Part shown: positions 1 through 64,000 of the stretch, piece after piece
How positions within the stretch are numbered: position 1 is the stretch's first letter
Layout: every line of letters starts with the position of its first letter
IMG/VR virus record: IMGVR_UViG_3300042895_001344
Location: 124,001-188,000 of that record
Direction: 5' to 3' (one strand)
Length of the DNA: 64,000 nt
The notes under the pieces: generated by a model
Told to the model about the DNA's origin: nothing
Seen by the model: only the letters and a program-made list of their open reading frames with translations
Database searches by the model: none
Made by a program: the position numbers and the translations under genes

Positions 1-3
1 GGC

Positions 4-207
4 TTAATCTTGTAATAATTGTCTACCGTCATTGGTAATATATCTTTTGTTTATTCTTTCAACGATACCGTCTTTTTCTCTGATTGTATAACATTCTCCT
101 GTTACTAAATCACATTCTTCTCTTTCCATACCATCATTAGATACGTTTTTAACCTTTTTAGGGTTTAAAAACTGATCCATGGTATTATTTAATCTATTAT
201 TTTCCAT
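4..207 (-). CDS. Small hypothetical late protein (67 aa, MENNRL...)
   Basis: Track ORF 4..288 overlaps the upstream gene. The ATG at 207 lies just downstream of a TATTTATA motif (225-232), so it is the likelier start. Confidence 0.7.
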   Translation of the reverse strand: MENNRLNNTMDQFLNPKKVKNVSNDGMEREECDLVTGECYTIREKDGIVERINKRYITNDGRQLLQD

Positions 208-224
208 AATATTTGTTTTATTAC

Positions 225-232
225 TATAAATA
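225..232 (-). promoter_or_regulatory. Late motif TATTTATA
   Basis: Upstream of ATG 207. Confidence 0.65.
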
Positions 233-250
233 TCCCAAGTTTTATTAATA

Positions 251-3200
251 TTACACTTTCTCCAATTTAAAATAAACAATATCACCATCTTGTAAATCTA
301 AATCTTTCATCAATTTAGGTGATAGAGCAATTCCATATTCTTTTTCATCCCTAATATTGTCAATTGGACCTATAGCTATTGGTTTAGTTTTATCTGAACT
401 ATCTTGATGATTTACTGTTATATTTTTATTTTTATTTGGATTTAGGAAAAGTGTTTTATAATCTGTTAATGTTTCATTAACATCCATTTTATCTAAAATA
501 AATCTGGTTGAATAGAAATAATTTTTATCACTAAATTGTCTAATATTACCCCAAGTAAACGCTGGATCTTGTTTAAAATTAGATTTAGTTATTAAAGACA
601 TACTGTCCGTATCGTTCATCGAATAATTTGATTCTCCCATTCTAACCACCTGTGCTCTTAACCATTTATCACCTTTATATTCAACTTGAACAATATATCT
701 AAATTCATTAAATCCATTATATGGTATTCCATTTACGGTTACTCCCACATCGTCTAAAGTAACCTTTTCTCCCGGTACTTTCTTTTTATCAGGACCCATA
801 TCATATGTGTATTGACTACCGTCGGCAGTTACAATTGATGCACTTGTTTCCGTAACTTTATCTGAACCATTAACCCTATTGATCGCCTTTTGTTGTAGTT
901 TATCAAATAATGTTCTATAACTTGACATAAATGAATCTGTCAAATCAGGTAATGCTGTATATGGCATTCTCGATCCTTTAAATTTGGTTACAATATTATT
1001 ATTCCTAATTTCATGACCAACTTCAGTTATCCAATATGTTCCTTTAAACATAGGGATATTTTTCAAATAGAAAAACATCGTAGGTTGTATCATAACATTA
1101 CCCATACAAGTTATTTCACATGTGTATGCCGCTTGTCTATAATACTCATATAAACCAATATCAACATTATGTGATGATGAACCCGATTCACTTCTAGCTA
1201 AGTTTTCTAATACGTAAAATGACTCTGTTGTATTTTTAATTGATGCCTGATCTAAACTAATACCTTTAAAAATACTTTGATTTTGATCTCCAAAACTTAC
1301 TTCAAATGCAACTACTTTATTTGTTTTAGATAAATCTCCCGTTTGAAATACTTTAGGTAAAGTAATCATAACTGGGTTATTATTAGTATTACCAATATTA
1401 AAACTATCGTCAGTAAATCTATATTTTTTATTATCTGACATGTCAGGTCTTGTCGAATTTTTACCTACATATTGTACTATAATTTTAGGTGATGATTCTT
1501 GATAATCAACTTCTAAGAATGTTCCAAATATATTTTGTGCTATTTTTTTGGATGGTGTTAATTTAGGTGTGTTTGAAAAATTTGTTCCATAGAAATTAAT
1601 ATAAGCTGGTAATGCTCTTAGATCAAAACCTGTATCTTGTAATAATATTGATATTGAACTGAATAAATTTTGTTTAATGTTTTCGGGTTCTCCTAAATTG
1701 AGTAATCGTGATATGTCTATAAAATATTCATTGCCTATGTCTTTATTAGCCTTATCTAAAAATAAAAACTCTTCTAAAAGTGACCTTTGACCTATAGAAT
1801 TTCCTGCAATCCATTTATCGTTCATAGATTTAAAGAAATTATATAACTCAACCTTTAATGGTTTATTATTATAACCATCAAAAAAATCTATTTTACTTTT
1901 AGATTCTTCAATATTAAAAGATGAAAATTGAGGTATCAAAGTACTAAAGAATAATGACATTCTATTATTTAGACCTGTATTATTTTCACTATTAAAAATA
2001 ATATTTTTATATAGATATTGTTGGAATGTATATTTGTCTCGTGTTCCACCATTTTTTATATATCCCGCGTAAATGTATATTAATGATCTAAACATTAATA
2101 CGTTTGATTCATTTAATTTAACATTATTATCTTTAAAGAAATCTAAATATTCATTATCTAAATATTCATTATTTAAAGACGTTCCAGTTACATACGGTCC
2201 TACATATAATTGAATATATTTTGTGTCTCCCGATTGTGCGGTCAAATCGTAAGTATCGTATTTAAATTTATCTGTTTTATTAATGTCAATAAAACCATTA
2301 ATTACATGTGGGTCTAACTCTTTTGGGTTTCCAATTGTTATATTTATTAAATCATTATTTGATAATAATGAAGTTGTAATTGTTTTTAACTTTTCAGATT
2401 GTTTCTTTTTTAAATTCTGAATTTGAGTATCAATGTTATCAGAATCACTATTTTTATCATATGAAAGGTTTACTATGTCTCTTAATACTTCTTGAAACTT
2501 ACCATATTTTGTTAAACTAAACGATTTATCAGAATAATTTAAATTAACTTTTTCAGATGCGAAGTTTAAAAAGTGAGTTTCAAAATCTTCTAACATTTGT
2601 GGATTAAAAGTCGCAATTAAATCAAATACCTTTTTATTGTTACTACTTAAATTATAAAAATTACCTATTGTTCTGTTATATTCTTCCGGTGAGAAAAATG
2701 TCTTACCACTATATGTGTTATTAATATATTCATCTTCCCAAATAATTCTAAAATTATTTTGTTCTTCTAACGCAAAAGAATTATCACTAAATGGTGTGTC
2801 ATTATTTACTAATGATTGTTTTTTACCGTGATGTAAGTTACCACCTGTGGACGGTAATAAAGTATATCCATTATTTCCATTATTAACATATTGTGTCCAA
2901 TAATTAATTTTGTTGGTTCCTCTACTATCGTATTTTTTTAATTTTAATTTTCCATTTGTAATTGCGGTTGTATAATTTTCAGTGGCACCACTTAAATATA
3001 TGAAGAAACTATCGTTGTTTACTACATTATAAAAAATATTATCATAATAAGGATGTATACCAACATCACTATAACCACTAGTGTCACCTGTATATCTAAC
3101 AGGTTGAGTCCCTCCTGAATTAGTAAAAAATGTTAAGTTATTTTGATTATCAAAAAATCTACTTCCATTTATATTTGTCGTTGTAAATCCCGTTACACCA

Positions 3201-6085
3201 CTATGTGAGGTAATACCGGTTATGATACAACCTTCATTTAGATTTTTTTGTTGACTTAATATATCTTTACCTTCTAATATATATTTTTTGTATCTGTGAT
3301 AAATTGACCCCCATTTCAACATTAAGAAATAAGGAACATATTGCGACGTACTAATTTCTCTAAATAATGATGAAACCATTATAATCATCCCATCATAATT
3401 TACATTATCATCCAAATCAACAAAAGGTAAAGAATTTAAAAATAAATAAGCCGATGCTGTATATCTACCATTTGGTCCGTTAACATCTGTATCCATAAAA
3501 TCCGCAAACAATTGTTTATGAAAATATGGGGTGTTTAATATGTTAGTTTTATTATTATCAACATTAATTGGCATTGAAAATAAATTAGTAGTATAACCTT
3601 GTTTAACCCAAAATTTTGAGTCCTTTTTTCCAGATATTAATCCTTGTGTTGTATCGATTTCTAAAAACCCTTGGTATGTAAAATTATCTACTCCGAATTT
3701 TTCAACGGAAGATCCATTAAGATTTAAATAACTTAAATATTTTGTTGAACTAAATGGATATATGTTCGTCCTATAATCATCAACTCTATAATTTAATAAA
3801 TTATTTTTTAATTTTGGGTATACTTCAACGTCATTAAATGTACGGATCGGAAAATATTGTTTAATGGAATATGATTGTGAATAAAATGATTTTAAATAAT
3901 CTGTTGTTGGTAAACTATCTAAATAATAATTATAACTCTCAAATGGTGCAATTTTCTGTAATTGTAATAAAAGATCAGTTTGACTTTTAATACTATCTTT
4001 TAATAATTTTCTTAGATTATTATCTCCTTTTACCGATTCTAATATATTTTGAAATTCAATATTCGCCAATTCTTTAATTGTATCTTTATTAAATGTATCG
4101 ACTAAATTATATGTTAATGCTCTTTCATAAATTTCATATACAAATGATGATGGTGTTTTATTTATATAAGGTAATATATTAGTGATCGAATTAGCCGTAT
4201 TGATTTTCTTTATTTTATTAACATCAGTATCAGTTTCAAATTGTGTTTTATTTTTATCAACTCCACTCTCTTTATTTGTTAATGAATCCACTTTATTTGT
4301 TGATATTCCAATATATGTTTCAATAAACTCAACTTCAGGCCATCTAACTGGATTATCCGAACCTAATCTAACATGAAAATCAGGATCGCCAGGATAAATA
4401 ATTGTATTTTCTTTACCTAAAATAGTTGATTTTAATTCCGGCCACGGATATATCGACTCTCCTTTTGATTCTTTAGAAAATTCACCTACTACTTTTTTTC
4501 TTGTGTCCGCCTGATCAATTGCTCTTCTGTGTACGTCTTTCATTAAACGTATTAGAACTTCAGCATTGGCTAATATAACTGCAAAAATATTTCTAATTGT
4601 GGGTTCAAATCCAAAACCGTTCTTTTTATTACGAACAATTTCGTTCATTTTTTTCTCCACATCATTTTCCAATCTATTTCTTTGTTGTTCAAAACTTCTT
4701 CTAACGTCTCGAATATCATCAACTAATTTCTCAATTGCAACCGCAACAAATTTTTGGTCATCGGTTGTGGTATAACCACTTATTCCCTCTATTTTGTTAA
4801 TACCTAAACTATTTTTTGAAAAAACAGAAGTTGTATTATTAATTAAAGATGGTTGTTGTGGTTTACTTGATAAAAAATTAGTAAACATCTGATTTTCATT
4901 TATTTTTTTATCATATAATTTTAATAAATTTTCTAATGTTCCATTACCATCACCTATTACTTGTGTTGTTTTCTTTTTGTCCTCGTTATTAACATAAAAA
5001 TATTGAACTATTGTACCGTTCGGTTGCTTGGAGTTTAATGAATTTACAGGAGTGTTAATTAAATTACTTGATGCCCACGATCTAACTGACTTTTCATATT
5101 CATCTATAGTTTCACCAAATTCTTTTGTGGCAGCAAATAATCTCATGTCAACCACTTGATCAAATATTTGTTTTTCCAATAAAGAATCTAAATTAGATGC
5201 AATAGTTAAAATTTCTCTAACTGTCTTTACAGGAAAATCTTTTGGTATAAGTCCTTTTAATTTATATTCATTATAAACTGTCTTTAATATTTCGTACCCT
5301 CTTGAAGATTTTTTTAATTCTTCTTTTTCTAATCCTAAAGTTTCATTAAAACGAGTTGTTCGTGTTGACTCATTAGGAAAAAGATATGGGGCATTTAATA
5401 TTCCTTGTAATGGAATATCGGACAACCACGCATATGTTGATCCAACGAATGTTGTACTAACTTCAAAATTACCACTAGATTCATTAAATTTACTTGTAAA
5501 CTTAACTAAATGAAGTCTATATTTGATCGCTTTACCATAATAACCTTTTACCGTTAAATAAAATATTGGCCAAGGTATATGAAAGAATGCTTTATATGGT
5601 GAATTTTCAGGTGATTCAAATAATGTTTTACCTCTTACATCAATAAAATTTATTCGAACTTGTGGTATCGCATTAAATCCTTTAATTTCTATTGAAATAC
5701 TATCGATACCAAAGGACTGTCCAGTTTTATCTGATTGAAAAAATTCACCTGTTGGATTACCTTTATTATCTTTTTTTTCTTCTGTATTTAAAAATGAGTC
5801 AGTCCATGTTGTATCATAGTCTTGTCCGTCTCCATTTTTTAGAAAATTAAGGGTTCCACTTGCAATACTTGTTAACGTGTTTGTTTCATTATCTGATACT
5901 AAAATAGATCTTGGAACGATGTCCGCCTCTAAATTAACATACATGATTAACTTTTCCGCTTGTATGTTTCTTGGGTTTACATTTCCATCCGCGTCAACAG
6001 TTGAGTTTGGGTCAATATAAATTAAATTATTTTGATCAACTTTTACTTGTATATCTTCAGTATTTGTTACGTTATTTTTCACCAT
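251..6085 (-). CDS. Very large baseplate hub-like structural protein (1944 aa)
   Basis: C-terminal segment YTCEITCMGNVMIQPTMFFYLKNIPMFKGTYWITEVGHEI...TKFKGSR resembles gp27/late-control-D hub proteins. Sits in the baseplate operon after the gp53/gpX-like gene. Confidence 0.6.
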   Translation of the reverse strand: MVKNNVTNTEDIQVKVDQNNLIYIDPNSTVDADGNVNPRNIQAEKLIMYVNLEADIVPRSILVSDNETNTLTSIASGTLNFLKNGDGQDYDTTWTDSFLNTEEKKDNKGNPTGEFFQSDKTGQSFGIDSISIEIKGFNAIPQVRINFIDVRGKTLFESPENSPYKAFFHIPWPIFYLTVKGYYGKAIKYRLHLVKFTSKFNESSGNFEVSTTFVGSTYAWLSDIPLQGILNAPYLFPNESTRTTRFNETLGLEKEELKKSSRGYEILKTVYNEYKLKGLIPKDFPVKTVREILTIASNLDSLLEKQIFDQVVDMRLFAATKEFGETIDEYEKSVRSWASSNLINTPVNSLNSKQPNGTIVQYFYVNNEDKKKTTQVIGDGNGTLENLLKLYDKKINENQMFTNFLSSKPQQPSLINNTTSVFSKNSLGINKIEGISGYTTTDDQKFVAVAIEKLVDDIRDVRRSFEQQRNRLENDVEKKMNEIVRNKKNGFGFEPTIRNIFAVILANAEVLIRLMKDVHRRAIDQADTRKKVVGEFSKESKGESIYPWPELKSTILGKENTIIYPGDPDFHVRLGSDNPVRWPEVEFIETYIGISTNKVDSLTNKESGVDKNKTQFETDTDVNKIKKINTANSITNILPYINKTPSSFVYEIYERALTYNLVDTFNKDTIKELANIEFQNILESVKGDNNLRKLLKDSIKSQTDLLLQLQKIAPFESYNYYLDSLPTTDYLKSFYSQSYSIKQYFPIRTFNDVEVYPKLKNNLLNYRVDDYRTNIYPFSSTKYLSYLNLNGSSVEKFGVDNFTYQGFLEIDTTQGLISGKKDSKFWVKQGYTTNLFSMPINVDNNKTNILNTPYFHKQLFADFMDTDVNGPNGRYTASAYLFLNSLPFVDLDDNVNYDGMIIMVSSLFREISTSQYVPYFLMLKWGSIYHRYKKYILEGKDILSQQKNLNEGCIITGITSHSGVTGFTTTNINGSRFFDNQNNLTFFTNSGGTQPVRYTGDTSGYSDVGIHPYYDNIFYNVVNNDSFFIYLSGATENYTTAITNGKLKLKKYDSRGTNKINYWTQYVNNGNNGYTLLPSTGGNLHHGKKQSLVNNDTPFSDNSFALEEQNNFRIIWEDEYINNTYSGKTFFSPEEYNRTIGNFYNLSSNNKKVFDLIATFNPQMLEDFETHFLNFASEKVNLNYSDKSFSLTKYGKFQEVLRDIVNLSYDKNSDSDNIDTQIQNLKKKQSEKLKTITTSLLSNNDLINITIGNPKELDPHVINGFIDINKTDKFKYDTYDLTAQSGDTKYIQLYVGPYVTGTSLNNEYLDNEYLDFFKDNNVKLNESNVLMFRSLIYIYAGYIKNGGTRDKYTFQQYLYKNIIFNSENNTGLNNRMSLFFSTLIPQFSSFNIEESKSKIDFFDGYNNKPLKVELYNFFKSMNDKWIAGNSIGQRSLLEEFLFLDKANKDIGNEYFIDISRLLNLGEPENIKQNLFSSISILLQDTGFDLRALPAYINFYGTNFSNTPKLTPSKKIAQNIFGTFLEVDYQESSPKIIVQYVGKNSTRPDMSDNKKYRFTDDSFNIGNTNNNPVMITLPKVFQTGDLSKTNKVVAFEVSFGDQNQSIFKGISLDQASIKNTTESFYVLENLARSESGSSSHNVDIGLYEYYRQAAYTCEITCMGNVMIQPTMFFYLKNIPMFKGTYWITEVGHEIRNNNIVTKFKGSRMPYTALPDLTDSFMSSYRTLFDKLQQKAINRVNGSDKVTETSASIVTADGSQYTYDMGPDKKKVPGEKVTLDDVGVTVNGIPYNGFNEFRYIVQVEYKGDKWLRAQVVRMGESNYSMNDTDSMSLITKSNFKQDPAFTWGNIRQFSDKNYFYSTRFILDKMDVNETLTDYKTLFLNPNKNKNITVNHQDSSDKTKPIAIGPIDNIRDEKEYGIALSPKLMKDLDLQDGDIVYFKLEKV

Positions 6086-6398
6086 AATATAGATTATACA
6101 ATTCTACACCTCTTTTATAATCTTGTAAAGAGCTAATTAATGGGTACGGTATTCTTATGAAGAAATTATCTGGTATATCAAATTCTAAACTTCCCGCCTG
6201 TGGATTTGCTAACATAATTAACCATCCAAAAGTGGGTCCACCATAATATTCTTGTGACATTTTATCTAATCTGTCTTTACCTTTCTTAAATAAAATATAC
6301 TTATCCGTTCCTTTAATTGGGATTTCAATTCCCGGTACAATTCTAAATGTACCATCATCTATAAAAAACTGATACCTATCAAAATAATCCCTACTCAT
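6072..6398 (-). CDS. LysM-like baseplate wedge protein (T4 gp53 / P2 gpX-like)
   Basis: DRLDKMSQEYYGGPTFGWLIMLANP...IRIP motif; 108 aa; position in baseplate operon. Confidence 0.75.
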   Translation of the reverse strand: MSRDYFDRYQFFIDDGTFRIVPGIEIPIKGTDKYILFKKGKDRLDKMSQEYYGGPTFGWLIMLANPQAGSLEFDIPDNFFIRIPYPLISSLQDYKRGVELYNLYYGEK

Positions 6399-9300
6399 TT
6401 TCTATAATAGTTTAATTTATCTGTCACATTATTTGATGATCCGAATAACTTTTTAACTTCATCTATAGTTACCACATCTTCTGGAGATTCTCCCATTGGT
6501 TCCAAATCAATCTTAATTTGTTTGTCATTTTTACGAACCGGATCTTTACTAAATTTAATATTAATTTCTGATGGTTGGTATAGTGATTGATTTAATTTTT
6601 TAGTTATTCTATCCAAAAGATCATTATCCGTTGTAGATAAAGTAGTTCCTATTTTACTAACTATAGATGATTTATCATCGTAAAATAATACTCTTATAAT
6701 ATCTTCAGCAATTTCAAATGTATATTGTATATTTAAAAAGTTAATTGAAGTATCTAATTTAGAATACATCTTTTCGGTATTCTTTTTTATATGTTCAATA
6801 CAATCACTATAATTTGAATAGAAGCTTACTTTTCTTTGTTCATCTGTTGTTCCGTCTAATTTATATATATTCTTTGTTACTTTTTCTTTTTCAATTTTAA
6901 CATCTCTAGCGTATTTTGTAATAAAATTAACATTATCAATAGATTTAATTAATTCATTTCTATTATTTTCAAAATCTGTAATATTTTTAAATGTTGATAA
7001 ATCAATCATTTTTGATGGTATTTGTTCTATCACATACGAGTGTAGAACATTAGCAACATCATCTTTTATATTTAATGGAATGGTGTCCTCAAGTTTCAAT
7101 ATCTTTAAAATATAATACTTATCTGATAAGAAGTTAAGGTCATTTAAATAAGTTTTTAACGAATCGGCGGTGTGATTACATAGTGAAGGTAAACTAGAAT
7201 TATTAGGATATAATCCAAATAAATTTAAAGTTGTTGCAGCTCCGCCGGTTTCCACATCATAAACATTTATTTTACGATAATCTTTATTAAAAACTAAATT
7301 TGTTAAATGTTTACCATATTTTGTTAGAGTACTATTATAAAAACTTTCATATGAGACAAAATATTGACTTGTATTTTTATAAAGATTATCAATAACGGTC
7401 GTATAATCTAATGCTGATCCATCTATCAAAGCACCAATATATTGTCCTTCAGATACGTTATTTTTACTAGGACTATCTTTTAATAATGTTGGTGGAAATA
7501 ATTTATTATTTAAACCTTGTATGAATTCTTTTGTAAATTCATTTGCATCCATACCTCCTATTTTTGTACTAGTTGATTCAGATCTTTCATCATACATTTC
7601 GGTATTTGCATAGAAATTAGATGATAATGCGTTTTGTAATCTTTCGATAGGTCTTTCTAAACCTTGTCCACCTAAGAAATTCAATTGTATTGTGACAGTT
7701 GCAATCATAGGTTGTATTCCAATACCTTCAGAATTCAAATCCCATACGTTTTCTTCAAATTGAATATTAAGATCTCTAATCACAACTTTTGAATTATAGA
7801 AATCACCAACTCTCATTACACAAACAGGTGGAGGTCCAAATGTTGTATTTCTCGCATTTATATCGGAATCATCAGATGATCCTTTTATTGGTATTGTGTT
7901 GCCCGGTCTTAAACATTGTTGTAAAAACGTCAATCGTGAGTTCAAACCTTCAGGAGTCATTGAGTGAAATCCAGGATGAAAATATCTTAATTTTTCTTTT
8001 AATGAACTATAAATCATTGGAGACGTTTCTTCTAATTTCTTAAAATAAAACTCTTCAGATAATGTTTTCATTATGATTTTTTTCATCAAATCAATAGGTG
8101 GTTTAGTTTTGTTAGTACTAACATTACCCGTAGGTGACATTCTTATACTAGACACGTTTGAAGGTCCATCTACATTCGTTTTAGTATCATAATCGATTGA
8201 TACAGTAGATTGTCTACATCCATATGATAATGGTGAAAATTTGTTTAAATTTGGAGTCTCGTACGTTACTTTACCACAGTCAACATTATCTACATTTTTT
8301 TGCTTTCCATAATTAATTGTTCTAAAAATTATAGACTTATCTAAACCATCAAAACCTAAATCTTTATTCAAGGTATAATCAACTTCAATTGGGAATACTT
8401 CAAATCCTGGTGAAAACTCTTTCGATGTTACGTTTTTAAACTCCCATTTATCTTTTACATTTGATTTTAATGTTTCAATAACATATCTAACAATAGAATG
8501 TGATCTTCTCATAGATAAGTTATAATCACTAACATCATCTCCTGTAGCTGAAGTTGTAGATCCAATTAAAATAACAATATCGCTATTTATATTTTTATTT
8601 TCTATATTTGTTTTTAATTTTTCAATTGCAGTTTTAAAACTATTAAAGTTTGTTTCTTGATTTTCAAAAACTTTTAACAAATCATCTTTAACATTTTGAA
8701 TTGATTGTGTTGATTCTGGTCCACTTATATTATCTTTTCCAAATACATTAACTAAATCTTTTTTATCGTTTTGACTAATAATAGTGATTAATGCGGTCTC
8801 TAATCTAGCTAATGCAGTTTGTTGACTTGTTGTTCCACTTAAACTTTGGGCAATATCATTATAATTCTGAATTGATTTAAAACTTGTTCCACTATCACTA
8901 TCTGGATCTGAATTAGGGAATATTAATTTTACCTTTAATGATTCATTTTTCTTATTAGCGTCGTTTGTTGAACTTCCTTCAGGATTATTCCCCACTATAG
9001 TCGGAACAGCATCTTTTAATCGATTAATGTCATTTGGATTTTTATTGGTGTTTAAATAATTCTGTATTGCAGTAATATCATCTTCATTTAAATTTGCATA
9101 TGTTCTTATTAAACTATAAAAATCAATATCTTTTGCTCCCGCAAAAAATGAATTAATATAATCATCCGCCTGTTCGTCGTTTAAATTTTTAAAATGTTCT
9201 CTAACAAGTAAATTCATAATACTTGGGTGATCCACAACAATTTTAAAATTTAATGTTCCACTTCTTTCAGTATTTTGATATGTATAAATTGGTTCGGGTC

Positions 9301-11158
9301 TACCTAAAAACGTATTAGATTCCCATTTAGCACTATTTTGTTCAGATACTTTTAAATCATATGGTGGAAACCACATTACTCTACCTCCGTTAGGTCCTCT
9401 TTCTGAGAAAGGTAAATCATTTACTGTATAACCTGGTAATGTTGATGAACCCCATGCTAAATTTTCAATTGACAACATATACTTTTTAGCATAAAAATTT
9501 TTCTCTCCTCTAACAATATTTGTTGAACCTGGAAATTCAGGGTTAGTCGTTCCGTCCGACATAGGAGCCATATTCAAATTCCATGTGTCTGACATAACAC
9601 TTCCATCAAAACGTCTTATACCTTTTCTTCTAAATGGTGTTTCTCCTCCCTTATAATATGGTTTATCTTCCGTTTCCTTATAAAACGGCATCGTATTACC
9701 ATAATTAAAATATGGTCTATCTTTAGTCCATACTCTTGCATATTCAACCCCTATATCTCTACCCGAATTATCTATATATTTTACACCTGAACCTCTTGAT
9801 ATTAATGTGTCTCCATCTTTAAAATATCTACTTGTTTGATCTATAACGTGACCGATATGTGCTAAAGAATCTCCACCATTTTGTGGTTTTGAATCCAATA
9901 TTTGTTGAGTAATTTCTAAAATTGAATCTGGCCTAAATTTATATCTTGTAGATAAATCTTCATTAATATTTTGTAAATTTACACCTTTGGTTGTTCCATT
10001 TTTACTAGCCCATGTTAATTTACCACCTATTTTACCTCCCTGTGTAATATTTTTATTACTATGAAAAAGTTCAGCAGCAATCGTATCAAACATTAATGAA
10101 AGATAATAACTACTTCTTATTGGTCTACCACTAAATAAATCGGTAGTGGCGTTTTTAACATTATTTGCTCTATCATCTCCAATATATGCAGCTCCGGCTG
10201 GTGCCTCAACACCTAATATACTTTTAACACCTTGAGCAACCATACTCGGTATTCTACCTAATCCGGTTGACATTTGAGATCTTGCACCTGTTGTATAGTT
10301 AGGAGCATAAGCGTTGAAACTTAATAAATCAAATAATCTATACTTTGTGGCGTCTCCCATATTTTCAATTAATATGTCGGACGGTTTTCTTGATGGTAAA
10401 GGTCTTCTTTGAATACCTACAATTGAACCTAATACCCCCGTTAAATCTTGCCATACCTTAGTTCCCGTAGAAACGTCTGTAGGTCTTACATTAATGGGTG
10501 CTCTTGGGTTTGTTAAGTAATCACCAGGTATTGTACTAAACGGTAATTGTGTTCCCGCCACGGTACCTAAAAAATCAATTCCTTTACCTAATATACTTCT
10601 AGATGCGGTAATTTTTTCATTACCCTCAATTAAAGGTTGTTTACCTCTAATAATGTTTATTAGTGTGTTAGTATTACCTAATAATGCTTCTCCTATTTTA
10701 TTTTTAGCAACCGTTGCGGTGTATAAATTTTGATTAATTCTTGCTAAAACGGGACCATTACTATTGGTTCTGATATTATGTGCCGCGAACTTAAATAATT
10801 CGGATTCCGTATCATAACTTCTAGTAGCCATAATACTAATCAAATTTTCGTCCGTCTTTACAAAATATGGATATAAATTTAAATTTGCTCTTCTTGGTAA
10901 ATCTGCAATTGTTTCTTTAATGAAATATTCAGTTGGTTTAAAAATATTAGATTTTTGTGGAACCAAAAGATCGTTCTTTCTATTGTCGTCGACTTGAGGA
11001 AGTAATAGATTTGGACTGTCTCCTAATGTTTGAATACTATAATCATCACTTTTAAAGGTTTTAGGAGACGGACTTCTTCCGTAAACAGGATCTAAGGTCC
11101 TATTTAACATTCTATCTCTAATGTCCTTAGTAGCGTCAAAACTTAAGTATTTTGGCAT
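6395..11158 (-). CDS. Baseplate / tail-tube initiator protein with internal OmpA-like domain (1587 aa)
   Basis: Two tube-like segments (WFPPYDLKVSEQNSAKWESNTFLGRPEPIYTYQNTERSG; PPVCVMRVGDFYNSKVVIRDLNIQFE) flank an OmpA-like signature (IGSTTSATGDDVSDYNLSMRRSHSIVRY). Directly downstream of the tape measure gene. Confidence 0.6.
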   Translation of the reverse strand: MPKYLSFDATKDIRDRMLNRTLDPVYGRSPSPKTFKSDDYSIQTLGDSPNLLLPQVDDNRKNDLLVPQKSNIFKPTEYFIKETIADLPRRANLNLYPYFVKTDENLISIMATRSYDTESELFKFAAHNIRTNSNGPVLARINQNLYTATVAKNKIGEALLGNTNTLINIIRGKQPLIEGNEKITASRSILGKGIDFLGTVAGTQLPFSTIPGDYLTNPRAPINVRPTDVSTGTKVWQDLTGVLGSIVGIQRRPLPSRKPSDILIENMGDATKYRLFDLLSFNAYAPNYTTGARSQMSTGLGRIPSMVAQGVKSILGVEAPAGAAYIGDDRANNVKNATTDLFSGRPIRSSYYLSLMFDTIAAELFHSNKNITQGGKIGGKLTWASKNGTTKGVNLQNINEDLSTRYKFRPDSILEITQQILDSKPQNGGDSLAHIGHVIDQTSRYFKDGDTLISRGSGVKYIDNSGRDIGVEYARVWTKDRPYFNYGNTMPFYKETEDKPYYKGGETPFRRKGIRRFDGSVMSDTWNLNMAPMSDGTTNPEFPGSTNIVRGEKNFYAKKYMLSIENLAWGSSTLPGYTVNDLPFSERGPNGGRVMWFPPYDLKVSEQNSAKWESNTFLGRPEPIYTYQNTERSGTLNFKIVVDHPSIMNLLVREHFKNLNDEQADDYINSFFAGAKDIDFYSLIRTYANLNEDDITAIQNYLNTNKNPNDINRLKDAVPTIVGNNPEGSSTNDANKKNESLKVKLIFPNSDPDSDSGTSFKSIQNYNDIAQSLSGTTSQQTALARLETALITIISQNDKKDLVNVFGKDNISGPESTQSIQNVKDDLLKVFENQETNFNSFKTAIEKLKTNIENKNINSDIVILIGSTTSATGDDVSDYNLSMRRSHSIVRYVIETLKSNVKDKWEFKNVTSKEFSPGFEVFPIEVDYTLNKDLGFDGLDKSIIFRTINYGKQKNVDNVDCGKVTYETPNLNKFSPLSYGCRQSTVSIDYDTKTNVDGPSNVSSIRMSPTGNVSTNKTKPPIDLMKKIIMKTLSEEFYFKKLEETSPMIYSSLKEKLRYFHPGFHSMTPEGLNSRLTFLQQCLRPGNTIPIKGSSDDSDINARNTTFGPPPVCVMRVGDFYNSKVVIRDLNIQFEENVWDLNSEGIGIQPMIATVTIQLNFLGGQGLERPIERLQNALSSNFYANTEMYDERSESTSTKIGGMDANEFTKEFIQGLNNKLFPPTLLKDSPSKNNVSEGQYIGALIDGSALDYTTVIDNLYKNTSQYFVSYESFYNSTLTKYGKHLTNLVFNKDYRKINVYDVETGGAATTLNLFGLYPNNSSLPSLCNHTADSLKTYLNDLNFLSDKYYILKILKLEDTIPLNIKDDVANVLHSYVIEQIPSKMIDLSTFKNITDFENNRNELIKSIDNVNFITKYARDVKIEKEKVTKNIYKLDGTTDEQRKVSFYSNYSDCIEHIKKNTEKMYSKLDTSINFLNIQYTFEIAEDIIRVLFYDDKSSIVSKIGTTLSTTDNDLLDRITKKLNQSLYQPSEINIKFSKDPVRKNDKQIKIDLEPMGESPEDVVTIDEVKKLFGSSNNVTDKLNYYRK

Positions 11159-11172
11159 TATCTTCTTTTATC

Positions 11173-11180
11173 TATAAATA
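11173..11180 (-). promoter_or_regulatory. Late motif TATTTATA
   Basis: Upstream of baseplate operon (11158). Confidence 0.75.
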
Positions 11181-11198
11181 GATAATATATGATTTTAA

Positions 11199-13079
11199 TT
11201 ATTTTTTATTGTGTAACATAATATAAGGAGTTCCTTTAACATTAACCGCTGGTTCCATGTTAAATCCTTTATTCGTAACTTCTATCTGTGATTTTATAAC
11301 AAATTCGTTTGTTTTAGGATTCGATCTTTCATAATAATCTTTTTTCTCTTTATCGTAACCCTCAAGTCCTTTTCTTCCGGTTTCATCTCCCATAAGAAAT
11401 TTTCTCAATCTGTCGTTTTCTTTTTTGATCTGATTCTCCAAATCTTTGGTTGCAGATATTAAACCGTCAGTATACTTAGTCATTTCTTTACCGAAATTTG
11501 TCGCAACACCTTTTAATGTTTTATCCGAAAAATCTGTTGCCCATTTTAAATTTTCTTGTGCTATTTTTTCTAATGGAATTGCACCTTTGTATTTTGGATC
11601 ATCTCCTACATATTCATTTCTTCCAAATGCTCTATCTTTTGCTGTCTTAACACTTTTTAAACCCGCACCTTGTAACATATTTTCAATATTTTTAACTGAT
11701 GAAAATTGTTGTTTAGCAATTTGTTCAGGATTCATATCTTCAAAAGCCTTCCTATTAGCCTTTAATACATCTATTTGTGATTGTGTTAAGGAATCTAATG
11801 TAACTTCTGTTTGTTTACCAAATTTATCTGTTAAACTTTCAGGTATGGTAATTGACATTTTACCATCCTTCATTTGTGACATATTTGTAAGAAATTCTCT
11901 GTCATTTTTACTCATATCAAACCCTTTAGCTAATAAAACGTTATTAGCTTGTATTCTTTCTTGAGCAGCAATTGCTGTTTTATTTAGTTCTCCAGTTGTC
12001 ATACCTAATTGAGCTGCCATCTCTTTCGCTCTTCTTAAATTTGCACCCGTAACTTCAAACTTTTTTTGTTCATTATTGTATGTTGCTAAACCACCTGCAG
12101 CACCAATTAACGCATCTTGTAAACCCTCAACATTATTCGTTGCCATATACATTAACTTAAGTGGATCATTAAAATCACCAATTGCACCACCTAATACTTG
12201 TAAATTTGCGGTTAATTCAATTGCACTATCAGGACTCATAACTTTATCCGCAATCTTAAATACGTCATTCATATTCGTTCTAAATTCAAGAGATTTTTGT
12301 ATCATTCTATTTAATCCTTGAACACCGTTAGAAAACCCGTATTCGTTTAATTTACCTATATCTGTTTTCAACATTTCTGTTGTTTTCTTTGCATTTAAAC
12401 CTAAAGAAATTGACGATCTACCTGCCGTATCAATTTTTAATAAAGTATCGGCAGCACCAAATCCCACTTTTTCAAATTCACTCATTGTCTCCGACATATC
12501 TCTTAAAGAACTACCAAATGCTCTAGTTGTTACTAAAGAATTTTCCATCGTTTTTTGAGATAATAAGTTAAATCTACCAGATTTTTCACCTAACCCAGTA
12601 ACTAAATCACCCAAATTTTCCATATCAAATCCTAAAGTTGCTGCCATAGGAACGGTCTCTAATATGATATCTCTATATGCTCTTGATAGTTCTCCCGTAA
12701 TACCTATTTTTTCATTAATAGTTGTATGTAATTGAGACTCTCTTTCTAATTGTTTGAATATTTCATTTTGAAGTGCTGAGGCCGCAGTTTTGTAATTTGT
12801 TAACCCCTCCATATTAACTTTAAATTCACCACCCATTTCTGATTTTGATGAAACACCTTTTGCCATTGCTTTCGCAACATCTATTGGGTTAGTTAAACTT
12901 CTATTTGCACTTTGTGTGGTTGATGTAGTATTTGATTGTATTGATCTTCCGTATCTAGATTGATTACCGATCCAACTCTGTGTTGCAGGATCTCTTCCAC
13001 CATCATTTATATAAGCACCAACAGCAGAATTTTTATCTGCATAATTGTTTACGTAATATTCTTTATCTCTTACCGACAT
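11199..13079 (-). CDS. Tape measure protein (626 aa)
   Basis: Ala/Gly/Leu/Met-rich helical sequence; follows tube and chaperone genes; size similar to T4 gp29. Confidence 0.7.
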   Translation of the reverse strand: MSVRDKEYYVNNYADKNSAVGAYINDGGRDPATQSWIGNQSRYGRSIQSNTTSTTQSANRSLTNPIDVAKAMAKGVSSKSEMGGEFKVNMEGLTNYKTAASALQNEIFKQLERESQLHTTINEKIGITGELSRAYRDIILETVPMAATLGFDMENLGDLVTGLGEKSGRFNLLSQKTMENSLVTTRAFGSSLRDMSETMSEFEKVGFGAADTLLKIDTAGRSSISLGLNAKKTTEMLKTDIGKLNEYGFSNGVQGLNRMIQKSLEFRTNMNDVFKIADKVMSPDSAIELTANLQVLGGAIGDFNDPLKLMYMATNNVEGLQDALIGAAGGLATYNNEQKKFEVTGANLRRAKEMAAQLGMTTGELNKTAIAAQERIQANNVLLAKGFDMSKNDREFLTNMSQMKDGKMSITIPESLTDKFGKQTEVTLDSLTQSQIDVLKANRKAFEDMNPEQIAKQQFSSVKNIENMLQGAGLKSVKTAKDRAFGRNEYVGDDPKYKGAIPLEKIAQENLKWATDFSDKTLKGVATNFGKEMTKYTDGLISATKDLENQIKKENDRLRKFLMGDETGRKGLEGYDKEKKDYYERSNPKTNEFVIKSQIEVTNKGFNMEPAVNVKGTPYIMLHNKK

Positions 13080-13082
13080 ACC

Positions 13083-13090
13083 TATAAATA
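13083..13090 (-). promoter_or_regulatory. Late motif TATTTATA
   Basis: 3 nt before tape measure ATG. Confidence 0.75.
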
Positions 13091-13234
13091 CTATTGAGTA
13101 TTATTTTCCAACTCAATTATGTAATTTACATAATATCTACGTAAGTGAACCGGCATTGTTAATAAATCGCCGTAAGAAAACCCTTTTTTAATTAAAAATA
13201 AAATTTCGTCTAACTGTCCTTTCTTATATTCCAT
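13091..13234 (-). CDS. Small tail-assembly protein missed by the ORF track (47 aa, MEYKKGQLDEILFLIKKGFSYGDLLTMPVHLRRYYVNYIIELENNTQ); possible frameshift extension of the upstream gene
   Basis: Translated by hand. Fills the gap between chaperone and tape measure. The FSYGDLLTMPVHLRRYY motif resembles the small T/gp51-type chaperone partner. Confidence 0.75.
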   Translation of the reverse strand: MEYKKGQLDEILFLIKKGFSYGDLLTMPVHLRRYYVNYIIELENNTQ

Positions 13235-13973
13235 AGAAAGGGCGAAAAAACTCTACCCCAAATCCAATTCTAACTTGGACATCTTCTCCTGATGGGGTTC
13301 TTACTGTTTGGGTTAAATCTAACCCGGGTTTATTATCTTTTACAAATTTCCTAAAATCTTGTGAATCTTTAATTGGCATGGTTTCAATAAAACCTCTAAT
13401 TTTTAATGCGTCTCTCACCCCACCAACAGATTTAATCATCATCTCAAGTTGTTTGGTTATAACAGGTGCAACACCATTACCATTCCAACTCTCTTTAATT
13501 TTTTCAATTTCATCTTCTTGTTTTTGTGTTAAAAACTTGAACGTGATTTCCGTTTTACTTTTTTCTAAATAATGACCATATTCACCGTTTGTATCTTCTA
13601 CTAAATTAAAATCTTTTATTTTTAATGAACCTAAATCTACCTCAACGGTAAATTCATTTCCAGTTTTATCGTCTGTAATTGTTAAATTATAATCAGAACC
13701 AAATGCGGTATTTCTTAAAAAGATTAAAATTGCTTGTCTATCTTCCTCAACAATTTCTTCTATGTTTAAATCTTTATCTAAAATTTTTCTTTTTAAAAGT
13801 TCAGTAATAACGGTATTTGTATTTAAAAAACTTGGGGACGATAAAATGTTCTCATCTGAAGCCGTTAAATAAGCTACTCTTACCGATTTTTTCTTATTAG
13901 TATAATGAATACCTTTACTTGGTAATTCTATTACATCATAGGCAATCGCCGGGTCAATTCTAGTTTCTTCCAT
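13224..13973 (-). CDS. Tail/baseplate hub assembly chaperone (gp26/gp51-like, G-type)
   Basis: YDVIELPSKG...YLTASDENIL N-terminus, ends VEFFRPFYGI; lies between tube and tape measure genes. Confidence 0.7.
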   Translation of the reverse strand: MEETRIDPAIAYDVIELPSKGIHYTNKKKSVRVAYLTASDENILSSPSFLNTNTVITELLKRKILDKDLNIEEIVEEDRQAILIFLRNTAFGSDYNLTITDDKTGNEFTVEVDLGSLKIKDFNLVEDTNGEYGHYLEKSKTEITFKFLTQKQEDEIEKIKESWNGNGVAPVITKQLEMMIKSVGGVRDALKIRGFIETMPIKDSQDFRKFVKDNKPGLDLTQTVRTPSGEDVQVRIGFGVEFFRPFYGI

Positions 13974-14021
13974 AATACTATAATTTACTTAATAACTAGT
14001 TCAAAGTAAAGTTTTTAAAAA

Positions 14022-14056
14022 AGAAAAACCGATAATCTTGTGAACTATCGGTTTTC
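14022..14056 (-). terminator. Intrinsic terminator after tail tube gene
   Basis: 10-bp stem aaaaccgata (14025-14034) / tatcggtttt (14046-14055) with a T-tract on the minus strand. Confidence 0.8.
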
Positions 14057-14076
14057 GTATATGAAAATCTGTAATA

Positions 14077-14565
14077 TTAGTATATCAAAATACATCTATC
14101 CATTCTCAAAGAACATGTAATATTAGCTAATTCATCTCTGTTATAGTCTAATTCACCAAAGTTCAAGTCAGTTAAGAAACAGTTTTCTAATAACCATTTT
14201 TCAACTACTACTCCTGTTGGGTCTAACATCTCCAATTCAATATCCTTTTTATAACCTGCAGCATAACCCATACGACCTGTTACAGATTCAGCATGTAAAC
14301 GGAACCATTCCATTAAAGCTTGAGAAGCTGAAGGTCCAATTGGATCTCTAAAAGTCATTTTAATTTCATTCCACTCAAATCTACCTGCAACATATGTTGA
14401 TGTGTTCAGGAAAGGAATTGCAACTGAATTGATTTTAGCACTTGGTCTTGACGCTGCAGATACATACCATTCGTTTATACCCAAAGATGAGTTGAATCTT
14501 ACGATAAATCGGTTGACCCTTTTTGGTTCGTAAGGTGTCGGCATTTTCATTAATAAATCGGCCAT
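14077..14565 (-). CDS. gp19: Tail tube protein
   Basis: YEPKRVNRF...GRFEWNEIKMTFRDPI...AAGYKKDIELEMLDPTGVVVEKW...FGELDY; directly after the sheath gene. Confidence 0.9.
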   Translation of the reverse strand: MADLLMKMPTPYEPKRVNRFIVRFNSSLGINEWYVSAASRPSAKINSVAIPFLNTSTYVAGRFEWNEIKMTFRDPIGPSASQALMEWFRLHAESVTGRMGYAAGYKKDIELEMLDPTGVVVEKWLLENCFLTDLNFGELDYNRDELANITCSLRMDRCILIY

Positions 14566-14603
14566 ATTGTGTGTTTGTTAAGTTTTGTTAGTTATTTACT
14601 TTC

Positions 14604-14612
14604 TAATAAATA
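14604..14612 (-). promoter_or_regulatory. Late motif TATTTATTA
   Basis: Upstream of tube gene. Confidence 0.7.
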
Positions 14613-14660
14613 TATCCAAAAGGAAAATAATTTTATTTTAAATTAATTATCTGAAAAAGG

Positions 14661-14691
14661 TTGTTTATGTCAATTATTTTTCGTAGTTTTT
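14661..14691 (+). promoter_or_regulatory. Candidate host-type (Bacteroidota sigmaA-like) promoter pointing into the intergenic repeat element
   Basis: TTG (14661-14663), 20-nt spacer, TAGTTTTT (14684-14691), which fits TAnnTTT(G) imperfectly; no ORF downstream. Confidence 0.35.
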
Positions 14692-14696
14692 TACAG

Positions 14697-14786
14697 GCCC
14701 CAGTATCTAGTTCCAGTTTAATACTCTACTTTAATAAATAATATATCATTAATAAATACTAGAATATCTAGTTCCAGTATTCTGGG
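14697..14786. repeat. Intergenic repeat element
   Basis: 14-bp direct repeat TATCTAGTTCCAGT (14704-14717, 14765-14778), TTAATAAATA twice (14731-14740, 14749-14758), CCCAG/CTGGG inverted ends, AT-rich core. Confidence 0.8.
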
Positions 14787-14816
14787 TAAAGTATAATTAT
14801 TTTTTTGTTATACATA

Positions 14817-14832
14817 TGTTCCACGTGGAGCA
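14817..14832. promoter_or_regulatory. parS-like palindrome TGTTCCACGTGGAGCA
   Basis: 15/16 match to the chromosomal parS palindrome TGTTCCACGTGGAACA; intergenic and GC-rich in an AT-rich background. Confidence 0.55.
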
Positions 14833-14834
14833 TT

Positions 14835-14862
14835 AAAAAAGGGTACCATTTCTGATACCCTT
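14835..14862 (-). terminator. Intrinsic terminator after tail sheath gene
   Basis: Stem aagggta (14839-14845) / taccctt (14856-14862) followed by T6 on the minus strand; may be bidirectional. Confidence 0.7.
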
Positions 14863-14886
14863 CTTATTTTTATATCTCCTTTTAGA

Positions 14887-17871
14887 TTAGATATTTTCAA
14901 ATGAAGCTCCTGTTGGAGTAATAATGAATTCCACATCGATGTATTCAAGAGAACGAGTTGGTTTGATGTAAATCTTACCTCTCATTGTGTTTGCGTCGAT
15001 GTCTTCAGGATCGTTAGAAACTGTTACACGGAAGTCATACAAACCTCTTTCTTTCTTAATTGCATCCAAGATAGGGTTTACCAATCTTAAGAATTCATTT
15101 CTTACTTGGTCATCGTTTTGTTCAAACAATAATCTTACAGAAACTGCAGAAATTAACTTTCTTGCTCTTAATAACAATCTTCTTACGTTGATTCTATCCA
15201 AAGCGGATTCTCTAACTTGTAACGTTTTGTTACCCCAAATAATAGTACCTGTATCAGAGAATGTAGCGATTGGGTTAATTCTGTTCTTATATAATACGTC
15301 TCTATCGTCTAAAGTCAATTTTTTAGTTGCTTTGATAGCATTTATCAAACCTCTACTATAACCCGCAACTGCGAACCAAGGATAAGACACGTTGTCAGTT
15401 AAAGCAATATTCTTAACAACCTCACCTGTTGGTGGGATATATAATTGTGTTGCATTATCTGTATCTCTTACTTGAATCCAAGGCCAATATGTTGCCGAGT
15501 AGTTAGAATCTATACCTGCATTATCTAAAGCAGTAACAATATCAGTCGTTGCTGAAGGACCTGTGATATTTGGTGAGTTCATAATATATAATGAATCTGC
15601 TCTTTCAGTTTCAATCATATCAATCGCTTGATTAACTAATGAACTATGACGATCAAAGTTAATACCAGGTGTAGCAAATACGTTAATATCTACCGCTTCA
15701 GGATTTGAATATGTTTCAATACCTTGTAAGTAAGCGTAATAGTCAGAATTACCTACTGATTCACTAAACACTCCTCCGGGGGTTGTATGTCCTAACTTAT
15801 AAATAGATTTACCAAAAATATAACGATCGTCGTTAGTTCTTTCTGATCTGTATATATCCCAACCGTCTCTACCTCCGTAAACCGAAAAAGTGAATTTACG
15901 GAAATTAATATTAGTTAATTTATTATTACCATTATTATTAAGCTCATCTTGACCTTCTAAATCATATGGTGTTGTTTGGAAAGTTGTTGTTCCAGTAATT
16001 GTAGAGGCGTTTACAGACAAATGGAAACCAAATGTTTCTGTTGTTGCCATCTCACCTTTATATTTTAATAAATCTCTATCGAATCCAACAGCATCAGATA
16101 AACCTAACATAACTTTTCTTACCTTATCTCCACCTTCAATATTAGGTGAACCATTCACATCGTAAGTTTCAACATCACCCGCATCGTTATATTTTGTTTT
16201 GAATATTACATTACCTAATCCCATATTAATTCCTGATACAGTACCAAAGTTTTTGTTGTTTGCAAAACCTCTAAAACCAGCAGGAATAGCATCTACAGGT
16301 GCTCCGTCCGCCATAAGCAACATAATTCTTTTAGAAACTAACGCGTATTCACCATCAGATGTACCGATTTTTTTAGCTATATAACCTGGAGTATCTGGAT
16401 TCATAGAACATCTTGAATATTTTTCAAGAGCTACTTGATTCTCATCAGTATCGTTAAAATCACGAACCACTAAATCAAACTCCATAGTTTCTAAATTAAT
16501 ATTTTGAATATTGATTTTTACTTCAAAGTTAGCGGCCTCTCCATCGGAGATTGTAATAACTTGAAATAAATCAGCAACATTACCACCACGAACTTCAGAA
16601 ACAACCATCGGTGAAATTGTTGTATCCCATGGTTTTAAGTAATTATATGAATTAGAATCTTCTTCTGATTCATATGAAACGTCCATAGAAATACCTCTTA
16701 CTAATCCTCTTTCAAAGGCGGTTCCTAAATAATTAGGATATGATTCATGTACATATACCGGATAGTCACCTTTATCTTTATCAAATACATCAGTTCCTAA
16801 AACTTTAGAAATATATTTTGATGATGATCGATTTAATGAACAAACAAATTGTTTAACTCCACTTGTTGTACCTGTTACGTTGATTGAAAACTCACCCATT
16901 GGGTTTGTATTCATATCAGATCCCGTAACACCTGATAATATGAATTTATTATCATCCTTAACTTCATGTATTAATGTTTGTCCGCTATATATACCTCTTG
17001 ATCTTATTGCTGCAACCACTACATTATGGTATTCATCGGCTAAAAGTGCTTCCCAATCAAATTGAGTAATTGACCATTTGTTAGTTGAATTTGTAAATGT
17101 GAATAAATAAGAATAAATACCATTTACACCGTCACCGTCTGGAGGAGTGACCAAACCATCAGATTGGTGATGCATTGTATTCCACCATTCTTTTGTATTA
17201 TTACTACTACTATATTTTTCTCCAGATAATGGAGAAACTAATTCTGTACCATTTCCAACAATTGCACTATCTTCTGTTCCTTCCGTATTTCTTCCTATCC
17301 AAAAATATTCATTAGTTGATCCAGTAGTTGAACCTTCATAATCACCGTAAATATCTTTTAAATATGTTACAATATCAGTACCATCAACAGATGTTACACC
17401 TGACAAATGAGCAATAATTTCATTTAATGAATTTATTGAAGATCCGGTTTCTGTTGTTGTAATTCCTGTTGTTGTAATTGTTACACTACCAACTTCATTA
17501 GTTACGCCAGAATACCCTTCTAAAATTACACCACCTACGGTTTTAATACCGAATGTTTTATATGGTCTATAACCTGTAAGACCCAATACTCTCGTTACGA
17601 ATAATTGATTAGATTCTTGTAAATATGATTTTGCAACATATCCTAATTCATATTTTGGATTACCATCACTGTACTTTTCAGGTGAAGTAGATCCAAAATA
17701 CAATTTGAATTCGTCAAAATTTGAAATTAAAATAGGTTCGAAAGCTGGACCTTTTAAAGTCTCACCAGCTAAACCTAATGTTGTAACACCTACACTCTGT
17801 GCTACAAATGTTAAATCGAGCTCGGATGTATAAACACCTGGAGACACGAAAACTCTGTTATTACTTGCCAT
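14887..17871 (-). CDS. gp18: Contractile tail sheath protein (994 aa)
   Basis: N-terminal VFVSPGVYTSELDLT; C-terminal YPWFAVAGYSRG, RINPIATF, IWGNKTLQ, LDRINVRRLL, IKPTRSLEYI. Confidence 0.95.
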   Translation of the reverse strand: MASNNRVFVSPGVYTSELDLTFVAQSVGVTTLGLAGETLKGPAFEPILISNFDEFKLYFGSTSPEKYSDGNPKYELGYVAKSYLQESNQLFVTRVLGLTGYRPYKTFGIKTVGGVILEGYSGVTNEVGSVTITTTGITTTETGSSINSLNEIIAHLSGVTSVDGTDIVTYLKDIYGDYEGSTTGSTNEYFWIGRNTEGTEDSAIVGNGTELVSPLSGEKYSSSNNTKEWWNTMHHQSDGLVTPPDGDGVNGIYSYLFTFTNSTNKWSITQFDWEALLADEYHNVVVAAIRSRGIYSGQTLIHEVKDDNKFILSGVTGSDMNTNPMGEFSINVTGTTSGVKQFVCSLNRSSSKYISKVLGTDVFDKDKGDYPVYVHESYPNYLGTAFERGLVRGISMDVSYESEEDSNSYNYLKPWDTTISPMVVSEVRGGNVADLFQVITISDGEAANFEVKINIQNINLETMEFDLVVRDFNDTDENQVALEKYSRCSMNPDTPGYIAKKIGTSDGEYALVSKRIMLLMADGAPVDAIPAGFRGFANNKNFGTVSGINMGLGNVIFKTKYNDAGDVETYDVNGSPNIEGGDKVRKVMLGLSDAVGFDRDLLKYKGEMATTETFGFHLSVNASTITGTTTFQTTPYDLEGQDELNNNGNNKLTNINFRKFTFSVYGGRDGWDIYRSERTNDDRYIFGKSIYKLGHTTPGGVFSESVGNSDYYAYLQGIETYSNPEAVDINVFATPGINFDRHSSLVNQAIDMIETERADSLYIMNSPNITGPSATTDIVTALDNAGIDSNYSATYWPWIQVRDTDNATQLYIPPTGEVVKNIALTDNVSYPWFAVAGYSRGLINAIKATKKLTLDDRDVLYKNRINPIATFSDTGTIIWGNKTLQVRESALDRINVRRLLLRARKLISAVSVRLLFEQNDDQVRNEFLRLVNPILDAIKKERGLYDFRVTVSNDPEDIDANTMRGKIYIKPTRSLEYIDVEFIITPTGASFENI

Positions 17872-17908
17872 TGATTTTTGTTTGGTTAATTAATTTTATT
17901 ACTTATCT

Positions 17909-17916
17909 TATAAATA
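17909..17916 (-). promoter_or_regulatory. Late motif TATTTATA
   Basis: Upstream of sheath gene. Confidence 0.75.
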
Positions 17917-17986
17917 TCTTTGTTTTTATCAAAGATTTCCCAACTTTTCTTAAAAAGATAGTTATTTATCTTTTAATATCTTTTAT

Positions 17987-18145
17987 ATGGAAAACACTCA
18001 AAAAAACGTTAAAATAAGTGGGAAACACCACGAAATGTTAAAAAATTACTGTGATAAAAACGGTTTAAAAATCTATAAAGTTTTAGAAAAACATATAGAA
18101 GAACTTTGTAAACCTAAAAAGAAGGACATATACGGGGATGATTAA
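17987..18145 (+). CDS. Small ribbon-helix-helix-like DNA-binding protein missed by the track (52 aa, MENTQKNVKISGKHHEMLKNYCDKNGLKIYKVLEKHIEELCKPKKKDIYGDD)
   Basis: Translated by hand. Strand-helix-helix pattern (VKIS...HEMLKNYC...LKIYKVLEKHI); TATTTAT at 17963-17969. Confidence 0.65.
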   Translation: MENTQKNVKISGKHHEMLKNYCDKNGLKIYKVLEKHIEELCKPKKKDIYGDD

Positions 18146-19404
18146 TAAAGATAAACAAAATCTAAAGTGGCACCGAATACAGGAGCACTTGTTAGTGTTA
18201 TTTGTTTTTGTCCTGTTATTTCATATCCCTCATCACTAAATTCAATAAGTCCATTTGTGGTAACACTAATAACACTATTAATCTTTTCTTGTAGATCAAA
18301 AACTAAGTTGACTCCATTGAAATTAAAACTTTCACGACCAACCTGTAGTTCATTACCGTTTTGGTCATACATTTTGTTATTTCTACCTTTATAGTAACTT
18401 ACAACAATTACATCACCTTGTAATGGGGTTCCGCTAAAATTTATGTTTGATAATCCCCCAAAATGAGAATGTGAATAATGTACGTCTTTTTCCTGTACAA
18501 TTCCATTAATTGATACGTTAAATAAAACTGTTATATTCTCACCTACACTATATATTGTACTAGTACCATTTGATATTAATGTGGCTAACGTTATATCAAT
18601 TGTTTTAGATATATATTTTTTAGTTAAACTACCTCCACCTTTCATCGATTCATTTACGATAAACGCTCGACTAATAGCTGGTTTAACCTCAAATTCATCA
18701 CTATCAATTAAAAACCCTAACATAGTACATTTATATGTTTGCATATAAAATCTACGACCATCAATTGTTTCCATAGGTGTATTGTCTTCTATTGTGTCTA
18801 AAACAATTGGAATATAATGACCTTTAACTTGAGTGTAATCTTGTCTAGATGAAAAATTTTGTAAAACTAATTTATTAAATTTATTTAAATCTCTAAACTT
18901 ATTACAAACAATAGTAATGTCGTATGTAATATCACATGGAATCGGTTGTGGTATTTTATAAATGTCAGCCCCCATAGAATTACCATTCCAAGTTGGAACC
19001 GTTGCATAGTGAAACTGATGTCTATCGGGAATAGTTCTTTGTATTGATGGGTTTGTACCAAACTGTACGTCAGGTTTTCTAATGATTGTAATAAATGGTA
19101 ATTTTACATTACCGTCAGAATCTGAAAATTCCCAATTGTTTGAAAATTCACCCCATCTTTGAATTGTTAATATTTTATCAATAACAGGTATTTGTACACC
19201 ATCAGATACAACTTTAAATGTATTTTTTACATAATCCAACATACCCCTATCTAAATCATCATGTAAAATAGAGTCAGGTAGAAAAGAATCGGATTTTGTA
19301 ATCATATCCAATAATTCCTCTCTTCTTTTTAATATACCTTCACCTTGGTAAGTATCCTTACCGCCGTAAACGTTGATCATGTTTTTTCTTTTAGGTATTC
19401 CCAT
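18142..19404 (-). CDS. Tail terminator/completion protein (gp15-like) with two appended beta-domains
   Basis: KLPFITIIR...PQPIPCDITYDITI...YIPI pattern; neck region. Probable start MGIPKRK at 19404, right after the upstream stop (track start is 19443). Confidence 0.6.
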   Translation of the reverse strand: MGIPKRKNMINVYGGKDTYQGEGILKRREELLDMITKSDSFLPDSILHDDLDRGMLDYVKNTFKVVSDGVQIPVIDKILTIQRWGEFSNNWEFSDSDGNVKLPFITIIRKPDVQFGTNPSIQRTIPDRHQFHYATVPTWNGNSMGADIYKIPQPIPCDITYDITIVCNKFRDLNKFNKLVLQNFSSRQDYTQVKGHYIPIVLDTIEDNTPMETIDGRRFYMQTYKCTMLGFLIDSDEFEVKPAISRAFIVNESMKGGGSLTKKYISKTIDITLATLISNGTSTIYSVGENITVLFNVSINGIVQEKDVHYSHSHFGGLSNINFSGTPLQGDVIVVSYYKGRNNKMYDQNGNELQVGRESFNFNGVNLVFDLQEKINSVISVTTNGLIEFSDEGYEITGQKQITLTSAPVFGATLDFVYLY

Positions 19405-19405
19405 A

Positions 19406-19918
19406 TTAAACTCCTCTAAATTCACCTTCTTGTGTTGGAGCACAAACTATACTTCTATAATGTGGTTTGTACCCAAACATTTTATGTTTATTGTCCGATG
19501 TAATTCTACCGTCATTTGTAACGGTATAATATCTCAATTTTTCTTCTGAATCTGCATAACCAATATAATCACCATATCTAATGTCTACCCCCAATTCATT
19601 AAGGTGTGTAATGTAAACCGATAATATCATATTACCTGGCTCATTATATCTCAATAATCCTTTAGTATAAGTTGAATTTTTTGGTTCCTCAATTTTAACC
19701 AATGCATTAAACTCAACGGGAGGAAAAAACTTAATCTCATCCATACCCGCCTCGGCGTATACGTCGTCATTATCGGTCTTTTGTCTATCAACACGATATA
19801 AGACCAATTTCATATTTAAATCCCCGTGTAGATACTCCTGACCCATCTGAATGTTAATATCAAAGTCATCTTGAGAGAAGAATTTACCTAAACGAGTAAT
19901 TGGTAGTTTATTGTTCAT
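19406..19918 (-). CDS. Head closure / neck protein (gp14-like)
   Basis: KLVLYRVD...DDVYAE...FFPPVEF...GDYIGY...YYTV pattern; neck cluster. Confidence 0.6.
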   Translation of the reverse strand: MNNKLPITRLGKFFSQDDFDINIQMGQEYLHGDLNMKLVLYRVDRQKTDNDDVYAEAGMDEIKFFPPVEFNALVKIEEPKNSTYTKGLLRYNEPGNMILSVYITHLNELGVDIRYGDYIGYADSEEKLRYYTVTNDGRITSDNKHKMFGYKPHYRSIVCAPTQEGEFRGV

Positions 19919-19922
19919 ATCC

Positions 19923-19931
19923 TAATAAATA
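19923..19931 (-). promoter_or_regulatory. Late motif TATTTATTA
   Basis: Upstream of head-closure gene. Confidence 0.7.
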
Positions 19932-19972
19932 GTTTAATCTTCCATTCTATTTAGTTATATTATATATAATAG

Positions 19973-21724
19973 ATGGAAAAGAAAATACCTGAGGTTGAAG
20001 CAAGGGAAATATTAAATGAATATGACGGATCTAATAATGTTTTATTAGAATACAAACGTAAATTTGTGGAAGTTAAAAACTTTAAATTAACTCGTCCACA
20101 GTCGGAATACGTCATCAAATATAAAGACACTGCCCCTAAAGTTGCTCGTAAACATATCAATATCGTTTCAACATTTGGTGAGAAATTAATGGAAGAAATG
20201 TTATTACCATTACCACCCGAAAAAGTATGGTGTGAAAAATTGTTATGTGAATCTGATAAGGCATTTCATATTTGGGGTAAAGTAATTGACAGTCAACAAA
20301 ACCACGCGATGTGGTTACCTAAATCCGCAATCGTTCAAGAAGAGAAAAAGTTAAATCGCGTAATTGATTATAGTCCGTATGATAATCGTCCTCCTATGGA
20401 ACATCAGAAGGTCGCCATTGAGAAATTATTAGCGAACAATAAGTTTATATTGGCCGATGACATGGGTCTTGGAAAAACGACGGCAGCCGTTATTGCGTCA
20501 ATGGAAAGCGGAGCTAAAAAAGTTTTAATTGTTTGTCCTGCATCTCTTAAAATAAATTGGGATAGAGAGATTAAAAATTACACAGATAGAAAAGTATTAA
20601 TAGTGGAAGGTCGTAAATGGGGTTCTACTTTTGACTACTACATTATCAATTATGATATATTAAAAAATTATCACACCACAGAAAAAAGTGAAGATAGTGA
20701 CGATTATAAATTATTAGTAAATGAAAAGTTTGATTTGGCAATTGTGGATGAAGCACATTATGTTAGTAATAGTACCGCAAATAGAACTCGTTTATTAAAT
20801 GATGTATTGGAAACCATACCACGAGTTTGGTTATTAACGGGAACGCCAATGACATCAAGACCAATAAATTATTTCAACTTATTAAAGATTGTTGACTCAC
20901 CTTTAACATTAAATTGGCAATCATACGTTCGTCGTTATTGTAAAGGTTATCAATTCACGGTTGGAAATAGAAAAGTGTGGAACACAAGTGGCGCAAGTAA
21001 TTTGGATGAGTTAAGAGAAAGAACAAAGTCATATGTTCTTCGTAGAATGAAAACAGATATTTTAGATTTACCTGAAAAAATTGTTACACCTGTATTTGTA
21101 GAGTTAAGTAGTAAAATGTATGACGAGGAGTTAGAAGAGTTTACAAGAATAAGTAATGATAATAAAGATAAAGAAACATTAAGTGTAACATTAAATCGTT
21201 TAATGAAAATTAGACAACTTATTGCTTATGAAAAAATTCCATACACTTGTGAGATTATAGATAAATGTTTAGACCAAGGAAAAAAAGTAATCGTATTCAC
21301 CAACTTTACGATGTCATTAGATATGTTACATGAGAAATATAAAAAGAACTCTGTAATATTAAATGGTAGTATGTCTAAAGAAAAGAAACAAGAGAGTGTT
21401 GATAGATTTCAAAATGAAGATAAAATAAAAATATTTATTTCAAATATTATTGCAGGTGGTGTTGGTATTACATTAACTGCGGGTGAAGTTGTGGTTATGA
21501 ATGATTTATCATTTGTTCCAGCTCATCATAGTCAAGCTGAAGATAGAGCATATCGTTACGGACAACAGAATAGTGTGTTAGTTTATTATCCCGTGTTTGA
21601 GAATACGGTTGAGAAAATTATATATAATATATTACAAAAGAAAAAGAACGTCATTGACCAAGTAATGGGTGACGGAGAATATTCCGAATCGTTCAGTAAA
21701 GACCTACTTAAAAGTCTCTTTTAA
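19973..21724 (+). CDS. SNF2/SMARCAL1-family SF2 helicase
   Basis: ADDMGLGKT (motif I), IVDEAH (II), LTGTP (III), VGITLT and QAEDRAYRYGQ (V, VI). Confidence 0.95.
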   Translation: MEKKIPEVEAREILNEYDGSNNVLLEYKRKFVEVKNFKLTRPQSEYVIKYKDTAPKVARKHINIVSTFGEKLMEEMLLPLPPEKVWCEKLLCESDKAFHIWGKVIDSQQNHAMWLPKSAIVQEEKKLNRVIDYSPYDNRPPMEHQKVAIEKLLANNKFILADDMGLGKTTAAVIASMESGAKKVLIVCPASLKINWDREIKNYTDRKVLIVEGRKWGSTFDYYIINYDILKNYHTTEKSEDSDDYKLLVNEKFDLAIVDEAHYVSNSTANRTRLLNDVLETIPRVWLLTGTPMTSRPINYFNLLKIVDSPLTLNWQSYVRRYCKGYQFTVGNRKVWNTSGASNLDELRERTKSYVLRRMKTDILDLPEKIVTPVFVELSSKMYDEELEEFTRISNDNKDKETLSVTLNRLMKIRQLIAYEKIPYTCEIIDKCLDQGKKVIVFTNFTMSLDMLHEKYKKNSVILNGSMSKEKKQESVDRFQNEDKIKIFISNIIAGGVGITLTAGEVVVMNDLSFVPAHHSQAEDRAYRYGQQNSVLVYYPVFENTVEKIIYNILQKKKNVIDQVMGDGEYSESFSKDLLKSLF

Positions 21725-21907
21725 TTCTTTAATTTTATCAGTTAATAACTGATCAAACTCCTTATCTTCAATATCGGGAATATTAACTACGATGGTTTTA
21801 GGGTCTAAAGTATAGTCTATATAGTTAGTTTCTCCCTCTTTTTGTAAGTGGAACACAAAATCGTTAATCCCACAGATACTGAATAATTCGTTTAGTTTCT
21901 CGTTCAT
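21704..21907 (-). CDS. Small hypothetical protein
   Basis: 67-aa ORF with ATG and natural composition, convergent with the helicase. Confidence 0.55.
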   Translation of the reverse strand: MNEKLNELFSICGINDFVFHLQKEGETNYIDYTLDPKTIVVNIPDIEDKEFDQLLTDKIKELKETFK

Positions 21908-21922
21908 AATAGAAATATAAGA

Positions 21923-21930
21923 TATTTATA
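21923..21930 (+). promoter_or_regulatory. Late motif TATTTATA
   Basis: Upstream of neck gene. Confidence 0.75.
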
Positions 21931-21945
21931 AGAATAAATCAAATT

Positions 21946-23061
21946 ATGTCTCAAATTATTTCACAAGCGGAAAAAGATAAATTATATACTCAGGTATTCC
22001 ACCTTTTAGGTATGCCTGTTCGTGGTATTGAACTTACCGAAGAACAAATGGATACCTTCATGGAATTGGCTTTATCTGAATACGAACAATACGTTAGTGA
22101 TTGGTTGATTGAATCTCAATGGTCGGCACTTGCGGGATTAGATATAGATACACAATCATTATCAAGAGCGTTTACAACAAGAAGTTTAGATTACGAAACA
22201 CAATATACTCACTCATACTCCAAAATTGTAGGTTTACAAGCTGGTGGTGATTGGGAACTAAAAAAGGATTATTTTACACTTTCAGGAGAAACCCAAGTTT
22301 ATGAAATTCCTGCTGGTCGTGAAGTAAATGAATTATTATGGTTTGCTCGTGCTGAATTAAGTGATTCATTTGTTGATCCGTTTATGGCGGGATTTGGTGG
22401 TCTTGGTGGATTAGGTTTCGGTGGTGCCGGTGGATTTGCACAGATGGGTAATGCTGGTTCTTATTTTATGACGCCAGCATTTGACTTATTATTAAGAATG
22501 CAAGATAGAAGTATTAAAAATAGACTAATTGGTGGTGATTTGACTTATAGAATAACTGCGGGTCCTGAAGGTAAAAAATTAGTTCATTTATATAATGTAC
22601 CGGGTGGTAAATTTGATTTTGGTTCAATAAAACAAAAAAATTATAATGTTTGGTATTGGTATTATGATACTATGGATAGAGACACCTGTCTTAAAGATAA
22701 TAAGGATGTAATTAAATTACCGTCCGATGTTGATACTGAACAATTGGTATGGGAAAACTTAAATAAACCAGCTCAAAACTGGGTTAGAAAGTATTTGATT
22801 GCTTATTCTAAAGAAGGTTTAGGTCGTATTTGGGGTAAATTTTCGGGTGATTTACAAGTTCCTGACAGTCAAGTTAAGTTAGATTATCAATCTTTAATTA
22901 CGGAAGGTAAAGATGAGAAATCTAAATTAGTTGAAGAACTTATGGCGAGATTGGAAAGACTCCGCCCCGACAAACTTCTTGAAAGAAAAGGTGCCGAAGC
23001 GGAGAATCTTAATAAGGCACTTAAGTTTAGAGCGATGCCTTCATCTATTATTGTTATCTAA
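21946..23061 (+). CDS. Neck / head-tail adaptor protein (gp13-like)
   Basis: LGMPVRGIELTEEQMD N-terminus; WVRKYLIAYSKEGLGRIWGKF...DYQSLITEG C-terminus; late motif upstream. Confidence 0.75.
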   Translation: MSQIISQAEKDKLYTQVFHLLGMPVRGIELTEEQMDTFMELALSEYEQYVSDWLIESQWSALAGLDIDTQSLSRAFTTRSLDYETQYTHSYSKIVGLQAGGDWELKKDYFTLSGETQVYEIPAGREVNELLWFARAELSDSFVDPFMAGFGGLGGLGFGGAGGFAQMGNAGSYFMTPAFDLLLRMQDRSIKNRLIGGDLTYRITAGPEGKKLVHLYNVPGGKFDFGSIKQKNYNVWYWYYDTMDRDTCLKDNKDVIKLPSDVDTEQLVWENLNKPAQNWVRKYLIAYSKEGLGRIWGKFSGDLQVPDSQVKLDYQSLITEGKDEKSKLVEELMARLERLRPDKLLERKGAEAENLNKALKFRAMPSSIIVI

Positions 23062-25955
23062 ATTTCAATCGCGTGAAACGCATAATCGTGATTGTTATTT
23101 TCAATTATTTCTTCTTCATTTGATTTGGTACTTTCAGCTTGAAGTGTAACAACTTTTCTATTATGTTCCACCCAATATTGGTCTGCAAGTTCTAAACTAT
23201 TTTCAACATACATGAAGTAAGGATCACGTCCAACTCTATTCCAAAAAATCACTTCACTATCAGACAAAGTCATAACTTCATCTAATTTATCTTGACCTTC
23301 TTCTTTTAATGGAAAACCATTAACTAAATCACATTGTGCTTTTGTAAAGTATTGTCTATCTTTTGGGTCTTCAATTAGTATATCTTCTCTGATTGCCGGA
23401 TTGAAAACAACTAATAAAGGTTCAACACGTTTGTTAAAATTATTAAGATAACGAGGAACATTATAATCACCTTTTAAATCAGGATTATTTAATATTTCTT
23501 TTTCATCAATCATATAACAATTCACTTCTATGTAATCATTTGGCATCGGGTAACCATTCTTCGCTGTGAATTCTTCTTGTTGTTTCTTAGTTGGTTTAGC
23601 AATCTTTTGTACGTCACCTGATGATTTCTTCGTACCGTTATTTACATAATAAATTGTATCACCTAAACCCGCAGGATAATCACTATTCATAATTAATTCC
23701 ATATGTGCTTGACGAGACATTAATGAACCAGCCTTAGTAGTTTTCATAACATACTTTTTATATTCATTAATACTTTGTTTAACACGCGCTTTGTTTGCAA
23801 TTTTTGATAATGGAATTTCTTTATCAAATATCTTCGTTACATAATCATAATACAATTCCACAAACGAATGACCATCTCCATTTAACAAATACTTTAATCC
23901 TTCATCTAAGAACTCAACAATATATGTTTGTAATTTTTTAGATTTAATTGTATTACCCGTTAATTTAATTTTCTCTTTTCCTTTCTTTATAATTTTAATA
24001 ATATAGTTCTTACGAGAAACATTAATACAAGCTGGTGCAACATAGTCAATATCTAATCCCATTTCACCTCTCATAAAAATATCATTGAACTCTGCAGTAT
24101 GTGCTTCAATACCTACATATTCTTTTCCTTCTGTAACTAATTCATTTAATCCTTTACCAACGTATATTGCATCTTTTGCACTCTCAGGTGTTTCAAAGTT
24201 CACACCATCCGTATCCATTACGAGAGGTTTATAACCCTTCTTCATGTAGAACATAATCATCATACGTAAACACTGACGACCAATACAGGTAATGGTTTCA
24301 CCTGAATTCATTTCACCCCAAGGAAATACATGTGGTGCGGATAAACTACCGAAATATGCGTTGATAAAAATCTTGATTGGTAATTGTTTACGATCATATA
24401 CCTCCGACATTGCAGGATCACTATTCTTTAATTCACCCGATAAGTTTTTATATTTTATACGAATGTTTCTGAAATATTTTAACATTGATTTCTGAACTCC
24501 CATAACATCACAATCAGGAAACACATCATACACTAATTGAATAGACGGATAGAGTGATGAATAGTCAAACTTAACAATGTTCTTTGCAAATCCCACATTT
24601 AATAAACGAGATAGACCTCCTGTGAAAGCACGTTTCTCATCTTTTGCTGGTATTGCCAAGTTGTGTTCGTATGACCACGCTAACATGATAATTTTCCACA
24701 GTGTTGCAGTTCCCATAGTTGCAATTCTTTCATACGTGGTAGGAACCAATTTAGAAAGTAAAAATGTTGATTGAGAGAAACTATCATCTACGATCATAGT
24801 CTCATACAAATCATCATCAAGATATTGTTCTACAATTTTTCTTCCCGTCCATATCTCAAACTTGCCAGGATATTTCTGTGTTAAATTTTCTGTACCGGGT
24901 TCACCAATTTGTTTATAACCACCCGTCTTTGGATTTACATAATAACTTTCGTTCTCCAAATATATTTTGGAAATCTTTGCACCATCTACGTATACACGAT
25001 TAGGTTTTTCTTTCTCCAAATATGTTGTAATATATTTTAATCCCCAACTTTTAATTTCAGAGTTAATAGCTTGTGCTCTACGAACTGAATGTGCAATATC
25101 AATAATATTAAATCCCCAAATAACGTGTTGTTTATATGGTTCAATTTCATTTGCAAGTTTTAACATTCCCTCTTTCTCTTTCATTCCTTGTGTTGTAAAG
25201 ATTTGTGTTAAACCATCAACATCAACACCAAGAATTTCTGCACGTTTTAATATAAAAGGCCAATCAAAAAACGCTGAGTTATAACCTGCAACAATAGTTG
25301 GTTTTAAATCTTTAATATACTTAAAAAATCTTTCTATACATTTCTTTTCACCGTCTTCACCAAACGCTGGAATTGTTTCATTCATACCACGATTGTCTTT
25401 TACTCCAATCAATATAATAACACAAGTCTCAGGATCCAAACCTGTGGTCTCAATATCAAATACAAATCTATTGACTCCACCGTAATCTTCAATACCTTTA
25501 AATAATCTTTTTTTCTTTTGTATAAGGTATTGTTCAACAGGGTTTAAGATTGTAAAATTATGTCTAACTTTTTCGTCCCATGGATTTAATCCACCCATTC
25601 TAAAGAACGAAACTAAATCCGTATATGATTTAATACTCTTAACGATATGGGTCATACCATTTTCTAAACGTTCGTTTCCGTGTGTGTCTAACTTTTCAAT
25701 TAATATACCAAACTCACCCATACGTTTCTTTTGCATGGCTTTTGAGTTGTTATAGAAATTTAAACCTGTTAAATCACCCACCCATAAAAACGGAGTAAAT
25801 GTATCAGTTTTAATAATTTTACCCTCAATTGGGTCCTGAATAATCTTGTAGATTGTGTTGGTTGGGTAGTCGTATTCAACTCCGACGATATACATTTCAT
25901 CGTCTCCACCATTAAGGAAGCCTTCAATAACTTCCTGAGAGATAACCTCTTTCAT
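23058..25955 (-). CDS. polB: Family B DNA polymerase
   Basis: ExoI FDIETTG, ExoII YNSAFFDWPFI, ExoIII YLDDD, motif A FDYSSLYPS, motif B KIFINAYFG, motif C MDTDG. Confidence 0.95.
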   Translation of the reverse strand: MKEVISQEVIEGFLNGGDDEMYIVGVEYDYPTNTIYKIIQDPIEGKIIKTDTFTPFLWVGDLTGLNFYNNSKAMQKKRMGEFGILIEKLDTHGNERLENGMTHIVKSIKSYTDLVSFFRMGGLNPWDEKVRHNFTILNPVEQYLIQKKKRLFKGIEDYGGVNRFVFDIETTGLDPETCVIILIGVKDNRGMNETIPAFGEDGEKKCIERFFKYIKDLKPTIVAGYNSAFFDWPFILKRAEILGVDVDGLTQIFTTQGMKEKEGMLKLANEIEPYKQHVIWGFNIIDIAHSVRRAQAINSEIKSWGLKYITTYLEKEKPNRVYVDGAKISKIYLENESYYVNPKTGGYKQIGEPGTENLTQKYPGKFEIWTGRKIVEQYLDDDLYETMIVDDSFSQSTFLLSKLVPTTYERIATMGTATLWKIIMLAWSYEHNLAIPAKDEKRAFTGGLSRLLNVGFAKNIVKFDYSSLYPSIQLVYDVFPDCDVMGVQKSMLKYFRNIRIKYKNLSGELKNSDPAMSEVYDRKQLPIKIFINAYFGSLSAPHVFPWGEMNSGETITCIGRQCLRMMIMFYMKKGYKPLVMDTDGVNFETPESAKDAIYVGKGLNELVTEGKEYVGIEAHTAEFNDIFMRGEMGLDIDYVAPACINVSRKNYIIKIIKKGKEKIKLTGNTIKSKKLQTYIVEFLDEGLKYLLNGDGHSFVELYYDYVTKIFDKEIPLSKIANKARVKQSINEYKKYVMKTTKAGSLMSRQAHMELIMNSDYPAGLGDTIYYVNNGTKKSSGDVQKIAKPTKKQQEEFTAKNGYPMPNDYIEVNCYMIDEKEILNNPDLKGDYNVPRYLNNFNKRVEPLLVVFNPAIREDILIEDPKDRQYFTKAQCDLVNGFPLKEEGQDKLDEVMTLSDSEVIFWNRVGRDPYFMYVENSLELADQYWVEHNRKVVTLQAESTKSNEEEIIENNNHDYAFHAIEI

Positions 25956-26045
25956 GTTTTATATTTTTTTAATGTGACGTATTAGCTTGTGGAAAACCAC
26001 AGTTTGCCTTGTTTACATTAATAAGTATAAGAAAAAAAGGGGGTA

Positions 26046-26402
26046 TTAAAAAATATTGATGTATAATTTTTCTTTAACGGGTAGGATAAGAATATTTCCA
26101 TTATCAAATGTAATCGTTATCTTACCCTCAAATCTACCAACTTGTGATGTGTGTTCAGTTGTAAATCTATGTGTGATATAATATTCGTCAGTTGTATAGT
26201 TATACTTCTTTGTTCTATTGGTTAAAAGACATTCAGATCCTAAAACCATAGGTTCTCCCGTTGTCACATCAGACATTTCAAAGGTGATTGTTGTACCACT
26301 TGCTAACATTTCATTGAATGATGACTTATCGTTTTTACCGTCGTCAATCATTCTCATCTTTAATATTGGGTCAGTTGCCCCTTGTCTTATGTGAAATTCC
26401 AT
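26046..26402 (-). CDS. BppU-like baseplate upper-protein domain
   Basis: FHIRQGATDP...GRFEGKITITFDNGNILILP pattern; late motif upstream. Confidence 0.55.
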   Translation of the reverse strand: MEFHIRQGATDPILKMRMIDDGKNDKSSFNEMLASGTTITFEMSDVTTGEPMVLGSECLLTNRTKKYNYTTDEYYITHRFTTEHTSQVGRFEGKITITFDNGNILILPVKEKLYINIF

Positions 26403-26406
26403 ATGT

Positions 26407-26414
26407 TATAAATA
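26407..26414 (-). promoter_or_regulatory. Late motif TATTTATA
   Basis: Upstream of BppU-like gene. Confidence 0.75.
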
Positions 26415-26445
26415 CATTAAGAACCGAATGTTGTTTATGTTTGGT

Positions 26446-27090
26446 TTAATTGGTGGTTTCTAATGTTTTCTGAAAATACCTTTCAATTCTTTTACTTAAT
26501 CGGACTCTTACATCGGTTGTGGTTCTACCCACCACATCGTATGGTAATATAAAACCAAAACTTAGGAAAACTCTTCTTGATTTGAATTCGTTTGTCCAAT
26601 GTTTGTATAACGATGCCTCAAATCCGTATAAATCACCTTCATTTATTTTTATAACATCTTTATCTAAAAACAATTCGTAATCCTCCGATAAAACACTAAT
26701 ATTACATTTATAATTAACATGTCCTTCAACTGCCGCATCATAGTGAGGATTTATCTTTCCACCACTATTCATATCTACCGCTTGTAAAAAGATATGGTTT
26801 TTAGGAAATTCAAATTCTTCCGAAATTCTATCAATAATGGTATCAATAAAATCAGGTAGTTTATCTTTTGAAACATCTGATACCGCTTGAAACTTTGTAA
26901 TATAATTTGTAAAAGGTGTATCCGAAATATCAAACATATAAGTTTTACCTTTTAGTTCTTTTGATAATTCCGAAAGATGGTGATTAGCACCATTACCACT
27001 ATGGTCAATTGAGTCTATCCAATTTATTATTTGTTTGGACTCGGATGGTGTAATAAATCCCCTTTTAATTTTATAATTATTATTTTCCAA
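26446..27090 (-). CDS. 2OG-Fe(II) oxygenase
   Basis: GGKINPHYD (HxD) ... KHW (His) ... RRVFLSF (Arg) in a double-stranded beta-helix pattern. Confidence 0.8.
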   Translation of the reverse strand: MENNNYKIKRGFITPSESKQIINWIDSIDHSGNGANHHLSELSKELKGKTYMFDISDTPFTNYITKFQAVSDVSKDKLPDFIDTIIDRISEEFEFPKNHIFLQAVDMNSGGKINPHYDAAVEGHVNYKCNISVLSEDYELFLDKDVIKINEGDLYGFEASLYKHWTNEFKSRRVFLSFGFILPYDVVGRTTTDVRVRLSKRIERYFQKTLETTN

Positions 27091-27328
27091 TTTTTTTCAA
27101 ATTATGTTTTGCTAAAAACTCTTTTGGGTTCATCGCCTCTATTATAGTTAATTCAGCAGAATCCATCATCTGTTTAGCCTTTTCTTCCGTAACCGCCATT
27201 ACACACAATTTGTGAGTTGAAGGTAATTCTCCGTTTGGTGATAAATCTATTTTTAAGATATTATCATCTTTCATTTTTTCTTTTGCTTGCTGAACTTTGG
27301 AGTCCTCACATAATATACATATTCTCAT
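27080..27328 (-). CDS. Small hypothetical protein (82 aa)
   Basis: Coupled between fibre and oxygenase genes. Confidence 0.6.
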   Translation of the reverse strand: MRICILCEDSKVQQAKEKMKDDNILKIDLSPNGELPSTHKLCVMAVTEEKAKQMMDSAELTIIEAMNPKEFLAKHNLKKIGK

Positions 27329-27343
27329 ATTTCTTTTGTTTTA

Positions 27344-29623
27344 TTAGTCGTCTATAGCTTCAGTGATTGCCGATGATATATACCAGTTACCATTATTATC
27401 TAATGCAGTTAATATAGGTGTTCCATCAAACCTTCTTTGAATAGTTTTGTTATAATATTCATAAACCATTGGGGTTGCACCAATCGTATCTACCGTCAAA
27501 ACTAAATCACTCGTTCCACCAAATGAACCAGAAGCAATTGTTATTGTATCACCTGTTAGGTATAGTTTTCCAATAGTTGAAGTTTCAACATCACTAACAA
27601 AACTTGACGCAACAGTGATAGTAAATACTGAATCTACTCCTGCACCTGATGATGTTCCAGTTACACCTGTATAAACTCCATCGGTTCCAGCAGTTGATGT
27701 GTATGAATAAGGACCAATAGGGTTTCCTAAATATGTGGTAAAATCCGTAGAACTGACAGGAGTTTCTATTCTATTAAATTGAAAATCGTTACCTATTGTA
27801 TTGTTTTCAAACTCATCTCCAATATTATTATTATAGAAATATTCCCCAATTGTGTTGGCATTAAAATAGTTTCCAATTACATTACCTCTACTATTGCTTC
27901 CACCATATCCAAAACCTTCACCGATGTTGTTACTATAAAAACTATTTCCAATTTGATTATATCTAAAATCATCTGTTATTCCGTTATCAAAAAAATTATT
28001 TAATATAAAATTATTTTGAAAATATGATCCTATATCGTTTGAATAAAAGTCGTTTCCAATGTTATTATTTTCAAAATAATTTTCAATCTCATTTCCCCCA
28101 AAGTCGTTCCCAATTTTATTATCATCAAACTGACCCACTATTAAATTCGCCTTAAAATCATTACCAATATGATTGTCCTCAAAAGTTGAACTATTATTAA
28201 TTGTCCCTAATGTATTATTGTGAAAACCAAACCCAATTGTATTCCTATAAAAAGAGTGATAAATATTATTTGTATAGAAATTATCCCCCACCGTGTTATT
28301 ATTAAAATCATTTTTAATAAAATTACTGTAAAAATTACCAACTACGTTATCATCAAAACTATATTGTATAATATTATTATAAAAATAGGATTTTAATATG
28401 TTATTGGCGAAAGAGTCGTCACCAGTGTAAAAATTACCATAGAATGATCCCATTATTAAATTATAATCAAAATCATTTGAGTCATTATCACCTAAATTGT
28501 TGTTATAAAAATCATTTTGAATAATATTATTTGTGAAATCACATATAATTATGTTATCGTAAAAATCCGAAGATATTGTGTTGTAATCAAAATCATTATC
28601 AATTATGTTACCATAGAAATTACCACTAATTGTATTATTTCCACAACTATCATTAAAGGTATTGTTTCTAAAATTACTTCCAAAAGAGTTATCTCTATAT
28701 GGGCCACTTCTAAAAACATTATTTGAAAGTAAGAAAGTATCTTCATTTTCTATAGTGTTTGCAACTCTATTACCACAAGTATTGTTAAAACATTCATCAT
28801 AACTTGTGAATGTATTGTATTGGCTAAATCCTGTGTTAGAAAAGATATTATTTTGTTTGTAAGACATTCCATTATCGGTTACACTGTCAGTATAGAAAGT
28901 GTCATTGACGCTATAAATTGTACGTCCCGTAACAGTCATACTCGTTTCTGCATCAATAGAAACAATTTCATAAAAATTTACACCATACGCCGTATTTGGA
29001 TTCACGATACCTATAACTTCTCCGGTAGTTCTACCTGTAAAATTTGTTCCTACACCCGTTACAACACCAACACTATTAATACTTACTTTTCCGTCATAAA
29101 TTTCCTCGGCACTATATGCGTTATATCTCTTGAATAATACTTCTCTAAAGTCATAATCAAAAGCATTTCCTTTATCGTCAATTCTGTATGTTATTCTACC
29201 AAACGCAGCACCCGCGGTAACTTCAGTAGATGTAAAATATGGATCATATTGTATTGTATCACCTGAATATTCTGGTTGATATGCGTGTTCTGAAATTTTA
29301 TCAACATCAGTTGCCAACACAAGTATAGGTGCCACATTACCTTGTTTGTAATTACCCGTTTCAATTGTACTACCAGTGTGGTCATAATCAGGTTGGTCAT
29401 AACAAGTTTTGAAATCTGTAATTAAATAATGTTTACCTGGTGTTAATGTTGCACCTGTTAAAAGAGAATATAACTCACTATGTGTTACTTCCTCATATAT
29501 TGAGACACTTAGTAAATTACTTACGCTTACTTTTTTAGTTTCTCCGTTGTTAACTATTGGTAACATATCTCCCGATAAAGGTTCGGTAAGTTCATTTAAT
29601 AGTGAAATTTTTTGATCTGCCAT
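27344..29623 (-). CDS. Tail fibre/spike with Asn-rich beta-helix repeats
   Basis: N-terminal MADQKISLL attachment-type motif; many roughly 9-aa N-x-F-x-x-N-x-I-G repeats; C-terminal G..GDTITI..GG..DLVLTV fibre motif. Confidence 0.7.
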   Translation of the reverse strand: MADQKISLLNELTEPLSGDMLPIVNNGETKKVSVSNLLSVSIYEEVTHSELYSLLTGATLTPGKHYLITDFKTCYDQPDYDHTGSTIETGNYKQGNVAPILVLATDVDKISEHAYQPEYSGDTIQYDPYFTSTEVTAGAAFGRITYRIDDKGNAFDYDFREVLFKRYNAYSAEEIYDGKVSINSVGVVTGVGTNFTGRTTGEVIGIVNPNTAYGVNFYEIVSIDAETSMTVTGRTIYSVNDTFYTDSVTDNGMSYKQNNIFSNTGFSQYNTFTSYDECFNNTCGNRVANTIENEDTFLLSNNVFRSGPYRDNSFGSNFRNNTFNDSCGNNTISGNFYGNIIDNDFDYNTISSDFYDNIIICDFTNNIIQNDFYNNNLGDNDSNDFDYNLIMGSFYGNFYTGDDSFANNILKSYFYNNIIQYSFDDNVVGNFYSNFIKNDFNNNTVGDNFYTNNIYHSFYRNTIGFGFHNNTLGTINNSSTFEDNHIGNDFKANLIVGQFDDNKIGNDFGGNEIENYFENNNIGNDFYSNDIGSYFQNNFILNNFFDNGITDDFRYNQIGNSFYSNNIGEGFGYGGSNSRGNVIGNYFNANTIGEYFYNNNIGDEFENNTIGNDFQFNRIETPVSSTDFTTYLGNPIGPYSYTSTAGTDGVYTGVTGTSSGAGVDSVFTITVASSFVSDVETSTIGKLYLTGDTITIASGSFGGTSDLVLTVDTIGATPMVYEYYNKTIQRRFDGTPILTALDNNGNWYISSAITEAIDD

Positions 29624-29644
29624 TTTGTGTTTGTTTTTCTTTTA

Positions 29645-29671
29645 TATAAATAGTTTTATTTTTTGTCTATT
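29645..29671 (-). promoter_or_regulatory. Late motif in duplicated 27-bp cassette (copy 1)
   Basis: 25/27 identical to 32675-32701. Confidence 0.75.
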
Positions 29672-29688
29672 ACTTAGTATTTTTATTA

Positions 29689-32667
29689 TTAACTACCGAA
29701 TGTTATTGATATTGGGTCGGCATATACAAATGGATTAGCCGATGTTACTGTTTGTGTGGCAGGTCCCGTTTGTATTGTAAAGATTCCGCCAATAGTATCA
29801 GCAAAGAACGTACCTGGTGTTGTACTTGTGTATGTTACAGTGTTAGCACCTTGTGTTATAGATATTGTACCACCATTAGTTGCCAATTCAGTAAATTGAG
29901 TTGTGTAGTTGGTACCATTACTATCATCTAAATTGAAATAAATTTCATTAACACCGTTTGATTTATTTGGATTAAATGTTTCAGTTACTTCATTAGTTTC
30001 ATTATTTCTTATTAAAAATATAGAATTACCATCTGATAACGGTGGTTGTGCATCAAAAATACCTCCTTCATCACTATAGAAATACCACGCACCTATTCCT
30101 CCACCTATTGATGTTGGTGTGGGTGTCGGTGTTGGTCCTCCTAATCCTATACCTACAACGACATCAATCGAACCGCCAGACCATGTGTAAGTATATGTTC
30201 CATTAGTTAAACCTAAACTCGATAATGTTTGACCTGTAAATGTTTGACTACTTGAAATGTTCGCACCTGATGTGTATCCTGTTGGTACAATCAATAAGTA
30301 TGGTGGTGCCATATTCATGATTACACCAAACGCCTGTCCAGTACCTGAACTATGTGGTAATCCAGAACCACTTCCGAAATTACTTGGTACAGATGTGAAT
30401 CCACTATATGAACTACCTGATGAACCACTAGCCCCACAAACAAATGTTGCATTACTAATACCTAAACCTCCATTTCCAAATGGTCCAGCACTTGATGATA
30501 CTAAAGTTAATCCACTAAGGTCAACTGTTCCCGATGCAGACATAACAACATTAGAACCTACTTCAGTTATAGTAACTGTCATTGGTGCCGAACCAGATGT
30601 TGGTGTTGGAGTTGGTGTACTTGTTGCCGGTAAAGGTGTTGCAGTACTTGTCGGTTCTGGTGTTGGTGTACTTGTTGCAGCTAAAGGTGTTGGTGTAGGT
30701 GTATCTGTTGGTACTCCTGTTGGTGCTGGTGTCGCCGTTGCAGGTTCAGGTGTACTTGTTGCCTCAGGTGTTGGTGTAGGTGTGTCTGTTGGAACGTTTG
30801 TTGGTTCTGTTGTAGACGTAGGTGTTGGAGTTGGTGTCGATTGACCTGAAACTAATATATCTATATAGAAAACCTCCCCAAATGTAAATGTAGAAACGGG
30901 CGAACTTTGTACTAATGATAATTTAGTTGAATCTAAAAAATACGAACTATTACTACCGTCATATACCATGGCAATATTTGTACCTGAATATATTGCACTA
31001 TTTCCATTTTGACATAATGTTACAGTAAATGAAGTACCTACTGCATTTCCGAAGTATGTTGTTTGGTCTGTTCCATCATTATCAATTTCATTAAAATATA
31101 ATACCGAAGAATTAGTACCTAATATATTAACGAGATTTAATGCTGTTGCCGGCATTGTACTTGATATCCAAAGTGACTCACCTGAACTTGGTGTTGTTAA
31201 TAAATTTGACAACACATAAGGTTTACCACTACATGATGCAACTGTTGTTGGTGTAGGGGTTGGTGTTTCAGTAGGTGTCGGTGTTGGTGTTGCGGTTGAT
31301 GAAACTACTGTTGGTGTAGGTGTTGGTGTCATTTCAGGGAACACAGCTTTTAATGTTGCTGTATCACCAGTAATAGTTACAATGGTGTTAGATGAATTAG
31401 GTACAGGTAAATTAACATTAGTACCCTCCCAATTTTGGAATAACCCACTACCACTAAACGCAGTAATAGAATATTGTTGATTTTTAACAACACTGATTGT
31501 TGTATCTGATGTATATGTGACTCCACCGAATGAAATACCATCATAACCCATAACTATATCAATAAATAACGACGCCATTTCTGGTGTTGGTGTTGGTGTA
31601 GCGGTTGGACCTGGTGTTGGTGTTGGTGTAGGTGTATTTGATGGAATACAGTTAACAATATCCACAAATTGACTATTGGTAAACTGAGATAAGAAATAAA
31701 ATCCACTACCATCGGTAAGAATGTAATACCCATCAAATAGTAATGAAACTGTTTCATTTGAATTTGAACTTACGTAAACATAATCAAAAATTTCACCATC
31801 GACATAACCGATAATTGAATCCTGTGCGGAACAACTTGAATTCATTAAACAATCAAGTGCACTACAAGCGGTGGTTAAATCATTAAAAAATGGACCCGTA
31901 TTATCGGTATTACCAATTATTGTAATTTGATATGGATGATTAATTGGTTCATTCGTTGCCGTTGGTGTACTTGTTGCCGGTAAAGGTGTATCTGTTGGTA
32001 CGGGAGTTGGTGTACTTGTTGCCGGTAAAGGTGTAGGAGTATCAGTTGGTACCGATGTTGAATCTGGCGTTGGTGTAGGAGTTGGGGTTGTTGATGTAGA
32101 TTCTAATAAAATATTATCCCCATTTTCTTGTAATAAACTATCACCATTCTCTTGTAATAAACTATCACCTAAATTATCTGTCGGTGTTGGTGTAGGTGTT
32201 GCTGTAGCTGGTAACGGAGTTGGAGTACTAGTTGCCGGTAAAGGAGTAGGTGTTGCCGTTGGTAAATTTGTAGGTGTAGGGGTTGGTGTTGGTAAATCTT
32301 CACCATATGTTGTAAAATAACCGTTATTATTTAACCAAGTTTTAGCATCACTACCATTTGTAAATGGTTCTAAACCATCTGTTATTGGTAAAACGTTTAA
32401 TAAATCTAATAAAGATTGTTCGGTTAAATCTGTTGATCTCCAAAAATTAATATAGGAATCTTCATCCACCGGTGTCGGATGATCTCCCGTTGGTACTTGG
32501 TTGGCAATAACATAACCTAACTCTTCATCGGGTCCCATCCACCATTTAACCCCACCTGGATCTTGTGAATAATCTTGATCTGAAACACCTATTGCGATGT
32601 TTCCAATTTGTATTGTTCCGTCTATGGTGGTACCTGTGTTGTATGCGAAGGGTCTTGTTGTTGCCAT
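29689..32667 (-). CDS. Multidomain virion appendage protein with Pro/Thr-rich linkers (992 aa)
   Basis: Beta-rich domains separated by (PT)n linkers; LLQENGD repeats; late motif upstream. Confidence 0.7.
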   Translation of the reverse strand: MATTRPFAYNTGTTIDGTIQIGNIAIGVSDQDYSQDPGGVKWWMGPDEELGYVIANQVPTGDHPTPVDEDSYINFWRSTDLTEQSLLDLLNVLPITDGLEPFTNGSDAKTWLNNNGYFTTYGEDLPTPTPTPTNLPTATPTPLPATSTPTPLPATATPTPTPTDNLGDSLLQENGDSLLQENGDNILLESTSTTPTPTPTPDSTSVPTDTPTPLPATSTPTPVPTDTPLPATSTPTATNEPINHPYQITIIGNTDNTGPFFNDLTTACSALDCLMNSSCSAQDSIIGYVDGEIFDYVYVSSNSNETVSLLFDGYYILTDGSGFYFLSQFTNSQFVDIVNCIPSNTPTPTPTPGPTATPTPTPEMASLFIDIVMGYDGISFGGVTYTSDTTISVVKNQQYSITAFSGSGLFQNWEGTNVNLPVPNSSNTIVTITGDTATLKAVFPEMTPTPTPTVVSSTATPTPTPTETPTPTPTTVASCSGKPYVLSNLLTTPSSGESLWISSTMPATALNLVNILGTNSSVLYFNEIDNDGTDQTTYFGNAVGTSFTVTLCQNGNSAIYSGTNIAMVYDGSNSSYFLDSTKLSLVQSSPVSTFTFGEVFYIDILVSGQSTPTPTPTSTTEPTNVPTDTPTPTPEATSTPEPATATPAPTGVPTDTPTPTPLAATSTPTPEPTSTATPLPATSTPTPTPTSGSAPMTVTITEVGSNVVMSASGTVDLSGLTLVSSSAGPFGNGGLGISNATFVCGASGSSGSSYSGFTSVPSNFGSGSGLPHSSGTGQAFGVIMNMAPPYLLIVPTGYTSGANISSSQTFTGQTLSSLGLTNGTYTYTWSGGSIDVVVGIGLGGPTPTPTPTSIGGGIGAWYFYSDEGGIFDAQPPLSDGNSIFLIRNNETNEVTETFNPNKSNGVNEIYFNLDDSNGTNYTTQFTELATNGGTISITQGANTVTYTSTTPGTFFADTIGGIFTIQTGPATQTVTSANPFVYADPISITFGS

Positions 32668-32674
32668 TATGTTA

Positions 32675-32701
32675 TATAAATACTTTTATTTTCTGTCTAT
32701 T
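32675..32701 (-). promoter_or_regulatory. Late motif in duplicated 27-bp cassette (copy 2)
   Basis: 25/27 identical to 29645-29671. Confidence 0.75.
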
Positions 32702-32709
32702 TTAATTTT

Positions 32710-34131
32710 TTAGTGTAATCTTTCTATTGAAATAAAGTTATTAAGATAAGTGTCACCGATTATCAAAATAATTCTATATACTCTATTGTTTGTATCATCT
32801 CTTAAAATGTAGGTAGATGTATCACCTTGTCCAGTAAAGTTCCAATTAAACATTGATGCAGTTGCGGTTGTTGATAATGAAGTTGAACTAACACTTCCCG
32901 ATGAAGAACCTCCAAAAGCTTGATAATGTGCCGAAATAAATCCTGTAACAGTATCAGATACTGTTGCGACACTCAACCCCCTATTACCGCTTGATGTTAG
33001 AGTTGCTTTAATATTATCTAATGTTACAAATGTTCCAGCATTTACTATTCCACTTGATTTACACGTCAATTCACCACTAACGCCGGCGGGTGACTTACTT
33101 AAATCAAGATATACACCTCTTGCACCTCCACCTTGTTCAAAAATTCTTAATCTATTTTGATAAGAATCAATTGTAATTCCACTACCTGTAAGTGAGTTGT
33201 TTGTTTGTGATTTTGCTAATAAAATTTCTCCACCTTCATCACCACTTCCAGTTCCAATTTGTAATGCAGTTGTTATTATATTCATTGAACCACTTATTAT
33301 TACCGAACCTGTAATATTTTGAGTTGTTGAAATTGAACCTGTTGTAATTAAACCCGTATAACTAACAACTCCACTAGTTCCTGATGAACCATTAGAACCC
33401 GATGTTCCACTACTACCATTAGAACCTGATGTACCACTTGTACCTGACCAACCATTTATTTGGGTTACCATCATAAAACACTGATTTGTGCTAAACCCAC
33501 CAGTTGAATTACTAAAAGTACTTCTTAGGGCTACTTGTGTCGTTCCTGTTGTGACAATAATTGCCTCCGCCAATGGTTGCCAAGCTGCAGGAGCGACACT
33601 ATTAACAACTATTACACCTGCTAGATTTCCTATTAAAGTATTACTTGTGGTTACATTTATCCATTGATATTGTGTTTCAGCATTGTTTATATTATTTGCC
33701 AATGCAAAACTAGCATTAAGTTTATATGTCTTATTTGCTGCTAAGGTTATAATACCCGTAGATTGATTATAAGATACCGAACCATTTGATATTGTGGTAC
33801 CCGATAATATAAAATTATTTCCCGTTGATGGTATGGTTGCAGTTGATGGTGTAAAATATAACCAATCATTGTCTACGTAACCTGATGTTCCCGATGACCC
33901 TGAACTACCGTTTGAACCTGACGAACCCGAAGAACCGTTAGACCCCGATGTTCCCGATGAACCGGCAGTTCCTGAAGAACCTAAATCAAGAAATGGTTGA
34001 CTTGATACCAAATCTTCAATTGATATGCGATTTGATGTGTACCCACTACCGCTGGTTGAGGATATCATTAATATATCATCAATTTTTACGGAACCCGTAC
34101 TAGTTAATTCTGAAACTTTTATTAGTGCCAT
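32710..34131 (-). CDS. Tail fibre-like protein with collagen-like Gly-Ser/Thr repeats
   Basis: Two (G-S/T-S/N)n tracts; N-terminal MALIKVSEL motif similar to 27344..29623. Confidence 0.65.
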   Translation of the reverse strand: MALIKVSELTSTGSVKIDDILMISSTSGSGYTSNRISIEDLVSSQPFLDLGSSGTAGSSGTSGSNGSSGSSGSNGSSGSSGTSGYVDNDWLYFTPSTATIPSTGNNFILSGTTISNGSVSYNQSTGIITLAANKTYKLNASFALANNINNAETQYQWINVTTSNTLIGNLAGVIVVNSVAPAAWQPLAEAIIVTTGTTQVALRSTFSNSTGGFSTNQCFMMVTQINGWSGTSGTSGSNGSSGTSGSNGSSGTSGVVSYTGLITTGSISTTQNITGSVIISGSMNIITTALQIGTGSGDEGGEILLAKSQTNNSLTGSGITIDSYQNRLRIFEQGGGARGVYLDLSKSPAGVSGELTCKSSGIVNAGTFVTLDNIKATLTSSGNRGLSVATVSDTVTGFISAHYQAFGGSSSGSVSSTSLSTTATASMFNWNFTGQGDTSTYILRDDTNNRVYRIILIIGDTYLNNFISIERLH

Positions 34132-34155
34132 TTTTATTTATATTTTTATAATTTT

Positions 34156-34479
34156 TTATTCAGGTATTAGTATGTTTCCATTTTCATCTGAAATTATGTA
34201 AACACCGTTTTCGGTTATTATACCAAACTCATTCGGAGTTGGACTTGGTGTATTTGTTATTGTAGGAGTTGGTGTAGGTGTAATTGTTGGAGTGGCAGTT
34301 GGTGGAACAGGGGTAGATGTTGGCGTTGGTGTTGGTGTATCTGTTGGTACCGGTGTTGGTGTACTTGTAGCTGGTAAAGGTGTATCGGTAATTGACGGCG
34401 TCGGCGTAGGTGTCCCCGTTGGTGGGGATGTTTGGTTTTTTGGGACTAAAATGAATTTACCGTTTATCTGCCAAGACAT
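34156..34479 (-). CDS. Small Pro/Thr-linker protein
   Basis: Mostly (PT)n; C-terminal [18 protein letters not shown] resembles the LLQENG motif of 29689..32667. Confidence 0.65.
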
Positions 34480-34504
34480 ACATTAAATATTTTGTTTTAT
34501 GAAA

Positions 34505-36232
34505 TTATATTGGTGTAGGGGTTGGAGTTGGTAAAGTATTCTGATCTACGAATCCAAAACAAACCGTACAATAGTTTTCTGTTTCAGTGTAATTAAAACT
34601 TACGCTACTTACCGTACCATCTATACGGATAATATTAAACCCTTCAATTCCTGTAAATTGAGTATATTGAGTTCCATTTACTGGGTTTTGGTATGTTGTA
34701 TCTAGTTCCCAAATTGGTGTGAATGGTGCGGAAACGATAACCGGAACGGATGTAATTGAATTACCCACACTAGCAAAGGCAATCAAAGGATTTGTAACTG
34801 GTTGACTAAATGTTGCGGTAAACACACCCATCGATGTATTTCGTATTTGAGTTCCACTAACCGGAACATTATATTCTTGAGGGAACGTTGTACCCTCATA
34901 CATACCTGAACTCTGTATTCCCATACCACCTACACTTTGTGTAACTGCAATAGTAATACCATTTTGACCTATACCTGATGCGGTTGAATCGGTAACTGAG
35001 TTAATAGTCATCCATTGAAATCCTAAACTTACAGGTGTTGCTGTAGGTGTAACAGTTGGCGTAGGAGTTGGACTTGGTGTCGATGTAGGAACCGGAGTTG
35101 GTGAAGGTGTTACTGTTGGTGTTGCCGTTGGTGGAACATATGCTCTCACGTCATCAACACAAGGTGCATTACATATTTCAAAAGTATATCCTGTTAATGT
35201 TCTAAAATTATGTTTAACGTGAATAAAATCTAATGGTTCTTCATAATATAATGCCGATTTAATATTAAACCCACATGTTTTTGATGTATTACCAAAATAA
35301 GTGTAGTTATATCCTCCACCCCAAGATTGTATTAAAGTTTGTTCGTCTCTATATGACGGTATAATCTCTTCCCAATTAGTTTCGGTATAAATTAAATTAC
35401 CATTTAAATAAAACTTTAAATCACCCAATCTCATATCTCTTTGTTCCGCCCATTTTTTATTTAATTCTTCAACATACTCAGTTGTAATTGTACCACCCGT
35501 AACCCAATCTTCTATTGTATTGGTAATTGTGTATCCTGTTGTGATTTGTGTTGATGTCATTGCGGTGACACCTGTTAATGGTTTAATAAATTCTACCGCA
35601 TGTGGACCTCTAATTAAATTGTTAAATCCACCCACATTATCCAAATCACAATCTGTAAATTCTTTATATCTATTAAAAACTATCGTTAAATTAAAATCAC
35701 TCGTATTTCCTGTTACACATAATACAGGTGTTTGACCATTTAAAAGACTATGTGTCTCAGTATAACCCGTAGTATTACAATAACCTGAATAATGATATGA
35801 AACCCACTTTACCCTACCATCATTTGTAAATTGAAATGATAAGTTATTATCCAAATAATTTGTATATGTAGTATCACCATCAACCCCGATATAGTAAAAA
35901 ATCGTACCTCCAGACCAATTTACTGAGTTTCTATTGAATACAAAATCCAACGTCCAACCCTTTTCTGTTCTTCTTCTAACCGTAAAATCACAGGTATCTC
36001 CCGTGTAACGACTAGCAACCGGAACAACCCATGGTTTCTGATCGTTTAAAGGTGTGGTTAAACAACTTGAGTCAATTGTAAGAGCACTATATGTGATTGG
36101 GGTAGTTAAATCTAACACATCTGTATCGTAATCAACCTCATTTGTGGTTAATTGATAGTCATAAAGTTCCGATGAATCTAACTTCAAATCCAATTTAGAT
36201 CCGTAATAGTTTAAAATATTCTGTCTATTCAT
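34505..36232 (-). CDS. Virion structural protein with PT linker and variable C-terminal domain
   Basis: Beta-rich N-terminal part, PT linker, second domain. Start moved to MNRQ (36232) because TATTTATA (36238-36245) falls between the two ATGs. Confidence 0.65.
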   Translation of the reverse strand: MNRQNILNYYGSKLDLKLDSSELYDYQLTTNEVDYDTDVLDLTTPITYSALTIDSSCLTTPLNDQKPWVVPVASRYTGDTCDFTVRRRTEKGWTLDFVFNRNSVNWSGGTIFYYIGVDGDTTYTNYLDNNLSFQFTNDGRVKWVSYHYSGYCNTTGYTETHSLLNGQTPVLCVTGNTSDFNLTIVFNRYKEFTDCDLDNVGGFNNLIRGPHAVEFIKPLTGVTAMTSTQITTGYTITNTIEDWVTGGTITTEYVEELNKKWAEQRDMRLGDLKFYLNGNLIYTETNWEEIIPSYRDEQTLIQSWGGGYNYTYFGNTSKTCGFNIKSALYYEEPLDFIHVKHNFRTLTGYTFEICNAPCVDDVRAYVPPTATPTVTPSPTPVPTSTPSPTPTPTVTPTATPVSLGFQWMTINSVTDSTASGIGQNGITIAVTQSVGGMGIQSSGMYEGTTFPQEYNVPVSGTQIRNTSMGVFTATFSQPVTNPLIAFASVGNSITSVPVIVSAPFTPIWELDTTYQNPVNGTQYTQFTGIEGFNIIRIDGTVSSVSFNYTETENYCTVCFGFVDQNTLPTPTPTPI

Positions 36233-36237
36233 TATAA

Positions 36238-36270
36238 TATAAATATCTTTCATAACATTTGATATTTATA
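36238..36270. promoter_or_regulatory. Back-to-back divergent late motifs
   Basis: TATTTATA on minus (36238-36245) and on plus (36263-36270). Confidence 0.75.
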
Positions 36271-36285
36271 TAAAAGTCTATTTAG

Positions 36286-37035
36286 ATGAATAATTTTATA
36301 AAACAGGTAATTGAGGAGAAATTTGCTTCAAAAGCACAACAAAGGTTCTTCTACGCTAAGGCGAATGAAAAGGGTAAACCCAAGAAAGAAAAGAAGAAAT
36401 GGTCTAAATGGGCTAAGGAGTTCTCCGATAAAACAGATTATGATGAAATCCCCGATAAAGTAGAGAAAGAGGAAGAAGTAGATGAAATCGTGGACGGTGC
36501 CGGTAATTTTGCTAAAAGTAAAAAACCAACTAACTCAAGAGCTGAAGTAACATCAAATTCAACAACTGATGAATTTGTATTAACAGGAGCGGGTCAATCG
36601 TCTATATCACCAAAATTAGGTATGGGTTTTAGAAGATATTGGGGTGAGTCTGATATGAGTAAAGCATTAGGTGCTGAAGATACAATTATGGATGATGCTA
36701 ATTATGAAGAAGCTAAAAAGAAATTTATTGAGTTGGGTGTAACTGACCCAAAGGAATTGGAAGATAGATTAGGACAAATGGGATATGATCCAAAATTACC
36801 AGACGATAAGGTGAGATTGGTAGAAAACCCTAAAAAATTCATGGAAGAATACATAGATAATCTTTTAAAACAAAAAGGAAAAGATAATGATGTATTACCC
36901 AAAGAAGAAGAGGTTGAGGAGATTGAAATCAATCCAATAGTTGTAAAACAAATAAAATCACTTAAAAATAGTATGAAAACTTATGGTCTTAAACCAGACC
37001 ATATTTTGAAAGGACTTAAAGACGATAATGAATAA
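36286..37035 (+). CDS. Late hypothetical (probable head-associated) protein
   Basis: VIEE followed by KFASKAQQRFFYA basic module; late motif at 36263-36270. Confidence 0.7.
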   Translation: MNNFIKQVIEEKFASKAQQRFFYAKANEKGKPKKEKKKWSKWAKEFSDKTDYDEIPDKVEKEEEVDEIVDGAGNFAKSKKPTNSRAEVTSNSTTDEFVLTGAGQSSISPKLGMGFRRYWGESDMSKALGAEDTIMDDANYEEAKKKFIELGVTDPKELEDRLGQMGYDPKLPDDKVRLVENPKKFMEEYIDNLLKQKGKDNDVLPKEEEVEEIEINPIVVKQIKSLKNSMKTYGLKPDHILKGLKDDNE

Positions 37036-37519
37036 AGAGTTAAAAAATAGGGACTTTGATTTACCACAGAACATTTTAGATAAGATCAACCACACGGTTA
37101 CAGGTCTTAACGGTCAAAATGTGCATGGGGTAATGAGAGCAAAAAAACTTTTAACCGATAAAAAAGTAACATATGGTCAACTTAAACGTATTATTCATGA
37201 CATACAAGGTATGGATAAAGTTGCTGATAAAATTAGGTATGACTTGGCTGGTGGTGATTTAATGGATACGTGGTCAAAACAATATCTTCAGGGTGAGAGA
37301 GATTTAATTCAAAATAGAAAAGAAGGTAGAAAACAGGCTGATGATATTTCAAGTACAACGGGAGAAAGAAAAAATAGTTTCTTAACGAAACATACAAAAA
37401 AATCAAGTTGGTTACCGTCATTTAAATTTAATTCTAATTCAGAAAAAAATTCAGTGGCGTCAATAAAATTAACAGGTTTATTTGAACAAGTTAATAGAAT
37501 AAAAAAATTAATGTTATAA
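37028..37519 (+). CDS. Late hypothetical protein with C-terminal LFEQVNRIKKLML tag
   Basis: Overlaps the previous gene; tag shared with 38213..38962 and 52324..53085. Confidence 0.7.
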   Translation: MNKELKNRDFDLPQNILDKINHTVTGLNGQNVHGVMRAKKLLTDKKVTYGQLKRIIHDIQGMDKVADKIRYDLAGGDLMDTWSKQYLQGERDLIQNRKEGRKQADDISSTTGERKNSFLTKHTKKSSWLPSFKFNSNSEKNSVASIKLTGLFEQVNRIKKLML

Positions 37520-37520
37520 T

Positions 37521-38213
37521 ATGGCAACAAAATTAGATCAAATATCAGAACAGTTTAGAAAAGAATCTATTACAAGAAATTCTTATAACGAAAAGAATTT
37601 ATATAATAGTCAAAATATTAATGCATTATCTAACGGAGATGAAAAAGGTAAAGGTCAAATTGGTGACAGCGATAAAATCGGTTCAACCACTGACATTCAA
37701 AATAGAATTTCAAGTTTAGGTAGAAACACTTACAATGAAAATAATCAATATAGTTTAACTAATCCAAATGCATTAGCAGATGGAGATGAAAAAGGAAGAG
37801 GTCAAAAAGAAGATAATGTTGCAATTGGAACATCTGTAGATATTGCAAATAGAAATTTATTATTAAGTAAAAACACATATAAATTAAATAATAAATATGG
37901 TGTTAACAATCCTAATGCAATGTCCGACGGTGATGAAAAAGGTAAGGGACAAAAAGGTGAAACAGGTGAGGTTGGTTCAAGAACTGACGTGTTAAAAAGA
38001 ACTGAAAATTTAGTAAAAAATAAGTTTAATAAAAAGAATTTATATAATAGTACAAATCCTGATGCAATTTCTGACGGAGATGAAAATGGTAAAGGACCTA
38101 AAGATGAAAATGGAACTGTTGGTTCTAAAACTGATATTTTAAAAAGAACCGAAAATACTGGTAAGAATAGTTATAACTCTAAAAAAGAATATAATAGACA
38201 TCCAACAGAATAA
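37521..38213 (+). CDS. Tandem-repeat protein (four 49-aa units plus a partial fifth)
   Basis: NPNAxSDGDEKGKG core; GGA/GGT-GAT-GAA starts at 37635, 37782, 37929, 38076 (147-nt period). Confidence 0.85.
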   Translation: MATKLDQISEQFRKESITRNSYNEKNLYNSQNINALSNGDEKGKGQIGDSDKIGSTTDIQNRISSLGRNTYNENNQYSLTNPNALADGDEKGRGQKEDNVAIGTSVDIANRNLLLSKNTYKLNNKYGVNNPNAMSDGDEKGKGQKGETGEVGSRTDVLKRTENLVKNKFNKKNLYNSTNPDAISDGDENGKGPKDENGTVGSKTDILKRTENTGKNSYNSKKEYNRHPTE

Positions 38214-38962
38214 TGAGTTTTACAAATACAATCTTCAAAATACTTGAAGAACAAAATATTTTAAGGACATCAAAAACTAAACCTATAGTTGATTCAATCA
38301 AAAATAGGAATAAGATTTCTTTTTTTTATACTGGTCCAAGAAAACCTGCAAAAGATAGTGTTAAACCTGGTAAAAGAATTGATGCCGAAGCAGTGGCTTT
38401 AGGGTTAAGTAAAAGAGGTAATTTAGTTATTCGTGCATATGTCCAACCACCTTCAGTATCCAAAAAAGGATTTGATAAAACAGGTTGGAGAACTTTTATG
38501 GTTAGTAGAATGAGTGATTTAAGAATTAGCGATGAAAAATTTGATCAGAAGAGACCCGACTATAAAGAAGGTGATGATAAATCAATGAGTGTTACTTACG
38601 TAACAACAGATTGGACAAATAAACCTGAGGTTAAGAAACCAAGGATTGTTAAACCAAAACCAAGTGTCCCTTCGGCAACTGCAACAACTCAATCAACTCC
38701 AAGTGTTGACCCGACAACAACAACTACACCTGAGGAACCAAAAACAACAGAACTACCACAACCAAAAACTCAAACTAAACCTGAGAAAGTTGTACCAAAA
38801 CCTGAACCAACAAAAACAGAACCTGAAACAACAGAACCTAAAACACAAGAATTACCTCAACCAAAACAAACAGAAAAACCAGTTGCAAATCCTGAAGAGG
38901 ATGAGGAAAATAAAAATTTACAAGAAAGTATTAAAAATATTAAGCGTTTAATGTTTTCTTAA
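38213..38962 (+). CDS. Stand-alone WYL-domain protein with Pro/Thr/Glu/Lys linker and C-terminal LQESIKNIKRLM tag
   Basis: SIKNRNKISFFY...R..E..ALG......IRAY...GWRTFMVSRM fits the WYL fold; no HTH. Confidence 0.7.
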   Translation: MSFTNTIFKILEEQNILRTSKTKPIVDSIKNRNKISFFYTGPRKPAKDSVKPGKRIDAEAVALGLSKRGNLVIRAYVQPPSVSKKGFDKTGWRTFMVSRMSDLRISDEKFDQKRPDYKEGDDKSMSVTYVTTDWTNKPEVKKPRIVKPKPSVPSATATTQSTPSVDPTTTTTPEEPKTTELPQPKTQTKPEKVVPKPEPTKTEPETTEPKTQELPQPKQTEKPVANPEEDEENKNLQESIKNIKRLMFS

Positions 38963-38995
38963 AATAGTTTATTATAATATAAAATATTTATTAAC

Positions 38996-39565
38996 ATGTC
39001 ACAACAAGGATCAATATCATCTAACGATTTAATGAAAAAGTTAGTACAAGCAAAAAAAGTAATGAATAAAGTTGATGGTGGAAATTATGAAAGAGGTCAT
39101 GTTAATAGTGAAATGTTAAGATCTGATCCTTCAGAATTAATGGAAATGCAAACACCTCAACAACCTAATACAAGACCTGTGGGTGGTAATATGAGTATTG
39201 ATAAAATACAAAATTCAAAATTACCTGACGCAATTAAAAAAGCAATGATGGAAAACCCAATTCAACAAATTTCTTTAAATGATACTTTAGATATGGATTT
39301 CGTTAAAGGAGCAAAACGTTTAATGGAACAAGAAGGTGTTGCAACAAGACCGTCGGCACAACCAAAACAAACTATTGTTAATAATAATATTGACATGAAC
39401 GCAATCGCAGTTCTTATTGAAAATACAGTTCGTAAAGTAATGGATGAAAAATTAAATCAAATCCTTACAGCATCCACAACATCATCTATTAATGAAAATT
39501 TAGTACTGAAGGTGGGAGACTCTATTTTCAAGGGTAAAATTACAGGAGTAAATAAAGCCAAGTAA
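38996..39565 (+). CDS. Late hypothetical protein
   Basis: 189-aa ORF; TATTTATT at 38985-38992. Confidence 0.7.
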   Translation: MSQQGSISSNDLMKKLVQAKKVMNKVDGGNYERGHVNSEMLRSDPSELMEMQTPQQPNTRPVGGNMSIDKIQNSKLPDAIKKAMMENPIQQISLNDTLDMDFVKGAKRLMEQEGVATRPSAQPKQTIVNNNIDMNAIAVLIENTVRKVMDEKLNQILTASTTSSINENLVLKVGDSIFKGKITGVNKAK

Positions 39566-39566
39566 T

Positions 39567-39597
39567 TTTGTTTTTCCAATTTTTTTAGTTATATTTT
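39567..39597 (+). promoter_or_regulatory. Host-type promoter (TTTG - 19 nt - TATATTTT)
   Basis: Close to Bacteroidota -33 TTTG / -7 TAnnTTTG; upstream of a glycosyltransferase. Confidence 0.5.
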
Positions 39598-39617
39598 AGA
39601 CATATAAGTTAATTTAA

Positions 39618-40838
39618 ATGTCAAAAATTAGAATTTTAGCAATTCCATCGGATAAGCATGGTGTAGGTAAGTTTAGAATGATGGATCCATTTGTATTCAT
39701 TTCAGATAAACATTCGGAAGATATTCACGTAGATATTTCGTATAATGCGGAAGATAGAGATGATTATTTTTTAAACTACGATATTGTAGTTTTTCATACT
39801 TTTATCCATCAAACAAATCACGAACATAACATTAAAAGAATTAATTGGTTAAAATCCAAAGGTATTATTACTATTATGGATATTGATGACCTATGGTTTG
39901 TTGATCAAAGACATCCAATGTATCATGCAATTAAAATGAATAAAGTTGGTGAGATGAAAATTGACATGTTAAAGACAGTTGATTATGTTAGTACTACCAC
40001 TCCAATATTTGCAAAAACAATTAAAGATAAATTAAAAGTTAATAATGTTGTTGTTTTTCCAAATGCGGTAAATGAAGATGAACCACAGTTTCAAAATAAA
40101 CCTGTTCAATCAGATAAAGTTAGATTTGGTTGGTTAGGTGGGTCTTCTCATTTACATGATTTAGAGTTATTGTCTAATGGAATTTCTTCCACATATAATT
40201 TATTTAAAGATAAAGTACAATTTGTTTTATGTGGGTTTGATACAAGAGGTAGTGTTACTGTGATTGATCAGAGTGGTAAACAACAACAAAGACCTATACA
40301 ACCAACTGAAACAGTATGGTACAAATATGAAGGATTTTTCACAGATGATTTTAAAGTATTAAGTTCTGAATATAAAAATTATTTAGGAACATTTACTCAA
40401 GGAGATTACAACGACATAGATGAACCATATAGAAGAAGATGGACAAAAGATATTAACAGTTATGCAACAAACTATAACACGTTTGACGTATCATTAGCAC
40501 CGTTAGTTGATTCGGTATTCAACGCAAATAAATCACAATTAAAAGTAATTGAAGCGGGATTTTTTAAGAAGGCAATCATTGCAAGTGATGTTGATCCATT
40601 TACAATCGATTTAATTTCTGCGGTTGATGAAGGTAAGTTTAATGATAAAGGAAACGCATTATTAGTAGGTTCTAAAAAGAACCATAAAGATTGGGCAAAA
40701 CATATGAAACGTTTAGTTGAAAATCCTAATATGATTGAAGACTTAGGTAATCGTTTATATGAAACAGTTAAAGACACATACTCATTAAAGAAAGTATGTA
40801 AAGATAGAGTAGAATTTTTTAAATCAATAATAAAATAA
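39618..40838 (+). CDS. Glycosyltransferase, GT-B fold (GT4-like)
   Basis: GVGKFRM, IMDIDDLW, VSTTT, FPNA, RFGWLGGSSHLHDL, LAPL...FN..KSQLKVIEAG. Confidence 0.8.
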   Translation: MSKIRILAIPSDKHGVGKFRMMDPFVFISDKHSEDIHVDISYNAEDRDDYFLNYDIVVFHTFIHQTNHEHNIKRINWLKSKGIITIMDIDDLWFVDQRHPMYHAIKMNKVGEMKIDMLKTVDYVSTTTPIFAKTIKDKLKVNNVVVFPNAVNEDEPQFQNKPVQSDKVRFGWLGGSSHLHDLELLSNGISSTYNLFKDKVQFVLCGFDTRGSVTVIDQSGKQQQRPIQPTETVWYKYEGFFTDDFKVLSSEYKNYLGTFTQGDYNDIDEPYRRRWTKDINSYATNYNTFDVSLAPLVDSVFNANKSQLKVIEAGFFKKAIIASDVDPFTIDLISAVDEGKFNDKGNALLVGSKKNHKDWAKHMKRLVENPNMIEDLGNRLYETVKDTYSLKKVCKDRVEFFKSIIK

Positions 40839-40844
40839 AACAAC

Positions 40845-41081
40845 ATGCATTATTTAGTTACAATCGGTTATGAGACCGAACAAATGGACAGAGAAGGAAA
40901 CCCTCGTGTTAAAAAGTACAAGTACATTATCGAGGCAGAATCAGTAGAAGAAGCAACCATTGTTGCATCAAAATACAGAGCTGGTGACACACGTTCAAGT
41001 GAAAGTATTTCAGTTGCAAAAATGGCAATTGAATGTATCATTGACAGTAAGAACACACCCGAGTATTACAAAAGTAAATAA
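40845..41081 (+). CDS. Small protein resembling DUF4494 (Bacteroidota family)
   Basis: YLVTIGYETEQMDREGNPRVKKYKYIIEAESVEEA pattern, recognised from memory. Confidence 0.45.
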   Translation: MHYLVTIGYETEQMDREGNPRVKKYKYIIEAESVEEATIVASKYRAGDTRSSESISVAKMAIECIIDSKNTPEYYKSK

Positions 41082-41100
41082 CAATTAAACACCAACTGAT

Positions 41101-41316
41101 ATGGAATTTTATAGTCGTGAGATACAAATTATGCGTCAATCACAAAGTAAAATGGCATTGGAATATGTAACATCAGTTGGTGTTTCTGTTACTCTTGAGG
41201 AGTTGGTAAGGATTACCGATTTATTTGTGGAGATATGTTTACGTCCACAAGATGATAATCTTAAACAAAGAATTAAGGCATTAGATAAATGGTTAGAAGA
41301 AAAGAAAAATAAATAA
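41101..41316 (+). CDS. Small hypothetical protein
   Basis: 71-aa ORF within the operon. Confidence 0.6.
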   Translation: MEFYSREIQIMRQSQSKMALEYVTSVGVSVTLEELVRITDLFVEICLRPQDDNLKQRIKALDKWLEEKKNK

Positions 41317-41317
41317 A

Positions 41318-41950
41318 ATGGACCAAAAAGAAGCTGAAGAATATTTAAAAAAATTAGAAGATTTTGAAAAAACAATCGGAACCGATAATGAAGATGATTT
41401 AGATTTAAATTTTATGTCGGAGTTAAATGAATTGTTGACAAAATTACAAGAAGAATTACAACCAATTCAACCTGTTACTGAACAAAATATAATTAACACT
41501 CAACCAACGATGACGGGTGGGGGTGTTTTAGTTAAAGTAAAAAAATTAGATACAAATGCGGTTATTCCTTCATATTCAAAAGTTGGTGATGCTGGTATGG
41601 ATTTAACAATCACAAAAGAAATTGAAAATACATCATTTAGTGTATCGTATGGTTTTGGTATTGCAATGGAAATTCCTAAAGGTTATGTTGGGTTAGTATT
41701 TCCTCGTTCATCAGTTAGAAATCAAGATTTAATATTATCAAATTGTGTTGGTGTTATTGATAGTGGATATAGAGGTGAATTACAAGCAACATTTAAGAAA
41801 ACTCAAGGTTTGGATTCAATTAAATATAAAGTGGGTGAAAGAGGTGCACAGATTATCATATTACCTTATCCTACTATATATATGACTGAAGTTCCTGAAT
41901 TATCAGATACTGAAAGAGGTAGTGGTGGATTTGGATCTACGGGAAAATAG
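41318..41950 (+). CDS. dut: Trimeric dUTPase with N-terminal helical extension
   Basis: GDAGMDL, FPRSS, GVIDSGYRGE, GAQII, RGSGGFGSTG. Confidence 0.95.
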   Translation: MDQKEAEEYLKKLEDFEKTIGTDNEDDLDLNFMSELNELLTKLQEELQPIQPVTEQNIINTQPTMTGGGVLVKVKKLDTNAVIPSYSKVGDAGMDLTITKEIENTSFSVSYGFGIAMEIPKGYVGLVFPRSSVRNQDLILSNCVGVIDSGYRGELQATFKKTQGLDSIKYKVGERGAQIIILPYPTIYMTEVPELSDTERGSGGFGSTGK

Positions 41951-41953
41951 TGA

Positions 41954-41961
41954 TATTTATA
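41954..41961 (+). promoter_or_regulatory. Late motif TATTTATA
   Basis: Upstream of phoH. Confidence 0.7.
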
Positions 41962-41993
41962 AACAATAAACGGATCATTTAAAACTATCAACT

Positions 41994-42725
41994 TTGGCGT
42001 ATAAAACAAAAACCAAGACAACCAACCACCCACCCGTATTAGTAGAAGAAAAGAAAGTATCACATAAAGATAGGATTAGACAAATCATCAAACGTCCTAA
42101 AGAAAAGTTCCTAACCAAAAACCAAGAAACCTATTGGAATATTCTTGGAGAAAATCAAATTACATTATGTTTCGGTCCCGCAGGTGTAGGTAAATCCTAC
42201 ATAGCAATGAAACGTGCAGTAGACCTATTATACGACGATTCTAACAAGTATGAGAAGATTATCATAGTAAGACCCGCAGTTGAAGCTGAGGAGAAATTAG
42301 GGTCACTTCCAGGGGGATTAGAAGAGAAATTAGATCCATACATATACCCATCATATTATCTATTAAATAAGATTATCGGGAAAGAGGCTCGTGAAGAACT
42401 AAAAGATCAAGGTTATATCGAAGTTGCTGCCCTTGCTTACATGAGAGGTTGGAACGTAGATAATACTATCCTTGTTTTTGAAGAAGCTCAAAATGCTACA
42501 CCATCTCAAATTAAGTTATTATTAACTCGTATCGGTTTTAATTCTAAATTCTTTATTTCGGGTGATCTTGAACAATCAGACAAATATCGCGACAAAACAA
42601 AATCAGGACTTTACGATGCTAAAATGAGATTACAAGATGTTAAAGGAATTGGTTTATTTGAATTCGGAATGCAAGATATTGTAAGGAACCCTATCATCGG
42701 TGAAATATTGAATAGATACGATTAG
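41994..42725 (+). CDS. phoH: PhoH-family ATPase (TTG start)
   Basis: GPAGVGKS, RPAVEAEEKLGSLPG, AYMRG, EEAQN, GDLEQSD, VRNP. Confidence 0.95.
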   Translation: MAYKTKTKTTNHPPVLVEEKKVSHKDRIRQIIKRPKEKFLTKNQETYWNILGENQITLCFGPAGVGKSYIAMKRAVDLLYDDSNKYEKIIIVRPAVEAEEKLGSLPGGLEEKLDPYIYPSYYLLNKIIGKEAREELKDQGYIEVAALAYMRGWNVDNTILVFEEAQNATPSQIKLLLTRIGFNSKFFISGDLEQSDKYRDKTKSGLYDAKMRLQDVKGIGLFEFGMQDIVRNPIIGEILNRYD

Positions 42726-42762
42726 TATTTACTTATAATTCAATTCGTTGTATATTTTTACA

Positions 42763-43449
42763 ATGGAAATATATATTAGTATTGATGGTGTTTTAAGAAA
42801 TACAATTCAAAAGTTTGATTATCATTATAATGAATCATATTTCAATAGTGATATTACAATTGAAGATGAAGAAGAAAACACATTTGAATATGCAGTTACT
42901 GAACCTATTCAAAATGATAATCTTTTAAATTCTTACAAATTTCAATCACAAGAAGAGTTTGAAAACTTTTTATTCATTGAATACCCAATTGAAATATTTG
43001 GTCATGCTGGATTAAGTTATTCAACTACATTTACCGATTTACATAAAATTTTATTTGATAATCCCGAACATAATTTTACATTAGTTGGGTTGGACGAATT
43101 AGGTAAATCTAAACCTGCAACATTATTCTTTTTATCTAAAAATGGTTTTCTTGGTAATAATATTAAATTTATTAAAACAAAAGATATTGAAGATAATTGG
43201 AAACAATGCGATGTGTGGATCACCGACAATAAAAAGATTATTGACTTAATTCCTGAGAATAAAACTGGAATCAAATTCAATACCACTTATAATCAATTCT
43301 TTACTTATGGTAAAGAAATATCTAAATTAATAGAAATAAACGAACCATGGTTGAAATCTTTGGAAAAAACTACTACATTGACCTTGACGGAATCACAGAG
43401 AAGTGTAGAACAGGAGGAACCATCCCAGACGAAGACGGAACTGAAGTAA
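42763..43449 (+). CDS. HAD-like (5'-nucleotidase-type) protein with degenerate motif I
   Basis: ISIDGVLR replaces DxDGVL; DVWITD. ATG at 42763 follows TATATTTT (42751-42758), preferred over the track TTG at 42748. Confidence 0.5.
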   Translation: MEIYISIDGVLRNTIQKFDYHYNESYFNSDITIEDEEENTFEYAVTEPIQNDNLLNSYKFQSQEEFENFLFIEYPIEIFGHAGLSYSTTFTDLHKILFDNPEHNFTLVGLDELGKSKPATLFFLSKNGFLGNNIKFIKTKDIEDNWKQCDVWITDNKKIIDLIPENKTGIKFNTTYNQFFTYGKEISKLIEINEPWLKSLEKTTTLTLTESQRSVEQEEPSQTKTELK

Positions 43450-43631
43450 CCGAAGTAAACATATTCAAATACGAAATTATAAAAATGTGTTTGGATAGAG
43501 TTTTAGGTGAAATTGACGAAGTTGACGAAGGGCTTGGAAAATTTGCACAAGAAGGAACATCAGTATCTTTCAGAATTGCATTTAACACATTAATAAAAAA
43601 TCAAATTTTAATAGAAGACGAAGATGAGTAA
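43347..43631 (+). CDS. Hypothetical protein (94 aa)
   Basis: ATG start, coupled to the next gene; overlaps the upstream ORF by 103 nt. Confidence 0.65.
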   Translation: MVEIFGKNYYIDLDGITEKCRTGGTIPDEDGTEVTEVNIFKYEIIKMCLDRVLGEIDEVDEGLGKFAQEGTSVSFRIAFNTLIKNQILIEDEDE

Positions 43632-44679
43632 AGAAAACATAGAAAAACTTGAATCAGCCTTAGGAAGGTTAGAAACAAAAGAAAACGTTATATATTTTTT
43701 AACGTACGATACTAAAAATAATGCGAGAGCAGCGATTAAACATATCTATGATATGGCTTTAACGTTAAAAGAAAATGGACACACTCCAAAAATTTTAACA
43801 GAAGATAAATCATATATTAGACCTGAATGGTTAGGTGAAAAATATGATGATTTAGAACTTGTTTCAATTAAAGAAGACAAAATCAATATTCAAATTGATG
43901 ATGTGATTGTTGTTCCTGAATATTATTCAAATGTACTACAACAATTATCAAATGTAAGATGTACTAAAGTTATGTTGATACAACAAAAAGAATATATTTT
44001 TGAAACATTACCAGTTGGTAGTCGTTGGAGTGATTATGGATTTGATCGTGTAATCGTAACCACCGAGTCAACTAAAAAATATGTACAAGAATTATTTCCA
44101 GAATCTTTAGTTCATATTATCCCACCAATTATTGGTGATAATTTTAAACCTACTGAAGGTATTGTAAAACCTTACATTGCAATTAGTTGTAGAGATAGAG
44201 TTAAACATAGAAAATTCATTTCTGAATTTTATATCAAATATCCTCATTTACGTTGGATCACATTTAAAGATATGGTTCAAATGACATATGAAGAATTCTC
44301 AGAAGGACTAAAAGATTGTATGGTTTCATTATGGGCCGATGACGAATCAACATTTGGTACGTTCCCATTAGAATCAATGAAATCGGGTGTTCCGATTATT
44401 GGTAAAATACCAAGTACAGAACCTGATTGGTTAAATGAAAATGGTATGTGGACTTATGATGAAAATAAATTAGTTGACATTTTAGGGACATTTGTTTTAG
44501 CTTGGTTAGATGGTGTTGAATTAACTGATGAAGTTAAACAAAAAATGAAAGATACTTTATTACCATATGATACTGAAATAACTAAAAATAATATCTTATC
44601 AATTTTCAATTCATTTACCAATAAAAGAGTTGAGACTTTATCGAAGGCATTAGAAAATCTAAAAAAAGAACAAGAATAA
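43624..44679 (+). CDS. Glycosyltransferase-like protein, GT-B fold
   Basis: VIVVPEYY, DDESTFGTFPLESMKSGVPIIG (GT-B donor-binding pattern). Confidence 0.7.
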   Translation: MSKENIEKLESALGRLETKENVIYFLTYDTKNNARAAIKHIYDMALTLKENGHTPKILTEDKSYIRPEWLGEKYDDLELVSIKEDKINIQIDDVIVVPEYYSNVLQQLSNVRCTKVMLIQQKEYIFETLPVGSRWSDYGFDRVIVTTESTKKYVQELFPESLVHIIPPIIGDNFKPTEGIVKPYIAISCRDRVKHRKFISEFYIKYPHLRWITFKDMVQMTYEEFSEGLKDCMVSLWADDESTFGTFPLESMKSGVPIIGKIPSTEPDWLNENGMWTYDENKLVDILGTFVLAWLDGVELTDEVKQKMKDTLLPYDTEITKNNILSIFNSFTNKRVETLSKALENLKKEQE

Positions 44680-44680
44680 T

Positions 44681-45460
44681 ATGAAAAATATAACAGTAAT
44701 TTTACCTGTACATAGACTAGATGGCATTTATAAAGAAATGTTAGATAATTCGATTAAATCAGTTGAACAATTTCATAATGATGTTAACTTATCAATAGTA
44801 TGTCCACCATCATTAAAAACAGAATTAGTAAATTTATCTGAAGTTTTAGAAATTGAAGTTATTTCTAACAATGGTAAAACTGATTTTTGTTCTCAAGTAA
44901 ATTTGGGAATTGAAAAATGTAAAACTGAATGGTTTAGTATTTTAGAAATTGATGATGAGTATAAATCAATTTGGTTAAAATCAACAAACGAATATGTTAA
45001 AACATATACCGATGTTGATGTATTTTTACCTGTAGTTAAGGATATTAATGTTGATGGAAATTTTGTAAGTTTTACAAATGAATCAACTTGGGCATATGGG
45101 TTTACTGAAAAACAAGGTATATTGGATAATGAAGTTTTATTAGATTTTCAAAACTATCAAATTAGTGGTGGACTTTATAAAACACAAGTTATTAAAGATA
45201 ATGGTTCATTAAAAGAAAATATCAAGTTAACATTTGGTTATGAGTTTTTATTAAGATTAACACATAACAATATTAAGGTTATGACCGTACCAAGAGTAGG
45301 ATATCAACACTTAAACTTTAGAGAGGATTCGTTATTTTGGTCATATAAAAACGATGAAACTAATAAGATTAGTGAAGATGAGGCTAAGTTTTGGTTGGAG
45401 ACGGCAAAGAAGGAATTTTTCTTTAAAAATAAACGAGATGTAAATTATGAAATAGCTTAA
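44681..45460 (+). CDS. Glycosyltransferase family 2 (GT-A)
   Basis: ITVILPVH, FCSQVNLGIE, WFSILEIDDEY (DxD-like), YEFLLRL. Confidence 0.8.
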   Translation: MKNITVILPVHRLDGIYKEMLDNSIKSVEQFHNDVNLSIVCPPSLKTELVNLSEVLEIEVISNNGKTDFCSQVNLGIEKCKTEWFSILEIDDEYKSIWLKSTNEYVKTYTDVDVFLPVVKDINVDGNFVSFTNESTWAYGFTEKQGILDNEVLLDFQNYQISGGLYKTQVIKDNGSLKENIKLTFGYEFLLRLTHNNIKVMTVPRVGYQHLNFREDSLFWSYKNDETNKISEDEAKFWLETAKKEFFFKNKRDVNYEIA

Positions 45461-46161
45461 TGCCAAGACCAAGAACCCAAAAAATATATTTTGGGGAGGA
45501 TCAAGAGAAGGCGGTAGTCAATTACTTAGAAAGTACTGATGAAGCAGAAAAAAATAAGATATTCAATGAATATTTACGTGAACCCCTAATTATAATGGTC
45601 GAATCAATTATTCGACGTTATAAACTTTATAGAAAAGATATGGAATTTGAAGAGATTCATACAGACACCATGTCCTTTCTTATAACAAAGATCAACAAGT
45701 TTGATCATACCAAGAATACCAAAGCATATTCTTATTTTGGTACCATCTGTAAAAACTACCTTATGGGTGCAATACAGAAGGATACAAAGGAACAAAACAG
45801 ACAAGTATCGTATGATGATATATCCTCAGATTTTGAAGATAGTAAAGACCTTTCATATGTAATTGACGAATTCGTAGTTGATTACGCATCTGTAATTGTA
45901 AAACTTACCGTGGATTTAGAAAATTTTGTGGAAAAGGAAAAAAACCTATCTGATAATGAAAGAAAACTGGGTTATGCATTATTAGAAATTTTTGGAAACT
46001 TCGATAAGATATTTCAAGTAGGAGATGGTAATAAATTCAATAAGAACCTCATTTTACTCTCTTTAAGAGAAATGACCTCATTATCAACAAAAGAGATTAG
46101 AGTCTCCCTAAAACGTTACAAGAAATTATATGACGGTATTTTGGGTGGGTTTTTAGAATAA
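45460..46161 (+). CDS. Phage late sigma factor (T4 gp55-like)
   Basis: IYF...KAVVNY...MVESII...KINKFD...KAYSYFGTICKNY matches the gp55/sigma region-2 pattern. Confidence 0.7.
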   Translation: MPRPRTQKIYFGEDQEKAVVNYLESTDEAEKNKIFNEYLREPLIIMVESIIRRYKLYRKDMEFEEIHTDTMSFLITKINKFDHTKNTKAYSYFGTICKNYLMGAIQKDTKEQNRQVSYDDISSDFEDSKDLSYVIDEFVVDYASVIVKLTVDLENFVEKEKNLSDNERKLGYALLEIFGNFDKIFQVGDGNKFNKNLILLSLREMTSLSTKEIRVSLKRYKKLYDGILGGFLE

Positions 46162-46164
46162 ATC

Positions 46165-46172
46165 TATTTATT
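46165..46172 (+). promoter_or_regulatory. Late motif TATTTATT
   Basis: 3 nt before ATG 46176. Confidence 0.7.
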
Positions 46173-46175
46173 GAT

Positions 46176-46556
46176 ATGAGAACACAAAGAAACAATATTA
46201 CATTAGATGTTGATTCGGCGTTAGCCTTAATGCAGGAGATCTACAACGATGTCGTTGAGAATAGAAATACCGCATCCACCATTTTGAGAAAAATGATGAG
46301 TTTTATGAAGGACGCTGAAGATATGAGTACAATCGGACCTGTTATTAAAGAACAACAGAAGATCCTTAACGATTGTACCGAGAAGAAAATTTCATTAGTT
46401 AAATTACAAAGTGTTTTACTTAAACAAACCACCGGTGGGTCTGGTGGTGGAGGTGGTTCTATGGGTAAATTGACTTTATCTGACGAAGATCGTGAGATTT
46501 TGGATAGATTGGTTAATGATGGAAATGATAATAAATCAACTAACTATTCATTATAA
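46176..46556 (+). CDS. Coiled-coil late protein, possibly small-terminase-like
   Basis: Helical 126 aa with Gly linker; late motif 3 nt upstream; function is a guess. Confidence 0.35.
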   Translation: MRTQRNNITLDVDSALALMQEIYNDVVENRNTASTILRKMMSFMKDAEDMSTIGPVIKEQQKILNDCTEKKISLVKLQSVLLKQTTGGSGGGGGSMGKLTLSDEDREILDRLVNDGNDNKSTNYSL

Positions 46557-48490
46557 TGTTTGACAAATTAAAGACCAAAATTGATTTAATTCAGAAAAGT
46601 GTTGATAGTGCATCAGTTAAAATGGAAATTAATTCTGATGACTTTATTAAAAAACATGCTCCTAAATTACCAAATTTAGATGCTAAATTAGAACAGTTTA
46701 AATCTAAATTAGCAAACAAAAAAAAGAAAAAACAAAATCAAAAAAATATTTTTGAGGAAGTTATTAGTGTAGTAAATAAATTTTTAGAAGCGGGTAGAAA
46801 AGTTAATGATTCAAGTAGATTTCAATCTACTCAAAGATTAAGACAACACGTTATTGATTCTGTAGAAGTCACATCTAATTCCGCAAAACAAATTTTAATG
46901 GATTGCGTTAAAAGTGCGTTTTTTGCAAATGGAGGAATATGTGGTACTGATCGATTTCTTACAGGTGCCGATATGGACTCTGTAGTTATTTCACCAAAAG
47001 AGATTGATTTTTTAAATATGTTTAGAGTTCCACCAAAAAGTGATTATGGTGCAATAATGTATGAAAACCCCAAAAGAACGGGGGGTAATAAAGTTCAAGT
47101 AAATACAGGACTATATAATTCATTTACAGGAGGAACATTTGAATATGAAACACCAAGTAATAAAACATTATTTACATCAACTTGGAATACAAGTGATCAA
47201 ACATTTCAAATAAGTGGATTAACACAGGGTCCAGGTCTTGGACAATATGGTATTATTAAAGTAGAAGATTTCTTTAATGATTATTATTCAAATATAGAAA
47301 TGCCAGATTTAAATGAAATTGTAAAGAAAGCGATGTTACTTACTTTAAAGGCGGCTAGTGTCAGTGCAGATAAAACCGGTGTAAAAGTCGGAGGATCTGC
47401 AACAGGAATGGAAAATCCTTTAGATTTTACCCCTTCATTAGATGAGGCAATTAATAACTTGGAAAGAATGTTAAATAAATTGTTTGCTTTTTGTAATAAC
47501 CAAACCGAACAATTGAGTGGACAAACTCCAACAAATCTATTTCACGAAAATGAAGAACCCGATGAATTTTATTTTGATTTTGATGACGTTGAAGGAATTG
47601 ATATAGATTCTGAAGATGCGAGAAGAAGAAAAGTTTTAAAATTTGTGGACTGTAACAACTTTGAGGTTCCTTATAATACGGTTCATATTGAGGACTTTAT
47701 TTATTTAGAAGATAAAACGGATCTAAGAACATTGATAGACGGTGCATTAAATAAAGCTGCGTCAGATGCATATGAACAATCTAATTTTGCAATTGACTTA
47801 CCTAGTTTTCAATTATCCATAAATTTATCTTTTATCTTCAATATACCTAAGGCCTTAATAATGAGTGTAATATCACCTAAGATGTTTTTACCATTTGTAA
47901 TAATTTATAAATTATTCACAGCGGGAGCAAAACAATTGATATTCGATGTAAAAACAATAATGAAATTATTGAAAAAGATTTTCTTATGTACAATTAACCA
48001 ATTGTTTTGGAAATTTTTACGTGAGTTTTGGAAAAGAGTTAAAGCCGACCTTAAGAATTTTTTAAAAAGAATAATACAAAAAATATTAAGAGATAAGTTT
48101 AGAAGATATTATATAGTAATTGCCGCGTTGATTGCATTATTAAAAAGAATAATTGAAACTGGTATAAATAACTGTGCGGATTTAATTGGTGCAATTGGTG
48201 CTGCAATTGACGGCGCATTAAGTGCATCGGGGGGTTTAAACATACCAAACGTCCTTTTATTAATTGCAGATAAATTACCTGGTTTTAGTGCGGTTAAAAC
48301 ATCTATGGACGTTAATGAAAAAATGGAAGCGATGGGGATTCCAACAGGAGATGTAAATGGAGAACCTAACTATCACCTACTATCACATTCAGCGGCGATA
48401 GAGGGACTCGCCGATAATTTAGCAAAAACACCATTTATATCAATACCTAAAGCATCAGGTATACCGGTTGGTGCATTAATGAAACATTAA
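46556..48490 (+). CDS. Large hypothetical structural protein (644 aa)
   Basis: In the late operon ahead of the spike gene. Confidence 0.6.
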   Translation: MFDKLKTKIDLIQKSVDSASVKMEINSDDFIKKHAPKLPNLDAKLEQFKSKLANKKKKKQNQKNIFEEVISVVNKFLEAGRKVNDSSRFQSTQRLRQHVIDSVEVTSNSAKQILMDCVKSAFFANGGICGTDRFLTGADMDSVVISPKEIDFLNMFRVPPKSDYGAIMYENPKRTGGNKVQVNTGLYNSFTGGTFEYETPSNKTLFTSTWNTSDQTFQISGLTQGPGLGQYGIIKVEDFFNDYYSNIEMPDLNEIVKKAMLLTLKAASVSADKTGVKVGGSATGMENPLDFTPSLDEAINNLERMLNKLFAFCNNQTEQLSGQTPTNLFHENEEPDEFYFDFDDVEGIDIDSEDARRRKVLKFVDCNNFEVPYNTVHIEDFIYLEDKTDLRTLIDGALNKAASDAYEQSNFAIDLPSFQLSINLSFIFNIPKALIMSVISPKMFLPFVIIYKLFTAGAKQLIFDVKTIMKLLKKIFLCTINQLFWKFLREFWKRVKADLKNFLKRIIQKILRDKFRRYYIVIAALIALLKRIIETGINNCADLIGAIGAAIDGALSASGGLNIPNVLLLIADKLPGFSAVKTSMDVNEKMEAMGIPTGDVNGEPNYHLLSHSAAIEGLADNLAKTPFISIPKASGIPVGALMKH

Positions 48491-48493
48491 GAT

Positions 48494-48697
48494 ATGGAAA
48501 GTCAAAAATTAATTGAAATTGCAAACGATGTAGAAAATAAATCTAATAAAGATTTAATGATTGTTGCGGATGAATTAAATGAGGAATTTGAAAAAACTAA
48601 AGAATTAATTATTGATTTAACCAGACATTTAGATGGTGTTGAAAGTTTATATAATAAGGTTAATAAAGAAATAGAAAAAAGATATACAGGGAAATGA
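48494..48697 (+). CDS. Small coiled-coil protein
   Basis: 67 aa heptad pattern; coupled to the next gene. Confidence 0.6.
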   Translation: MESQKLIEIANDVENKSNKDLMIVADELNEEFEKTKELIIDLTRHLDGVESLYNKVNKEIEKRYTGK

Positions 48698-50208
48698 AAA
48701 TAATAGATATTGGTAAATGTATTGATAATGTTGATCCTTTAGGTATTGGTAGAATAAGGGTTAGTCGTTATAACGAATATACGGGACAGAAAGAAGGTGC
48801 GATCGACTATGAACCATGGAGTGATAGAGATTTATTTATTGCCAATCCTTTCTTACCTTCTAATGTCAATTTTATTCCTGAGATTAATCAATCTGTAAAA
48901 ATAATACAATACAATACTGATAAAGATACAGTAAACGTTGAGTACATTGCCGGTCCATTTACAACGATGTATGATTATAACGGACAAACATTCTCACAAC
49001 AAATTGCAAATACCACTTATGGTACTAACGTTAAACATAAAGCTAATATTAGAAATTCGACAGGTGAATATATAAATAAAAAATCTGAAAATACATTTGC
49101 AAAAGAAAAAGATTTTGCAATATATGGTAAGAGTGGTTCTGATGTTCTTTTTACAGAAAATGGATTACAATTGAGAGGTGGTAAATTATTATCCAAAGAG
49201 GCGGCCAGTACTGTGAATAGACAAACTATGTTAGATTATCCTTTAATGGCTAAAAAGTCATCAAGGATTTATTTGAAAAAATTCCCTAAAAAAATGAACT
49301 TAGAGGAGGTTTTAACTACCGAAAATATAAGTGAAAACAAAGATTTAAATTATATTATTGAATATGATGTAAATAGTTTTGTAAATGATGCAACGGGTTA
49401 TACTATTAGTTTGTATGTTTATAAAGTAAACGGGGCGTTAGGTGATCTATTTAAAACAAATTATTTTACCGAAAATACCGAGGTTCAATCTTCTTTAATT
49501 AAGTTAATTAATGATGACAACACGAACACAACACCCACTTATCAAATAACTGTAACATCAATATCCGACATATATAGAGAAATAAGAGATAAAATATTTT
49601 TAGTACACGACAAAGGATTAAATGAATTAAACACTCAATATCCTTCAGATGATATACATCCGTTCTTTTTTAGGCCATACACTAATTTTAAAAGATCTTT
49701 ATCGACTACGGACGAATTAAATAATAAACAAACTATTTTGAATGGAATTAACGTATTAAGAATTGGTCCTGGTGCTGGTTTAATATGGTCAGCAACAAGA
49801 GCAAAGGCGGAAGTTAATCCTGTTAATTCGATTGAGAAGGTTGCTAAAATTGATAATAATACTGCCGAACAAACATTTGGAGCTATGTTAGTGGATAAAC
49901 TTTATCTATTATCAACTGATTTAGGTACAAACGAATCTACCAATCCTGTACCATTTGTCGATTTAAATGGTTATGAATTATCTCAACAAGATTATATAGA
50001 AAAAATTGAACCTTCAACCTTTTCAACGGTAAGAGGTGAAAATCTATTAAAATTACTTAGTAAAATGATAGAAGTTATTTTTACTCATAGACATAATCCA
50101 TTAATGCCAATATCGGGTCAATATGATTACGATCATGGTAATGAACTTAAGGAACTTTTTAAGACTATTGAAAATGACATTTTAAATAAATCGATTAGAA
50201 TCAACTAA
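48694..50208 (+). CDS. Baseplate central spike (gp5/gpV-like)
   Basis: N-terminal OB-fold pattern CIDNVDPLGIGRIRV...PFLP...IPEINQSV; C-terminal THRH (HxH iron-binding tip motif). Confidence 0.75.
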   Translation: MKIIDIGKCIDNVDPLGIGRIRVSRYNEYTGQKEGAIDYEPWSDRDLFIANPFLPSNVNFIPEINQSVKIIQYNTDKDTVNVEYIAGPFTTMYDYNGQTFSQQIANTTYGTNVKHKANIRNSTGEYINKKSENTFAKEKDFAIYGKSGSDVLFTENGLQLRGGKLLSKEAASTVNRQTMLDYPLMAKKSSRIYLKKFPKKMNLEEVLTTENISENKDLNYIIEYDVNSFVNDATGYTISLYVYKVNGALGDLFKTNYFTENTEVQSSLIKLINDDNTNTTPTYQITVTSISDIYREIRDKIFLVHDKGLNELNTQYPSDDIHPFFFRPYTNFKRSLSTTDELNNKQTILNGINVLRIGPGAGLIWSATRAKAEVNPVNSIEKVAKIDNNTAEQTFGAMLVDKLYLLSTDLGTNESTNPVPFVDLNGYELSQQDYIEKIEPSTFSTVRGENLLKLLSKMIEVIFTHRHNPLMPISGQYDYDHGNELKELFKTIENDILNKSIRIN

Positions 50209-50213
50209 TTTGA

Positions 50214-50221
50214 TATTTATA
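50214..50221 (+). promoter_or_regulatory. Late motif TATTTATA
   Basis: Upstream of 50233. Confidence 0.75.
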
Positions 50222-50232
50222 ATAAAAAAGAG

Positions 50233-51654
50233 ATGTCATATATACGTTCCTATTTTGAGAAGAATAACACAATTATAAAGGGTTCAACCACAAATACCGC
50301 TAAAAATCCAACCACGGAGATTTATTACGGTAATAGCACTTTTTCTAAATTTATATTTAAGGTTGATTTCACAGATTTAATTGGAAAATTAAGTAATGGA
50401 GAATTGACTCTTACAGATATTGGTGTTAGTGGTAATACTGTATCACATACATTACACCTAACAAATTGTATATTTGGTGATGAGGGGTTTAAAGGTCAGG
50501 GTAGAAGTACTGGTAGACAAAGAGCGACCTCTTTTGATCTAATATTATTTGAAATTACCGAAGAATGGGATGAGGGTGTTGGTTTTGACTATGTGAATGC
50601 TCCCTCAGATACTACAGACGATAGTACAATTTTTGATCAAAACCCATCAAATTGGTACAGTAGAACGACTTTAGACGCTTGGTCAACATCAGGAATTTAT
50701 GCTGAAAACCCAACTGTGATAGGGACAATACATTTTGATAATGGAAATGAAAATATTGATTTTGATTTAACAACTTATATTAATCAAAAATTAAGAAATG
50801 AGGTATTAAATTTCGGTACTAAATTAAGTCAAATTAAGGGATTTGGATTGGCGTTTTCTTTACCTTATCAAGATCTCACACCTGAATATGATAAGTCAGT
50901 TTCGTTCTTTACAAAATATACACAAACATTTTTTGAACCTTACGTCGAGACATTTGTAAATGATAGAATTAACGATAATAGAACAAACTTTGCTGCGGGT
51001 GTTTATAATTACTTATATCTTTATGTTACTAAAGGTTCTAATTTTTATAATTTAGACACTATGCCGATAGTTAATGTTTTAGATTCAAATAACAACGTTA
51101 TTGATGGTTTAGGTAATCAACAAGAGGTTTCTAGAGTTAAAAAAGGTGTTTATAAAGTAAAATTAGGTATTGATGGTGATTTGTGTGACGGTAAAAAATT
51201 CTTTTACGATCAGTGGACAAACCTTTCGATTGACGGGGTTGAAATTGATGATGTGAAACAAAAATTTGTTCCTAAACCATTTACCTCACAATATACAATT
51301 GGGGAAAATCAAACGGAATTACAAAGATATAAAATACAATACTTTGGTATAAAACAAAACGAAAAGATTGTAAGAGGTGAATTGAGAAAAGTAGTTGTAA
51401 CCATTAAATCTATAGATATTCAAAAAGCCAACTTGTTTGATGAGGTTTATTTTAGAATGTTTATTAAGGAAGGTACTACAAATGTAAATGTACATGATTG
51501 GACATTGTTAGATAAAACTAATGAAAATTCGTTTCATTTTGACACTTCAGTTTATATCCCAAGAGAATATTTTATTGAAATTAAAGCTAAAACTCACACT
51601 GAAGAAATATTCTATAATGAACATATTAAATTTGAGATTGTCTCAGAAAAATAA
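50233..51654 (+). CDS. Virion structural protein (DNRLRE/CBM-like beta domain possible)
   Basis: LHLTNC...ITEEWDEG...SNW...W...G pattern; late motif upstream. Confidence 0.45.
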   Translation: MSYIRSYFEKNNTIIKGSTTNTAKNPTTEIYYGNSTFSKFIFKVDFTDLIGKLSNGELTLTDIGVSGNTVSHTLHLTNCIFGDEGFKGQGRSTGRQRATSFDLILFEITEEWDEGVGFDYVNAPSDTTDDSTIFDQNPSNWYSRTTLDAWSTSGIYAENPTVIGTIHFDNGNENIDFDLTTYINQKLRNEVLNFGTKLSQIKGFGLAFSLPYQDLTPEYDKSVSFFTKYTQTFFEPYVETFVNDRINDNRTNFAAGVYNYLYLYVTKGSNFYNLDTMPIVNVLDSNNNVIDGLGNQQEVSRVKKGVYKVKLGIDGDLCDGKKFFYDQWTNLSIDGVEIDDVKQKFVPKPFTSQYTIGENQTELQRYKIQYFGIKQNEKIVRGELRKVVVTIKSIDIQKANLFDEVYFRMFIKEGTTNVNVHDWTLLDKTNENSFHFDTSVYIPREYFIEIKAKTHTEEIFYNEHIKFEIVSEK

Positions 51655-51657
51655 AAC

Positions 51658-51665
51658 TATTTATA
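51658..51665 (+). promoter_or_regulatory. Late motif TATTTATA
   Basis: Upstream of operon 51670-54119. Confidence 0.75.
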
Positions 51666-51669
51666 TATT

Positions 51670-52323
51670 ATGAAAGTAATTAAACTAAAAGAAAACGATC
51701 TTAGAAAATATATTGCTAAGATTATAAAGGAAAATCAATCAACCGAAAACTATATGTTTTTCAGTAATTTACAACAAATACATAGACAATGTGAGATGTT
51801 GATGAAAATGGATCCACAAGAGTTAGATCAAATTATTAAAAACGGTCACGATTGGGCGGACGATCATGTATCTGAAGCTAAGAACAATATGGATCAAGTT
51901 TTTGATTTCTTTATGAATGAAACTAAAAGTAAAGATAAACAAGATGTTACTGCCGATATGGATCAGTTTAGTATGAACGAAGAAGGACAACTTGACGAAA
52001 AATGTTGGGATGGGTATAAACAAGTTGGTAGTAAGAAAAAAGGTGGAAAAATGGTACCGAATTGTGTACCTGTAAGTGAAGCAAGTAGTCCTGCACAACA
52101 AGCTGCAATTGCAATCAATATGAAGAAAAAGGGTGTTGAACCTAAAAATGAGTCATACGGTGAAATAGACGAAAGTAAGAACTGTCCAACAGACCCTGCG
52201 AAGTGGGCAGCATCAAAGGCTAAAGCTAAATCTAAATTTGACGTCTATCCTTCAGCATATGCAAATGGATTCGCGGCGAAAGATTATAAAGCAAAAGGTG
52301 GTGGTTGGAGAAAATGTAAATAG
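51670..52323 (+). CDS. Modular basic protein (probable internal head protein)
   Basis: Leader MKVIKLKENDLRKYIAKIIKE; modules KCWDGYKQVG...PNCVP, SSPAQQAAIAI, CPTDPAKW...GGGW, each starting after xxE. Confidence 0.65.
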   Translation: MKVIKLKENDLRKYIAKIIKENQSTENYMFFSNLQQIHRQCEMLMKMDPQELDQIIKNGHDWADDHVSEAKNNMDQVFDFFMNETKSKDKQDVTADMDQFSMNEEGQLDEKCWDGYKQVGSKKKGGKMVPNCVPVSEASSPAQQAAIAINMKKKGVEPKNESYGEIDESKNCPTDPAKWAASKAKAKSKFDVYPSAYANGFAAKDYKAKGGGWRKCK

Positions 52324-53085
52324 ATGAATTTAGAAGAGAACATACAAAGAATTAAACAAATGATGATTTCTGAGGAGATGGTACAATCTGATGCTTGGAA
52401 GTCTTTAAAGAAGACATTAGATGTTCTTAAAAAGAAGAAAAAAGTTTTACTATTAAGTTGTTCTAATAGACACAATTGGGACGAAAATGATATTGATATA
52501 CCAAAATCTAAAATGATTGCGATGTATCTTAACGAAGAATTAGGTGACAAATCCGTTTTAATAGATGTACCTGAACTTAAGATATTTCCTTGTGAAGGTA
52601 ACGTATCAAGAAAAGACGGAGATTCATGTGGAGTATTAAAATCTAAACTTGAAGACAAGGACAAAAATCCTTCAGGTCATCATAGATGTTGGGCAAGTAT
52701 AAACAACAAATCAGATGAACTTTGGAAAATATCTAAAGAACTATTTGAATCGGACGCGGTTATATTTTTTAGTTCAATAAGGTGGGGACAGACAAATATG
52801 TATTATCAAAATCTAATTGAAAGACTTAATTGGATTGAAAATAGACATACAACACAAAATGAATCAAACATAGTAAAAGATATTGAATCTGGATATATTT
52901 GTACGGGACATAATTGGAATGGAAGTAACGTTGTTGATCTACAAAAACAAGTTCATTCATTTTATGGATTCAAACCAAACGATGATATATATTGGAATTG
53001 GCAGTATACTAAAGATATTAACGACGAAAGTCAAAAATCATATAAAGATTCTCATGATAAATTCATAAAAGACACTAAATTATAA
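52324..53085 (+). CDS. Flavodoxin-fold NAD(P)H-dependent FMN reductase / iron-sulfur flavoprotein-like protein with N-terminal tag
   Basis: LLLSCSNR, PCEG...SCG...RCW, ESDAVIFFSSIRWG...QNLIERL; extra leader MNLEENIQRIKQMM. Confidence 0.75.
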   Translation: MNLEENIQRIKQMMISEEMVQSDAWKSLKKTLDVLKKKKKVLLLSCSNRHNWDENDIDIPKSKMIAMYLNEELGDKSVLIDVPELKIFPCEGNVSRKDGDSCGVLKSKLEDKDKNPSGHHRCWASINNKSDELWKISKELFESDAVIFFSSIRWGQTNMYYQNLIERLNWIENRHTTQNESNIVKDIESGYICTGHNWNGSNVVDLQKQVHSFYGFKPNDDIYWNWQYTKDINDESQKSYKDSHDKFIKDTKL

Positions 53086-53086
53086 T

Positions 53087-53365
53087 ATGAGAATAATAAT
53101 AACCGAAGACCAAAAAAATAAAATTATGAATAGTAATGATTGGGTGGAAACAAACGGTAAATTAATTAAAACATTTTATTTTAAAGATTATAAGGAAGTT
53201 ATGTCATTTGCTAATGAGGTGATGAAAATTGCCAACAAACAAAATCATCACCCCGATATGACGGTTCATTATGATAATGTAAAGTTATCAATTACAGACC
53301 ACGATAAGGGTAAGGTGTCCGATAAGTGTCATAAATTTGTTAATGAGGTAAATAAAATTATATAA
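53087..53365 (+). CDS. phhB: Pterin-4-alpha-carbinolamine dehydratase with short leader
   Basis: W...KLIKTFYFKDY...F...HHPD...TDHDKG.VS; leader MRIIITEDQ. Confidence 0.85.
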   Translation: MRIIITEDQKNKIMNSNDWVETNGKLIKTFYFKDYKEVMSFANEVMKIANKQNHHPDMTVHYDNVKLSITDHDKGKVSDKCHKFVNEVNKII

Positions 53366-53366
53366 C

Positions 53367-54119
53367 ATGAAAATTATTGTTTCAAAGGAAGATAAAGAAT
53401 ATATAAACGAATGTCTTAAATCAGGTGAGGTTTTAAAAGAAGATCTTACAAGGTGGTTTAAAGAGAAGTGGGTAGATGTTAGTAAAAAGGTAGATGGTAA
53501 ACACCCACCTTGTGGTAGAAAAGATGCTGATGGTAAATCGTATCCTAAATGTAGACCTTCTAAAAAAGTGTCTAAAGAAACTCCAAAAGTTGCCTCTTCA
53601 TATGATAAAAAAGAAAAGAAAGCAATGACTTCACAAAAAAGAAGAGCAGAAAAGAAAGACCCTAAAGTGGGTAAGGGTAATAAACCAACAATGACTAAAT
53701 TTGATGAGAATATGGAAAAGAGAACAATAATTCAAATATCTGAAGATCAATTCGAAAGACTATTTGAATACAACGAAGAAACTCCTGTATTGATATATGA
53801 GGATGAGTTTGGATCAATAGAAAATACTAAATTTGAATACGACTTAGGTCTTTTAAATGAGGCTGAGTATCAAGGACGTAAAGTTCAACTTGGTAAAATC
53901 ATGCAAGGGGACGTAAAGAAATCAAAAGTTTATGTTAAGAACGATAAAGGTAAAGTCGTTAAAGTAAACTTTGGTTTTGGTGGTAAATCCGCTAAAGGTA
54001 AACGAATGGTTATTAAGAAAAATAACCCTGCAAGACGTAAATCATTTAGAGCACGTATGAATTGTGATAATCCAGGTCCTCGTTGGAAACCAAGATATTG
54101 GGCTTGTAGAACTTGGTAA
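53367..54119 (+). CDS. Modular basic protein (probable internal head protein)
   Basis: LKE then DLTRWFKEKWVD...PCGR...YPKCRP module; LNE then AEYQGRKV...RRKSFRARMNC...RYWACRTW module. Confidence 0.7.
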   Translation: MKIIVSKEDKEYINECLKSGEVLKEDLTRWFKEKWVDVSKKVDGKHPPCGRKDADGKSYPKCRPSKKVSKETPKVASSYDKKEKKAMTSQKRRAEKKDPKVGKGNKPTMTKFDENMEKRTIIQISEDQFERLFEYNEETPVLIYEDEFGSIENTKFEYDLGLLNEAEYQGRKVQLGKIMQGDVKKSKVYVKNDKGKVVKVNFGFGGKSAKGKRMVIKKNNPARRKSFRARMNCDNPGPRWKPRYWACRTW

Positions 54120-54416
54120 TTAAATTAATTTTTGATTAGATATAAAGTATACCCTATCGGACGCATAGAGACCTTTATAGGACGCCTCTTTCTTTTCCAC
54201 TAACTTACCCATCTGTATTAAATGAAGACCGTTTTTAAGGTCTATTCCCACTAATAAACGACCTTGCCACTTTTCGTAGGTTGTTTCACGCACATATTTT
54301 CCCTCATCGTCCATTTTGAGGTGTTCAATCATCACTTCTTTTTTAATTTTACACGTAATCCCCCTCTCATCTATGAGTTTGGTTAAGACGTCTAATCGTA
54401 GATTTTCGTATTCCAT
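54120..54416 (-). CDS. Small protein with SAP/HeH-like N-terminus, host-type promoter
   Basis: YENLRLDVLTKLIDERGI...KEVMIEHL pattern; TATATTTG at 54421-54428 on the minus strand. Confidence 0.55.
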   Translation of the reverse strand: MEYENLRLDVLTKLIDERGITCKIKKEVMIEHLKMDDEGKYVRETTYEKWQGRLLVGIDLKNGLHLIQMGKLVEKKEASYKGLYASDRVYFISNQKLI

Positions 54417-54420
54417 AACA

Positions 54421-54428
54421 CAAATATA
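54421..54428 (-). promoter_or_regulatory. Bacteroidota -7 element TATATTTG
   Basis: Exact TAnnTTTG with TTGG further upstream. Confidence 0.65.
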
Positions 54429-54450
54429 CTATATTTTTTAGAATATACCA

Positions 54451-54484
54451 AAAATAAAAAACCCCCGATTTCTCGAGGGTTTTT
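54451..54484 (-). terminator. Intrinsic terminator after major capsid gene
   Basis: AAAAACCCTCGA-GAAA-TCGGGGGTTTTT then T-tract on the minus strand. Confidence 0.85.
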
Positions 54485-54503
54485 CGTGATATTCCTATTA
54501 AGA

Positions 54504-56261
54504 TTATCTTAATGTATCTAAACCAAACACTTGGATACCTTGTACATCGATTACACCGAAGTAACGGTTGTTCACCATTTTCTTTGCGTAACGTGTCATG
54601 ATACCTTTGATTGGAGTCATGTTGAATGGATTGTACATTGTAGGAGTTAATTGTAATGGCACATATGGTGCGTATACATAACCTGCATCTAACAATGATT
54701 TTCCTTTATGACCGATCAAGATTTTGTTAGCTGGGAAGTAAGGATCACGATACACTTGGTAACGACCACCTACTGTACCGATTTTCTCGATACCCATGTT
54801 ATATTGATCTTGTTCTGGTTCTGCGTTAGAAACGTGGAAATACTCTAAATCATCGAATACTGCAGAAACTTCTGAAGAAACAACGATCCAGTTAGCACCA
54901 CCTCTTAACGTAGTTTTGTGGATTTGAGCAGAAATTTGGTTGATTTTTGTAACCAAAGTTTGGTTCCAATCTTTTTGAGTGTAACCTTGTAAAGTTGAGT
55001 TTCCAGATCCACCGTATTTCCATCCATTGTAATCCCATTTAGCTTTCCATGCTGCACCTTTACGTAAGTCACGTAAGATTTCACGGTCAACCTCAGCAGC
55101 GATTTGCTCTGATAATAAAGCTGTCAATTCAGCTTCAGCGTCGATGTTGTGGAACGCACTAACATCTTGTGCTAATTCTGGAGACCAGCTAGCTCTTAAT
55201 TTTCTTTCAGTTACAGAAACTGTTACTGATTCTAAATCAAAAGATACTTCACCAATTTGATCTTCAAACTCCAAAGTATCGTACTTGCGATAAGAAGCGT
55301 TGAATTCTGTTCTTGCTAAAGTTGAACCTGTTACTTCGTAATCAGAAAAACCCGAAGTTGGGTCGTATTTTTGTAAATCTACTTGTACATAGATTTTACC
55401 GTCAGTATCACAAATATCGTAGAAATTTTGTGTTGCGTTAGTTGTTTTAGCACCGTATTCTACAATACCTTTACCGTACTTTTGAGTAACGATATTGATT
55501 GGTAATGAAGTACCTGTAGTTGCACCTAAGAAAGCTAATAAGTTAGCATCTGAAGTGAAAACTTGTAATGAAGCTAAGAATTCTTCAGAATCCATTTCAT
55601 TACCGTCTGGTCCTTTCAATTTACCTGCACCTGCAGATTCAAATCCTTCTAATTCTAAAATTACATAAGATTTAGTTGTACCGGTATTAATAGCAGATGT
55701 ACTTGTAGTAACTTCACCGTTAGAGAAAGTTGTGAAACCATTTACAGTTAATGCGCTAACAGAATAAGCACCTTTTGAATAATCAAAAAGACCTTGTTCT
55801 AAGTCGTCATTAGCTTCGTAGAAACGATCGTAAAGATTCTTAGCACCTGTATTATAACCTGCTGTTGCAGCGTCAGAGTTACCTGGCATACCGTAAGGAG
55901 AGTAATGACCGTTAGCGTCAGTTCTCTCTTGGATTTTAGGTACGAAGAAGAACAATTTACCGATTGGTAAGTTCATAGCTTGTACAGACACGATGTCGTT
56001 AGCTAATAATTTAGAGAATACACGACGAATGATAGGGAAAACTACAGTCTCGAAAGAACCAGACGCATCAGCTACTGCTGCTTCGTTGATTAAGTAAGAC
56101 GCTTGGTTTTCATACAATTGCGCGATGTTATCTTTTTGGTGACCACCAAGACCCTCTAAGAATCCTAATTCGTCCCATTTTTTAATGGTATCTTCTTTGA
56201 TAACTCTAAGGTGCTTAAGACCTATGTTACCAACCATACCGCTTTCTAATAATGCTCCCAT
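54504..56261 (-). CDS. gp23: Major capsid protein (T4 gp23-like)
   Basis: IVSVQAMNLPIG, ERKLRASWSPELAQD, AEAELTALLSEQIAAEVDREIL, DAGYVYAPYVPL, KGIMTRYA. Confidence 0.97.
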   Translation of the reverse strand: MGALLESGMVGNIGLKHLRVIKEDTIKKWDELGFLEGLGGHQKDNIAQLYENQASYLINEAAVADASGSFETVVFPIIRRVFSKLLANDIVSVQAMNLPIGKLFFFVPKIQERTDANGHYSPYGMPGNSDAATAGYNTGAKNLYDRFYEANDDLEQGLFDYSKGAYSVSALTVNGFTTFSNGEVTTSTSAINTGTTKSYVILELEGFESAGAGKLKGPDGNEMDSEEFLASLQVFTSDANLLAFLGATTGTSLPINIVTQKYGKGIVEYGAKTTNATQNFYDICDTDGKIYVQVDLQKYDPTSGFSDYEVTGSTLARTEFNASYRKYDTLEFEDQIGEVSFDLESVTVSVTERKLRASWSPELAQDVSAFHNIDAEAELTALLSEQIAAEVDREILRDLRKGAAWKAKWDYNGWKYGGSGNSTLQGYTQKDWNQTLVTKINQISAQIHKTTLRGGANWIVVSSEVSAVFDDLEYFHVSNAEPEQDQYNMGIEKIGTVGGRYQVYRDPYFPANKILIGHKGKSLLDAGYVYAPYVPLQLTPTMYNPFNMTPIKGIMTRYAKKMVNNRYFGVIDVQGIQVFGLDTLR

Positions 56262-56283
56262 TTTTAATATTGGTTTTAATTTT

Positions 56284-57582
56284 TTATTTTATTTTTCTCA
56301 TCATTTCTTTAATTCTACTGAATTGAGGATTTTCATAAGCTTTTGACTCAGATAATACCTCTGTAGAAGAAGATGTTGATGGAGTGTTAGAGATTTTTTT
56401 CGCAACTGATTCGGTAACCGTAGTTTTTGAACCTAATTCAGTTTTGATTGTTGAGAATAAAGACTTAGCTTCATTCATAGTAGAAACTGTATCAAATCTC
56501 TTTAATATATTCAATTTCTCTTGTTTTGTAGTTGAATGTTCAGTAAACAAACGTGTAGCGTAAGCTAAGTTTGCATTGAATACTGCAACTTCATTTAGTT
56601 TATCCTTGAATAATACTAACGCCTTTTTATATTCAGCATTTTGTTTTTTCAATGTTTCAACTTGTTCGTTGATACCTGAACCCGCTTTGTACATTTTTTT
56701 AGATGGTAAACCAGCTCTTTTCATACCGTTCTTGTTTCCATGAGGGTTTGATTTTGTACGTGCAGCTTCTGTAGCTTCAACTTTTTTAGGTTCTTCAACC
56801 TCGTCTTCCTCGTCTAATTCGATTTCATAGATAGTTTCTTCGTCAGCTTCTAATTCGTCTTCAGCATCAACATCTTCCATATCGGTTTCTGTATCAACAT
56901 CAGATTCTAAATCAGAATCAACGTCTGTATCCATTCCACTCATATCAACGTCGGAATCAACGTCAGAATCAACATCTGTATCTAAGTCAGCTCCCATGTC
57001 CATTCCAGTATCAAGATCAGAATCTTCACTATCTAATTTGATAATGTATTCATTTTCTCCGTCACCGAATTCGACATTGTTACCGTCTTTTTTAACTACA
57101 ATACCATCTTCTGGTTTCATAGCCTTGAATACTTTAAGAACTTCATCGTCTGAAGCACCTGTCATATCCATAACGTCTTCATCATCCATTGAACCTTCGT
57201 CACTCATAGATTCCATATCAGTACCCATATCGGTACCCATGTCATCCATGTCAACATCAGTGTCAACATCCGAATCAACGTCATCTGTTGAGTCTAAGTT
57301 ATCGAGGTCTGTATCTGTATCAACATCTGTATCAACGTCTTCTTCAGATTCATCATCTGTGTCTTCGTCGTCAGCTGTTACATCTTGTTCTGCCTCTTCT
57401 TCAGGTTTAGCAACTTCTTCATCAGTTGTTGTTTCTTCCTCTTCTTCCAATGATTCTTTTAGCAAATCTTTAAGTTCTTCCTTCATTGTTGAAGCAAGTA
57501 TACCTTTTGCATTTTGCTTTACGGCCTCTTCAAGATTTTGTACTTGAAGTAACGCTTGTTCTAAAATTGATTTTTCGCTCAT
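56284..57582 (-). CDS. Prohead core scaffold protein with long acidic linker
   Basis: Between protease and MCP; helical ends, Asp-rich repeats, LNEVAVFNANL motif, many LxE sites. Confidence 0.8.
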   Translation of the reverse strand: MSEKSILEQALLQVQNLEEAVKQNAKGILASTMKEELKDLLKESLEEEEETTTDEEVAKPEEEAEQDVTADDEDTDDESEEDVDTDVDTDTDLDNLDSTDDVDSDVDTDVDMDDMGTDMGTDMESMSDEGSMDDEDVMDMTGASDDEVLKVFKAMKPEDGIVVKKDGNNVEFGDGENEYIIKLDSEDSDLDTGMDMGADLDTDVDSDVDSDVDMSGMDTDVDSDLESDVDTETDMEDVDAEDELEADEETIYEIELDEEDEVEEPKKVEATEAARTKSNPHGNKNGMKRAGLPSKKMYKAGSGINEQVETLKKQNAEYKKALVLFKDKLNEVAVFNANLAYATRLFTEHSTTKQEKLNILKRFDTVSTMNEAKSLFSTIKTELGSKTTVTESVAKKISNTPSTSSSTEVLSESKAYENPQFSRIKEMMRKIK

Positions 57583-57609
57583 TGTGAAAATTAATTGTTT
57601 TTATTACCT

Positions 57610-57617
57610 TATAAATA
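57610..57617 (-). promoter_or_regulatory. Late motif TATTTATA
   Basis: Upstream of scaffold-MCP operon. Confidence 0.75.
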
Positions 57618-57671
57618 CTACGATTTATTAAAAAATCGTGTTTTTTAATGTTCCTGCCCCTAAAAAGTTTA

Positions 57672-58355
57672 TTATTTAGATAGAAATGTATCTAAATTGC
57701 CCATAAGTTTAGACATTCTACTGTCAAGTGTTGGTTTCTTAATTTCCGCTTCTTGATATTGGTCTCTTTCTGATGGGTCTTTAAAAATATAAGCACCGGG
57801 AGTTGATGGTGATGATACTAAATCAAAACAAACTAATTCGAAATCATCTTGTACGATGTTTTCTCCTTTAACTTGTTTAAGTGATCCTACACCACGTGAA
57901 GAGATACCTAAAGTTGCCCCGTTCATTAATAACATCGCAGCTTGATCTCCTTTGGTTGAAACGATACCCATCTTCTTCCATCCAGGAGAAGTGAATAACT
58001 TGATTTTACCCATAAGGATTCTACCGTCCCACCAAGTTTCTAAAATTGAATGTGATACTCGATCTAAATCGATTAGTGAAGATGAAGGGTGATTTAATTC
58101 ATTTAATGCTCCACCCTTTTTAATTAGTGATTGATATTTTTCGTTTTCTCTCTTAAGTAACATTTCAGGATATATCCTTCCGTTCTTATTTGGAGTATCG
58201 AATTTTTGTAAAACAGCATAAAGGATTAGATCTTCAGAGAAGTCCACACCCTTCATTTCCTGTATAATTTTTTTATTCTCTTCTGGAGATACGTGTCCTG
58301 CGTCGTATTCTATTAAAATTCCTGTTCCAAGTTCTTTGGGTCCTAATATCTTCAT
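57672..58355 (-). CDS. gp21: Prohead maturation protease (gp21-like)
   Basis: PNKNGRIYP, ELNHP (His), LGISSRGVGS (Ser), FDLVSSPSTPGA. Confidence 0.95.
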   Translation of the reverse strand: MKILGPKELGTGILIEYDAGHVSPEENKKIIQEMKGVDFSEDLILYAVLQKFDTPNKNGRIYPEMLLKRENEKYQSLIKKGGALNELNHPSSSLIDLDRVSHSILETWWDGRILMGKIKLFTSPGWKKMGIVSTKGDQAAMLLMNGATLGISSRGVGSLKQVKGENIVQDDFELVCFDLVSSPSTPGAYIFKDPSERDQYQEAEIKKPTLDSRMSKLMGNLDTFLSK

Positions 58356-58371
58356 TTATAGATTTTATTAC

Positions 58372-58379
58372 TATAAATA
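58372..58379 (-). promoter_or_regulatory. Late motif TATTTATA
   Basis: Upstream of protease. Confidence 0.75.
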
Positions 58380-58393
58380 CATCGATATCCCTA

Positions 58394-58819
58394 TTATTTT
58401 TTGGATTTGTAGAAATTGAATAGATTTTTGTCAGAAAGTCCATCTTCTATTACCATAGATAGAATATCTTTTACGTTATTTTTAATTTCTTTTGATTTAA
58501 CGTCGAACTGTTTATCAACATATAATGTGATTTCTAAGTTCATAAAAGATCTTTTTTCTAATTTAATTCCCTTTGTTCTAATATCTAAATCAACAATAGA
58601 TTGTTGTTTAAAATAAGGGTTCTTAAGATTATAAATTATTTCTTTAACCTTTCGTCTTGATTTATGAATCATATGATCAAAATCATCAGTCTCATTTTCG
58701 GCTTGTACCCATGAGTTTAATTTCAAATAAATGGTTTTAAGATTCTTAAAATCTACGGTACCATAACCGATCTTTACATCATTGTAAATCCCTAATGGGA
58801 TATACTTACCTGTTTTCAT
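58394..58819 (-). CDS. Hypothetical protein (141 aa)
   Basis: Clean ORF in the head cluster, divergent from rpsU. Confidence 0.7.
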   Translation of the reverse strand: MKTGKYIPLGIYNDVKIGYGTVDFKNLKTIYLKLNSWVQAENETDDFDHMIHKSRRKVKEIIYNLKNPYFKQQSIVDLDIRTKGIKLEKRSFMNLEITLYVDKQFDVKSKEIKNNVKDILSMVIEDGLSDKNLFNFYKSKK

Positions 58820-58896
58820 TAATATTTCATATTATTATTTCTTATGGTGTTTTTAAAAAATAACTAAAATACTTGGAATAACCAAAAATAATTTCA

Positions 58897-58904
58897 TATA
58901 TTTG
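58897..58904 (+). promoter_or_regulatory. Bacteroidota -7 element TATATTTG upstream of rpsU
   Basis: Exact TAnnTTTG with CTTGG further upstream. Confidence 0.65.
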
Positions 58905-58909
58905 TTGTA

Positions 58910-58917
58910 TATTTATT
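58910..58917 (+). promoter_or_regulatory. Late motif TATTTATT
   Basis: 4 nt before rpsU ATG. Confidence 0.65.
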
Positions 58918-58921
58918 ATAT

Positions 58922-59113
58922 ATGATTATTATAGACTTATCTAAAGAAAAAAGTATTGAGACAGCGTTAAGAACTTATAAACAAAAAGTTCAAAAAACAA
59001 AGCAAGTTCAAAAATTGAGGGAAAGACAACAGTTCGTAAAACCTTCCGTTAAAAAAAGAACTGAAAAATTAAAAGCAGTTTATTTACAACAAAAAAGAAA
59101 TGGACTTAGTTAA
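58922..59113 (+). CDS. rpsU: Ribosomal protein bS21
   Basis: SIETALRTYKQKV...LRERQQFVKPSVKKR...KAVY matches bS21 (ALKRYKRK...FxKPS), Bacteroidota type. Confidence 0.92.
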   Translation: MIIIDLSKEKSIETALRTYKQKVQKTKQVQKLRERQQFVKPSVKKRTEKLKAVYLQQKRNGLS

Positions 59114-59843
59114 GTCCATTTTTTAATTCGTTTAATCTGTAGTAATTGTATCTCGACGGAAACATTTGATTTACTTCATCTTTAACAGCATTTAATTTAT
59201 TTATTAAATCCGTTTCATTTGATTCACTTAAAAGTGTTGATACTTGACTTACAATTGATTCTTTTAATTCAGTTGTTTTGGTGATGATCTCATCATAAGG
59301 AATAGATAAGATATTTTTTAATTCTTCTTTTTGTGATTCTGATAATGTATTAGAATAAAGAGCGTTAAAATTGTTTGTTAACACCGCATTTAATAAATTT
59401 TCATTTGGTATCAAGGTTGAATCTTTAGATTCTTTAATTTCTTTTTTGGTTGTTAAATGATTTACTAAATTCTTTTTTGCATTAACCTTCTTTTCAATAT
59501 TTGATAGACTATCTTTTTCAATTAAGATATCTAATGAATTGTATATTTCATTTTCATTAATTGCCTCTACGTTTATCATTTTATTTAATGATGTACAAAA
59601 TGTAGTTAAATCATCCATTTGTTGTTTTAAGATACTAATAACTCCCTCGACGTATAACTTTGCGGTTTCTTTATCGTCAATATATTTGTTTTCAATTTCT
59701 TCATAAAACAAATACATTTCTTTAAAATTTTTATTTTCTTTAATTGTTGTTAAAATATTTTTAATCTCACCTTTATTTTCATTGGTGTAAGATTCAGTTA
59801 ACTTGTTTAATAATTTGGTTTTAATGACCCCGAATTTGTTCAT
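59106..59843 (-). CDS. Helical prohead-core-type protein
   Basis: Directly after portal; helical, with LTE/LSE/LKE/LNE sites. Confidence 0.55.
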   Translation of the reverse strand: MNKFGVIKTKLLNKLTESYTNENKGEIKNILTTIKENKNFKEMYLFYEEIENKYIDDKETAKLYVEGVISILKQQMDDLTTFCTSLNKMINVEAINENEIYNSLDILIEKDSLSNIEKKVNAKKNLVNHLTTKKEIKESKDSTLIPNENLLNAVLTNNFNALYSNTLSESQKEELKNILSIPYDEIITKTTELKESIVSQVSTLLSESNETDLINKLNAVKDEVNQMFPSRYNYYRLNELKNGLN

Positions 59844-59845
59844 GT

Positions 59846-61687
59846 TTAATCGTTTAAGATATCATTTATTTTTGTCTCTATTTCATAAATATTCTGTTGA
59901 GCTTTTTCCATATCAAACAGAATATTAAAATCTTCTTTTTCTTCACCTAACATACCAAGTATTTTAGATTTTTTTGATTTTTTAGCTAATGTAGATTCAC
60001 TCAAAGGTTCCTCTCCTCCACCCGCTGGTGGCGGTGGTGCTCCACCTCCCATATCCATTCCTCCACCTCCCATATCCATTCCTCCACCCGCTTCTGCTCC
60101 TGCGGCTTCCATTGCCTTTTCTCTATCCTCTTCAGGAATACCATACTTAGCATCTACCTCATCAAATACACCTGAACGTTTAATAACATTCTGAGTATTC
60201 GTTAATTCAAATCCTAATGCACGTTCTAAACGTTGTTGTTGTAAGTCTAACATAACTTCACTATCACTAAATCCAAGGATATTTTTCTTAGCCCATGTAT
60301 GTGATACTGGTAAGATACCCACTTGAGATTGATCCGATGTTGCGTCTTTATAAAGTGTTACTTTTTCTTTCCATTGTTCAATACGTAATAAATCAGATTG
60401 TGCTGATGGGTTAGTTAATGATAATGAGAAATTATTTAATTCATCCTCCATACCTAAAAGGTATAATTGAATTAATGCAATTTTATTTAATTCTTGAATA
60501 ACAGATTTTTGAATTCTATTAATAGTTCTAGCAAAACGAATATCCATTAAAGCTAAACTCTTACCTTCACCGACAACTTCTTCAAATCCTAAGAACGCTT
60601 TAGGTATACGTAATGCGGCTAACATCTTCTTTTGAATGTATTCAATATCAGCAATCTCTCCTAAGTTTTGTGCTCCTGGTAATGTTTCAATTGGATTAGA
60701 TTGTGATGGATCACGAACAGGAATAAAATAATCCTGATCAACAGCCATTTGATTATATCTCATATCGACTTGACCGTTACGTGGATCTGAAATCTGATCT
60801 CTTTTAAATTTGTTTGCAACACGTTGTACGTAAGATTCAATATCCTTATCATCCATATTACCAACGAATACTTTGAATACACGTCTTTCAGGTGCTCTTG
60901 ATGTTCTATAGATTAACATGGCATCTTCAGCAAGTAAAAGTTGTTTCCAAATACGTCTAATTTTATCTAACATAGAAGTACCGTAAGGTAACTTTCTATC
61001 ATCACCTAATAATCTAAAGTGAGCAATTTCCCATGCTTGAAATTCCAAATCTTTGTTCTTCCATTGAAAACGTAATTCTCTTGATGGAACTTTTAAATCT
61101 CTATTTTGTGTTGTGGTCTTACCCGCGGCACCTTCAATTCTTTCAATTTCAATATTTGGTAATTGTTGACATCCGATGATACCTTTTTCGGGATCTAACT
61201 TTAAATAAACAAAGTTGTCACCATACTTACAAACACCTCTAGTCCACATTTGTAAGTTAGTATTAACGTCTAATCTGTTATTAAATAAATCTTCTAATAT
61301 TTCTTTAATTCTATCTGATTCAGAATAGATCGTTAAAATTTGACCCTTTTCAGACATTGTAGTGGATTCTTCCGCATATATGTCTAACGCTGCAGATATT
61401 TCAGGAGTAAACTCCATCGCCTCATAATCGTAATAAGCTGCTAATCTATTTGGTTCATAATAAACCGATTGGTTATAGAGAGATTGGTCTAATTTAGTCC
61501 ATTTATCAGCGATGTATTGACTCTGTTGAGCCTGTAACATTGCCTTATCATAATCTTCTTTGTTATCTGTTTTTAATAATTCATCTTTACTGAAATTAAA
61601 TGAAGGTGCCTGTGTTACCTGAGGTTTCCCTGGGTACCCAAACATCTTTGTTAATTTCTGAAATACAGTTAAATTTTGATTTGCCAT
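59846..61687 (-). CDS. gp20: Portal protein (T4 gp20-like)
   Basis: PEISAALDIYAEE, IAHFRL, PYGTSML, LLLAEDAMLIYRTSRAPERRVF, DYFIPVR, IETLPGAQNLGEIADIEY. Confidence 0.97.
   Translation of the reverse strand: MANQNLTVFQKLTKMFGYPGKPQVTQAPSFNFSKDELLKTDNKEDYDKAMLQAQQSQYIADKWTKLDQSLYNQSVYYEPNRLAAYYDYEAMEFTPEISAALDIYAEESTTMSEKGQILTIYSESDRIKEILEDLFNNRLDVNTNLQMWTRGVCKYGDNFVYLKLDPEKGIIGCQQLPNIEIERIEGAAGKTTTQNRDLKVPSRELRFQWKNKDLEFQAWEIAHFRLLGDDRKLPYGTSMLDKIRRIWKQLLLAEDAMLIYRTSRAPERRVFKVFVGNMDDKDIESYVQRVANKFKRDQISDPRNGQVDMRYNQMAVDQDYFIPVRDPSQSNPIETLPGAQNLGEIADIEYIQKKMLAALRIPKAFLGFEEVVGEGKSLALMDIRFARTINRIQKSVIQELNKIALIQLYLLGMEDELNNFSLSLTNPSAQSDLLRIEQWKEKVTLYKDATSDQSQVGILPVSHTWAKKNILGFSDSEVMLDLQQQRLERALGFELTNTQNVIKRSGVFDEVDAKYGIPEEDREKAMEAAGAEAGGGMDMGGGGMDMGGGAPPPPAGGGEEPLSESTLAKKSKKSKILGMLGEEKEDFNILFDMEKAQQNIYEIETKINDILND
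60040..60088. repeat. 21-bp tandem repeat in portal C-terminal tail
   Basis: CTCCACCTCCCATATCCATTC twice plus a partial copy; encodes GMDMGGG. Confidence 0.85.
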
Positions 61688-61691
61688 TCTA

Positions 61692-61699
61692 TATAAATA
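61692..61699 (-). promoter_or_regulatory. Late motif TATTTATA
   Basis: 4 nt before portal ATG. Confidence 0.75.
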
Positions 61700-61741
61700 C
61701 TTTTCTTTATAATATAAACTAAAATAATGATAAACTAAACA

Positions 61742-63520
61742 TTATCTACGTTTACCAAATAACCAAGAATTCTCTTGATATGTTTGTTTACTGACATTCA
61801 TATTATTATCTCGATAATATAAATTATTATTATCCGTTCCCATTGAACCTATTTGATCAAATGCGGTACCATATGAATAGAATGATTTACTTGTCTCATA
61901 TGATCTTTCACTCATAGTCCAAGAATCTAACATTGCTTTGTTCGCATTTTCGTTCTTTTGTAATAAATTAAATGATACATCCGCAGCATATAAAGCCATT
62001 GACATACCCATAATAGCATCATCATGTGTTCCTTTCATATGATCAGGTCTACCGTTCATATAAACAAACGTGTTAAGTTCGTTTAATAATCTTGCAGATC
62101 TAACAATAAATCCTTTTCTAAGTTGTTCCTCAAATGCTGCAACAATTTGAGTTCTTTTGTTGTTAAAGTTAAGACCTGGTATTTTCTCCATCGCCTTAGC
62201 GTTATAGTCCCAAATGTTTTGAGTATTAACACCCTCAACGTATACGTTTTTGTAATTTAACTCAGTTAATTTTCTTGATGTTGCAACTCCCATTCCACCT
62301 GTAATATCCGTTACAATAAACGCATTACCATATAGGATAGCCCATTTGTATGCAACTGCCGCTAAGTCATCGGGAGGTATTTTACCAATATATTCTGCAA
62401 CCTGTTCCCTATCATCAAAATCTATAATTGATATAGCCGAAAAATCCTCACTATCTCCTCTACTAACATCCACACCCATAATATAACGATGACCAATTAT
62501 TGGTTCTTTCCATTGCCAAAACGTAGCCTGCATGTATTTTTCAATAGGTTCTCTAATCATGTTTTTAGCAATATTCTCTTGAATATCACCAGGGATAACA
62601 CCATCTCCCGAACCTAAGAAATCACATTCCAACTCCTGAGCAATTTTACGTCTATCGTATTTAAATTTCTTAGACATTGACTCAAACCACGAAGAAAATG
62701 GTTTATAACCATCCTCTAAAAGTTTGTTATATTCTTTCATATCAAAATCATGTAAAACAACTTCATCGTCATTATATTGTTCTCTATTCAACATGTAATG
62801 ACAGATGTCCTGACATTTAACCCAATGTAAATCTTTGGTGTAACGAGGGTCTTTAAACCACCTTAAATCTGTTATATGGAAATCATTGATTCCACGTAAT
62901 GCTTGGTCGTAAACACCGTAATAGATAGGGTCATAACCATTTGGAGTGGAGATAAGAATAATCTTACCACCCGTTGATAGGGACGCCATAGATGCTGCCC
63001 AAAAATCATCACCTGCTTCAATATATGCTGCCTCATCAAATACAAGTATGGTAGGTGTATAACCACGAAGGGCATCCGCTGAAGTTGCAACCGCCTTAAC
63101 CTCACAACCATTATTTAATCTAAATCTACTCTCTGAGTTTTTATCAGGTGAGAACCCAACATTTAACCATTCAGGCCATTGTTCCAAGAAGTGTCTAACC
63201 TTATTAGCCATCTCCACCGCAGTATCACGTTTGTTTGCAATAAGTAGAACTCTCTCAGGATTATCGGGTTTTGCTAATTGTAATTTTTTTGATAACCATG
63301 CGGCCGTTACTGTTGTTACACCCGCCTGTCTATATTTTCTTGTAATGTTTTCGTTGTAATCTTCGTAGTCCTTTATTAGTTGAATTTGATCTTCAAACAG
63401 GTCCATTGGGACATACTTCTTCTGTGTATTATCGAATGTTTGTAAATACGTTCTAAGTGCATACGGAGTATCTTTTATAATCTTTGCATACTCAATTAAT
63501 TGTTCCGTTCTGGTATTCAT
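61742..63520 (-). CDS. terL: Terminase large subunit
   Basis: RQAGVTT (Walker A variant), LVFDEAA (Walker B), ISTPNG, MGVDVSRG, HDD. Confidence 0.95.
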   Translation of the reverse strand: MNTRTEQLIEYAKIIKDTPYALRTYLQTFDNTQKKYVPMDLFEDQIQLIKDYEDYNENITRKYRQAGVTTVTAAWLSKKLQLAKPDNPERVLLIANKRDTAVEMANKVRHFLEQWPEWLNVGFSPDKNSESRFRLNNGCEVKAVATSADALRGYTPTILVFDEAAYIEAGDDFWAASMASLSTGGKIILISTPNGYDPIYYGVYDQALRGINDFHITDLRWFKDPRYTKDLHWVKCQDICHYMLNREQYNDDEVVLHDFDMKEYNKLLEDGYKPFSSWFESMSKKFKYDRRKIAQELECDFLGSGDGVIPGDIQENIAKNMIREPIEKYMQATFWQWKEPIIGHRYIMGVDVSRGDSEDFSAISIIDFDDREQVAEYIGKIPPDDLAAVAYKWAILYGNAFIVTDITGGMGVATSRKLTELNYKNVYVEGVNTQNIWDYNAKAMEKIPGLNFNNKRTQIVAAFEEQLRKGFIVRSARLLNELNTFVYMNGRPDHMKGTHDDAIMGMSMALYAADVSFNLLQKNENANKAMLDSWTMSERSYETSKSFYSYGTAFDQIGSMGTDNNNLYYRDNNMNVSKQTYQENSWLFGKRR

Positions 63521-63525
63521 ATATG

Positions 63526-63533
63526 TATAAATA
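63526..63533 (-). promoter_or_regulatory. Late motif TATTTATA
   Basis: 5 nt before terL ATG, just after a terminator. Confidence 0.75.
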
Positions 63534-63534
63534 C

Positions 63535-63564
63535 AAAAAAAGGTGGTTATTGTAAACCACCTTT
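63535..63564 (-). terminator. Intrinsic terminator upstream of terL
   Basis: Stem aaaggtggtt / aaccaccttt followed by a T-tract on the minus strand, then the late motif. Confidence 0.8.
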
Positions 63565-63567
63565 GTA

Positions 63568-64000
63568 TTATTTCGTAGGTCTGTCTAACCCTAACTCGTC
63601 AAATAGACTGTCATCATCATCTTCTTCATCATTACCACCACTTGGTAAATCAACACCTAAATTATTTAAAAAACCCTTTAATTCATCGTTATCAGTTTCA
63701 TCACTTATACCTGTTAAGTCCTCGTCAAATTCCGCCATCGTTTGTTCGTAATCGTAATTGTTGATGTCCTCTTCAATTGCACGAACCAATGTTTCCATTA
63801 AACGATTTCCATTCTCAGAATTAGAAACTATTTCTTTCATGAATACTAAGAATTCCTTTGCTGGTTTTTTGAATATATGTTGGAATACCATTAATTGAAT
63901 AATTCCTTTATCTTCATCTGTCAATACATCTTCAGGGAATTTAGATCTAATTCTATCCCAAATTGCAGGTCCTAAACGTAAATCCCACATTTCTTTTTCC
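63568..64000 (-). CDS. C-terminal part of a hypothetical protein (5' end outside the window)
   Basis: Frame stays open to the window edge; acidic C-terminus. Confidence 0.7.
   Translation of the reverse strand, partial: EKEMWDLRLGPAIWDRIRSKFPEDVLTDEDKGIIQLMVFQHIFKKPAKEFLVFMKEIVSNSENGNRLMETLVRAIEEDINNYDYEQTMAEFDEDLTGISDETDNDELKGFLNNLGVDLPSGGNDEEDDDDSLFDELGLDRPTK

What the first reader, a model, noticed from the sequence alone, without database searches (positions are those of the whole stretch)
225..63533. Late regulon marked by TATTTAT(A/T), the reverse complement of the T4 late promoter
Seen: about 23 copies on the coding strand, 3 to about 40 nt upstream of starts of terL, portal, protease, scaffold, neck, sheath, tube, tape measure, baseplate, fibres, phoH and rpsU, on both strands. 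It is absent from the immediate upstream regions of polB, the helicase, the 39618 glycosyltransferase, the HAD-like gene and 54120..54416, which have TAnnTTT-like host elements. A gp55-like sigma is encoded at 45460..46161. Known: T4 gp55 reads TATAAATA on the coding strand. Inference: a different late promoter specificity. The 3-5 nt spacing to several ATGs implies leaderless mRNAs, initiation inside the motif, or a role at RNA level as a translation enhancer.
Basis: partly seen in the sequence, partly recalled or inferred. Interest (0 to 1): 0.7.

Follow-up and report, generated by a model that had tools for sequence, protein, structure and literature searches.

The report
Variant T4-type late promoter, TATTTATA
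A freshwater giant phage of Bacteroidota marks about 22 gene starts in this window, mostly virion genes, with a single short promoter box, TATTTAT(A/T), a two-letter variant of phage T4's late promoter that is probably read by the phage's own gp55-like sigma factor and often sits so close to the ATG that the mRNAs should have no leader.

Summary
The window has 41 copies against 39.7 expected. However, 20 of 54 genes carry TATTTAT[AT] on the coding strand within 50 nt of the start, against 2.1±1.45 in shuffles. Two re-assigned starts bring this to 22 sites. The T4-orientation TATAAATA is not enriched.

The box is the top upstream 8-mer in the whole 217-kb record and in a complete 310-kb relative. 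It is kept in 38/38 scaffold, 36/36 protease, 30/31 portal and 16/16 terL upstream regions of relatives. It also precedes late operons in a cultured Flavobacterium phage.

It is a single element with no -35 box. It often follows terminators and lies outside the abundant scaffold+capsid RNA.

ORF 45460..46161 is a sigma region-2 protein whose best sequence and fold matches are T4 gp55.

The "reverse complement" framing misleads. Read in the same orientation, TATTTATA differs from TATAAATA only at positions 4-5 and keeps both deep-pocket adenines.

Spacing to the ATG peaks at 3-6 nt, and long leaders have an A peak at +4 to +6. This suggests leaderless late mRNAs, but no transcription start site is mapped.

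A second, RpoD-like sigma outside the window is the main rival reader. I class this as a new variant of a known kind.

The parts
45460..46161 (+). gp55-like sigma (233 aa): a sigma region-2 domain plus a roughly 95-aa C-terminal helical domain. It is the proposed reader of the motif.
   Evidence: phrog_234 late sigma, E=1e-4 and 5e-6. Best PDB sequence hit is T4 gp55 7d7c_F, E=9e-4. Best fold hit is 7d7d_F, Z=10.7. Sigma70_r2 is hit by 18 of 53 family members. The model has pLDDT 92.
225..232 (-). TATTTATA, 17 nt before the ATG at 207 (small ORF 4..207)
11173..11180 (-). TATTTATA, 14 nt before the 1587-aa gene 6395..11158
13083..13090 (-). TATTTATA, 3 nt before the ATG of 11199..13079 (626 aa); short class
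14605..14612 (-). TATTTATT, 39 nt before the tail tube gene 14077..14565
17909..17916 (-). TATTTATA, 37 nt before the tail sheath gene 14887..17871
19924..19931 (-). TATTTATT, 5 nt before the ATG of 19406..19918; short class
21923..21930 (+). TATTTATA, 15 nt before 21946..23061 (head-tail adaptor-like)
26407..26414 (-). TATTTATA, 4 nt before the ATG of 26046..26402; short class
29645..29652 (-). TATTTATA, 21 nt before 27344..29623 (759 aa)
32675..32682 (-). TATTTATA, 7 nt before 29689..32667 (992 aa)
36238..36245 (-). TATTTATA, 5 nt before an in-frame ATG at 36232 of gene 34505..36253. That ATG is the probable true start.
   Evidence: sequence read
36263..36270 (+). TATTTATA, 15 nt before 36286..37035
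38985..38992 (+). TATTTATT, 3 nt before the ATG of 38996..39565; short class
41954..41961 (+). TATTTATA, 32 nt before the TTG start of phoH 41994..42725
46165..46172 (+). TATTTATT, 3 nt before the ATG of 46176..46556, directly after the sigma gene. The same arrangement occurs in Flavobacterium phage immuto.
50214..50221 (+). TATTTATA, 11 nt before 50233..51654
51658..51665 (+). TATTTATA, 4 nt before the ATG of 51670..52323; short class
57610..57617 (-). TATTTATA, 27 nt before the scaffold-position gene 56284..57582. It heads the scaffold + gp23 capsid (54504..56261) transcription unit.
   Evidence: Kept in 38 of 38 relatives. RNA depth falls from about 250-390 to about 0-6 at roughly 57600. 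No RNA contig reaches the box. Contig L119 spans the unit.
54456..54485 (-). Intrinsic terminator that closes the scaffold+capsid unit
58372..58379 (-). TATTTATA, 16 nt before the prohead protease gene 57672..58355
   Evidence: kept in 36 of 36 relatives
58910..58917 (+). TATTTATT, 4 nt before the ATG of rpsU (bS21) 58922..59113, just downstream of a conserved host-type TATATTTG
   Evidence: 22 of 36 relatives keep the late box
61692..61699 (-). TATTTATA, 4 nt before the ATG of the portal gene 59846..61687; short class
   Evidence: 30 of 31 relatives keep it, with spacing 3-6 nt
63526..63533 (-). TATTTATA, 5 nt before the ATG of terL 61742..63520, directly after terminator 63539-63564
   Evidence: 16 of 16 relatives keep it, with spacing 3-6 nt, and the terminator stem differs between relatives while staying paired

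Best explanation
(V)TATTTAT(A/T) is the late promoter of a T4-related giant phage of freshwater Bacteroidota, one of the 'bS21 phages'. It is a single, -10-like element with no -35 partner.

After early genes have been transcribed from host-type TAnnTTTG promoters, host core RNA polymerase carrying the phage's gp55-like sigma (45460..46161) melts the box. Transcription then starts at an A some 4 to 6 nt downstream.

Read in the same orientation as T4's TATAAATA, the box differs only at positions 4-5 (T4 -10 and -9, AA changed to TT). It keeps the two adenines that gp55 buries in deep pockets (-12 and -8).

About 45% of the boxes lie 3-6 nt from an ATG, so those promoter-proximal genes (terL, portal, rpsU and others) would be made as leaderless mRNAs. 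The remaining genes have A-rich leaders of about 5-55 nt.

What is shown: positional enrichment, strand bias, conservation in relatives, the lack of a -35 box, the transcription-unit boundaries for scaffold+capsid, and the sigma homology.

What is inferred: which sigma reads the box, the exact start site, leaderless translation, and 'late' timing.
For: Enrichment. In the window, 20 of 54 genes carry the box against 2.1±1.45 expected. In the genome it is 29 against 4.0±2.0, and it is the top upstream 8-mer. The reverse orientation is not enriched.

Conservation while flanks diverge. Scaffold 38/38; protease 36/36, portal 30/31, terL 16/16, capsid 0/40 because it is co-transcribed.

Complete relative G002 (sigma 74% identical). 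The box occurs 35 times against 2.8 expected and shows the same 3-6 nt spacing peak. There are no late boxes in the 200-260 kb block of small genes, which holds 37 host-type TAnnTTTG boxes.

Cultured Flavobacterium phage immuto. Its gp55-like protein is 27% identical, and no Sigma70_r2 match at all (so no RpoD-like sigma) was found in its record. TATTTAT[AT] precedes four operons in its baseplate/tail-fibre region, including the gene directly after the sigma.

Architecture. In 96 sites, no upstream column is informative except a non-T at -1. In long leaders, A occurs at +4/+5/+6 in 33, 35 and 37 of 47 sites. In the short class, the A of the ATG falls at +4 to +6 in 32 of 43 sites.

Terminator then box.

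RNA. Depth over scaffold+capsid is about 250-390 and falls to about 0-6 beyond roughly 57600. The box is at 57610-57617. In four further RNA runs, contigs end at 57566-57584 and nothing covers 57585-57740.

Sigma. In the alignment with T4 gp55, gp55 pocket residues Y97, R57, F86 and L54 match Y92, R53, F81 and I50. H95 (A-9 pocket) is Y90 and T99 (A-8 pocket) is G94. Pocket roles are from PMC7892883.

No phage RNA polymerase was found in G000, G001 or G002.

Geometry from the literature. The T4 element spans -13 to -6 (PMC1524935). In Flavobacterium the -7 box lies 4-5 nt from the start site (PMC6847099).
Against: No start site is mapped at nucleotide resolution. In RNA libraries, contigs of diverged relatives run 28-47 nt upstream of the scaffold ATG, into or past the box. 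Two assembled contigs start inside the box's last 1-4 nt. I cannot tell whether these are RNA ends, DNA, read-through, or assembly breaks at a conserved/variable junction.

Homology of the sigma to gp55 is weak by sequence (E about 1e-3). A family profile scores cyanobacterial SigA region 2 (E=0.0017) above gp55 (E=0.055). The protein also has an extra C-terminal domain with weak sigma-4-like matches.

No gp45 clamp was found with PF09116 (G000 only) or PF02916 (G000 and complete G001). gp33 was not searched for.

A second, RpoD-like sigma is encoded in G000, G001 and G002.

Several genes behind the box are not classical late genes (phoH and unknown ORFs). Timing itself was not measured.

Leaderless mRNAs are only about 5% in Flavobacterium (PMC9723704).
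Confidence: 0.65

Rival explanations
1. The box is a promoter, but it is read by the phage's other sigma. That is the RpoD-like 269-aa protein with regions 2 and 4 (G000:81314-82123, outside the window), or a modified host sigma-A. The gp55-like protein would then have another role.
For: The second sigma is a clear Sigma70_r2 + r4 protein. It is conserved in the complete relatives G001 and G002. TATTTATA also resembles the host -7 box TAHHTTTG, differing only at positions 6 and 8 (PMC6847099).
Against: A sigma with region 4 usually needs a -35 box, and none is seen in 96 sites. Phage immuto uses the same box before late operons and has the gp55-like gene, but no Sigma70_r2 match at E<=0.1 in its whole record. 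The box keeps the two deep-pocket adenines of the gp55 element.
Confidence: 0.15
2. The box acts in the RNA. It would be a translation enhancer that replaces the missing Shine-Dalgarno sequence, or an RNase processing site, within long read-through transcripts.
For: Many copies lie 3-6 nt from the AUG. Bacteroidota do not use Shine-Dalgarno sequences (PMC6847099). Some RNA-library contigs of relatives include the box.
Against: Spacing ranges from 3 to 60 nt. The box sits directly after intrinsic terminators. The abundant scaffold+capsid RNA of this strain stops short of it, and the upstream gene's 3' end is not covered. Internal genes of operons, such as the capsid gene, lack it in 0 of 40 relatives. 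It is related to two known DNA promoter elements.
Confidence: 0.06
3. Transcription starts inside the box, which would act as an initiator-type promoter for an unrecognised polymerase or factor. The short class would then have leaders of 4-9 nt and would not be leaderless.
For: Contig ends fall at the last 1-4 nt of the box in two assemblies. RNA-library contigs of relatives end 28-34 nt upstream of the ATG.
Against: No single-subunit or multisubunit polymerase gene was found in the window's record or in two complete relatives. Sigma-directed polymerase cannot start inside its -10 element. The origin of those contigs (RNA or DNA) is unknown, and strain-junction assembly breaks could explain their ends. 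The A peak at +4 to +6 points downstream of the box.
Confidence: 0.07
4. The motif is a chance product of AT-rich intergenic DNA.
For: The whole-window count is at expectation: 41 against 39.7.
Against: There is about a tenfold positional excess over shuffles of the same upstream regions, with strand bias. The box is perfectly conserved in orthologous regions whose flanks diverge.
Confidence: 0.01

Closest known systems
Phage T4 late promoter TATAAATA (-13 to -6), read by gp55 with gp33 and the gp45 clamp
   Same: It is a single 8-bp AT-rich -10-like element without a -35 box, placed in front of virion genes. A gp55-like sigma is encoded. Six of eight positions are identical in the same orientation, including the adenines at T4 positions -12 and -8. 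The distance to the inferred start site is similar.
   Different: Positions 4-5 are TT instead of AA, and TATAAATA itself is not enriched here. The sigma has an extra C-terminal domain. No gp45 was found and gp33 was not searched for. The host is Bacteroidota. Many promoters abut the ATG.
Late-promoter variants in other T4-like phages (WATAAATA in RB49, KVP40 and S-PM2; CTAAATA in Aeh1; PMC1524935)
   Same: They are precedents for drift in late-promoter sequence together with drift in gp55.
   Different: All of those variants keep the AAATA core. Here the core itself is changed to TTATA.
Bacteroidota sigma-A promoter, -33 TTTG / -7 TAnnTTTG (TAHHTTTG)
   Same: The box has the same length and the same inferred position (-12 to -5). 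It shares T-12, A-11, T-8 and T-6, and has a 4-5 nt gap to the start site. The phage also uses true host-type boxes, for example before 54120..54416 and upstream of rpsU.
   Different: It has A instead of T at -7 and A instead of G at -5, two nearly invariant host positions. It marks a different, mutually exclusive gene set in the complete relative.
bS21-encoding freshwater phages of Bacteroidetes (Chen et al. 2022, PMC9723584)
   Same: The gene order is the same (terL, portal, reverse-strand bS21, protease, capsid) and the habitat is the same. Their RNA profiles group the capsid gene with its upstream gene, which matches the box positions found here.
   Different: A term search of that paper's main text found no occurrence of promoter, motif, sigma or leaderless.
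Leaderless-mRNA promoters of Actinobacteria and Deinococcus (a -10 box a few nt before the ATG; from my own knowledge)
   Same: A -10-like box at a fixed short distance from an ATG that opens a long ORF.
   Different: Those are a host-wide habit. Here the feature is a phage regulon in a phylum where leaderless mRNAs are about 5% of the total (PMC9723704).

Membership tests
T4-type (gp55-dependent) late promoter | A single -10-like element with no -35 element | tested here: met
   In 96 sites from two genomes, no upstream column is informative except a non-T at -1.
T4-type (gp55-dependent) late promoter | Consensus TATAAATA (core AAATA) on the non-template strand | tested here: not met
   TATAAATA occurs at 6 genes against 5.6 expected in the genome, and WATAAATA at 5 against 4.1 in the window. 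The enriched word is TATTTATA.
T4-type (gp55-dependent) late promoter | Placed upstream of virion (late) genes and absent from replication genes | tested here: met
   Present before terL, portal, protease, scaffold+capsid, sheath, tube and adaptor. Absent before polB, helicase, dUTPase and the glycosyltransferases. phoH is an exception.
T4-type (gp55-dependent) late promoter | The phage encodes a gp55 homologue | tested here: met
   phrog_234. Best PDB sequence hit is gp55, E=9e-4. Best fold hit is gp55, Z=10.7. The homology is weak and the protein has an extra C-terminal domain.
T4-type (gp55-dependent) late promoter | Co-activator gp33 and sliding clamp gp45 are encoded | tested here: inconclusive
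   PF09116 found nothing in G000, and PF02916 found nothing in G000 or in the complete relative G001. Divergent clamps could be missed, and gp33 was not searched for.
T4-type (gp55-dependent) late promoter | Start site about 6 nt after the element; late timing; dependence on the sigma | not testable with these tools
   Only contig-level RNA evidence is available. The A peak at +4 to +6 is indirect.
Bacteroidota sigma-A -7/-33 promoter | TAHHTTTG with nearly invariant T-7 and G-5 | tested here: not met
   The box has A at both of those positions in all sites by definition. True TAnnTTTG boxes form a separate set.
Leaderless mRNA | The primary transcript begins at, or within a few nt of, the A of the AUG | tested here: inconclusive
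   Spacing of 3-6 nt occurs in 37 of 96 sites and is conserved for portal and terL. This fits the 4-5 nt box-to-start distance, but no 5' ends are mapped.

The most novel reading that the evidence does not exclude
A very abundant group of freshwater Bacteroidota jumbo phages has re-tuned a gp55-type sigma to a new core (TATTTATA). It expresses close to half of its late transcription units as leaderless mRNAs, in a phylum where these are rare. It also encodes its own ribosomal protein bS21, driven from a host-type box plus a late box. If phage bS21 biases ribosomes towards these leaderless or A-rich-leader late mRNAs, this would be a coupled transcription-translation takeover. The sigma's extra C-terminal domain could stand in for the gp33/clamp co-activation used by T4.
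Probability: 0.3. Interest if true: 0.75.

Novelty: new variant of a known kind. Interest (0 to 1): 0.6.

Why it matters
The motif supplies a transcription map for a widespread, mostly uncultured phage group whose late gene expression and bS21 have so far only been described from metatranscriptomes.

It shows how far gp55-type promoter recognition can drift. The core changes while the bases corresponding to T4's deep-pocket adenines stay. It also points to specific residues to test, namely those aligned with gp55 H95 and T99.

It raises a directly testable idea: that late mRNAs are leaderless in a Shine-Dalgarno-free host.

A cultured relative, Flavobacterium phage immuto on strain LMO8, carries the same box, so experiments are feasible.

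The box is also a practical marker for calling start codons and operons in these genomes. Two starts in this window look mis-called.

Tried and rejected
- A whole-window count of the motif is uninformative: 41 against 39.7.
- Megablast of 24 kb against GenBank phages found nothing.
- Sigma-70-type promoters are not enriched: 90 against 104.
- In G000, host-type TAnnTTTG within 50 nt of starts is not significant (10 against 6.4). It becomes clear only in the complete relative.
- Fine RNA mapping. Both read-laying runs returned assembled contigs without strand or read ends. They set bounds on the transcript but give no start site.
- The metagenome pattern scan returned four contigs that begin 9-31 nt before the scaffold ATG, but I cannot tell RNA from DNA assemblies.
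- The profile search against PDB did not sharpen the gp55 assignment: SigA region 2 scored slightly better.
- Foldseek gave only low-TM whole-sigma matches. The wide VIA search was more useful.
- Searches for the gp45 clamp (PF09116, PF02916) and for phage RNA polymerases were negative.
- A literature search for TATTTATA as a phage promoter, and for late promoters of Flavobacterium phages, found nothing relevant.
- I did not run complex prediction. No protein-binding claim depends on it.

Full report
**What the window is**

The window is bases 124001-188000 of a single 217,142-bp viral contig with 31.6% G+C. CheckV estimates the record at about 65% complete.

Its genes are T4-like:
- gp23-family capsid (54504..56261)
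- a 432-aa gene in the scaffold position (56284..57582)
- S77 prohead protease (57672..58355)
- T4-type portal (59846..61687)
- terL (61742..63520)
- sheath (14887..17871) and tube (14077..14565)
- polB, helicase, phoH, dUTPase and glycosyltransferases
- a reverse-strand ribosomal protein S21 gene (58922..59113)

The gene order and the freshwater source match the 'bS21 phages' of Bacteroidetes described by Chen et al. 2022. A term search of that paper's main text found no occurrence of promoter, motif or sigma (PMC9723584).

Counted over the whole window, the motif is at expectation: 41 against 39.7. The signal lies in where the copies sit.
- In the window, 20 of 54 genes have TATTTAT[AT] on the coding strand within 50 nt of the start. 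Dinucleotide shuffles of those same regions give 2.1±1.45, with a maximum of 7. The reverse complement occurs at 5 genes against 4.1 expected.
- Two more sites appear when starts are re-assigned: 225-232(-) before an ATG at 207, and 36238-36245(-) before an in-frame ATG at 36232 (sequence). That makes 22 sites.
- In the whole record, TATTTATA is the most enriched upstream 8-mer. It occurs at 29 genes against 4.0±2.0 in shuffles, while TATAAATA occurs at 6 against 5.6.

**Conservation in relatives**

The scaffold-position protein has hundreds of relatives in IMG/VR. In distinct upstream regions of orthologues at 41-100% amino-acid identity, the box is kept as follows:

| Gene | Regions with the box | Spacing to ATG |
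|---|---|---|
| scaffold | 38 of 38 | 24-28 nt |
| protease | 36 of 36 | mostly 15-17 nt |
| portal | 30 of 31 | 3-6 nt |
| terL | 16 of 16 | 3-6 nt |
| capsid | 0 of 40 | none; follows the scaffold gene directly |

The flanks diverge while the box stays. Upstream of terL, the box always follows a terminator whose stem differs between relatives while staying paired.

In a complete 310-kb relative (G002, sigma 74% identical), the box is again among the top two upstream 8-mers: 35 against 2.8 expected. The spacing profile is the same. The box is absent from the 200-260 kb block of small genes, which instead holds 37 host-type TAnnTTTG boxes.

The cultured Flavobacterium phage vB_FspM_immuto has a homologue of the sigma at only 27% identity. 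It carries TATTTAT[AT] before four operons in its baseplate/tail-fibre region, including the gene directly after the sigma gene. The window has the same arrangement.

**Anatomy of the box**

Across 96 sites from two genomes, the only informative columns are the box itself and a non-T at -1. There is no -35-like column.

Spacing to the ATG has a sharp peak at 3-6 nt (37 of 96 sites) and a broad tail out to 60 nt.

In long-leader sites, positions +4, +5 and +6 after the box are A in 33, 35 and 37 of 47 cases. In the short class, the A of the ATG falls at +4 to +6 in 32 of 43 cases. Both classes therefore place an A where a sigma-directed start would be expected.

The geometry fits published values. 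The T4 late element spans -13 to -6 (PMC1524935). The Flavobacterium -7 box lies 4-5 nt from the start site (PMC6847099). Host-type boxes in G002 show the same two-peak pattern: exactly 4 nt, and 18-20 nt.

**RNA evidence**

Lake metatranscriptome assemblies hold this phage and many relatives.
- Depth over scaffold+capsid is in the hundreds. It falls to about 0-6 in the bin that starts at 57601. In run X1, that residue is fully explained by one low-depth contig that begins at 57608.
- In four other RNA runs, contigs of this strain end at 57566-57584, and nothing covers 57585-57740.
- The box (57610-57617) is therefore upstream of the abundant RNA, and the unit is not a read-through from the protease gene.
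- One assembled contig runs from 9 nt before the scaffold ATG to 17 nt after the capsid stop, just before the terminator at 54456-54485.

Caveats. These are assembled contigs without strand or read ends. Contigs of diverged relatives reach 28-47 nt upstream of their ATG. Two assemblies start within the last 1-4 nt of the box. The start site is therefore bounded but not mapped.

**Who reads the box?**

ORF 45460..46161 (233 aa) has these matches:
- the PHROG 'late sigma' family, E=1e-4 and 5e-6
- T4 gp55 as its best PDB sequence match, E=9e-4 over residues 24-141
- Sigma70_r2 weakly, in 18 of 53 family members
- in a confident model (pLDDT 92), T4 gp55 in the clamp-activated complex as best fold match, Z=10.7 with 117 residues aligned, followed by other region-2 domains

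A family profile does not favour gp55 over SigA region 2. Residues from about 137 to 233 form an extra helical domain with weak sigma-4-like matches.

No phage RNA polymerase was found in this record or in two complete relatives. Host polymerase plus a phage sigma is therefore the likely machinery.

A second sigma exists outside the window. It is RpoD-like, with regions 2 and 4, and is also present in G001 and G002. It is the main rival reader.

Three points count against that rival:
- The box has no -35 partner.
- No Sigma70_r2 match was found in the whole immuto record, although immuto uses the box.
- The box resembles the gp55 element.

**Re-reading the 'reverse complement'**

TATAAATA and TATTTATA are reverse complements. 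Because the frame TAT..ATA is palindromic, they also differ only at positions 4-5 when read in the same direction.

In the T4 open complex, gp55 flips the non-template bases A-12, A-9 and A-8 into pockets. Y97 stacks on A-12, N13 and H95 touch A-9, and T99 bonds A-8 (PMC7892883). In that register, TATTTATA keeps A-12 and A-8 and changes -10 and -9.

In the HMMER alignment, gp55 residues Y97, R57, F86 and L54 align with Y92, R53, F81 and I50, which are conserved in the family. H95 aligns with Y90 and T99 with G94. That is suggestive of altered reading at the changed positions. It rests on a 19%-identity alignment and is inference only.

The box is also two substitutions away from the host -7 consensus TAHHTTTG, at positions 6 and 8.

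**Verdict**

The motif is a real, conserved, strand-specific, single-element promoter. It marks the virion-gene regulon, plus a few other genes, of a large group of Bacteroidota phages.

My confidence, step by step:
- It is a promoter: about 0.85.
- It is read by the gp55-like sigma: about 0.65.
- The 3-6 nt class gives leaderless mRNAs: about 0.55.

In Flavobacterium only about 5% of mRNAs are leaderless (PMC9723704), so a phage regulon with roughly 40% would be notable. I found no description of this box in the literature held here. It is best classed as a new variant of the T4-type late promoter system.

Noticed in passing
G000:C1:81314-82123 (-), outside the window (L086:1060-1869): A second phage sigma of 269 aa, RpoD-like, with Sigma70 regions 2 and 4. 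It is also present in the complete relatives G001 and G002. No Sigma70_r2 match was found in Flavobacterium phage immuto. It may serve a middle class of promoters. A late box lies at its 3' end, 13 nt before the next gene.
   Followed up: partly
window 54417-54455 (upstream of 54120..54416, - strand): A clean host-type Bacteroidota promoter, TTTG-N20-TATATTTG, lies only 4 nt from the ATG. It is conserved in most of the 23 distinct relatives' upstream regions examined. This gene would be leaderless under host sigma-A. In G002, seven host-type boxes sit exactly 4 nt from an ATG.
   Followed up: partly
window 58890-58921 (upstream of rpsU/bS21, + strand): bS21 has tandem boxes: a host-type TATATTTG 17 nt from the ATG, seen in most relatives' upstream regions, and a late box 4 nt from the ATG, kept in only 22 of 36. 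This suggests both early and late expression.
   Followed up: partly
window 34135-34142: This is the one clear opposite-orientation case. TATAAATA (the T4 form) lies on the coding (-) strand, 3 nt before the ATG of the collagen-like fibre gene 32710..34131.
   Followed up: no
window 36232 and 207: Two start codons look mis-assigned by longest-ORF calling. Gene 34505..36253 probably starts at 36232, 5 nt after a late box. ORF 4..288 probably starts at 207, 17 nt after a late box and clear of the upstream gene's stop.
   Followed up: partly
window 14566-14886: The 320-nt sheath-tube spacer holds three TATTTATT copies on the - strand (14605, 14733, 14751). The two upstream copies have no obvious ORF behind them. 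They may mark a small ORF or a non-coding RNA.
   Followed up: no
window 59884-59891 (-), inside the portal gene's 3' end: TATTTATG lies 40 nt before 59106..59843 and is kept in 37 of 37 relatives, even where the neighbouring codons change. It may be an internal late promoter.
   Followed up: partly
window about 58820-58870 (upstream of 58394..58819, - strand): A different conserved word, ACACCATAA(A/G), sits about 25 nt before the ATG in the relatives printed. There is no late box and no clear host box there. Its function is unknown.
   Followed up: no
window 45460..46161, residues about 137-233: The gp55-like sigma has a well-predicted extra C-terminal helical domain with weak sigma-4-like fold matches. 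The family is very large: 1284 representatives at 50% clustering and more than 7900 sequences.
   Followed up: partly
L140 (Flavobacterium phage immuto, record 50-77 kb): The block of small early genes in immuto repeats other upstream words (TATCAATAATTAAAAC-like and TATATTTAG). This may be a distinct early-promoter or leader module.
   Followed up: no

Follow-up and report, generated by a model that had tools for sequence, protein, structure and literature searches.

The gene directly upstream of the putative tape measure gene in an uncultured lake-water phage very probably carries a programmed frameshift of the G/GT type, running in the +1 direction at UUU_CGC, which would yield a 249-aa and a 293-aa form of a tail chaperone; this reading is drawn from the comparison of sequences. 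The analysis covered a window of 64,000 nucleotides (positions 124,001 to 188,000 of IMG/VR record IMGVR_UViG_3300042895_001344), and all positions given are those of the window. A fusion of this type had been proposed in the preliminary description of the stretch and is supported by a layout that recurs in 177 of 178 loci and by a pN/pS of 0.20 in the +1 frame. The conserved UUU_Y +1 shift in the family PF12322, together with its absence from the annotation of every cultured member examined, appears to be undescribed in the searchable literature; part of it may already be known. Should the shift occur as proposed, an abundant lake jumbo lineage and several cultured phages would keep a +1 version of the chaperone gene with a minimal slip site, UUU_Y, and would do so in genomes where Shine-Dalgarno sequences are scarcely used. 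This would provide a natural and comparatively mapped +1 site for mechanistic work in bacteria, would correct the annotation of gene pairs now labelled 'baseplate hub' and 'hypothetical', and would tie T4 gp26/gp51 to the general chaperone scheme.

The locus and the junction

The DNA comes from a jumbo phage of lake water that has not been cultured and that has relatives of 335 kb. The stretch was found in lake-water metagenome runs from 20 studies and the chaperone family has 3578 members, the lineage being very abundant in lake water; megablast found no counterpart of the locus among cultured phages, and no tRNA genes were found within the window. Shine-Dalgarno-like motifs lie ahead of just 4 of the 42 starts in the genome, a scarcity which hints at a Bacteroidota-like host. 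The term 'T4-like myophage', used in the preliminary description, fits the tail module and does not fit the phage as a whole. On the minus strand the order of genes is sheath, tube, the 249-aa ORF, the 47-aa ORF, the 626-aa ORF and two giant ORFs, with the following features.

14887..17871, minus strand: tail sheath protein, 994 aa (phrog_23 at 1e-61; PF04984, PF17482)
14077..14565, minus strand: tail tube protein, T4 gp19 type, 162 aa (phrog_4542 at 4e-28; PF06841)
13224..13973, minus strand: TAC-N, short form, 249 aa, T4 gp26/gp51 family (PF12322, phrog_150)
13253..13255, minus strand: +1-frame TAG immediately ahead of the slip site, bounding the shift window on its 5' side
13242..13250, minus strand: proposed +1 slip site UUU UUU CGC (TTT + CGY invariant in 42 clade sequences)
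13091..13246, minus strand: predicted +1-frame extension (TAC-C part), F-ALS-MEYKK..., 50 new residues after F243
13234-13091, minus strand: 47-aa ORF, +1 frame relative to the 249-aa ORF
13232..13234, minus strand: ATG that opens the 47-aa ORF; dispensable and lineage-specific (ATG in 7 of 42)
13224..13226, minus strand: TAA stop of the short form, the 3' limit of the shift window (read from the sequence)
11199..13079, minus strand: putative tape measure protein, 626 aa (position and a weak PF10145 match)

The 626-aa protein is regarded as the putative tape measure protein because its gene is the next after the chaperone, as is that of the tape measure annotated in phages immuto, HSE3 and SP-15. 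A language model gave it a weak match to PF10145 clusters (score 0.90); no match was found in Pfam, PHROG or NCBIfam, and BLASTP found no similarity to the immuto tape measure. NCBIfam likewise held nothing for the chaperone or the 1587-aa protein.

The 249-aa ORF ends in GTA GAG TTT TTT CGC CCT TTC TAT GGA ATA TAA, where GAG TTT TTT CGC occupies minus-strand positions 13253-13242 and the T6 run 13250-13245. In the +1 frame the same stretch reads TAG, then AGT TTT TTC GCC CTT TCT ATG (13234-13232), and continues to TAG at 13093-13091. Given the TAG at 13255-13253 on one side and the frame-0 TAA on the other, any shift into this frame is confined to 9 codons. The -1 frame, read by hand, is closed after 11 codons. 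The preliminary description had given the coordinates, the end of the ORF, the T6 run, the course of the +1 frame to TAG 13091 and the closure of the -1 frame correctly, as reading of the sequence confirmed. An assembly error is ruled out, given that an independent DNA run is identical over 12999-13993, with zero differences, and that two RNA-library contigs (13168-13350 and 13213-13363) cross the same T6 run without an indel. In one genome the +1 overlap alone is not above chance: among the 50 window ORFs of at least 100 aa, 10 have a +1 frame that stays open for at least 130 nt beyond the stop, such frames being common since the next gene starts there. It is the relatives that carry the support.

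Conservation of the +1 frame among related phages

A scan of IMG/VR identified 211 relatives, from which 80 loci with 72-100% protein identity were fetched, giving 42 distinct junction sequences. The dispensability of the ATG at 13234, which the preliminary description had singled out as a check on the fusion, is borne out by these sequences: the codon is ACG in 33 and ACT in 2, so that 35 of the 42 lack the ATG and only 7 retain it. The change from ATG to ACG turns TAT into TAC and is synonymous in frame 0. Furthermore, 21 of the 42 contain no ATG, GTG or TTG from the upstream +1 stop to 25 nt past the frame-0 stop, and the earliest possible start in those 21 lies 31 or 70 nt downstream, within the conserved peptide. 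That peptide, with the consensus YKKGQLDEILFLVKKGFSYGDILTMPVYLRRYY, is conserved among the clade relatives and shows many synonymous changes. Its pN/pS is 0.20 in the +1 frame, whereas the two other readings of these bases give 2.26 and 1.15; over the 22 codons preceding the first available start in many loci it is 0.17 in the +1 frame, and for the gene body, the 249-aa ORF, it is 0.28. Purifying selection on codons that lie ahead of any canonical start indicates that, on this comparative evidence, ribosomes read the extension region in the +1 frame even where a genome supplies no start codon for it.

The same sequences narrow down where the frame would change. The codon at 13255-13253 is TAG in 28 of the 42, TTG in 13 and TGG in 1, and the +1-frame codons 5' of the second Phe codon vary freely (TAG/TTG/TGG, AGT/AAT, TTT/TCT), from which it follows that selection does not act on the +1 frame ahead of the slip site. 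Given that the frame is not read upstream of the second Phe codon, the shift can be placed at or after the second TTT. This TTT followed by CGY is invariant in all 42 distinct sequences, and the first Phe codon may be TTC. The preliminary description had held that an invariant ATG next to a variable slip site would speak against a fusion, and the opposite pattern was found, with the slip site invariant and the +1 peptide conserved.

More distant homologues of the 249-aa protein, with 20-30% identity, occur in Flavobacterium phage immuto, Microcystis phage Mel-JY01, Bacillus phages HSE3 and SP-15, Streptococcus phage GXN1, Rhodothermus phage RM378 and two huge uncultured phages. In immuto, Mel-JY01, HSE3 and SP-15 the tube gene is followed by the chaperone, a small 'hypothetical' ORF and an annotated tape measure gene. 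The seven GenBank records examined comprise six cultured phages and a single assembly from an uncultured one; in each of them the +1 frame continues through the frame-0 stop and encodes a homologous extension, the core motif of which is, in these distant records, roughly F-F-G-L-x-x-E-Y-R ... G-G-Y-S-F ... M-P-I-x-L-R. Extension homologues reach phages of four host phyla. Three further scans for relatives of the distant phages brought the total to 178 loci. Among these, the +1 frame extends beyond the stop by 120 nt or more in 177 and the -1 frame does so in 3, counts which are not independent given that loci within a clade are related; the independent support comes from four clades and the seven GenBank records. 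In the one exception, locus L105, the homologous domain is encoded independently in the -1 frame by a gene whose ATG lies 3 nt past the stop, and the domain can apparently work unfused.

This raises the question of whether the extension is a separate small gene throughout, a 47-aa ORF whose translation begins at ATG 13234, possibly through coupling to the stop at the TAA, with no fusion being made. The ATG is present in 7 of the 42 distinct clade sequences, that of the window strain among them, 13 distinct sequences have a TTG immediately ahead of the slip site, it is common for starts in the window to overlap (10 of 50), the domain of L105 has its own ATG, and the missing Shine-Dalgarno sequence says nothing in a genome where so few starts have one. 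However, a separate gene is quite unlikely for three reasons: first, ACG or ACT replaces the ATG in 35 of the 42 sequences, and 21 of the 42 have no canonical start although the codons concerned are under purifying selection. Second, a conserved start is also absent from the more distant clades, where public annotations begin the small ORFs at an internal Met that cuts into the conserved core, that of immuto being missed entirely. Third, U and C predominate upstream of the ATG, where other genes of the genome have A-rich leaders. Initiation at ATG 13234 as an additional route in the window strain is possible.

The slip site and the proposed mechanism

No in-frame fusions were found among close relatives, the best 120 all being 249 aa in length. 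The 217-kb record to which the window belongs has a single PF12322 gene and a single copy of the extension, as does a 100%-complete relative of 335 kb. In the absence of a second PF12322 gene or extension copy, recoding would be the only way in which this lineage could make a long form.

Candidate slip sites can be recognised in every clade. These are TTT TTT CGY or TTC TTT CGC in the clade of the window; TTC TTT CGT or TTT TTT CGT in HSE3, GXN1 and their kin; TTT CTT TGG, TTT CTA TGG or TTT TTT TGG in the immuto clade; TTC TTT TGG or TTT CTA TTC in the LR756508 clade; TTT TTT CAC in SP-15; and T7 TGG in Mel-JY01 and RM378. The sites share a UUU in frame 0 with C or U as the next base, which would let tRNA-Phe re-pair one position further on. 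A sub-clade made up of L091, L093 and L094 has no UUU + C/U and carries CCC_A, likewise a classic quadruplet for +1 shifts, and HSE3-type sites carry both; every short shift window contains a +1-competent P-site quadruplet. UUU_Ynn is known to be prone to +1 shifting in bacteria, the Yersinia YopN-TyeA pair being an example, and UCC_UUU_CGU is the +1 site of influenza PA-X (PMC5009743).

The codon that follows the slippery UUU in the window is rare. CGC accounts for 6 of 637 Arg codons, or 0.3 per 1000 codons, which makes it nearly the rarest Arg codon in the window, as against 73% for AGA and 18% (5.8 per 1000) for CGT; the preliminary description had noted CGC as a GC-rich codon in an AT-rich genome. 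A rare CGC in the A site fits a hungry-codon pause. A search for a stimulatory RNA structure found none (consensus of -7.3 kcal/mol with almost no covariation, single-sequence z of 0.09), and the efficiency of the shift may in consequence be low. An invariant GGGG(U) sits 7 nt upstream of the slip codon; it was considered as a stimulator like that of prfB and set aside, given that the spacing is wrong and that the genome hardly uses Shine-Dalgarno sites.

It is suggested that most ribosomes would stop at the TAA and release the 249-aa short form. A minority would stall with the second UUU (13247-13245) occupied by tRNA-Phe and the rare CGC (13244-13242) in the A site; slipping forward by one base, this tRNA would come to pair with UUC (13246-13244), and GCC would be the next codon read, now in the +1 frame. 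Such a slip would add a 50-residue, three-helix domain and give a long form of 293 aa (243 + 50), for which the predicted tryptic junction peptide is IGFGVEFFALSMEYK, the counterpart in immuto ending in ...GVSFFGLTPEYR. The analogy of lambda G/GT suggests that the two forms would cover the tape measure protein, whose gene comes next, and that the long form would use its additional domain to bring in a further component of the tail; neither form would be expected in the virion.

A close parallel for the site itself is influenza A PA-X, which, like the mechanism proposed here, combines re-pairing from UUU to UUC in the P site with a rare CGY in the A site and no evident stimulatory structure. 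The proposed site differs from that of PA-X in its E-site codon, which is UUU or UUC rather than UCC, and in its host, which is bacterial and probably does not use Shine-Dalgarno sequences. It also differs from prfB (RF2), which shifts at CUU_UGA with a stop in the A site and has a Shine-Dalgarno-like stimulator lying 3 nt ahead of the site, given that the A site here holds a sense codon, CGC. Among viral chaperones, that of the haloarchaeal myovirus HSTV-2 is described as 'very likely +1', with rare +1 chaperone shifts in other phages (PMC5009743), and the window phage resembles HSTV-2 in the proposed direction of the shift, in the gene concerned, a tail chaperone gene, and in having a contractile tail.

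The preliminary description left the direction as '+1 (or -2)', and of these the +1 part is favoured and the -2 part is disfavoured. A long form produced by -2 slippage of the ribosome, or by RNA polymerase losing one U on the T6 run, would be consistent with the T6 run found in most of the window clade and the T7 run of Mel-JY01 and RM378, and phage Mu had been cited in the preliminary description as an instance of -2 shifting. The layout is kept, however, at the sites TTC TTT CGC, TTT CTT TGG, TTT CTA TGG and TTC TTT TGG, where the T runs are of at most 3-4 and do not allow -2 re-pairing; the first three of these permit re-pairing from UUU to UUY alone. Both a -2 shift and slippage by the polymerase depend on a homopolymer run, and many of the sites have none. 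For slippage by the polymerase a T6 run is in addition short, and the two RNA-library contigs without an indel speak weakly against it, given that contigs hide rare variants and that RNA libraries may hold DNA. Both routes are thus very unlikely. The junction residues would separate them in part: EFF-ALS corresponds to a +1 shift or to the deletion of one U from the RNA, and EFFF-ALS to a -2 shift. Finally, a chance open frame without function, for which the frequency of open frames across stops in the window might be cited, is already contradicted by the comparative data, namely selection (pN/pS 0.20) in the +1 frame alone, homologues in 177 of 178 loci and in phages of four host phyla, and a confidently predicted fold (pLDDT 92), and is the least credible reading by far.

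The chaperone family and its relation to T4 gp26 and gp51

The 249-aa protein matches PF12322 (T4_baseplate) with 30.3 bits against a cut-off of 24.5, over residues 28-230 and profile positions 13-204 of 219; a search of the phage's own genome for PF12322 gave 29.8 bits. In PHROGs it is matched by phrog_150, 'baseplate hub'. An AF2 model built from 26 diverse sequences (pLDDT 85, pTM 0.76) was compared with 48,161 PDB chains by an exhaustive structure aligner, and the best four were 3fgx (Z 5.8), 3klu (YqbN; Z 5.1), 2ob9 (the HK97 chaperone; Z 4.9) and 5ir0 (the PLE1 satellite chaperone; Z 4.5), all of which are TACs (PMC9603447, PMC12987554). These matches cover residues about 125-224 and every Z is under the general trust level of the tool; a ranking made up of TACs only would be hard to obtain by chance, though each Z of the modelled structure is modest. 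Foldseek of the model against the PDB returned nothing at E <= 0.001 and a search of the PDB by sequence nothing meaningful, while the BFVD matches of the model are T4-type 'baseplate hub assembly' proteins with the same predicted fold class. The name 'tail chaperone', given in the preliminary description, is therefore right in function, given a gene placed between the tube and the putative tape measure and best-ranked fold matches that are TACs, where the databases say 'T4 baseplate hub' (PF12322). Two CxxC pairs resembling a zinc ribbon are present in T4 gp26, gp51 and most members, and are absent in the alignment from the window and immuto clades; the missing cysteines are a loss in these lineages and do not exclude them from the family.

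Frameshifted tail chaperones rank with the best conserved instances of recoding in viruses; nearly all known shifts are -1, and T4-type tails have been treated as the exception (PMC5009743). As in lambda G/GT, P2 E/E' and Mu, the gene in question stands directly upstream of the tape measure gene, which is putative in the window. Further features are shared with lambda G/GT: a short form and a C-terminally extended form (the long form being predicted here) from one gene with a shift near its 3' end, a short overlap window, a downstream ORF without a conserved start, and a C-terminal half that may be TAC-like (PMC5009743). The window phage differs from lambda in using +1 on UUU_CGY, as proposed, instead of -1 on an X XXY YYZ heptamer, the -1 frame being shut after 11 codons and open in 3 of 178 loci, and in the size of its chaperone, which at 249 aa is larger and has an extra N-terminal domain and membership of PF12322.

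The additional part of the long form was considered separately. A 52-aa +1 peptide, modelled by AF2 with 26 relatives, is predicted with a pLDDT of 92 to form three helices, at residues 6-21, 26-31 and 34-51. Neither Pfam nor PHROG has a family for eight extension peptides that were searched, a fold search with the model gave generic helix-loop-helix matches alone (Z < 6), and prediction of a complex between the tube protein and the 52-aa extension scored 0.00, a result that speaks neither for nor against such a contact.

T4 gp26 and gp51, reportedly put forward as a T4-like TAC pair by Vladimirov, Gautam and Davidson in 2022, share with the window chaperone the family PF12322, the same predicted fold class and E-F-F at the end of the short form. 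The T4 proteins act as chaperones in the assembly of the hub and are either missing from the particle or of doubtful presence there (PMC3004832). They are encoded by two separate genes with no frameshift, unlike the window phage, which has a single gene with a putative +1 extension and no second paralogue; neither gene 26 nor gene 51 of T4 has a +1 extension, genes 25 and 27 following directly. PF12322 spans residues 1-206 of the 208 of gp26 and just 1-201 of the 249 of gp51, which leaves gp51 a tail of 48 aa, matching the extension in size. Alignment of the extension family with 31 gp51 homologues by hhalign paired extension residues 12-44 with gp51 residues 214-244 at an E of 0.05, and with an HMM of the gp51 tail 19 real extensions outrank the first of 212 decoys, the best E being 0.006. 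A suggestive, weak sequence similarity thus links the extension with the C-terminal tail of gp51. According to PMC10274946, which refers to Vladimirov et al. 2022, some T4-like phages have a short chaperone gene and a longer fusion gene instead of a frameshift, and a gp51 composed of a gp26-type domain and a tail agrees with that account. PMC12846349 ascribes 'polyT slippery sequences in TAC-N genes of T4-like phages' to the same work.

This raises the possibility, put forward tentatively as one that is somewhat easier to doubt than to accept, that a +1 shift on UUU_Y (sometimes CCC_N) is the ancestral and widespread route to the long form in the whole PF12322 chaperone family, and that T4 genes 26 and 51 arose from it by duplication and in-frame fusion. 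If true, an ancestral +1 route would span phages of Bacteroidota, Cyanobacteria and Bacillota as well as huge uncultured phages, and public annotations, with their 'baseplate hub subunit' and small hypothetical protein, would overlook the shift throughout. The 3' end of T4 gene 26, GAG TTC TTT GAG TTA CTA TAA, keeps the E-F-F motif.

Sequence beside the slip site and at the end of T4 gene 26

Window 13256-13259, minus strand: GGGG upstream of the slip site, invariant in the clade
L088:5803-5830: 3' end of T4 gene 26, reading GAG TTC TTT GAG TTA CTA TAA

Among the close relatives of the window, a GGG codon lies immediately ahead of GTN GAR TTT TTT. Its third base is the same in all 50 unique clade sequences, the third positions adjoining this codon are variable, and GGG is a rare Gly codon (5% of Gly codons). 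As a candidate stimulator, the GGGG has to be set against a genome that makes hardly any use of Shine-Dalgarno sequences. The end of T4 gene 26 carries the GAG TTC TTT (E-F-F) that is also present at the slip site of frameshifting relatives; in T4, however, the next codon is GAG, and gene 25 comes immediately afterwards. This GAG TTC TTT may be a relic of the slip site.

The chaperone family and its extension

Alignment of the window chaperone (13227-13973) with T4 gp26, gp51 and others identified two CxxC pairs in most family members, including T4 gp26, gp51, HSE3, SP-15 and LR756508, which look like a zinc ribbon; the clades of the window and of immuto have both lost the cysteines of these pairs. 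The +1-frame extension corresponds to small hypothetical ORFs annotated in GenBank records:

L081:5827-5937: immuto
L084:3746-3916: HSE3
L086:3812-3931: SP-15
L085:3701-3877: RM378
L082:5728-5964: Mel-JY01

In all five the annotated start is an internal Met or TTG, and in immuto the entire conserved core of the extension falls outside the annotated ORF. A homologue of the extension in the -1 frame occurs at one of 178 loci:

L105:2190-2545 (IMGVR_UViG_3300001528_000621): extension homologue, -1 frame, own ATG

Given that this ATG lies 3 nt past the chaperone stop and that the homologue has ~25 additional N-terminal residues, the domain seems to be a stand-alone gene at this locus.

Other tail and presumed tail genes, and wider features

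Window 6395-11158, minus strand: giant ORF, 1587 aa, no PHROG or NCBIfam match
Window 251-6085, minus strand: giant ORF, 1944 aa, no PHROG match
Window 14887-17871, minus strand: tail sheath, 994 aa

Both giant ORFs directly follow the putative tape measure gene, and their products presumably belong to the baseplate or tail tip of the jumbo phage. The sheath is of unusual length and, since its conserved domains are confined to residues about 690-990, the ~690 N-terminal residues are lineage-specific.

No tRNA genes were found in the 64-kb window, which has a GC content of 31%. Of 42 long ORFs, just 4 have a Shine-Dalgarno-like motif ahead of the start; A-rich leaders are the rule, a pattern shared with Bacteroidota phages. 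The chaperone gene of G002 (211 kb, the record containing locus L005) is identical to that of the window; IMG/VR classifies G002 as a provirus, which is at odds with a jumbo phage lineage that otherwise looks lytic.

What the first reader, a model, noticed from the sequence alone, without database searches (positions are those of the whole stretch)
14566..14886. Sheath-tube intergenic element: possible replication origin or small RNA
Seen: this is the largest non-coding stretch in the window (about 320 bp), in a place where T4-like phages usually have adjacent genes. It has a plus-strand host-like promoter (14661-14691) with no ORF behind it, a 14-bp direct repeat 61 bp apart, an AT-rich core with two TTAATAAATA copies, CCCAG/CTGGG ends that could close a roughly 90-nt structure, a hairpin ACTAGA-ATA-TCTAGT, then the parS-like site. 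Known: T4 origins are a promoter plus a downstream unwinding element that forms an R-loop. Inference A: an R-loop/iteron origin with adjacent parS. Inference B: an sRNA whose two AAUAAAUA tracts are complementary to the UAUUUAU(U/A) late-leader motif, or DNA decoy sites for the late sigma.
Basis: partly seen in the sequence, partly recalled or inferred. Interest (0 to 1): 0.7.

Follow-up and report, generated by a model that had tools for sequence, protein, structure and literature searches.

The report
Conserved origin-like spacer between sheath and tube
The 321-bp gap between the tail sheath and tail tube genes of this uncultured freshwater T4-like giant phage is a conserved, one-per-genome block of DNA signals that looks most like a replication origin, but no experiment yet shows what it does.

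Summary

Both genes read on the minus strand (sheath, spacer, tube). 82 distinct versions of the spacer from 141 related viral contigs keep the same layout:
- an intrinsic terminator after the sheath gene, the only part with clear RNA-type covariation
- a 16-bp palindrome whose family consensus is letter for letter a natural chromosomal parS variant (66 of 82)
- ACTRGA hexamers with inverted CCCAGWAT/ATACTGGG ends around an easily melted AT-rich core; the array is unique in two relatives' genomes (one complete, one 92%)
- an invariant block that reads on the plus strand as TTG-N20-TAnTTTTT, a Bacteroidota-type host promoter with no gene behind it (80 of 82)
- the late promoter (TATTTAT) and leader of the tube gene

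Cultured relatives have only 45-94 bp at this position.

No structured RNA is supported. Six metatranscriptomes give no contig over the core, and GC skew is uninformative.

My best reading (about 0.35) is a T4-style origin: an orphan early promoter firing into an unwinding element, with accessory protein sites. A plus-strand small RNA, a tube-operon control region and a ParB-loading or packaging site remain open.

The parts
14835..14860 (-). Intrinsic terminator of the sheath gene. Stem GGGTATC/GGTACCC at 14841-14860, T-run at 14835-14840. The upstream side is A-rich, so it could also stop plus-strand transcripts.
   Evidence: Seven of 7 stem pairs show changes on both sides among relatives. 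The position is kept while the sequence is replaced. The simple terminator scan did not list it.
14816..14833 (.). parS-like palindrome. The window has TGCTCCACGTGGAACA (14817-14832), one mismatch from the family consensus TGTTCCACGTGGAACA.
   Evidence: Unique in the 217-kb record. One exact copy, at this spacer, in each of four relatives' records. Present within 3 mismatches in 66 of 82 distinct spacers. The exact consensus occurs in clusters in many bacteria, for example four copies in 400 bp next to gidA/mnmG in Chitinophaga solisilvae.
14791..14813 (.). Inverted repeat GTATAA-N11-TTATAC.
   Evidence: The TATAA...TTATA columns are conserved in the alignments. Only 2 of 6 pairs show changes on both sides.
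14698..14786 (.). Hexamer array with inverted ends. On the minus strand: CCCAGAAT (14779-14786), ACTGGAACTAGATA (14765-14778), palindrome ACTAGA-TAT-TCTAGT (14758-14772), the AT-rich core, ACTGGAACTAGATA (14704-14717), ATACTGGGG (14698-14706).
   Evidence: The number of ACTRG/CYAGT motifs varies from 1 to 13 between relatives. It is the densest cluster in the complete 310-kb relative (10 per 150 bp, next best 3, mean 0.16) and in G002 (12 against 4), but not in G006. The arms vary independently, so this is a sequence motif rather than a stem.
14721..14757 (.). AT-rich core, a candidate unwinding element. It holds two late-promoter-like TATTTAT motifs on the minus strand (14752-14758 and 14734-14740).
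   Evidence: The least stable 40-bp duplex of the spacer starts at 14731. The spacer holds one of the 13 least stable regions of the 217-kb record, the least stable of the whole complete relative G001, and ranks in the top 3 in G006 and the top 40 in G002. Late-promoter matrix scores are 10.0 and 6.6, against 9.2 for the tube's own promoter.
14661..14694 (+). Invariant block. On the minus strand it reads GTAAAAAACTACGAAAAAT plus TTGACATAAACAA. On the plus strand it reads as an orphan host-type promoter, TTG (14661-14663), N20, TAGTTTTT (14684-14691). The predicted plus-strand start is near 14697-14700.
   Evidence: Present in 82 of 82 distinct spacers. TTG-N20-TAnnTTT with exactly 20 nt in 80 of 82. 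The same pattern sits 4-50 nt before 13 co-oriented genes of this phage. The exact 18-mer is unique in G001, and in 113 of 120 viral contigs it lies 104-129 nt before a tube gene. The next plus-strand ORF is 3.3 kb away.
14646..14673 (-). Sigma-70-type match TTGACA-16-GATAAT pointing at the tube gene. Probably incidental.
   Evidence: 11 of 12. It is the only one of 17 such matches in the record that lies in non-coding DNA. The -10 is lost in more distant relatives, while TTGAYA....CAA stays.
14606..14612 (-). Core of the tube gene's late promoter (TATTTAT, 47 nt before the ATG).
   Evidence: Eight invariant columns (ATATTTAT) in the 54-sequence alignment, and TATTTAT present 40-56 nt before the ATG in all 82 distinct spacers. 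47 of 216 genes carry TATTTAT upstream; the fuller TATTTATA form is 32 co-oriented against 9 opposite, and it often directly follows a terminator. The same motif is all that the 45-bp sheath-tube spacer of Flavobacterium phage immuto holds.
14566..14605 (-). A-rich 5' leader of the tube mRNA, without a Shine-Dalgarno sequence.
   Evidence: Read. Similar AACAAACAC-type leaders stand before other large structural genes.

Best explanation
The spacer is a conserved, single-copy, composite cis-acting DNA locus. Its outer parts are ordinary. The first about 50 bp hold the sheath gene's terminator, and the last about 50 bp hold the tube gene's late promoter and leader.

The roughly 215 bp in between most likely work as a T4-style replication origin. 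The proposed steps are all inferred:
1. Early in infection, host RNA polymerase starts at the orphan plus-strand promoter (14661-14691), antisense to the late genes.
2. It transcribes into the AT-rich, easily melted core 25-60 nt downstream.
3. The RNA stays hybridised there as an R-loop and primes DNA synthesis, as at T4 oriF (uvsY) and oriG (gene 34).
4. The two-way terminator stops this transcript before it enters the sheath gene.
5. The ACTRGA hexamer array, the palindrome inside the promoter spacer (TTGAYA...TCAA) and the parS-type palindrome are sites for accessory or regulatory proteins. Candidates are host ParB or the phage's own ParB-like protein.

Shown: the anatomy, its conservation, its uniqueness and the helical instability.
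Inferred: promoter activity, the R-loop, protein binding and origin function.
For: - One copy per genome: the repeat, the block and the palindrome are unique in the 217-kb record and in the complete 310-kb relative.
- Conserved in 82 distinct spacers. The exact block sits before the tube gene in 113 of 120 contigs.
- Orphan promoter geometry is kept in 80 of 82, and it matches this phage's own early-type promoters.
- The core is among the least stable duplex regions. It is the global minimum in G001.
- The number of short repeats varies between relatives, as with iterons.
- Insertions in the three relatives examined (HNH or SGNH-like ORFs) all land between the terminator and the palindrome and leave the module intact.
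- A family B DNA polymerase and an SNF2 helicase lie 5-11 kb away.
- Cultured relatives with the same gene order lack the module (45 and 94 bp).
- From memory: T4 origins are a promoter plus a downstream unwinding element, and T4 oriE and oriG lie among late genes.
Against: - No initiation was observed. GC skew follows gene direction, with no turn at the spacer.
- No initiator gene was identified.
- The repeats are 6-7 bp with spacings of 6, 9 and 14-15 nt and no helical phasing, unlike classical 17-22 bp iterons.
- In G000 and G002 some 10-40 other regions are as easily melted.
- The module is physically tied to the tube promoter and carries two more late-promoter-like motifs, which also fits a purely transcriptional role.
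- The plus-strand -7 element ends in T, not the consensus G.
- The parS-like site is missing in 15-16 of 82 relatives.
Confidence: 0.35

Rival explanations
1. A small non-coding RNA gene of about 170 nt on the plus strand. It would start near 14698 from the orphan promoter, fold into four or five hairpins (ACTAGA/TCTAGT, CCAG/CTGG, GTATAA/TTATAC, the palindrome, the terminator) and end at the two-way terminator.
For: The promoter, about 170 nt and a terminator are the anatomy of an sRNA gene, and the promoter is conserved. In the named structure 88.5% of cells pair, against 82.9% in shuffles. RNA-library contigs of related strains run 185-255 nt from the sheath stop into their spacers (loose ends).
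Against: Outside the terminator only 6 of 23 pairs change on both sides. One-sided changes give wobble pairs on one strand in some clades and on the other strand in other clades. The 5' half varies in length (55-130 nt) and in hexamer number. There is no Rfam match. There is no contig over 14722-14865 in six metatranscriptomes that cover both neighbouring genes at depths up to about 60. The proposed pairing to late leaders fails, because the TATTTAT motif lies upstream of the transcripts.
Confidence: 0.2
2. A transcription control region for the tube and baseplate genes. It would hold tandem late promoters (14758, 14740 and 14612 on the minus strand), with hexamer and palindrome operators for a dedicated regulator. 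Any plus-strand promoter would act by interference.
For: The module stays attached to the tube gene when ORFs are inserted upstream. AGTATTTAT in the core is conserved in nearly all of the 32 aligned relatives and scores like a real late promoter. The palindrome ACTAGA-TAT-TCTAGT overlaps it. Contigs X24 (an RNA run) and X27 (run kind not on record) end at 14721-14727 and 14726, about where a start from the 14740 motif would fall.
Against: The hexamers and the block occur nowhere else in complete genomes, so the regulator would serve a single promoter. From memory, T4-type late promoters need no upstream sites. Cultured relatives express the tube gene from a 45-bp spacer. Contig ends can equally be assembly breaks at variable sequence.
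Confidence: 0.2
3. A centromere-like, ParB-loading or packaging-recognition site. Host ParB, or the phage ParB-like protein, would load at the parS-type palindrome. Alternatively the hexamer clusters flanking an AT-rich core would mark a pac site, as in P1.
For: The exact family consensus equals a clustered, origin-proximal bacterial site. There is one copy per genome. Relatives G001-G003 encode a 251-260 aa ParB-like protein (PHROG 12305, E 6e-22). Four plus three hexamers around an AT-rich core recall P1 pac (from memory).
Against: The palindrome is absent in 15-16 of 82 relatives and carries 1-3 mismatches in most others, including in its central CG. No Pfam ParB_N match reached the family cut-off in any record. 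Its TRGAAC half-site is shared with the hexamers, so another protein may read both. No terminase was seen among the annotated neighbours. Contig ends scatter over the spacer, with no fixed terminus.
Confidence: 0.15
4. Nothing functional lies between the terminator and the late promoter. The middle would be a decaying relic of a mobile element with inverted ends.
For: The inverted ends CCCAGTAT/ATACTGGG flank an AT-rich segment, which recalls a miniature transposable element. The spot next to it takes up homing-endonuclease and other ORFs.
Against: There is a single copy per genome and no other copies anywhere. Invariant blocks persist across 82 distinct spacers whose tube proteins differ by up to 17%. 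No resolvase was found, and a tyrosine recombinase in only one of five records.
Confidence: 0.07

Closest known systems
T4 origins oriF (uvsY) and oriG (gene 34): promoter plus downstream unwinding element, R-loop primed (recalled from memory)
   Same: A promoter with no gene of its own fires into an AT-rich, easily melted segment 25-60 nt downstream. It lies inside a late-gene region of a T4-like phage and is about 120-200 bp in size.
   Different: The promoter is of host (Bacteroidota -33/-7) type rather than MotA-dependent. It is flanked by hexamer arrays, inverted ends and a parS-type palindrome that T4 origins lack. Neither activity nor an R-loop has been shown.
Iteron origins (lambda ori, plasmid oriV, T4 oriE with RepEB; from memory)
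   Same: A cluster of short repeats in both orientations beside an AT-rich region. The copy number varies between relatives and there is one copy per genome.
   Different: The units are 6-7 bp (one 14-bp pair), not 17-22 bp. There is no helical phasing and no initiator gene was identified.
Chromosomal parS bound by ParB/Spo0J (TGTTNCACGTGAAACA)
   Same: The family consensus TGTTCCACGTGGAACA is an exact natural variant, found clustered next to gidA in Chitinophaga and in many phyla. The window's copy has one mismatch.
   Different: It sits in a T4-like phage in which no ParA was looked for and no canonical ParB was found. It is a single site, degenerate in many relatives and missing in about a fifth. 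Binding is untested.
P1 pac site (hexamer clusters flanking a bendable core; from memory)
   Same: Four and three related hexamers on either side of an AT-rich centre, in one copy.
   Different: The hexamer differs and carries no GATC. It is not near a terminase gene, and there is no evidence of cleavage or fixed ends.
Sheath-tube junction of cultured relatives (Flavobacterium phage immuto; Microcystis phage Mel-JY01)
   Same: The same gene order, a 162-aa tube protein (38% identity to immuto) and the same ATATTTATAA late motif before the tube gene in immuto.
   Different: Their spacers are 45 and 94 bp. In immuto the spacer holds nothing but the late motif.

Membership tests
Intrinsic (rho-independent) terminator | G+C-rich stem-loop followed by a T-run directly after a gene, with the stem kept by compensatory change | tested here: met
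   Stem at 14841-14860 and T-run at 14835-14840. Seven of 7 pairs change on both sides across relatives.
T4-type late promoter (this lineage's version, TATTTATA) | Short AT-rich -10-like element, co-oriented with and close upstream of many late genes, with no -35 | tested here: met
   47 of 216 genes carry TATTTAT upstream; TATTTATA is 32 co-oriented against 9 opposite. Matrix score 9.2 at 14612. Invariant in relatives. Shared with Flavobacterium phage immuto.
T4-type R-loop origin | An early or middle promoter that is active in infection | tested here: inconclusive
   The motif fits, and the geometry is conserved in 80 of 82. No plus-strand transcript was seen or could be excluded.
T4-type R-loop origin | A DNA unwinding element just downstream of the promoter | tested here: inconclusive
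   The core is the least stable duplex in G001 and ranks in the top 3 in G006, but only in the top 13 in G000 and the top 10-40 in G002.
T4-type R-loop origin | A persistent RNA-DNA hybrid and phage-dependent replication of a plasmid that carries the element | not testable with these tools
   Needs a cultured host.
Iteron-type origin | Three or more direct repeats of about 17-22 bp, helically phased, plus a cognate initiator gene | tested here: not met
   The units are 6-7 bp, spacings peak at 6, 9 and 14-15 nt, and there is only one 14-bp pair. No initiator was recognised among the annotated neighbours.
Chromosomal parS | A 16-bp palindrome matching TGTTNCACGTGAAACA-type sites used in bacterial chromosomes | tested here: met
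   The window's copy has 1 mismatch. The family consensus is an exact match to sites clustered near gidA in Chitinophaga and clustered in many phyla.
Chromosomal parS | Bound by a ParB that is present in the same cell | not testable with these tools
   The host is unknown. No ParB_N match over the cut-off was found in the phage records. A ParB-like PHROG 12305 protein exists in relatives only.
Bacterial or phage small RNA gene | A discrete transcript detected | tested here: not met
   No contig over 14722-14865 in six RNA runs. These are assembled contigs, so absence is weak evidence.
Bacterial or phage small RNA gene | A conserved secondary structure with covariation, or membership of a curated family | tested here: not met
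   Covariation is confined to the terminator. Rfam gave only sub-threshold chance matches.
Invertible segment, or res/att recombination site | A site-specific recombinase encoded by the phage, and both orientations seen among close relatives | tested here: not met
   No resolvase in 5 records, and a tyrosine recombinase in 1 of 5. All close relatives share one orientation.

The most novel reading that the evidence does not exclude
A lytic T4-like giant phage of Bacteroidota carries a plasmid-like 'origin plus centromere' cassette in its tail-gene cluster. It would be an R-loop origin driven by a host-type promoter and coupled to a genuine chromosomal-type parS. That site would load host ParB (or the phage's ParB-like protein) onto replicating phage DNA, to organise or position it or to draw ParB away from the host chromosome.
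Probability: 0.15. Interest if true: 0.8.

Novelty: new variant of a known kind. Interest (0 to 1): 0.55.

Why it matters
Replication origins and other cis-acting sites are unknown for nearly all uncultured large phages. This family is common in lake metagenomes: more than 600 contig matches to the tube protein and more than 120 contigs with the exact 18-bp block.

A precisely bounded, single-copy element of about 215 bp gives a concrete target for origin mapping, for ParB and parS biology in phage infection, and for building replicons or reporters once a host is found.

The work also yields this lineage's late promoter (TATTTATA, shared with a Flavobacterium phage) and its early-type promoter pattern. 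Both point to a Bacteroidota host.

Tried and rejected
- Rfam with permissive thresholds gave only sub-threshold chance matches at the terminator.
- A nucleotide search of cultured phages found no match.
- Sigma-70 promoters as a class are not enriched in non-coding DNA of this phage (1 of 17). I therefore treat the strong minus-strand match as incidental.
- GC skew in the 217-kb record and in the complete 310-kb relative follows gene direction and does not turn at the spacer.
- RNA folding of either strand: the minus-strand z-score of -5.9 comes mostly from the terminator and from a long-range pairing that relatives do not keep. The consensus folds add nothing beyond the DNA palindromes.
- CCCAG/CTGGG as an RNA closing stem: the third position varies independently in the two arms.
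- Invertible switch or recombination site: no consistent recombinase and a single orientation.
- Small ORFs in the spacer: indels that are not multiples of three between relatives, and only a 6-codon plus-strand frame.
- Fixed genome end at the spacer: contig ends fall at scattered distances, 11 to 364 nt before the tube gene.
- Another repeat-rich spacer in the complete relative (231.0-231.7 kb), checked as an alternative origin, turned out to be a CRISPR-like array.
- Co-occurrence of the palindrome with the ParB-like gene could not be judged, because the records that lack the palindrome are only 24-59% complete.
- Metatranscriptomes were available only as assembled contigs without strand, so transcript ends could not be mapped.
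- No protein-DNA complex prediction was run, because that tool gives no verdict for DNA.

Full report
**Setting.**
- The window is bases 124,001-188,000 of a 217-kb viral metagenome record. The record is about 30% G+C, is estimated 65% complete, and comes from lake water.
- The genes around the finding read on the minus strand. They are a 994-aa tail sheath (14887-17871), the 321-bp spacer, a 162-aa gp19-type tail tube (14077-14565) and a T4-type baseplate protein.
- A family B DNA polymerase and an SNF2-type helicase lie 5-11 kb away.
- Cultured phages are only distant relatives. Flavobacterium phage immuto has the same order (sheath, a 162-aa tube protein 38% identical, baseplate hub), but only 45 bp between sheath and tube. 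Microcystis phage Mel-JY01 has 94 bp.
It is the largest gap in the window.

**The observation.**
- Every listed feature is at the stated place: the 14-bp direct repeat, the two TTAATAAATA copies, the CCCAG/CTGGG ends, the ACTAGA-ATA-TCTAGT hairpin and the palindrome.
- The repeat length and the number of ACTRG/CYAGT motifs are rarely reached in Markov resamples: 14 and 5 of 2000.

**Conservation.**
- Two protein-seeded scans gave 141 loci that hold both genes, with 82 distinct spacers. Tube proteins are 83-100% identical.
- All but four spacers are 253-420 bp long.
- Read in the coding direction, they share one plan:
  1. A terminator hairpin whose sequence is replaced from clade to clade while the pairing is kept.
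  2. A palindrome with consensus TGTTCCACGTGGAACA.
  3. TATAA-N-TTATA.
  4. CCCAGWAT, then ACTRGA-type hexamers in both orientations around an AT-rich core, then ATACTGGG.
  5. An invariant block: GTAAAAAACTACGAAAAAT followed by TTGAYA....CAA.
  6. The invariant ATATTTAT 40-56 nt before the ATG.
- Three of the four long spacers were examined. They carry an inserted ORF (an HNH endonuclease of 138 aa in two, an SGNH-like protein on the other strand in one), always between the terminator and the palindrome, so the module stays whole and stays with the tube gene.
- The exact 18-bp block was found in at least 120 viral contigs. In 113 of them it lies 104-129 nt before a tube gene.

**Uniqueness.**
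- In the 217-kb record the repeat, the block and the palindrome occur only here.
- In a complete relative (310,542 bp, terminal repeat of 99 bp) the hexamer cluster has 10 motifs per 150 bp, against a next best of 3 and a mean of 0.16. The block and the palindrome are single there too.
- A second large relative gives 12 against 4. A clade with few hexamers does not stand out.

**The ordinary parts.**
- The terminator is the only helix with real covariation: 7 of 7 pairs.
- TATTTAT(A) is this lineage's late promoter. It stands upstream of 47 of 216 genes, mostly 11-25 nt before the ATG and often right after a terminator; its fuller form TATTTATA is 32 co-oriented against 9 opposite. It is the only signal in the 45-bp spacer of the Flavobacterium phage.
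- It is therefore a DNA element upstream of the transcript. This removes the idea of an sRNA pairing to it in late leaders.

**The promoter question.**
- The sigma-70 scan finds nothing on the plus strand and a strong match on the minus strand. Such matches are not enriched in this phage's non-coding DNA, and the -10 is lost in more distant relatives.
- Genes here lack Shine-Dalgarno sequences. Non-late genes are preceded by TTG-N19-21-TAnATTT, the -33/-7 pattern of Bacteroidota.
- Read on the plus strand, the invariant block is exactly that: TTG, 20 nt, TAGTTTTT. It has this spacing in 80 of 82 relatives and no ORF for 3.3 kb.
- The spacer between the two elements is itself conserved and partly palindromic, which suggests an operator.
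It points into the AT-rich core and towards the hairpin, which has an A-run on one side and a T-rich run on the other.

**RNA or DNA?**
- Consensus folding of either strand adds only the short DNA palindromes.
- In the named five-hairpin structure, few pairs outside the terminator change on both sides. One-sided changes give wobble pairs on the plus strand in some clades and on the minus strand in others. That is what a DNA palindrome under loose constraint would do.
- Six metatranscriptomes cover both flanking genes at depths up to about 60 but give no contig over 14722-14865. Two give one contig each over 14551-14721, at depth about 4.
- One RNA-run contig (X24) and one contig from a run of unrecorded kind (X27) end at 14721-14727. 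A minus-strand start from the TATTTAT at 14734-14740 would fall there, but they may equally be assembly breaks.
- Contigs of other strains run 185-255 nt from the sheath stop into their spacers.
- These data have no strand and are assembled, so they argue against an abundant sRNA but settle nothing.

**The palindrome.**
- The family consensus occurs letter for letter in many bacterial genomes, often as 2-5 copies within a few kb. In Chitinophaga solisilvae four copies lie in 400 bp between gidA/mnmG and ybeY, which is the classical setting of chromosomal parS.
- The window's copy differs at one base.
- It is within 3 mismatches in 66 of 82 spacers and absent from one clade, which has another conserved sequence there.
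- No canonical ParB was found. Three larger relatives encode a ParB-like protein with a DGQHR motif (PHROG 12305, E 6e-22) about 150-180 kb away.
- The half-site TRGAAC also arises where two hexamers abut, so one protein might read both.

**Unwinding.**
- By nearest-neighbour stability, the core holds the least stable 40- and 60-bp windows of the entire complete relative.
- It is among the top 3 regions in a second relative, the top 13 in the window's own record and the top 10-40 in a fourth.

**Weighing.**
- The combination fits the T4 kind of origin best: a single-copy, conserved, non-coding module with an orphan early-type promoter aimed at an easily melted core, variable numbers of short protein-site-like repeats, an adjacent parS-type site, and insulation by a two-way terminator. 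I put this at about 0.35.
- The same anatomy also fits a plus-strand sRNA gene (0.2), a dedicated control region with tandem late promoters for the tube operon (0.2), or a ParB-loading or packaging site (0.15). An inert relic is unlikely (0.07).
- Nothing here tests replication directly.

Noticed in passing
L007 (about 90-510 of its spacer), L013, L062; the equivalent place in the window is 14834-14835: In relatives, the junction between the sheath terminator and the palindrome takes up extra ORFs. Two contigs have a 138-aa HNH-type endonuclease, and one has a 213-aa SGNH/GDSL-like protein on the opposite strand. A fourth contig (L141) has a 1036-bp spacer that I did not examine.
   Followed up: partly
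G001 (IMGVR_UViG_3300017917_001524) 231,096-231,600: The complete 310-kb relative carries a CRISPR-like array of about 8 copies of a 36-nt repeat, GTTG...CACAAC, with spacers of about 30 nt. From memory, the repeat ends resemble type VI-B repeats of Bacteroidota. The 9-nt core of the repeat shows no such cluster in the window's own record, G002 or G006.
   Followed up: partly
whole record; for example window 11199-13079, 29689-32667, 61742-63520 upstream regions: The late promoter of this lineage is (A/G/C)TATTTATA. It usually ends only 4-17 nt before the ATG, so many late mRNAs would have very short leaders. A few large structural genes, sheath and tube included, instead have leaders of 35-45 nt rich in AACAAACAC. 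The same motif is used by Flavobacterium phage immuto.
   Followed up: partly
window 39577-39597, 54421-54452, 58855-58885, 58875-58904: Early-type promoters follow the Bacteroidota pattern TTG-N19-21-TAnATTT[A/T/G]. A further motif, TATATTAT, stands close to many start codons. No Shine-Dalgarno sequences are seen. Together these point to a Bacteroidota host.
   Followed up: partly
G001 239,941-240,693; L082 961-1713 (G003); also G002: A ParB-like protein of 251-260 aa with a VVDGQHR motif (PHROG 12305, E 6e-22; Pfam ParB_N and GmrSD_N only below cut-off) in three larger relatives. It is not in the 217-kb record, which may simply lack that part of the genome.
   Followed up: partly
window 14024-14056 (minus strand): A second terminator-like hairpin of 14 pairs with a T-run stands directly after the tube gene, so the tube gene looks like a transcription unit of its own.
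   Followed up: no
G001 247,968-309,947; G000:C1:215,495-216,072 (outside the window): The complete relative has 31 tRNA genes clustered in its last 60 kb. The window's own record shows tRNA-like sequence in its largest spacer. None lies in the window.
   Followed up: no
G001 187,797-188,246: A 273-aa tyrosine recombinase in the complete relative only. It is absent from the 92%-complete relative G002.
   Followed up: no
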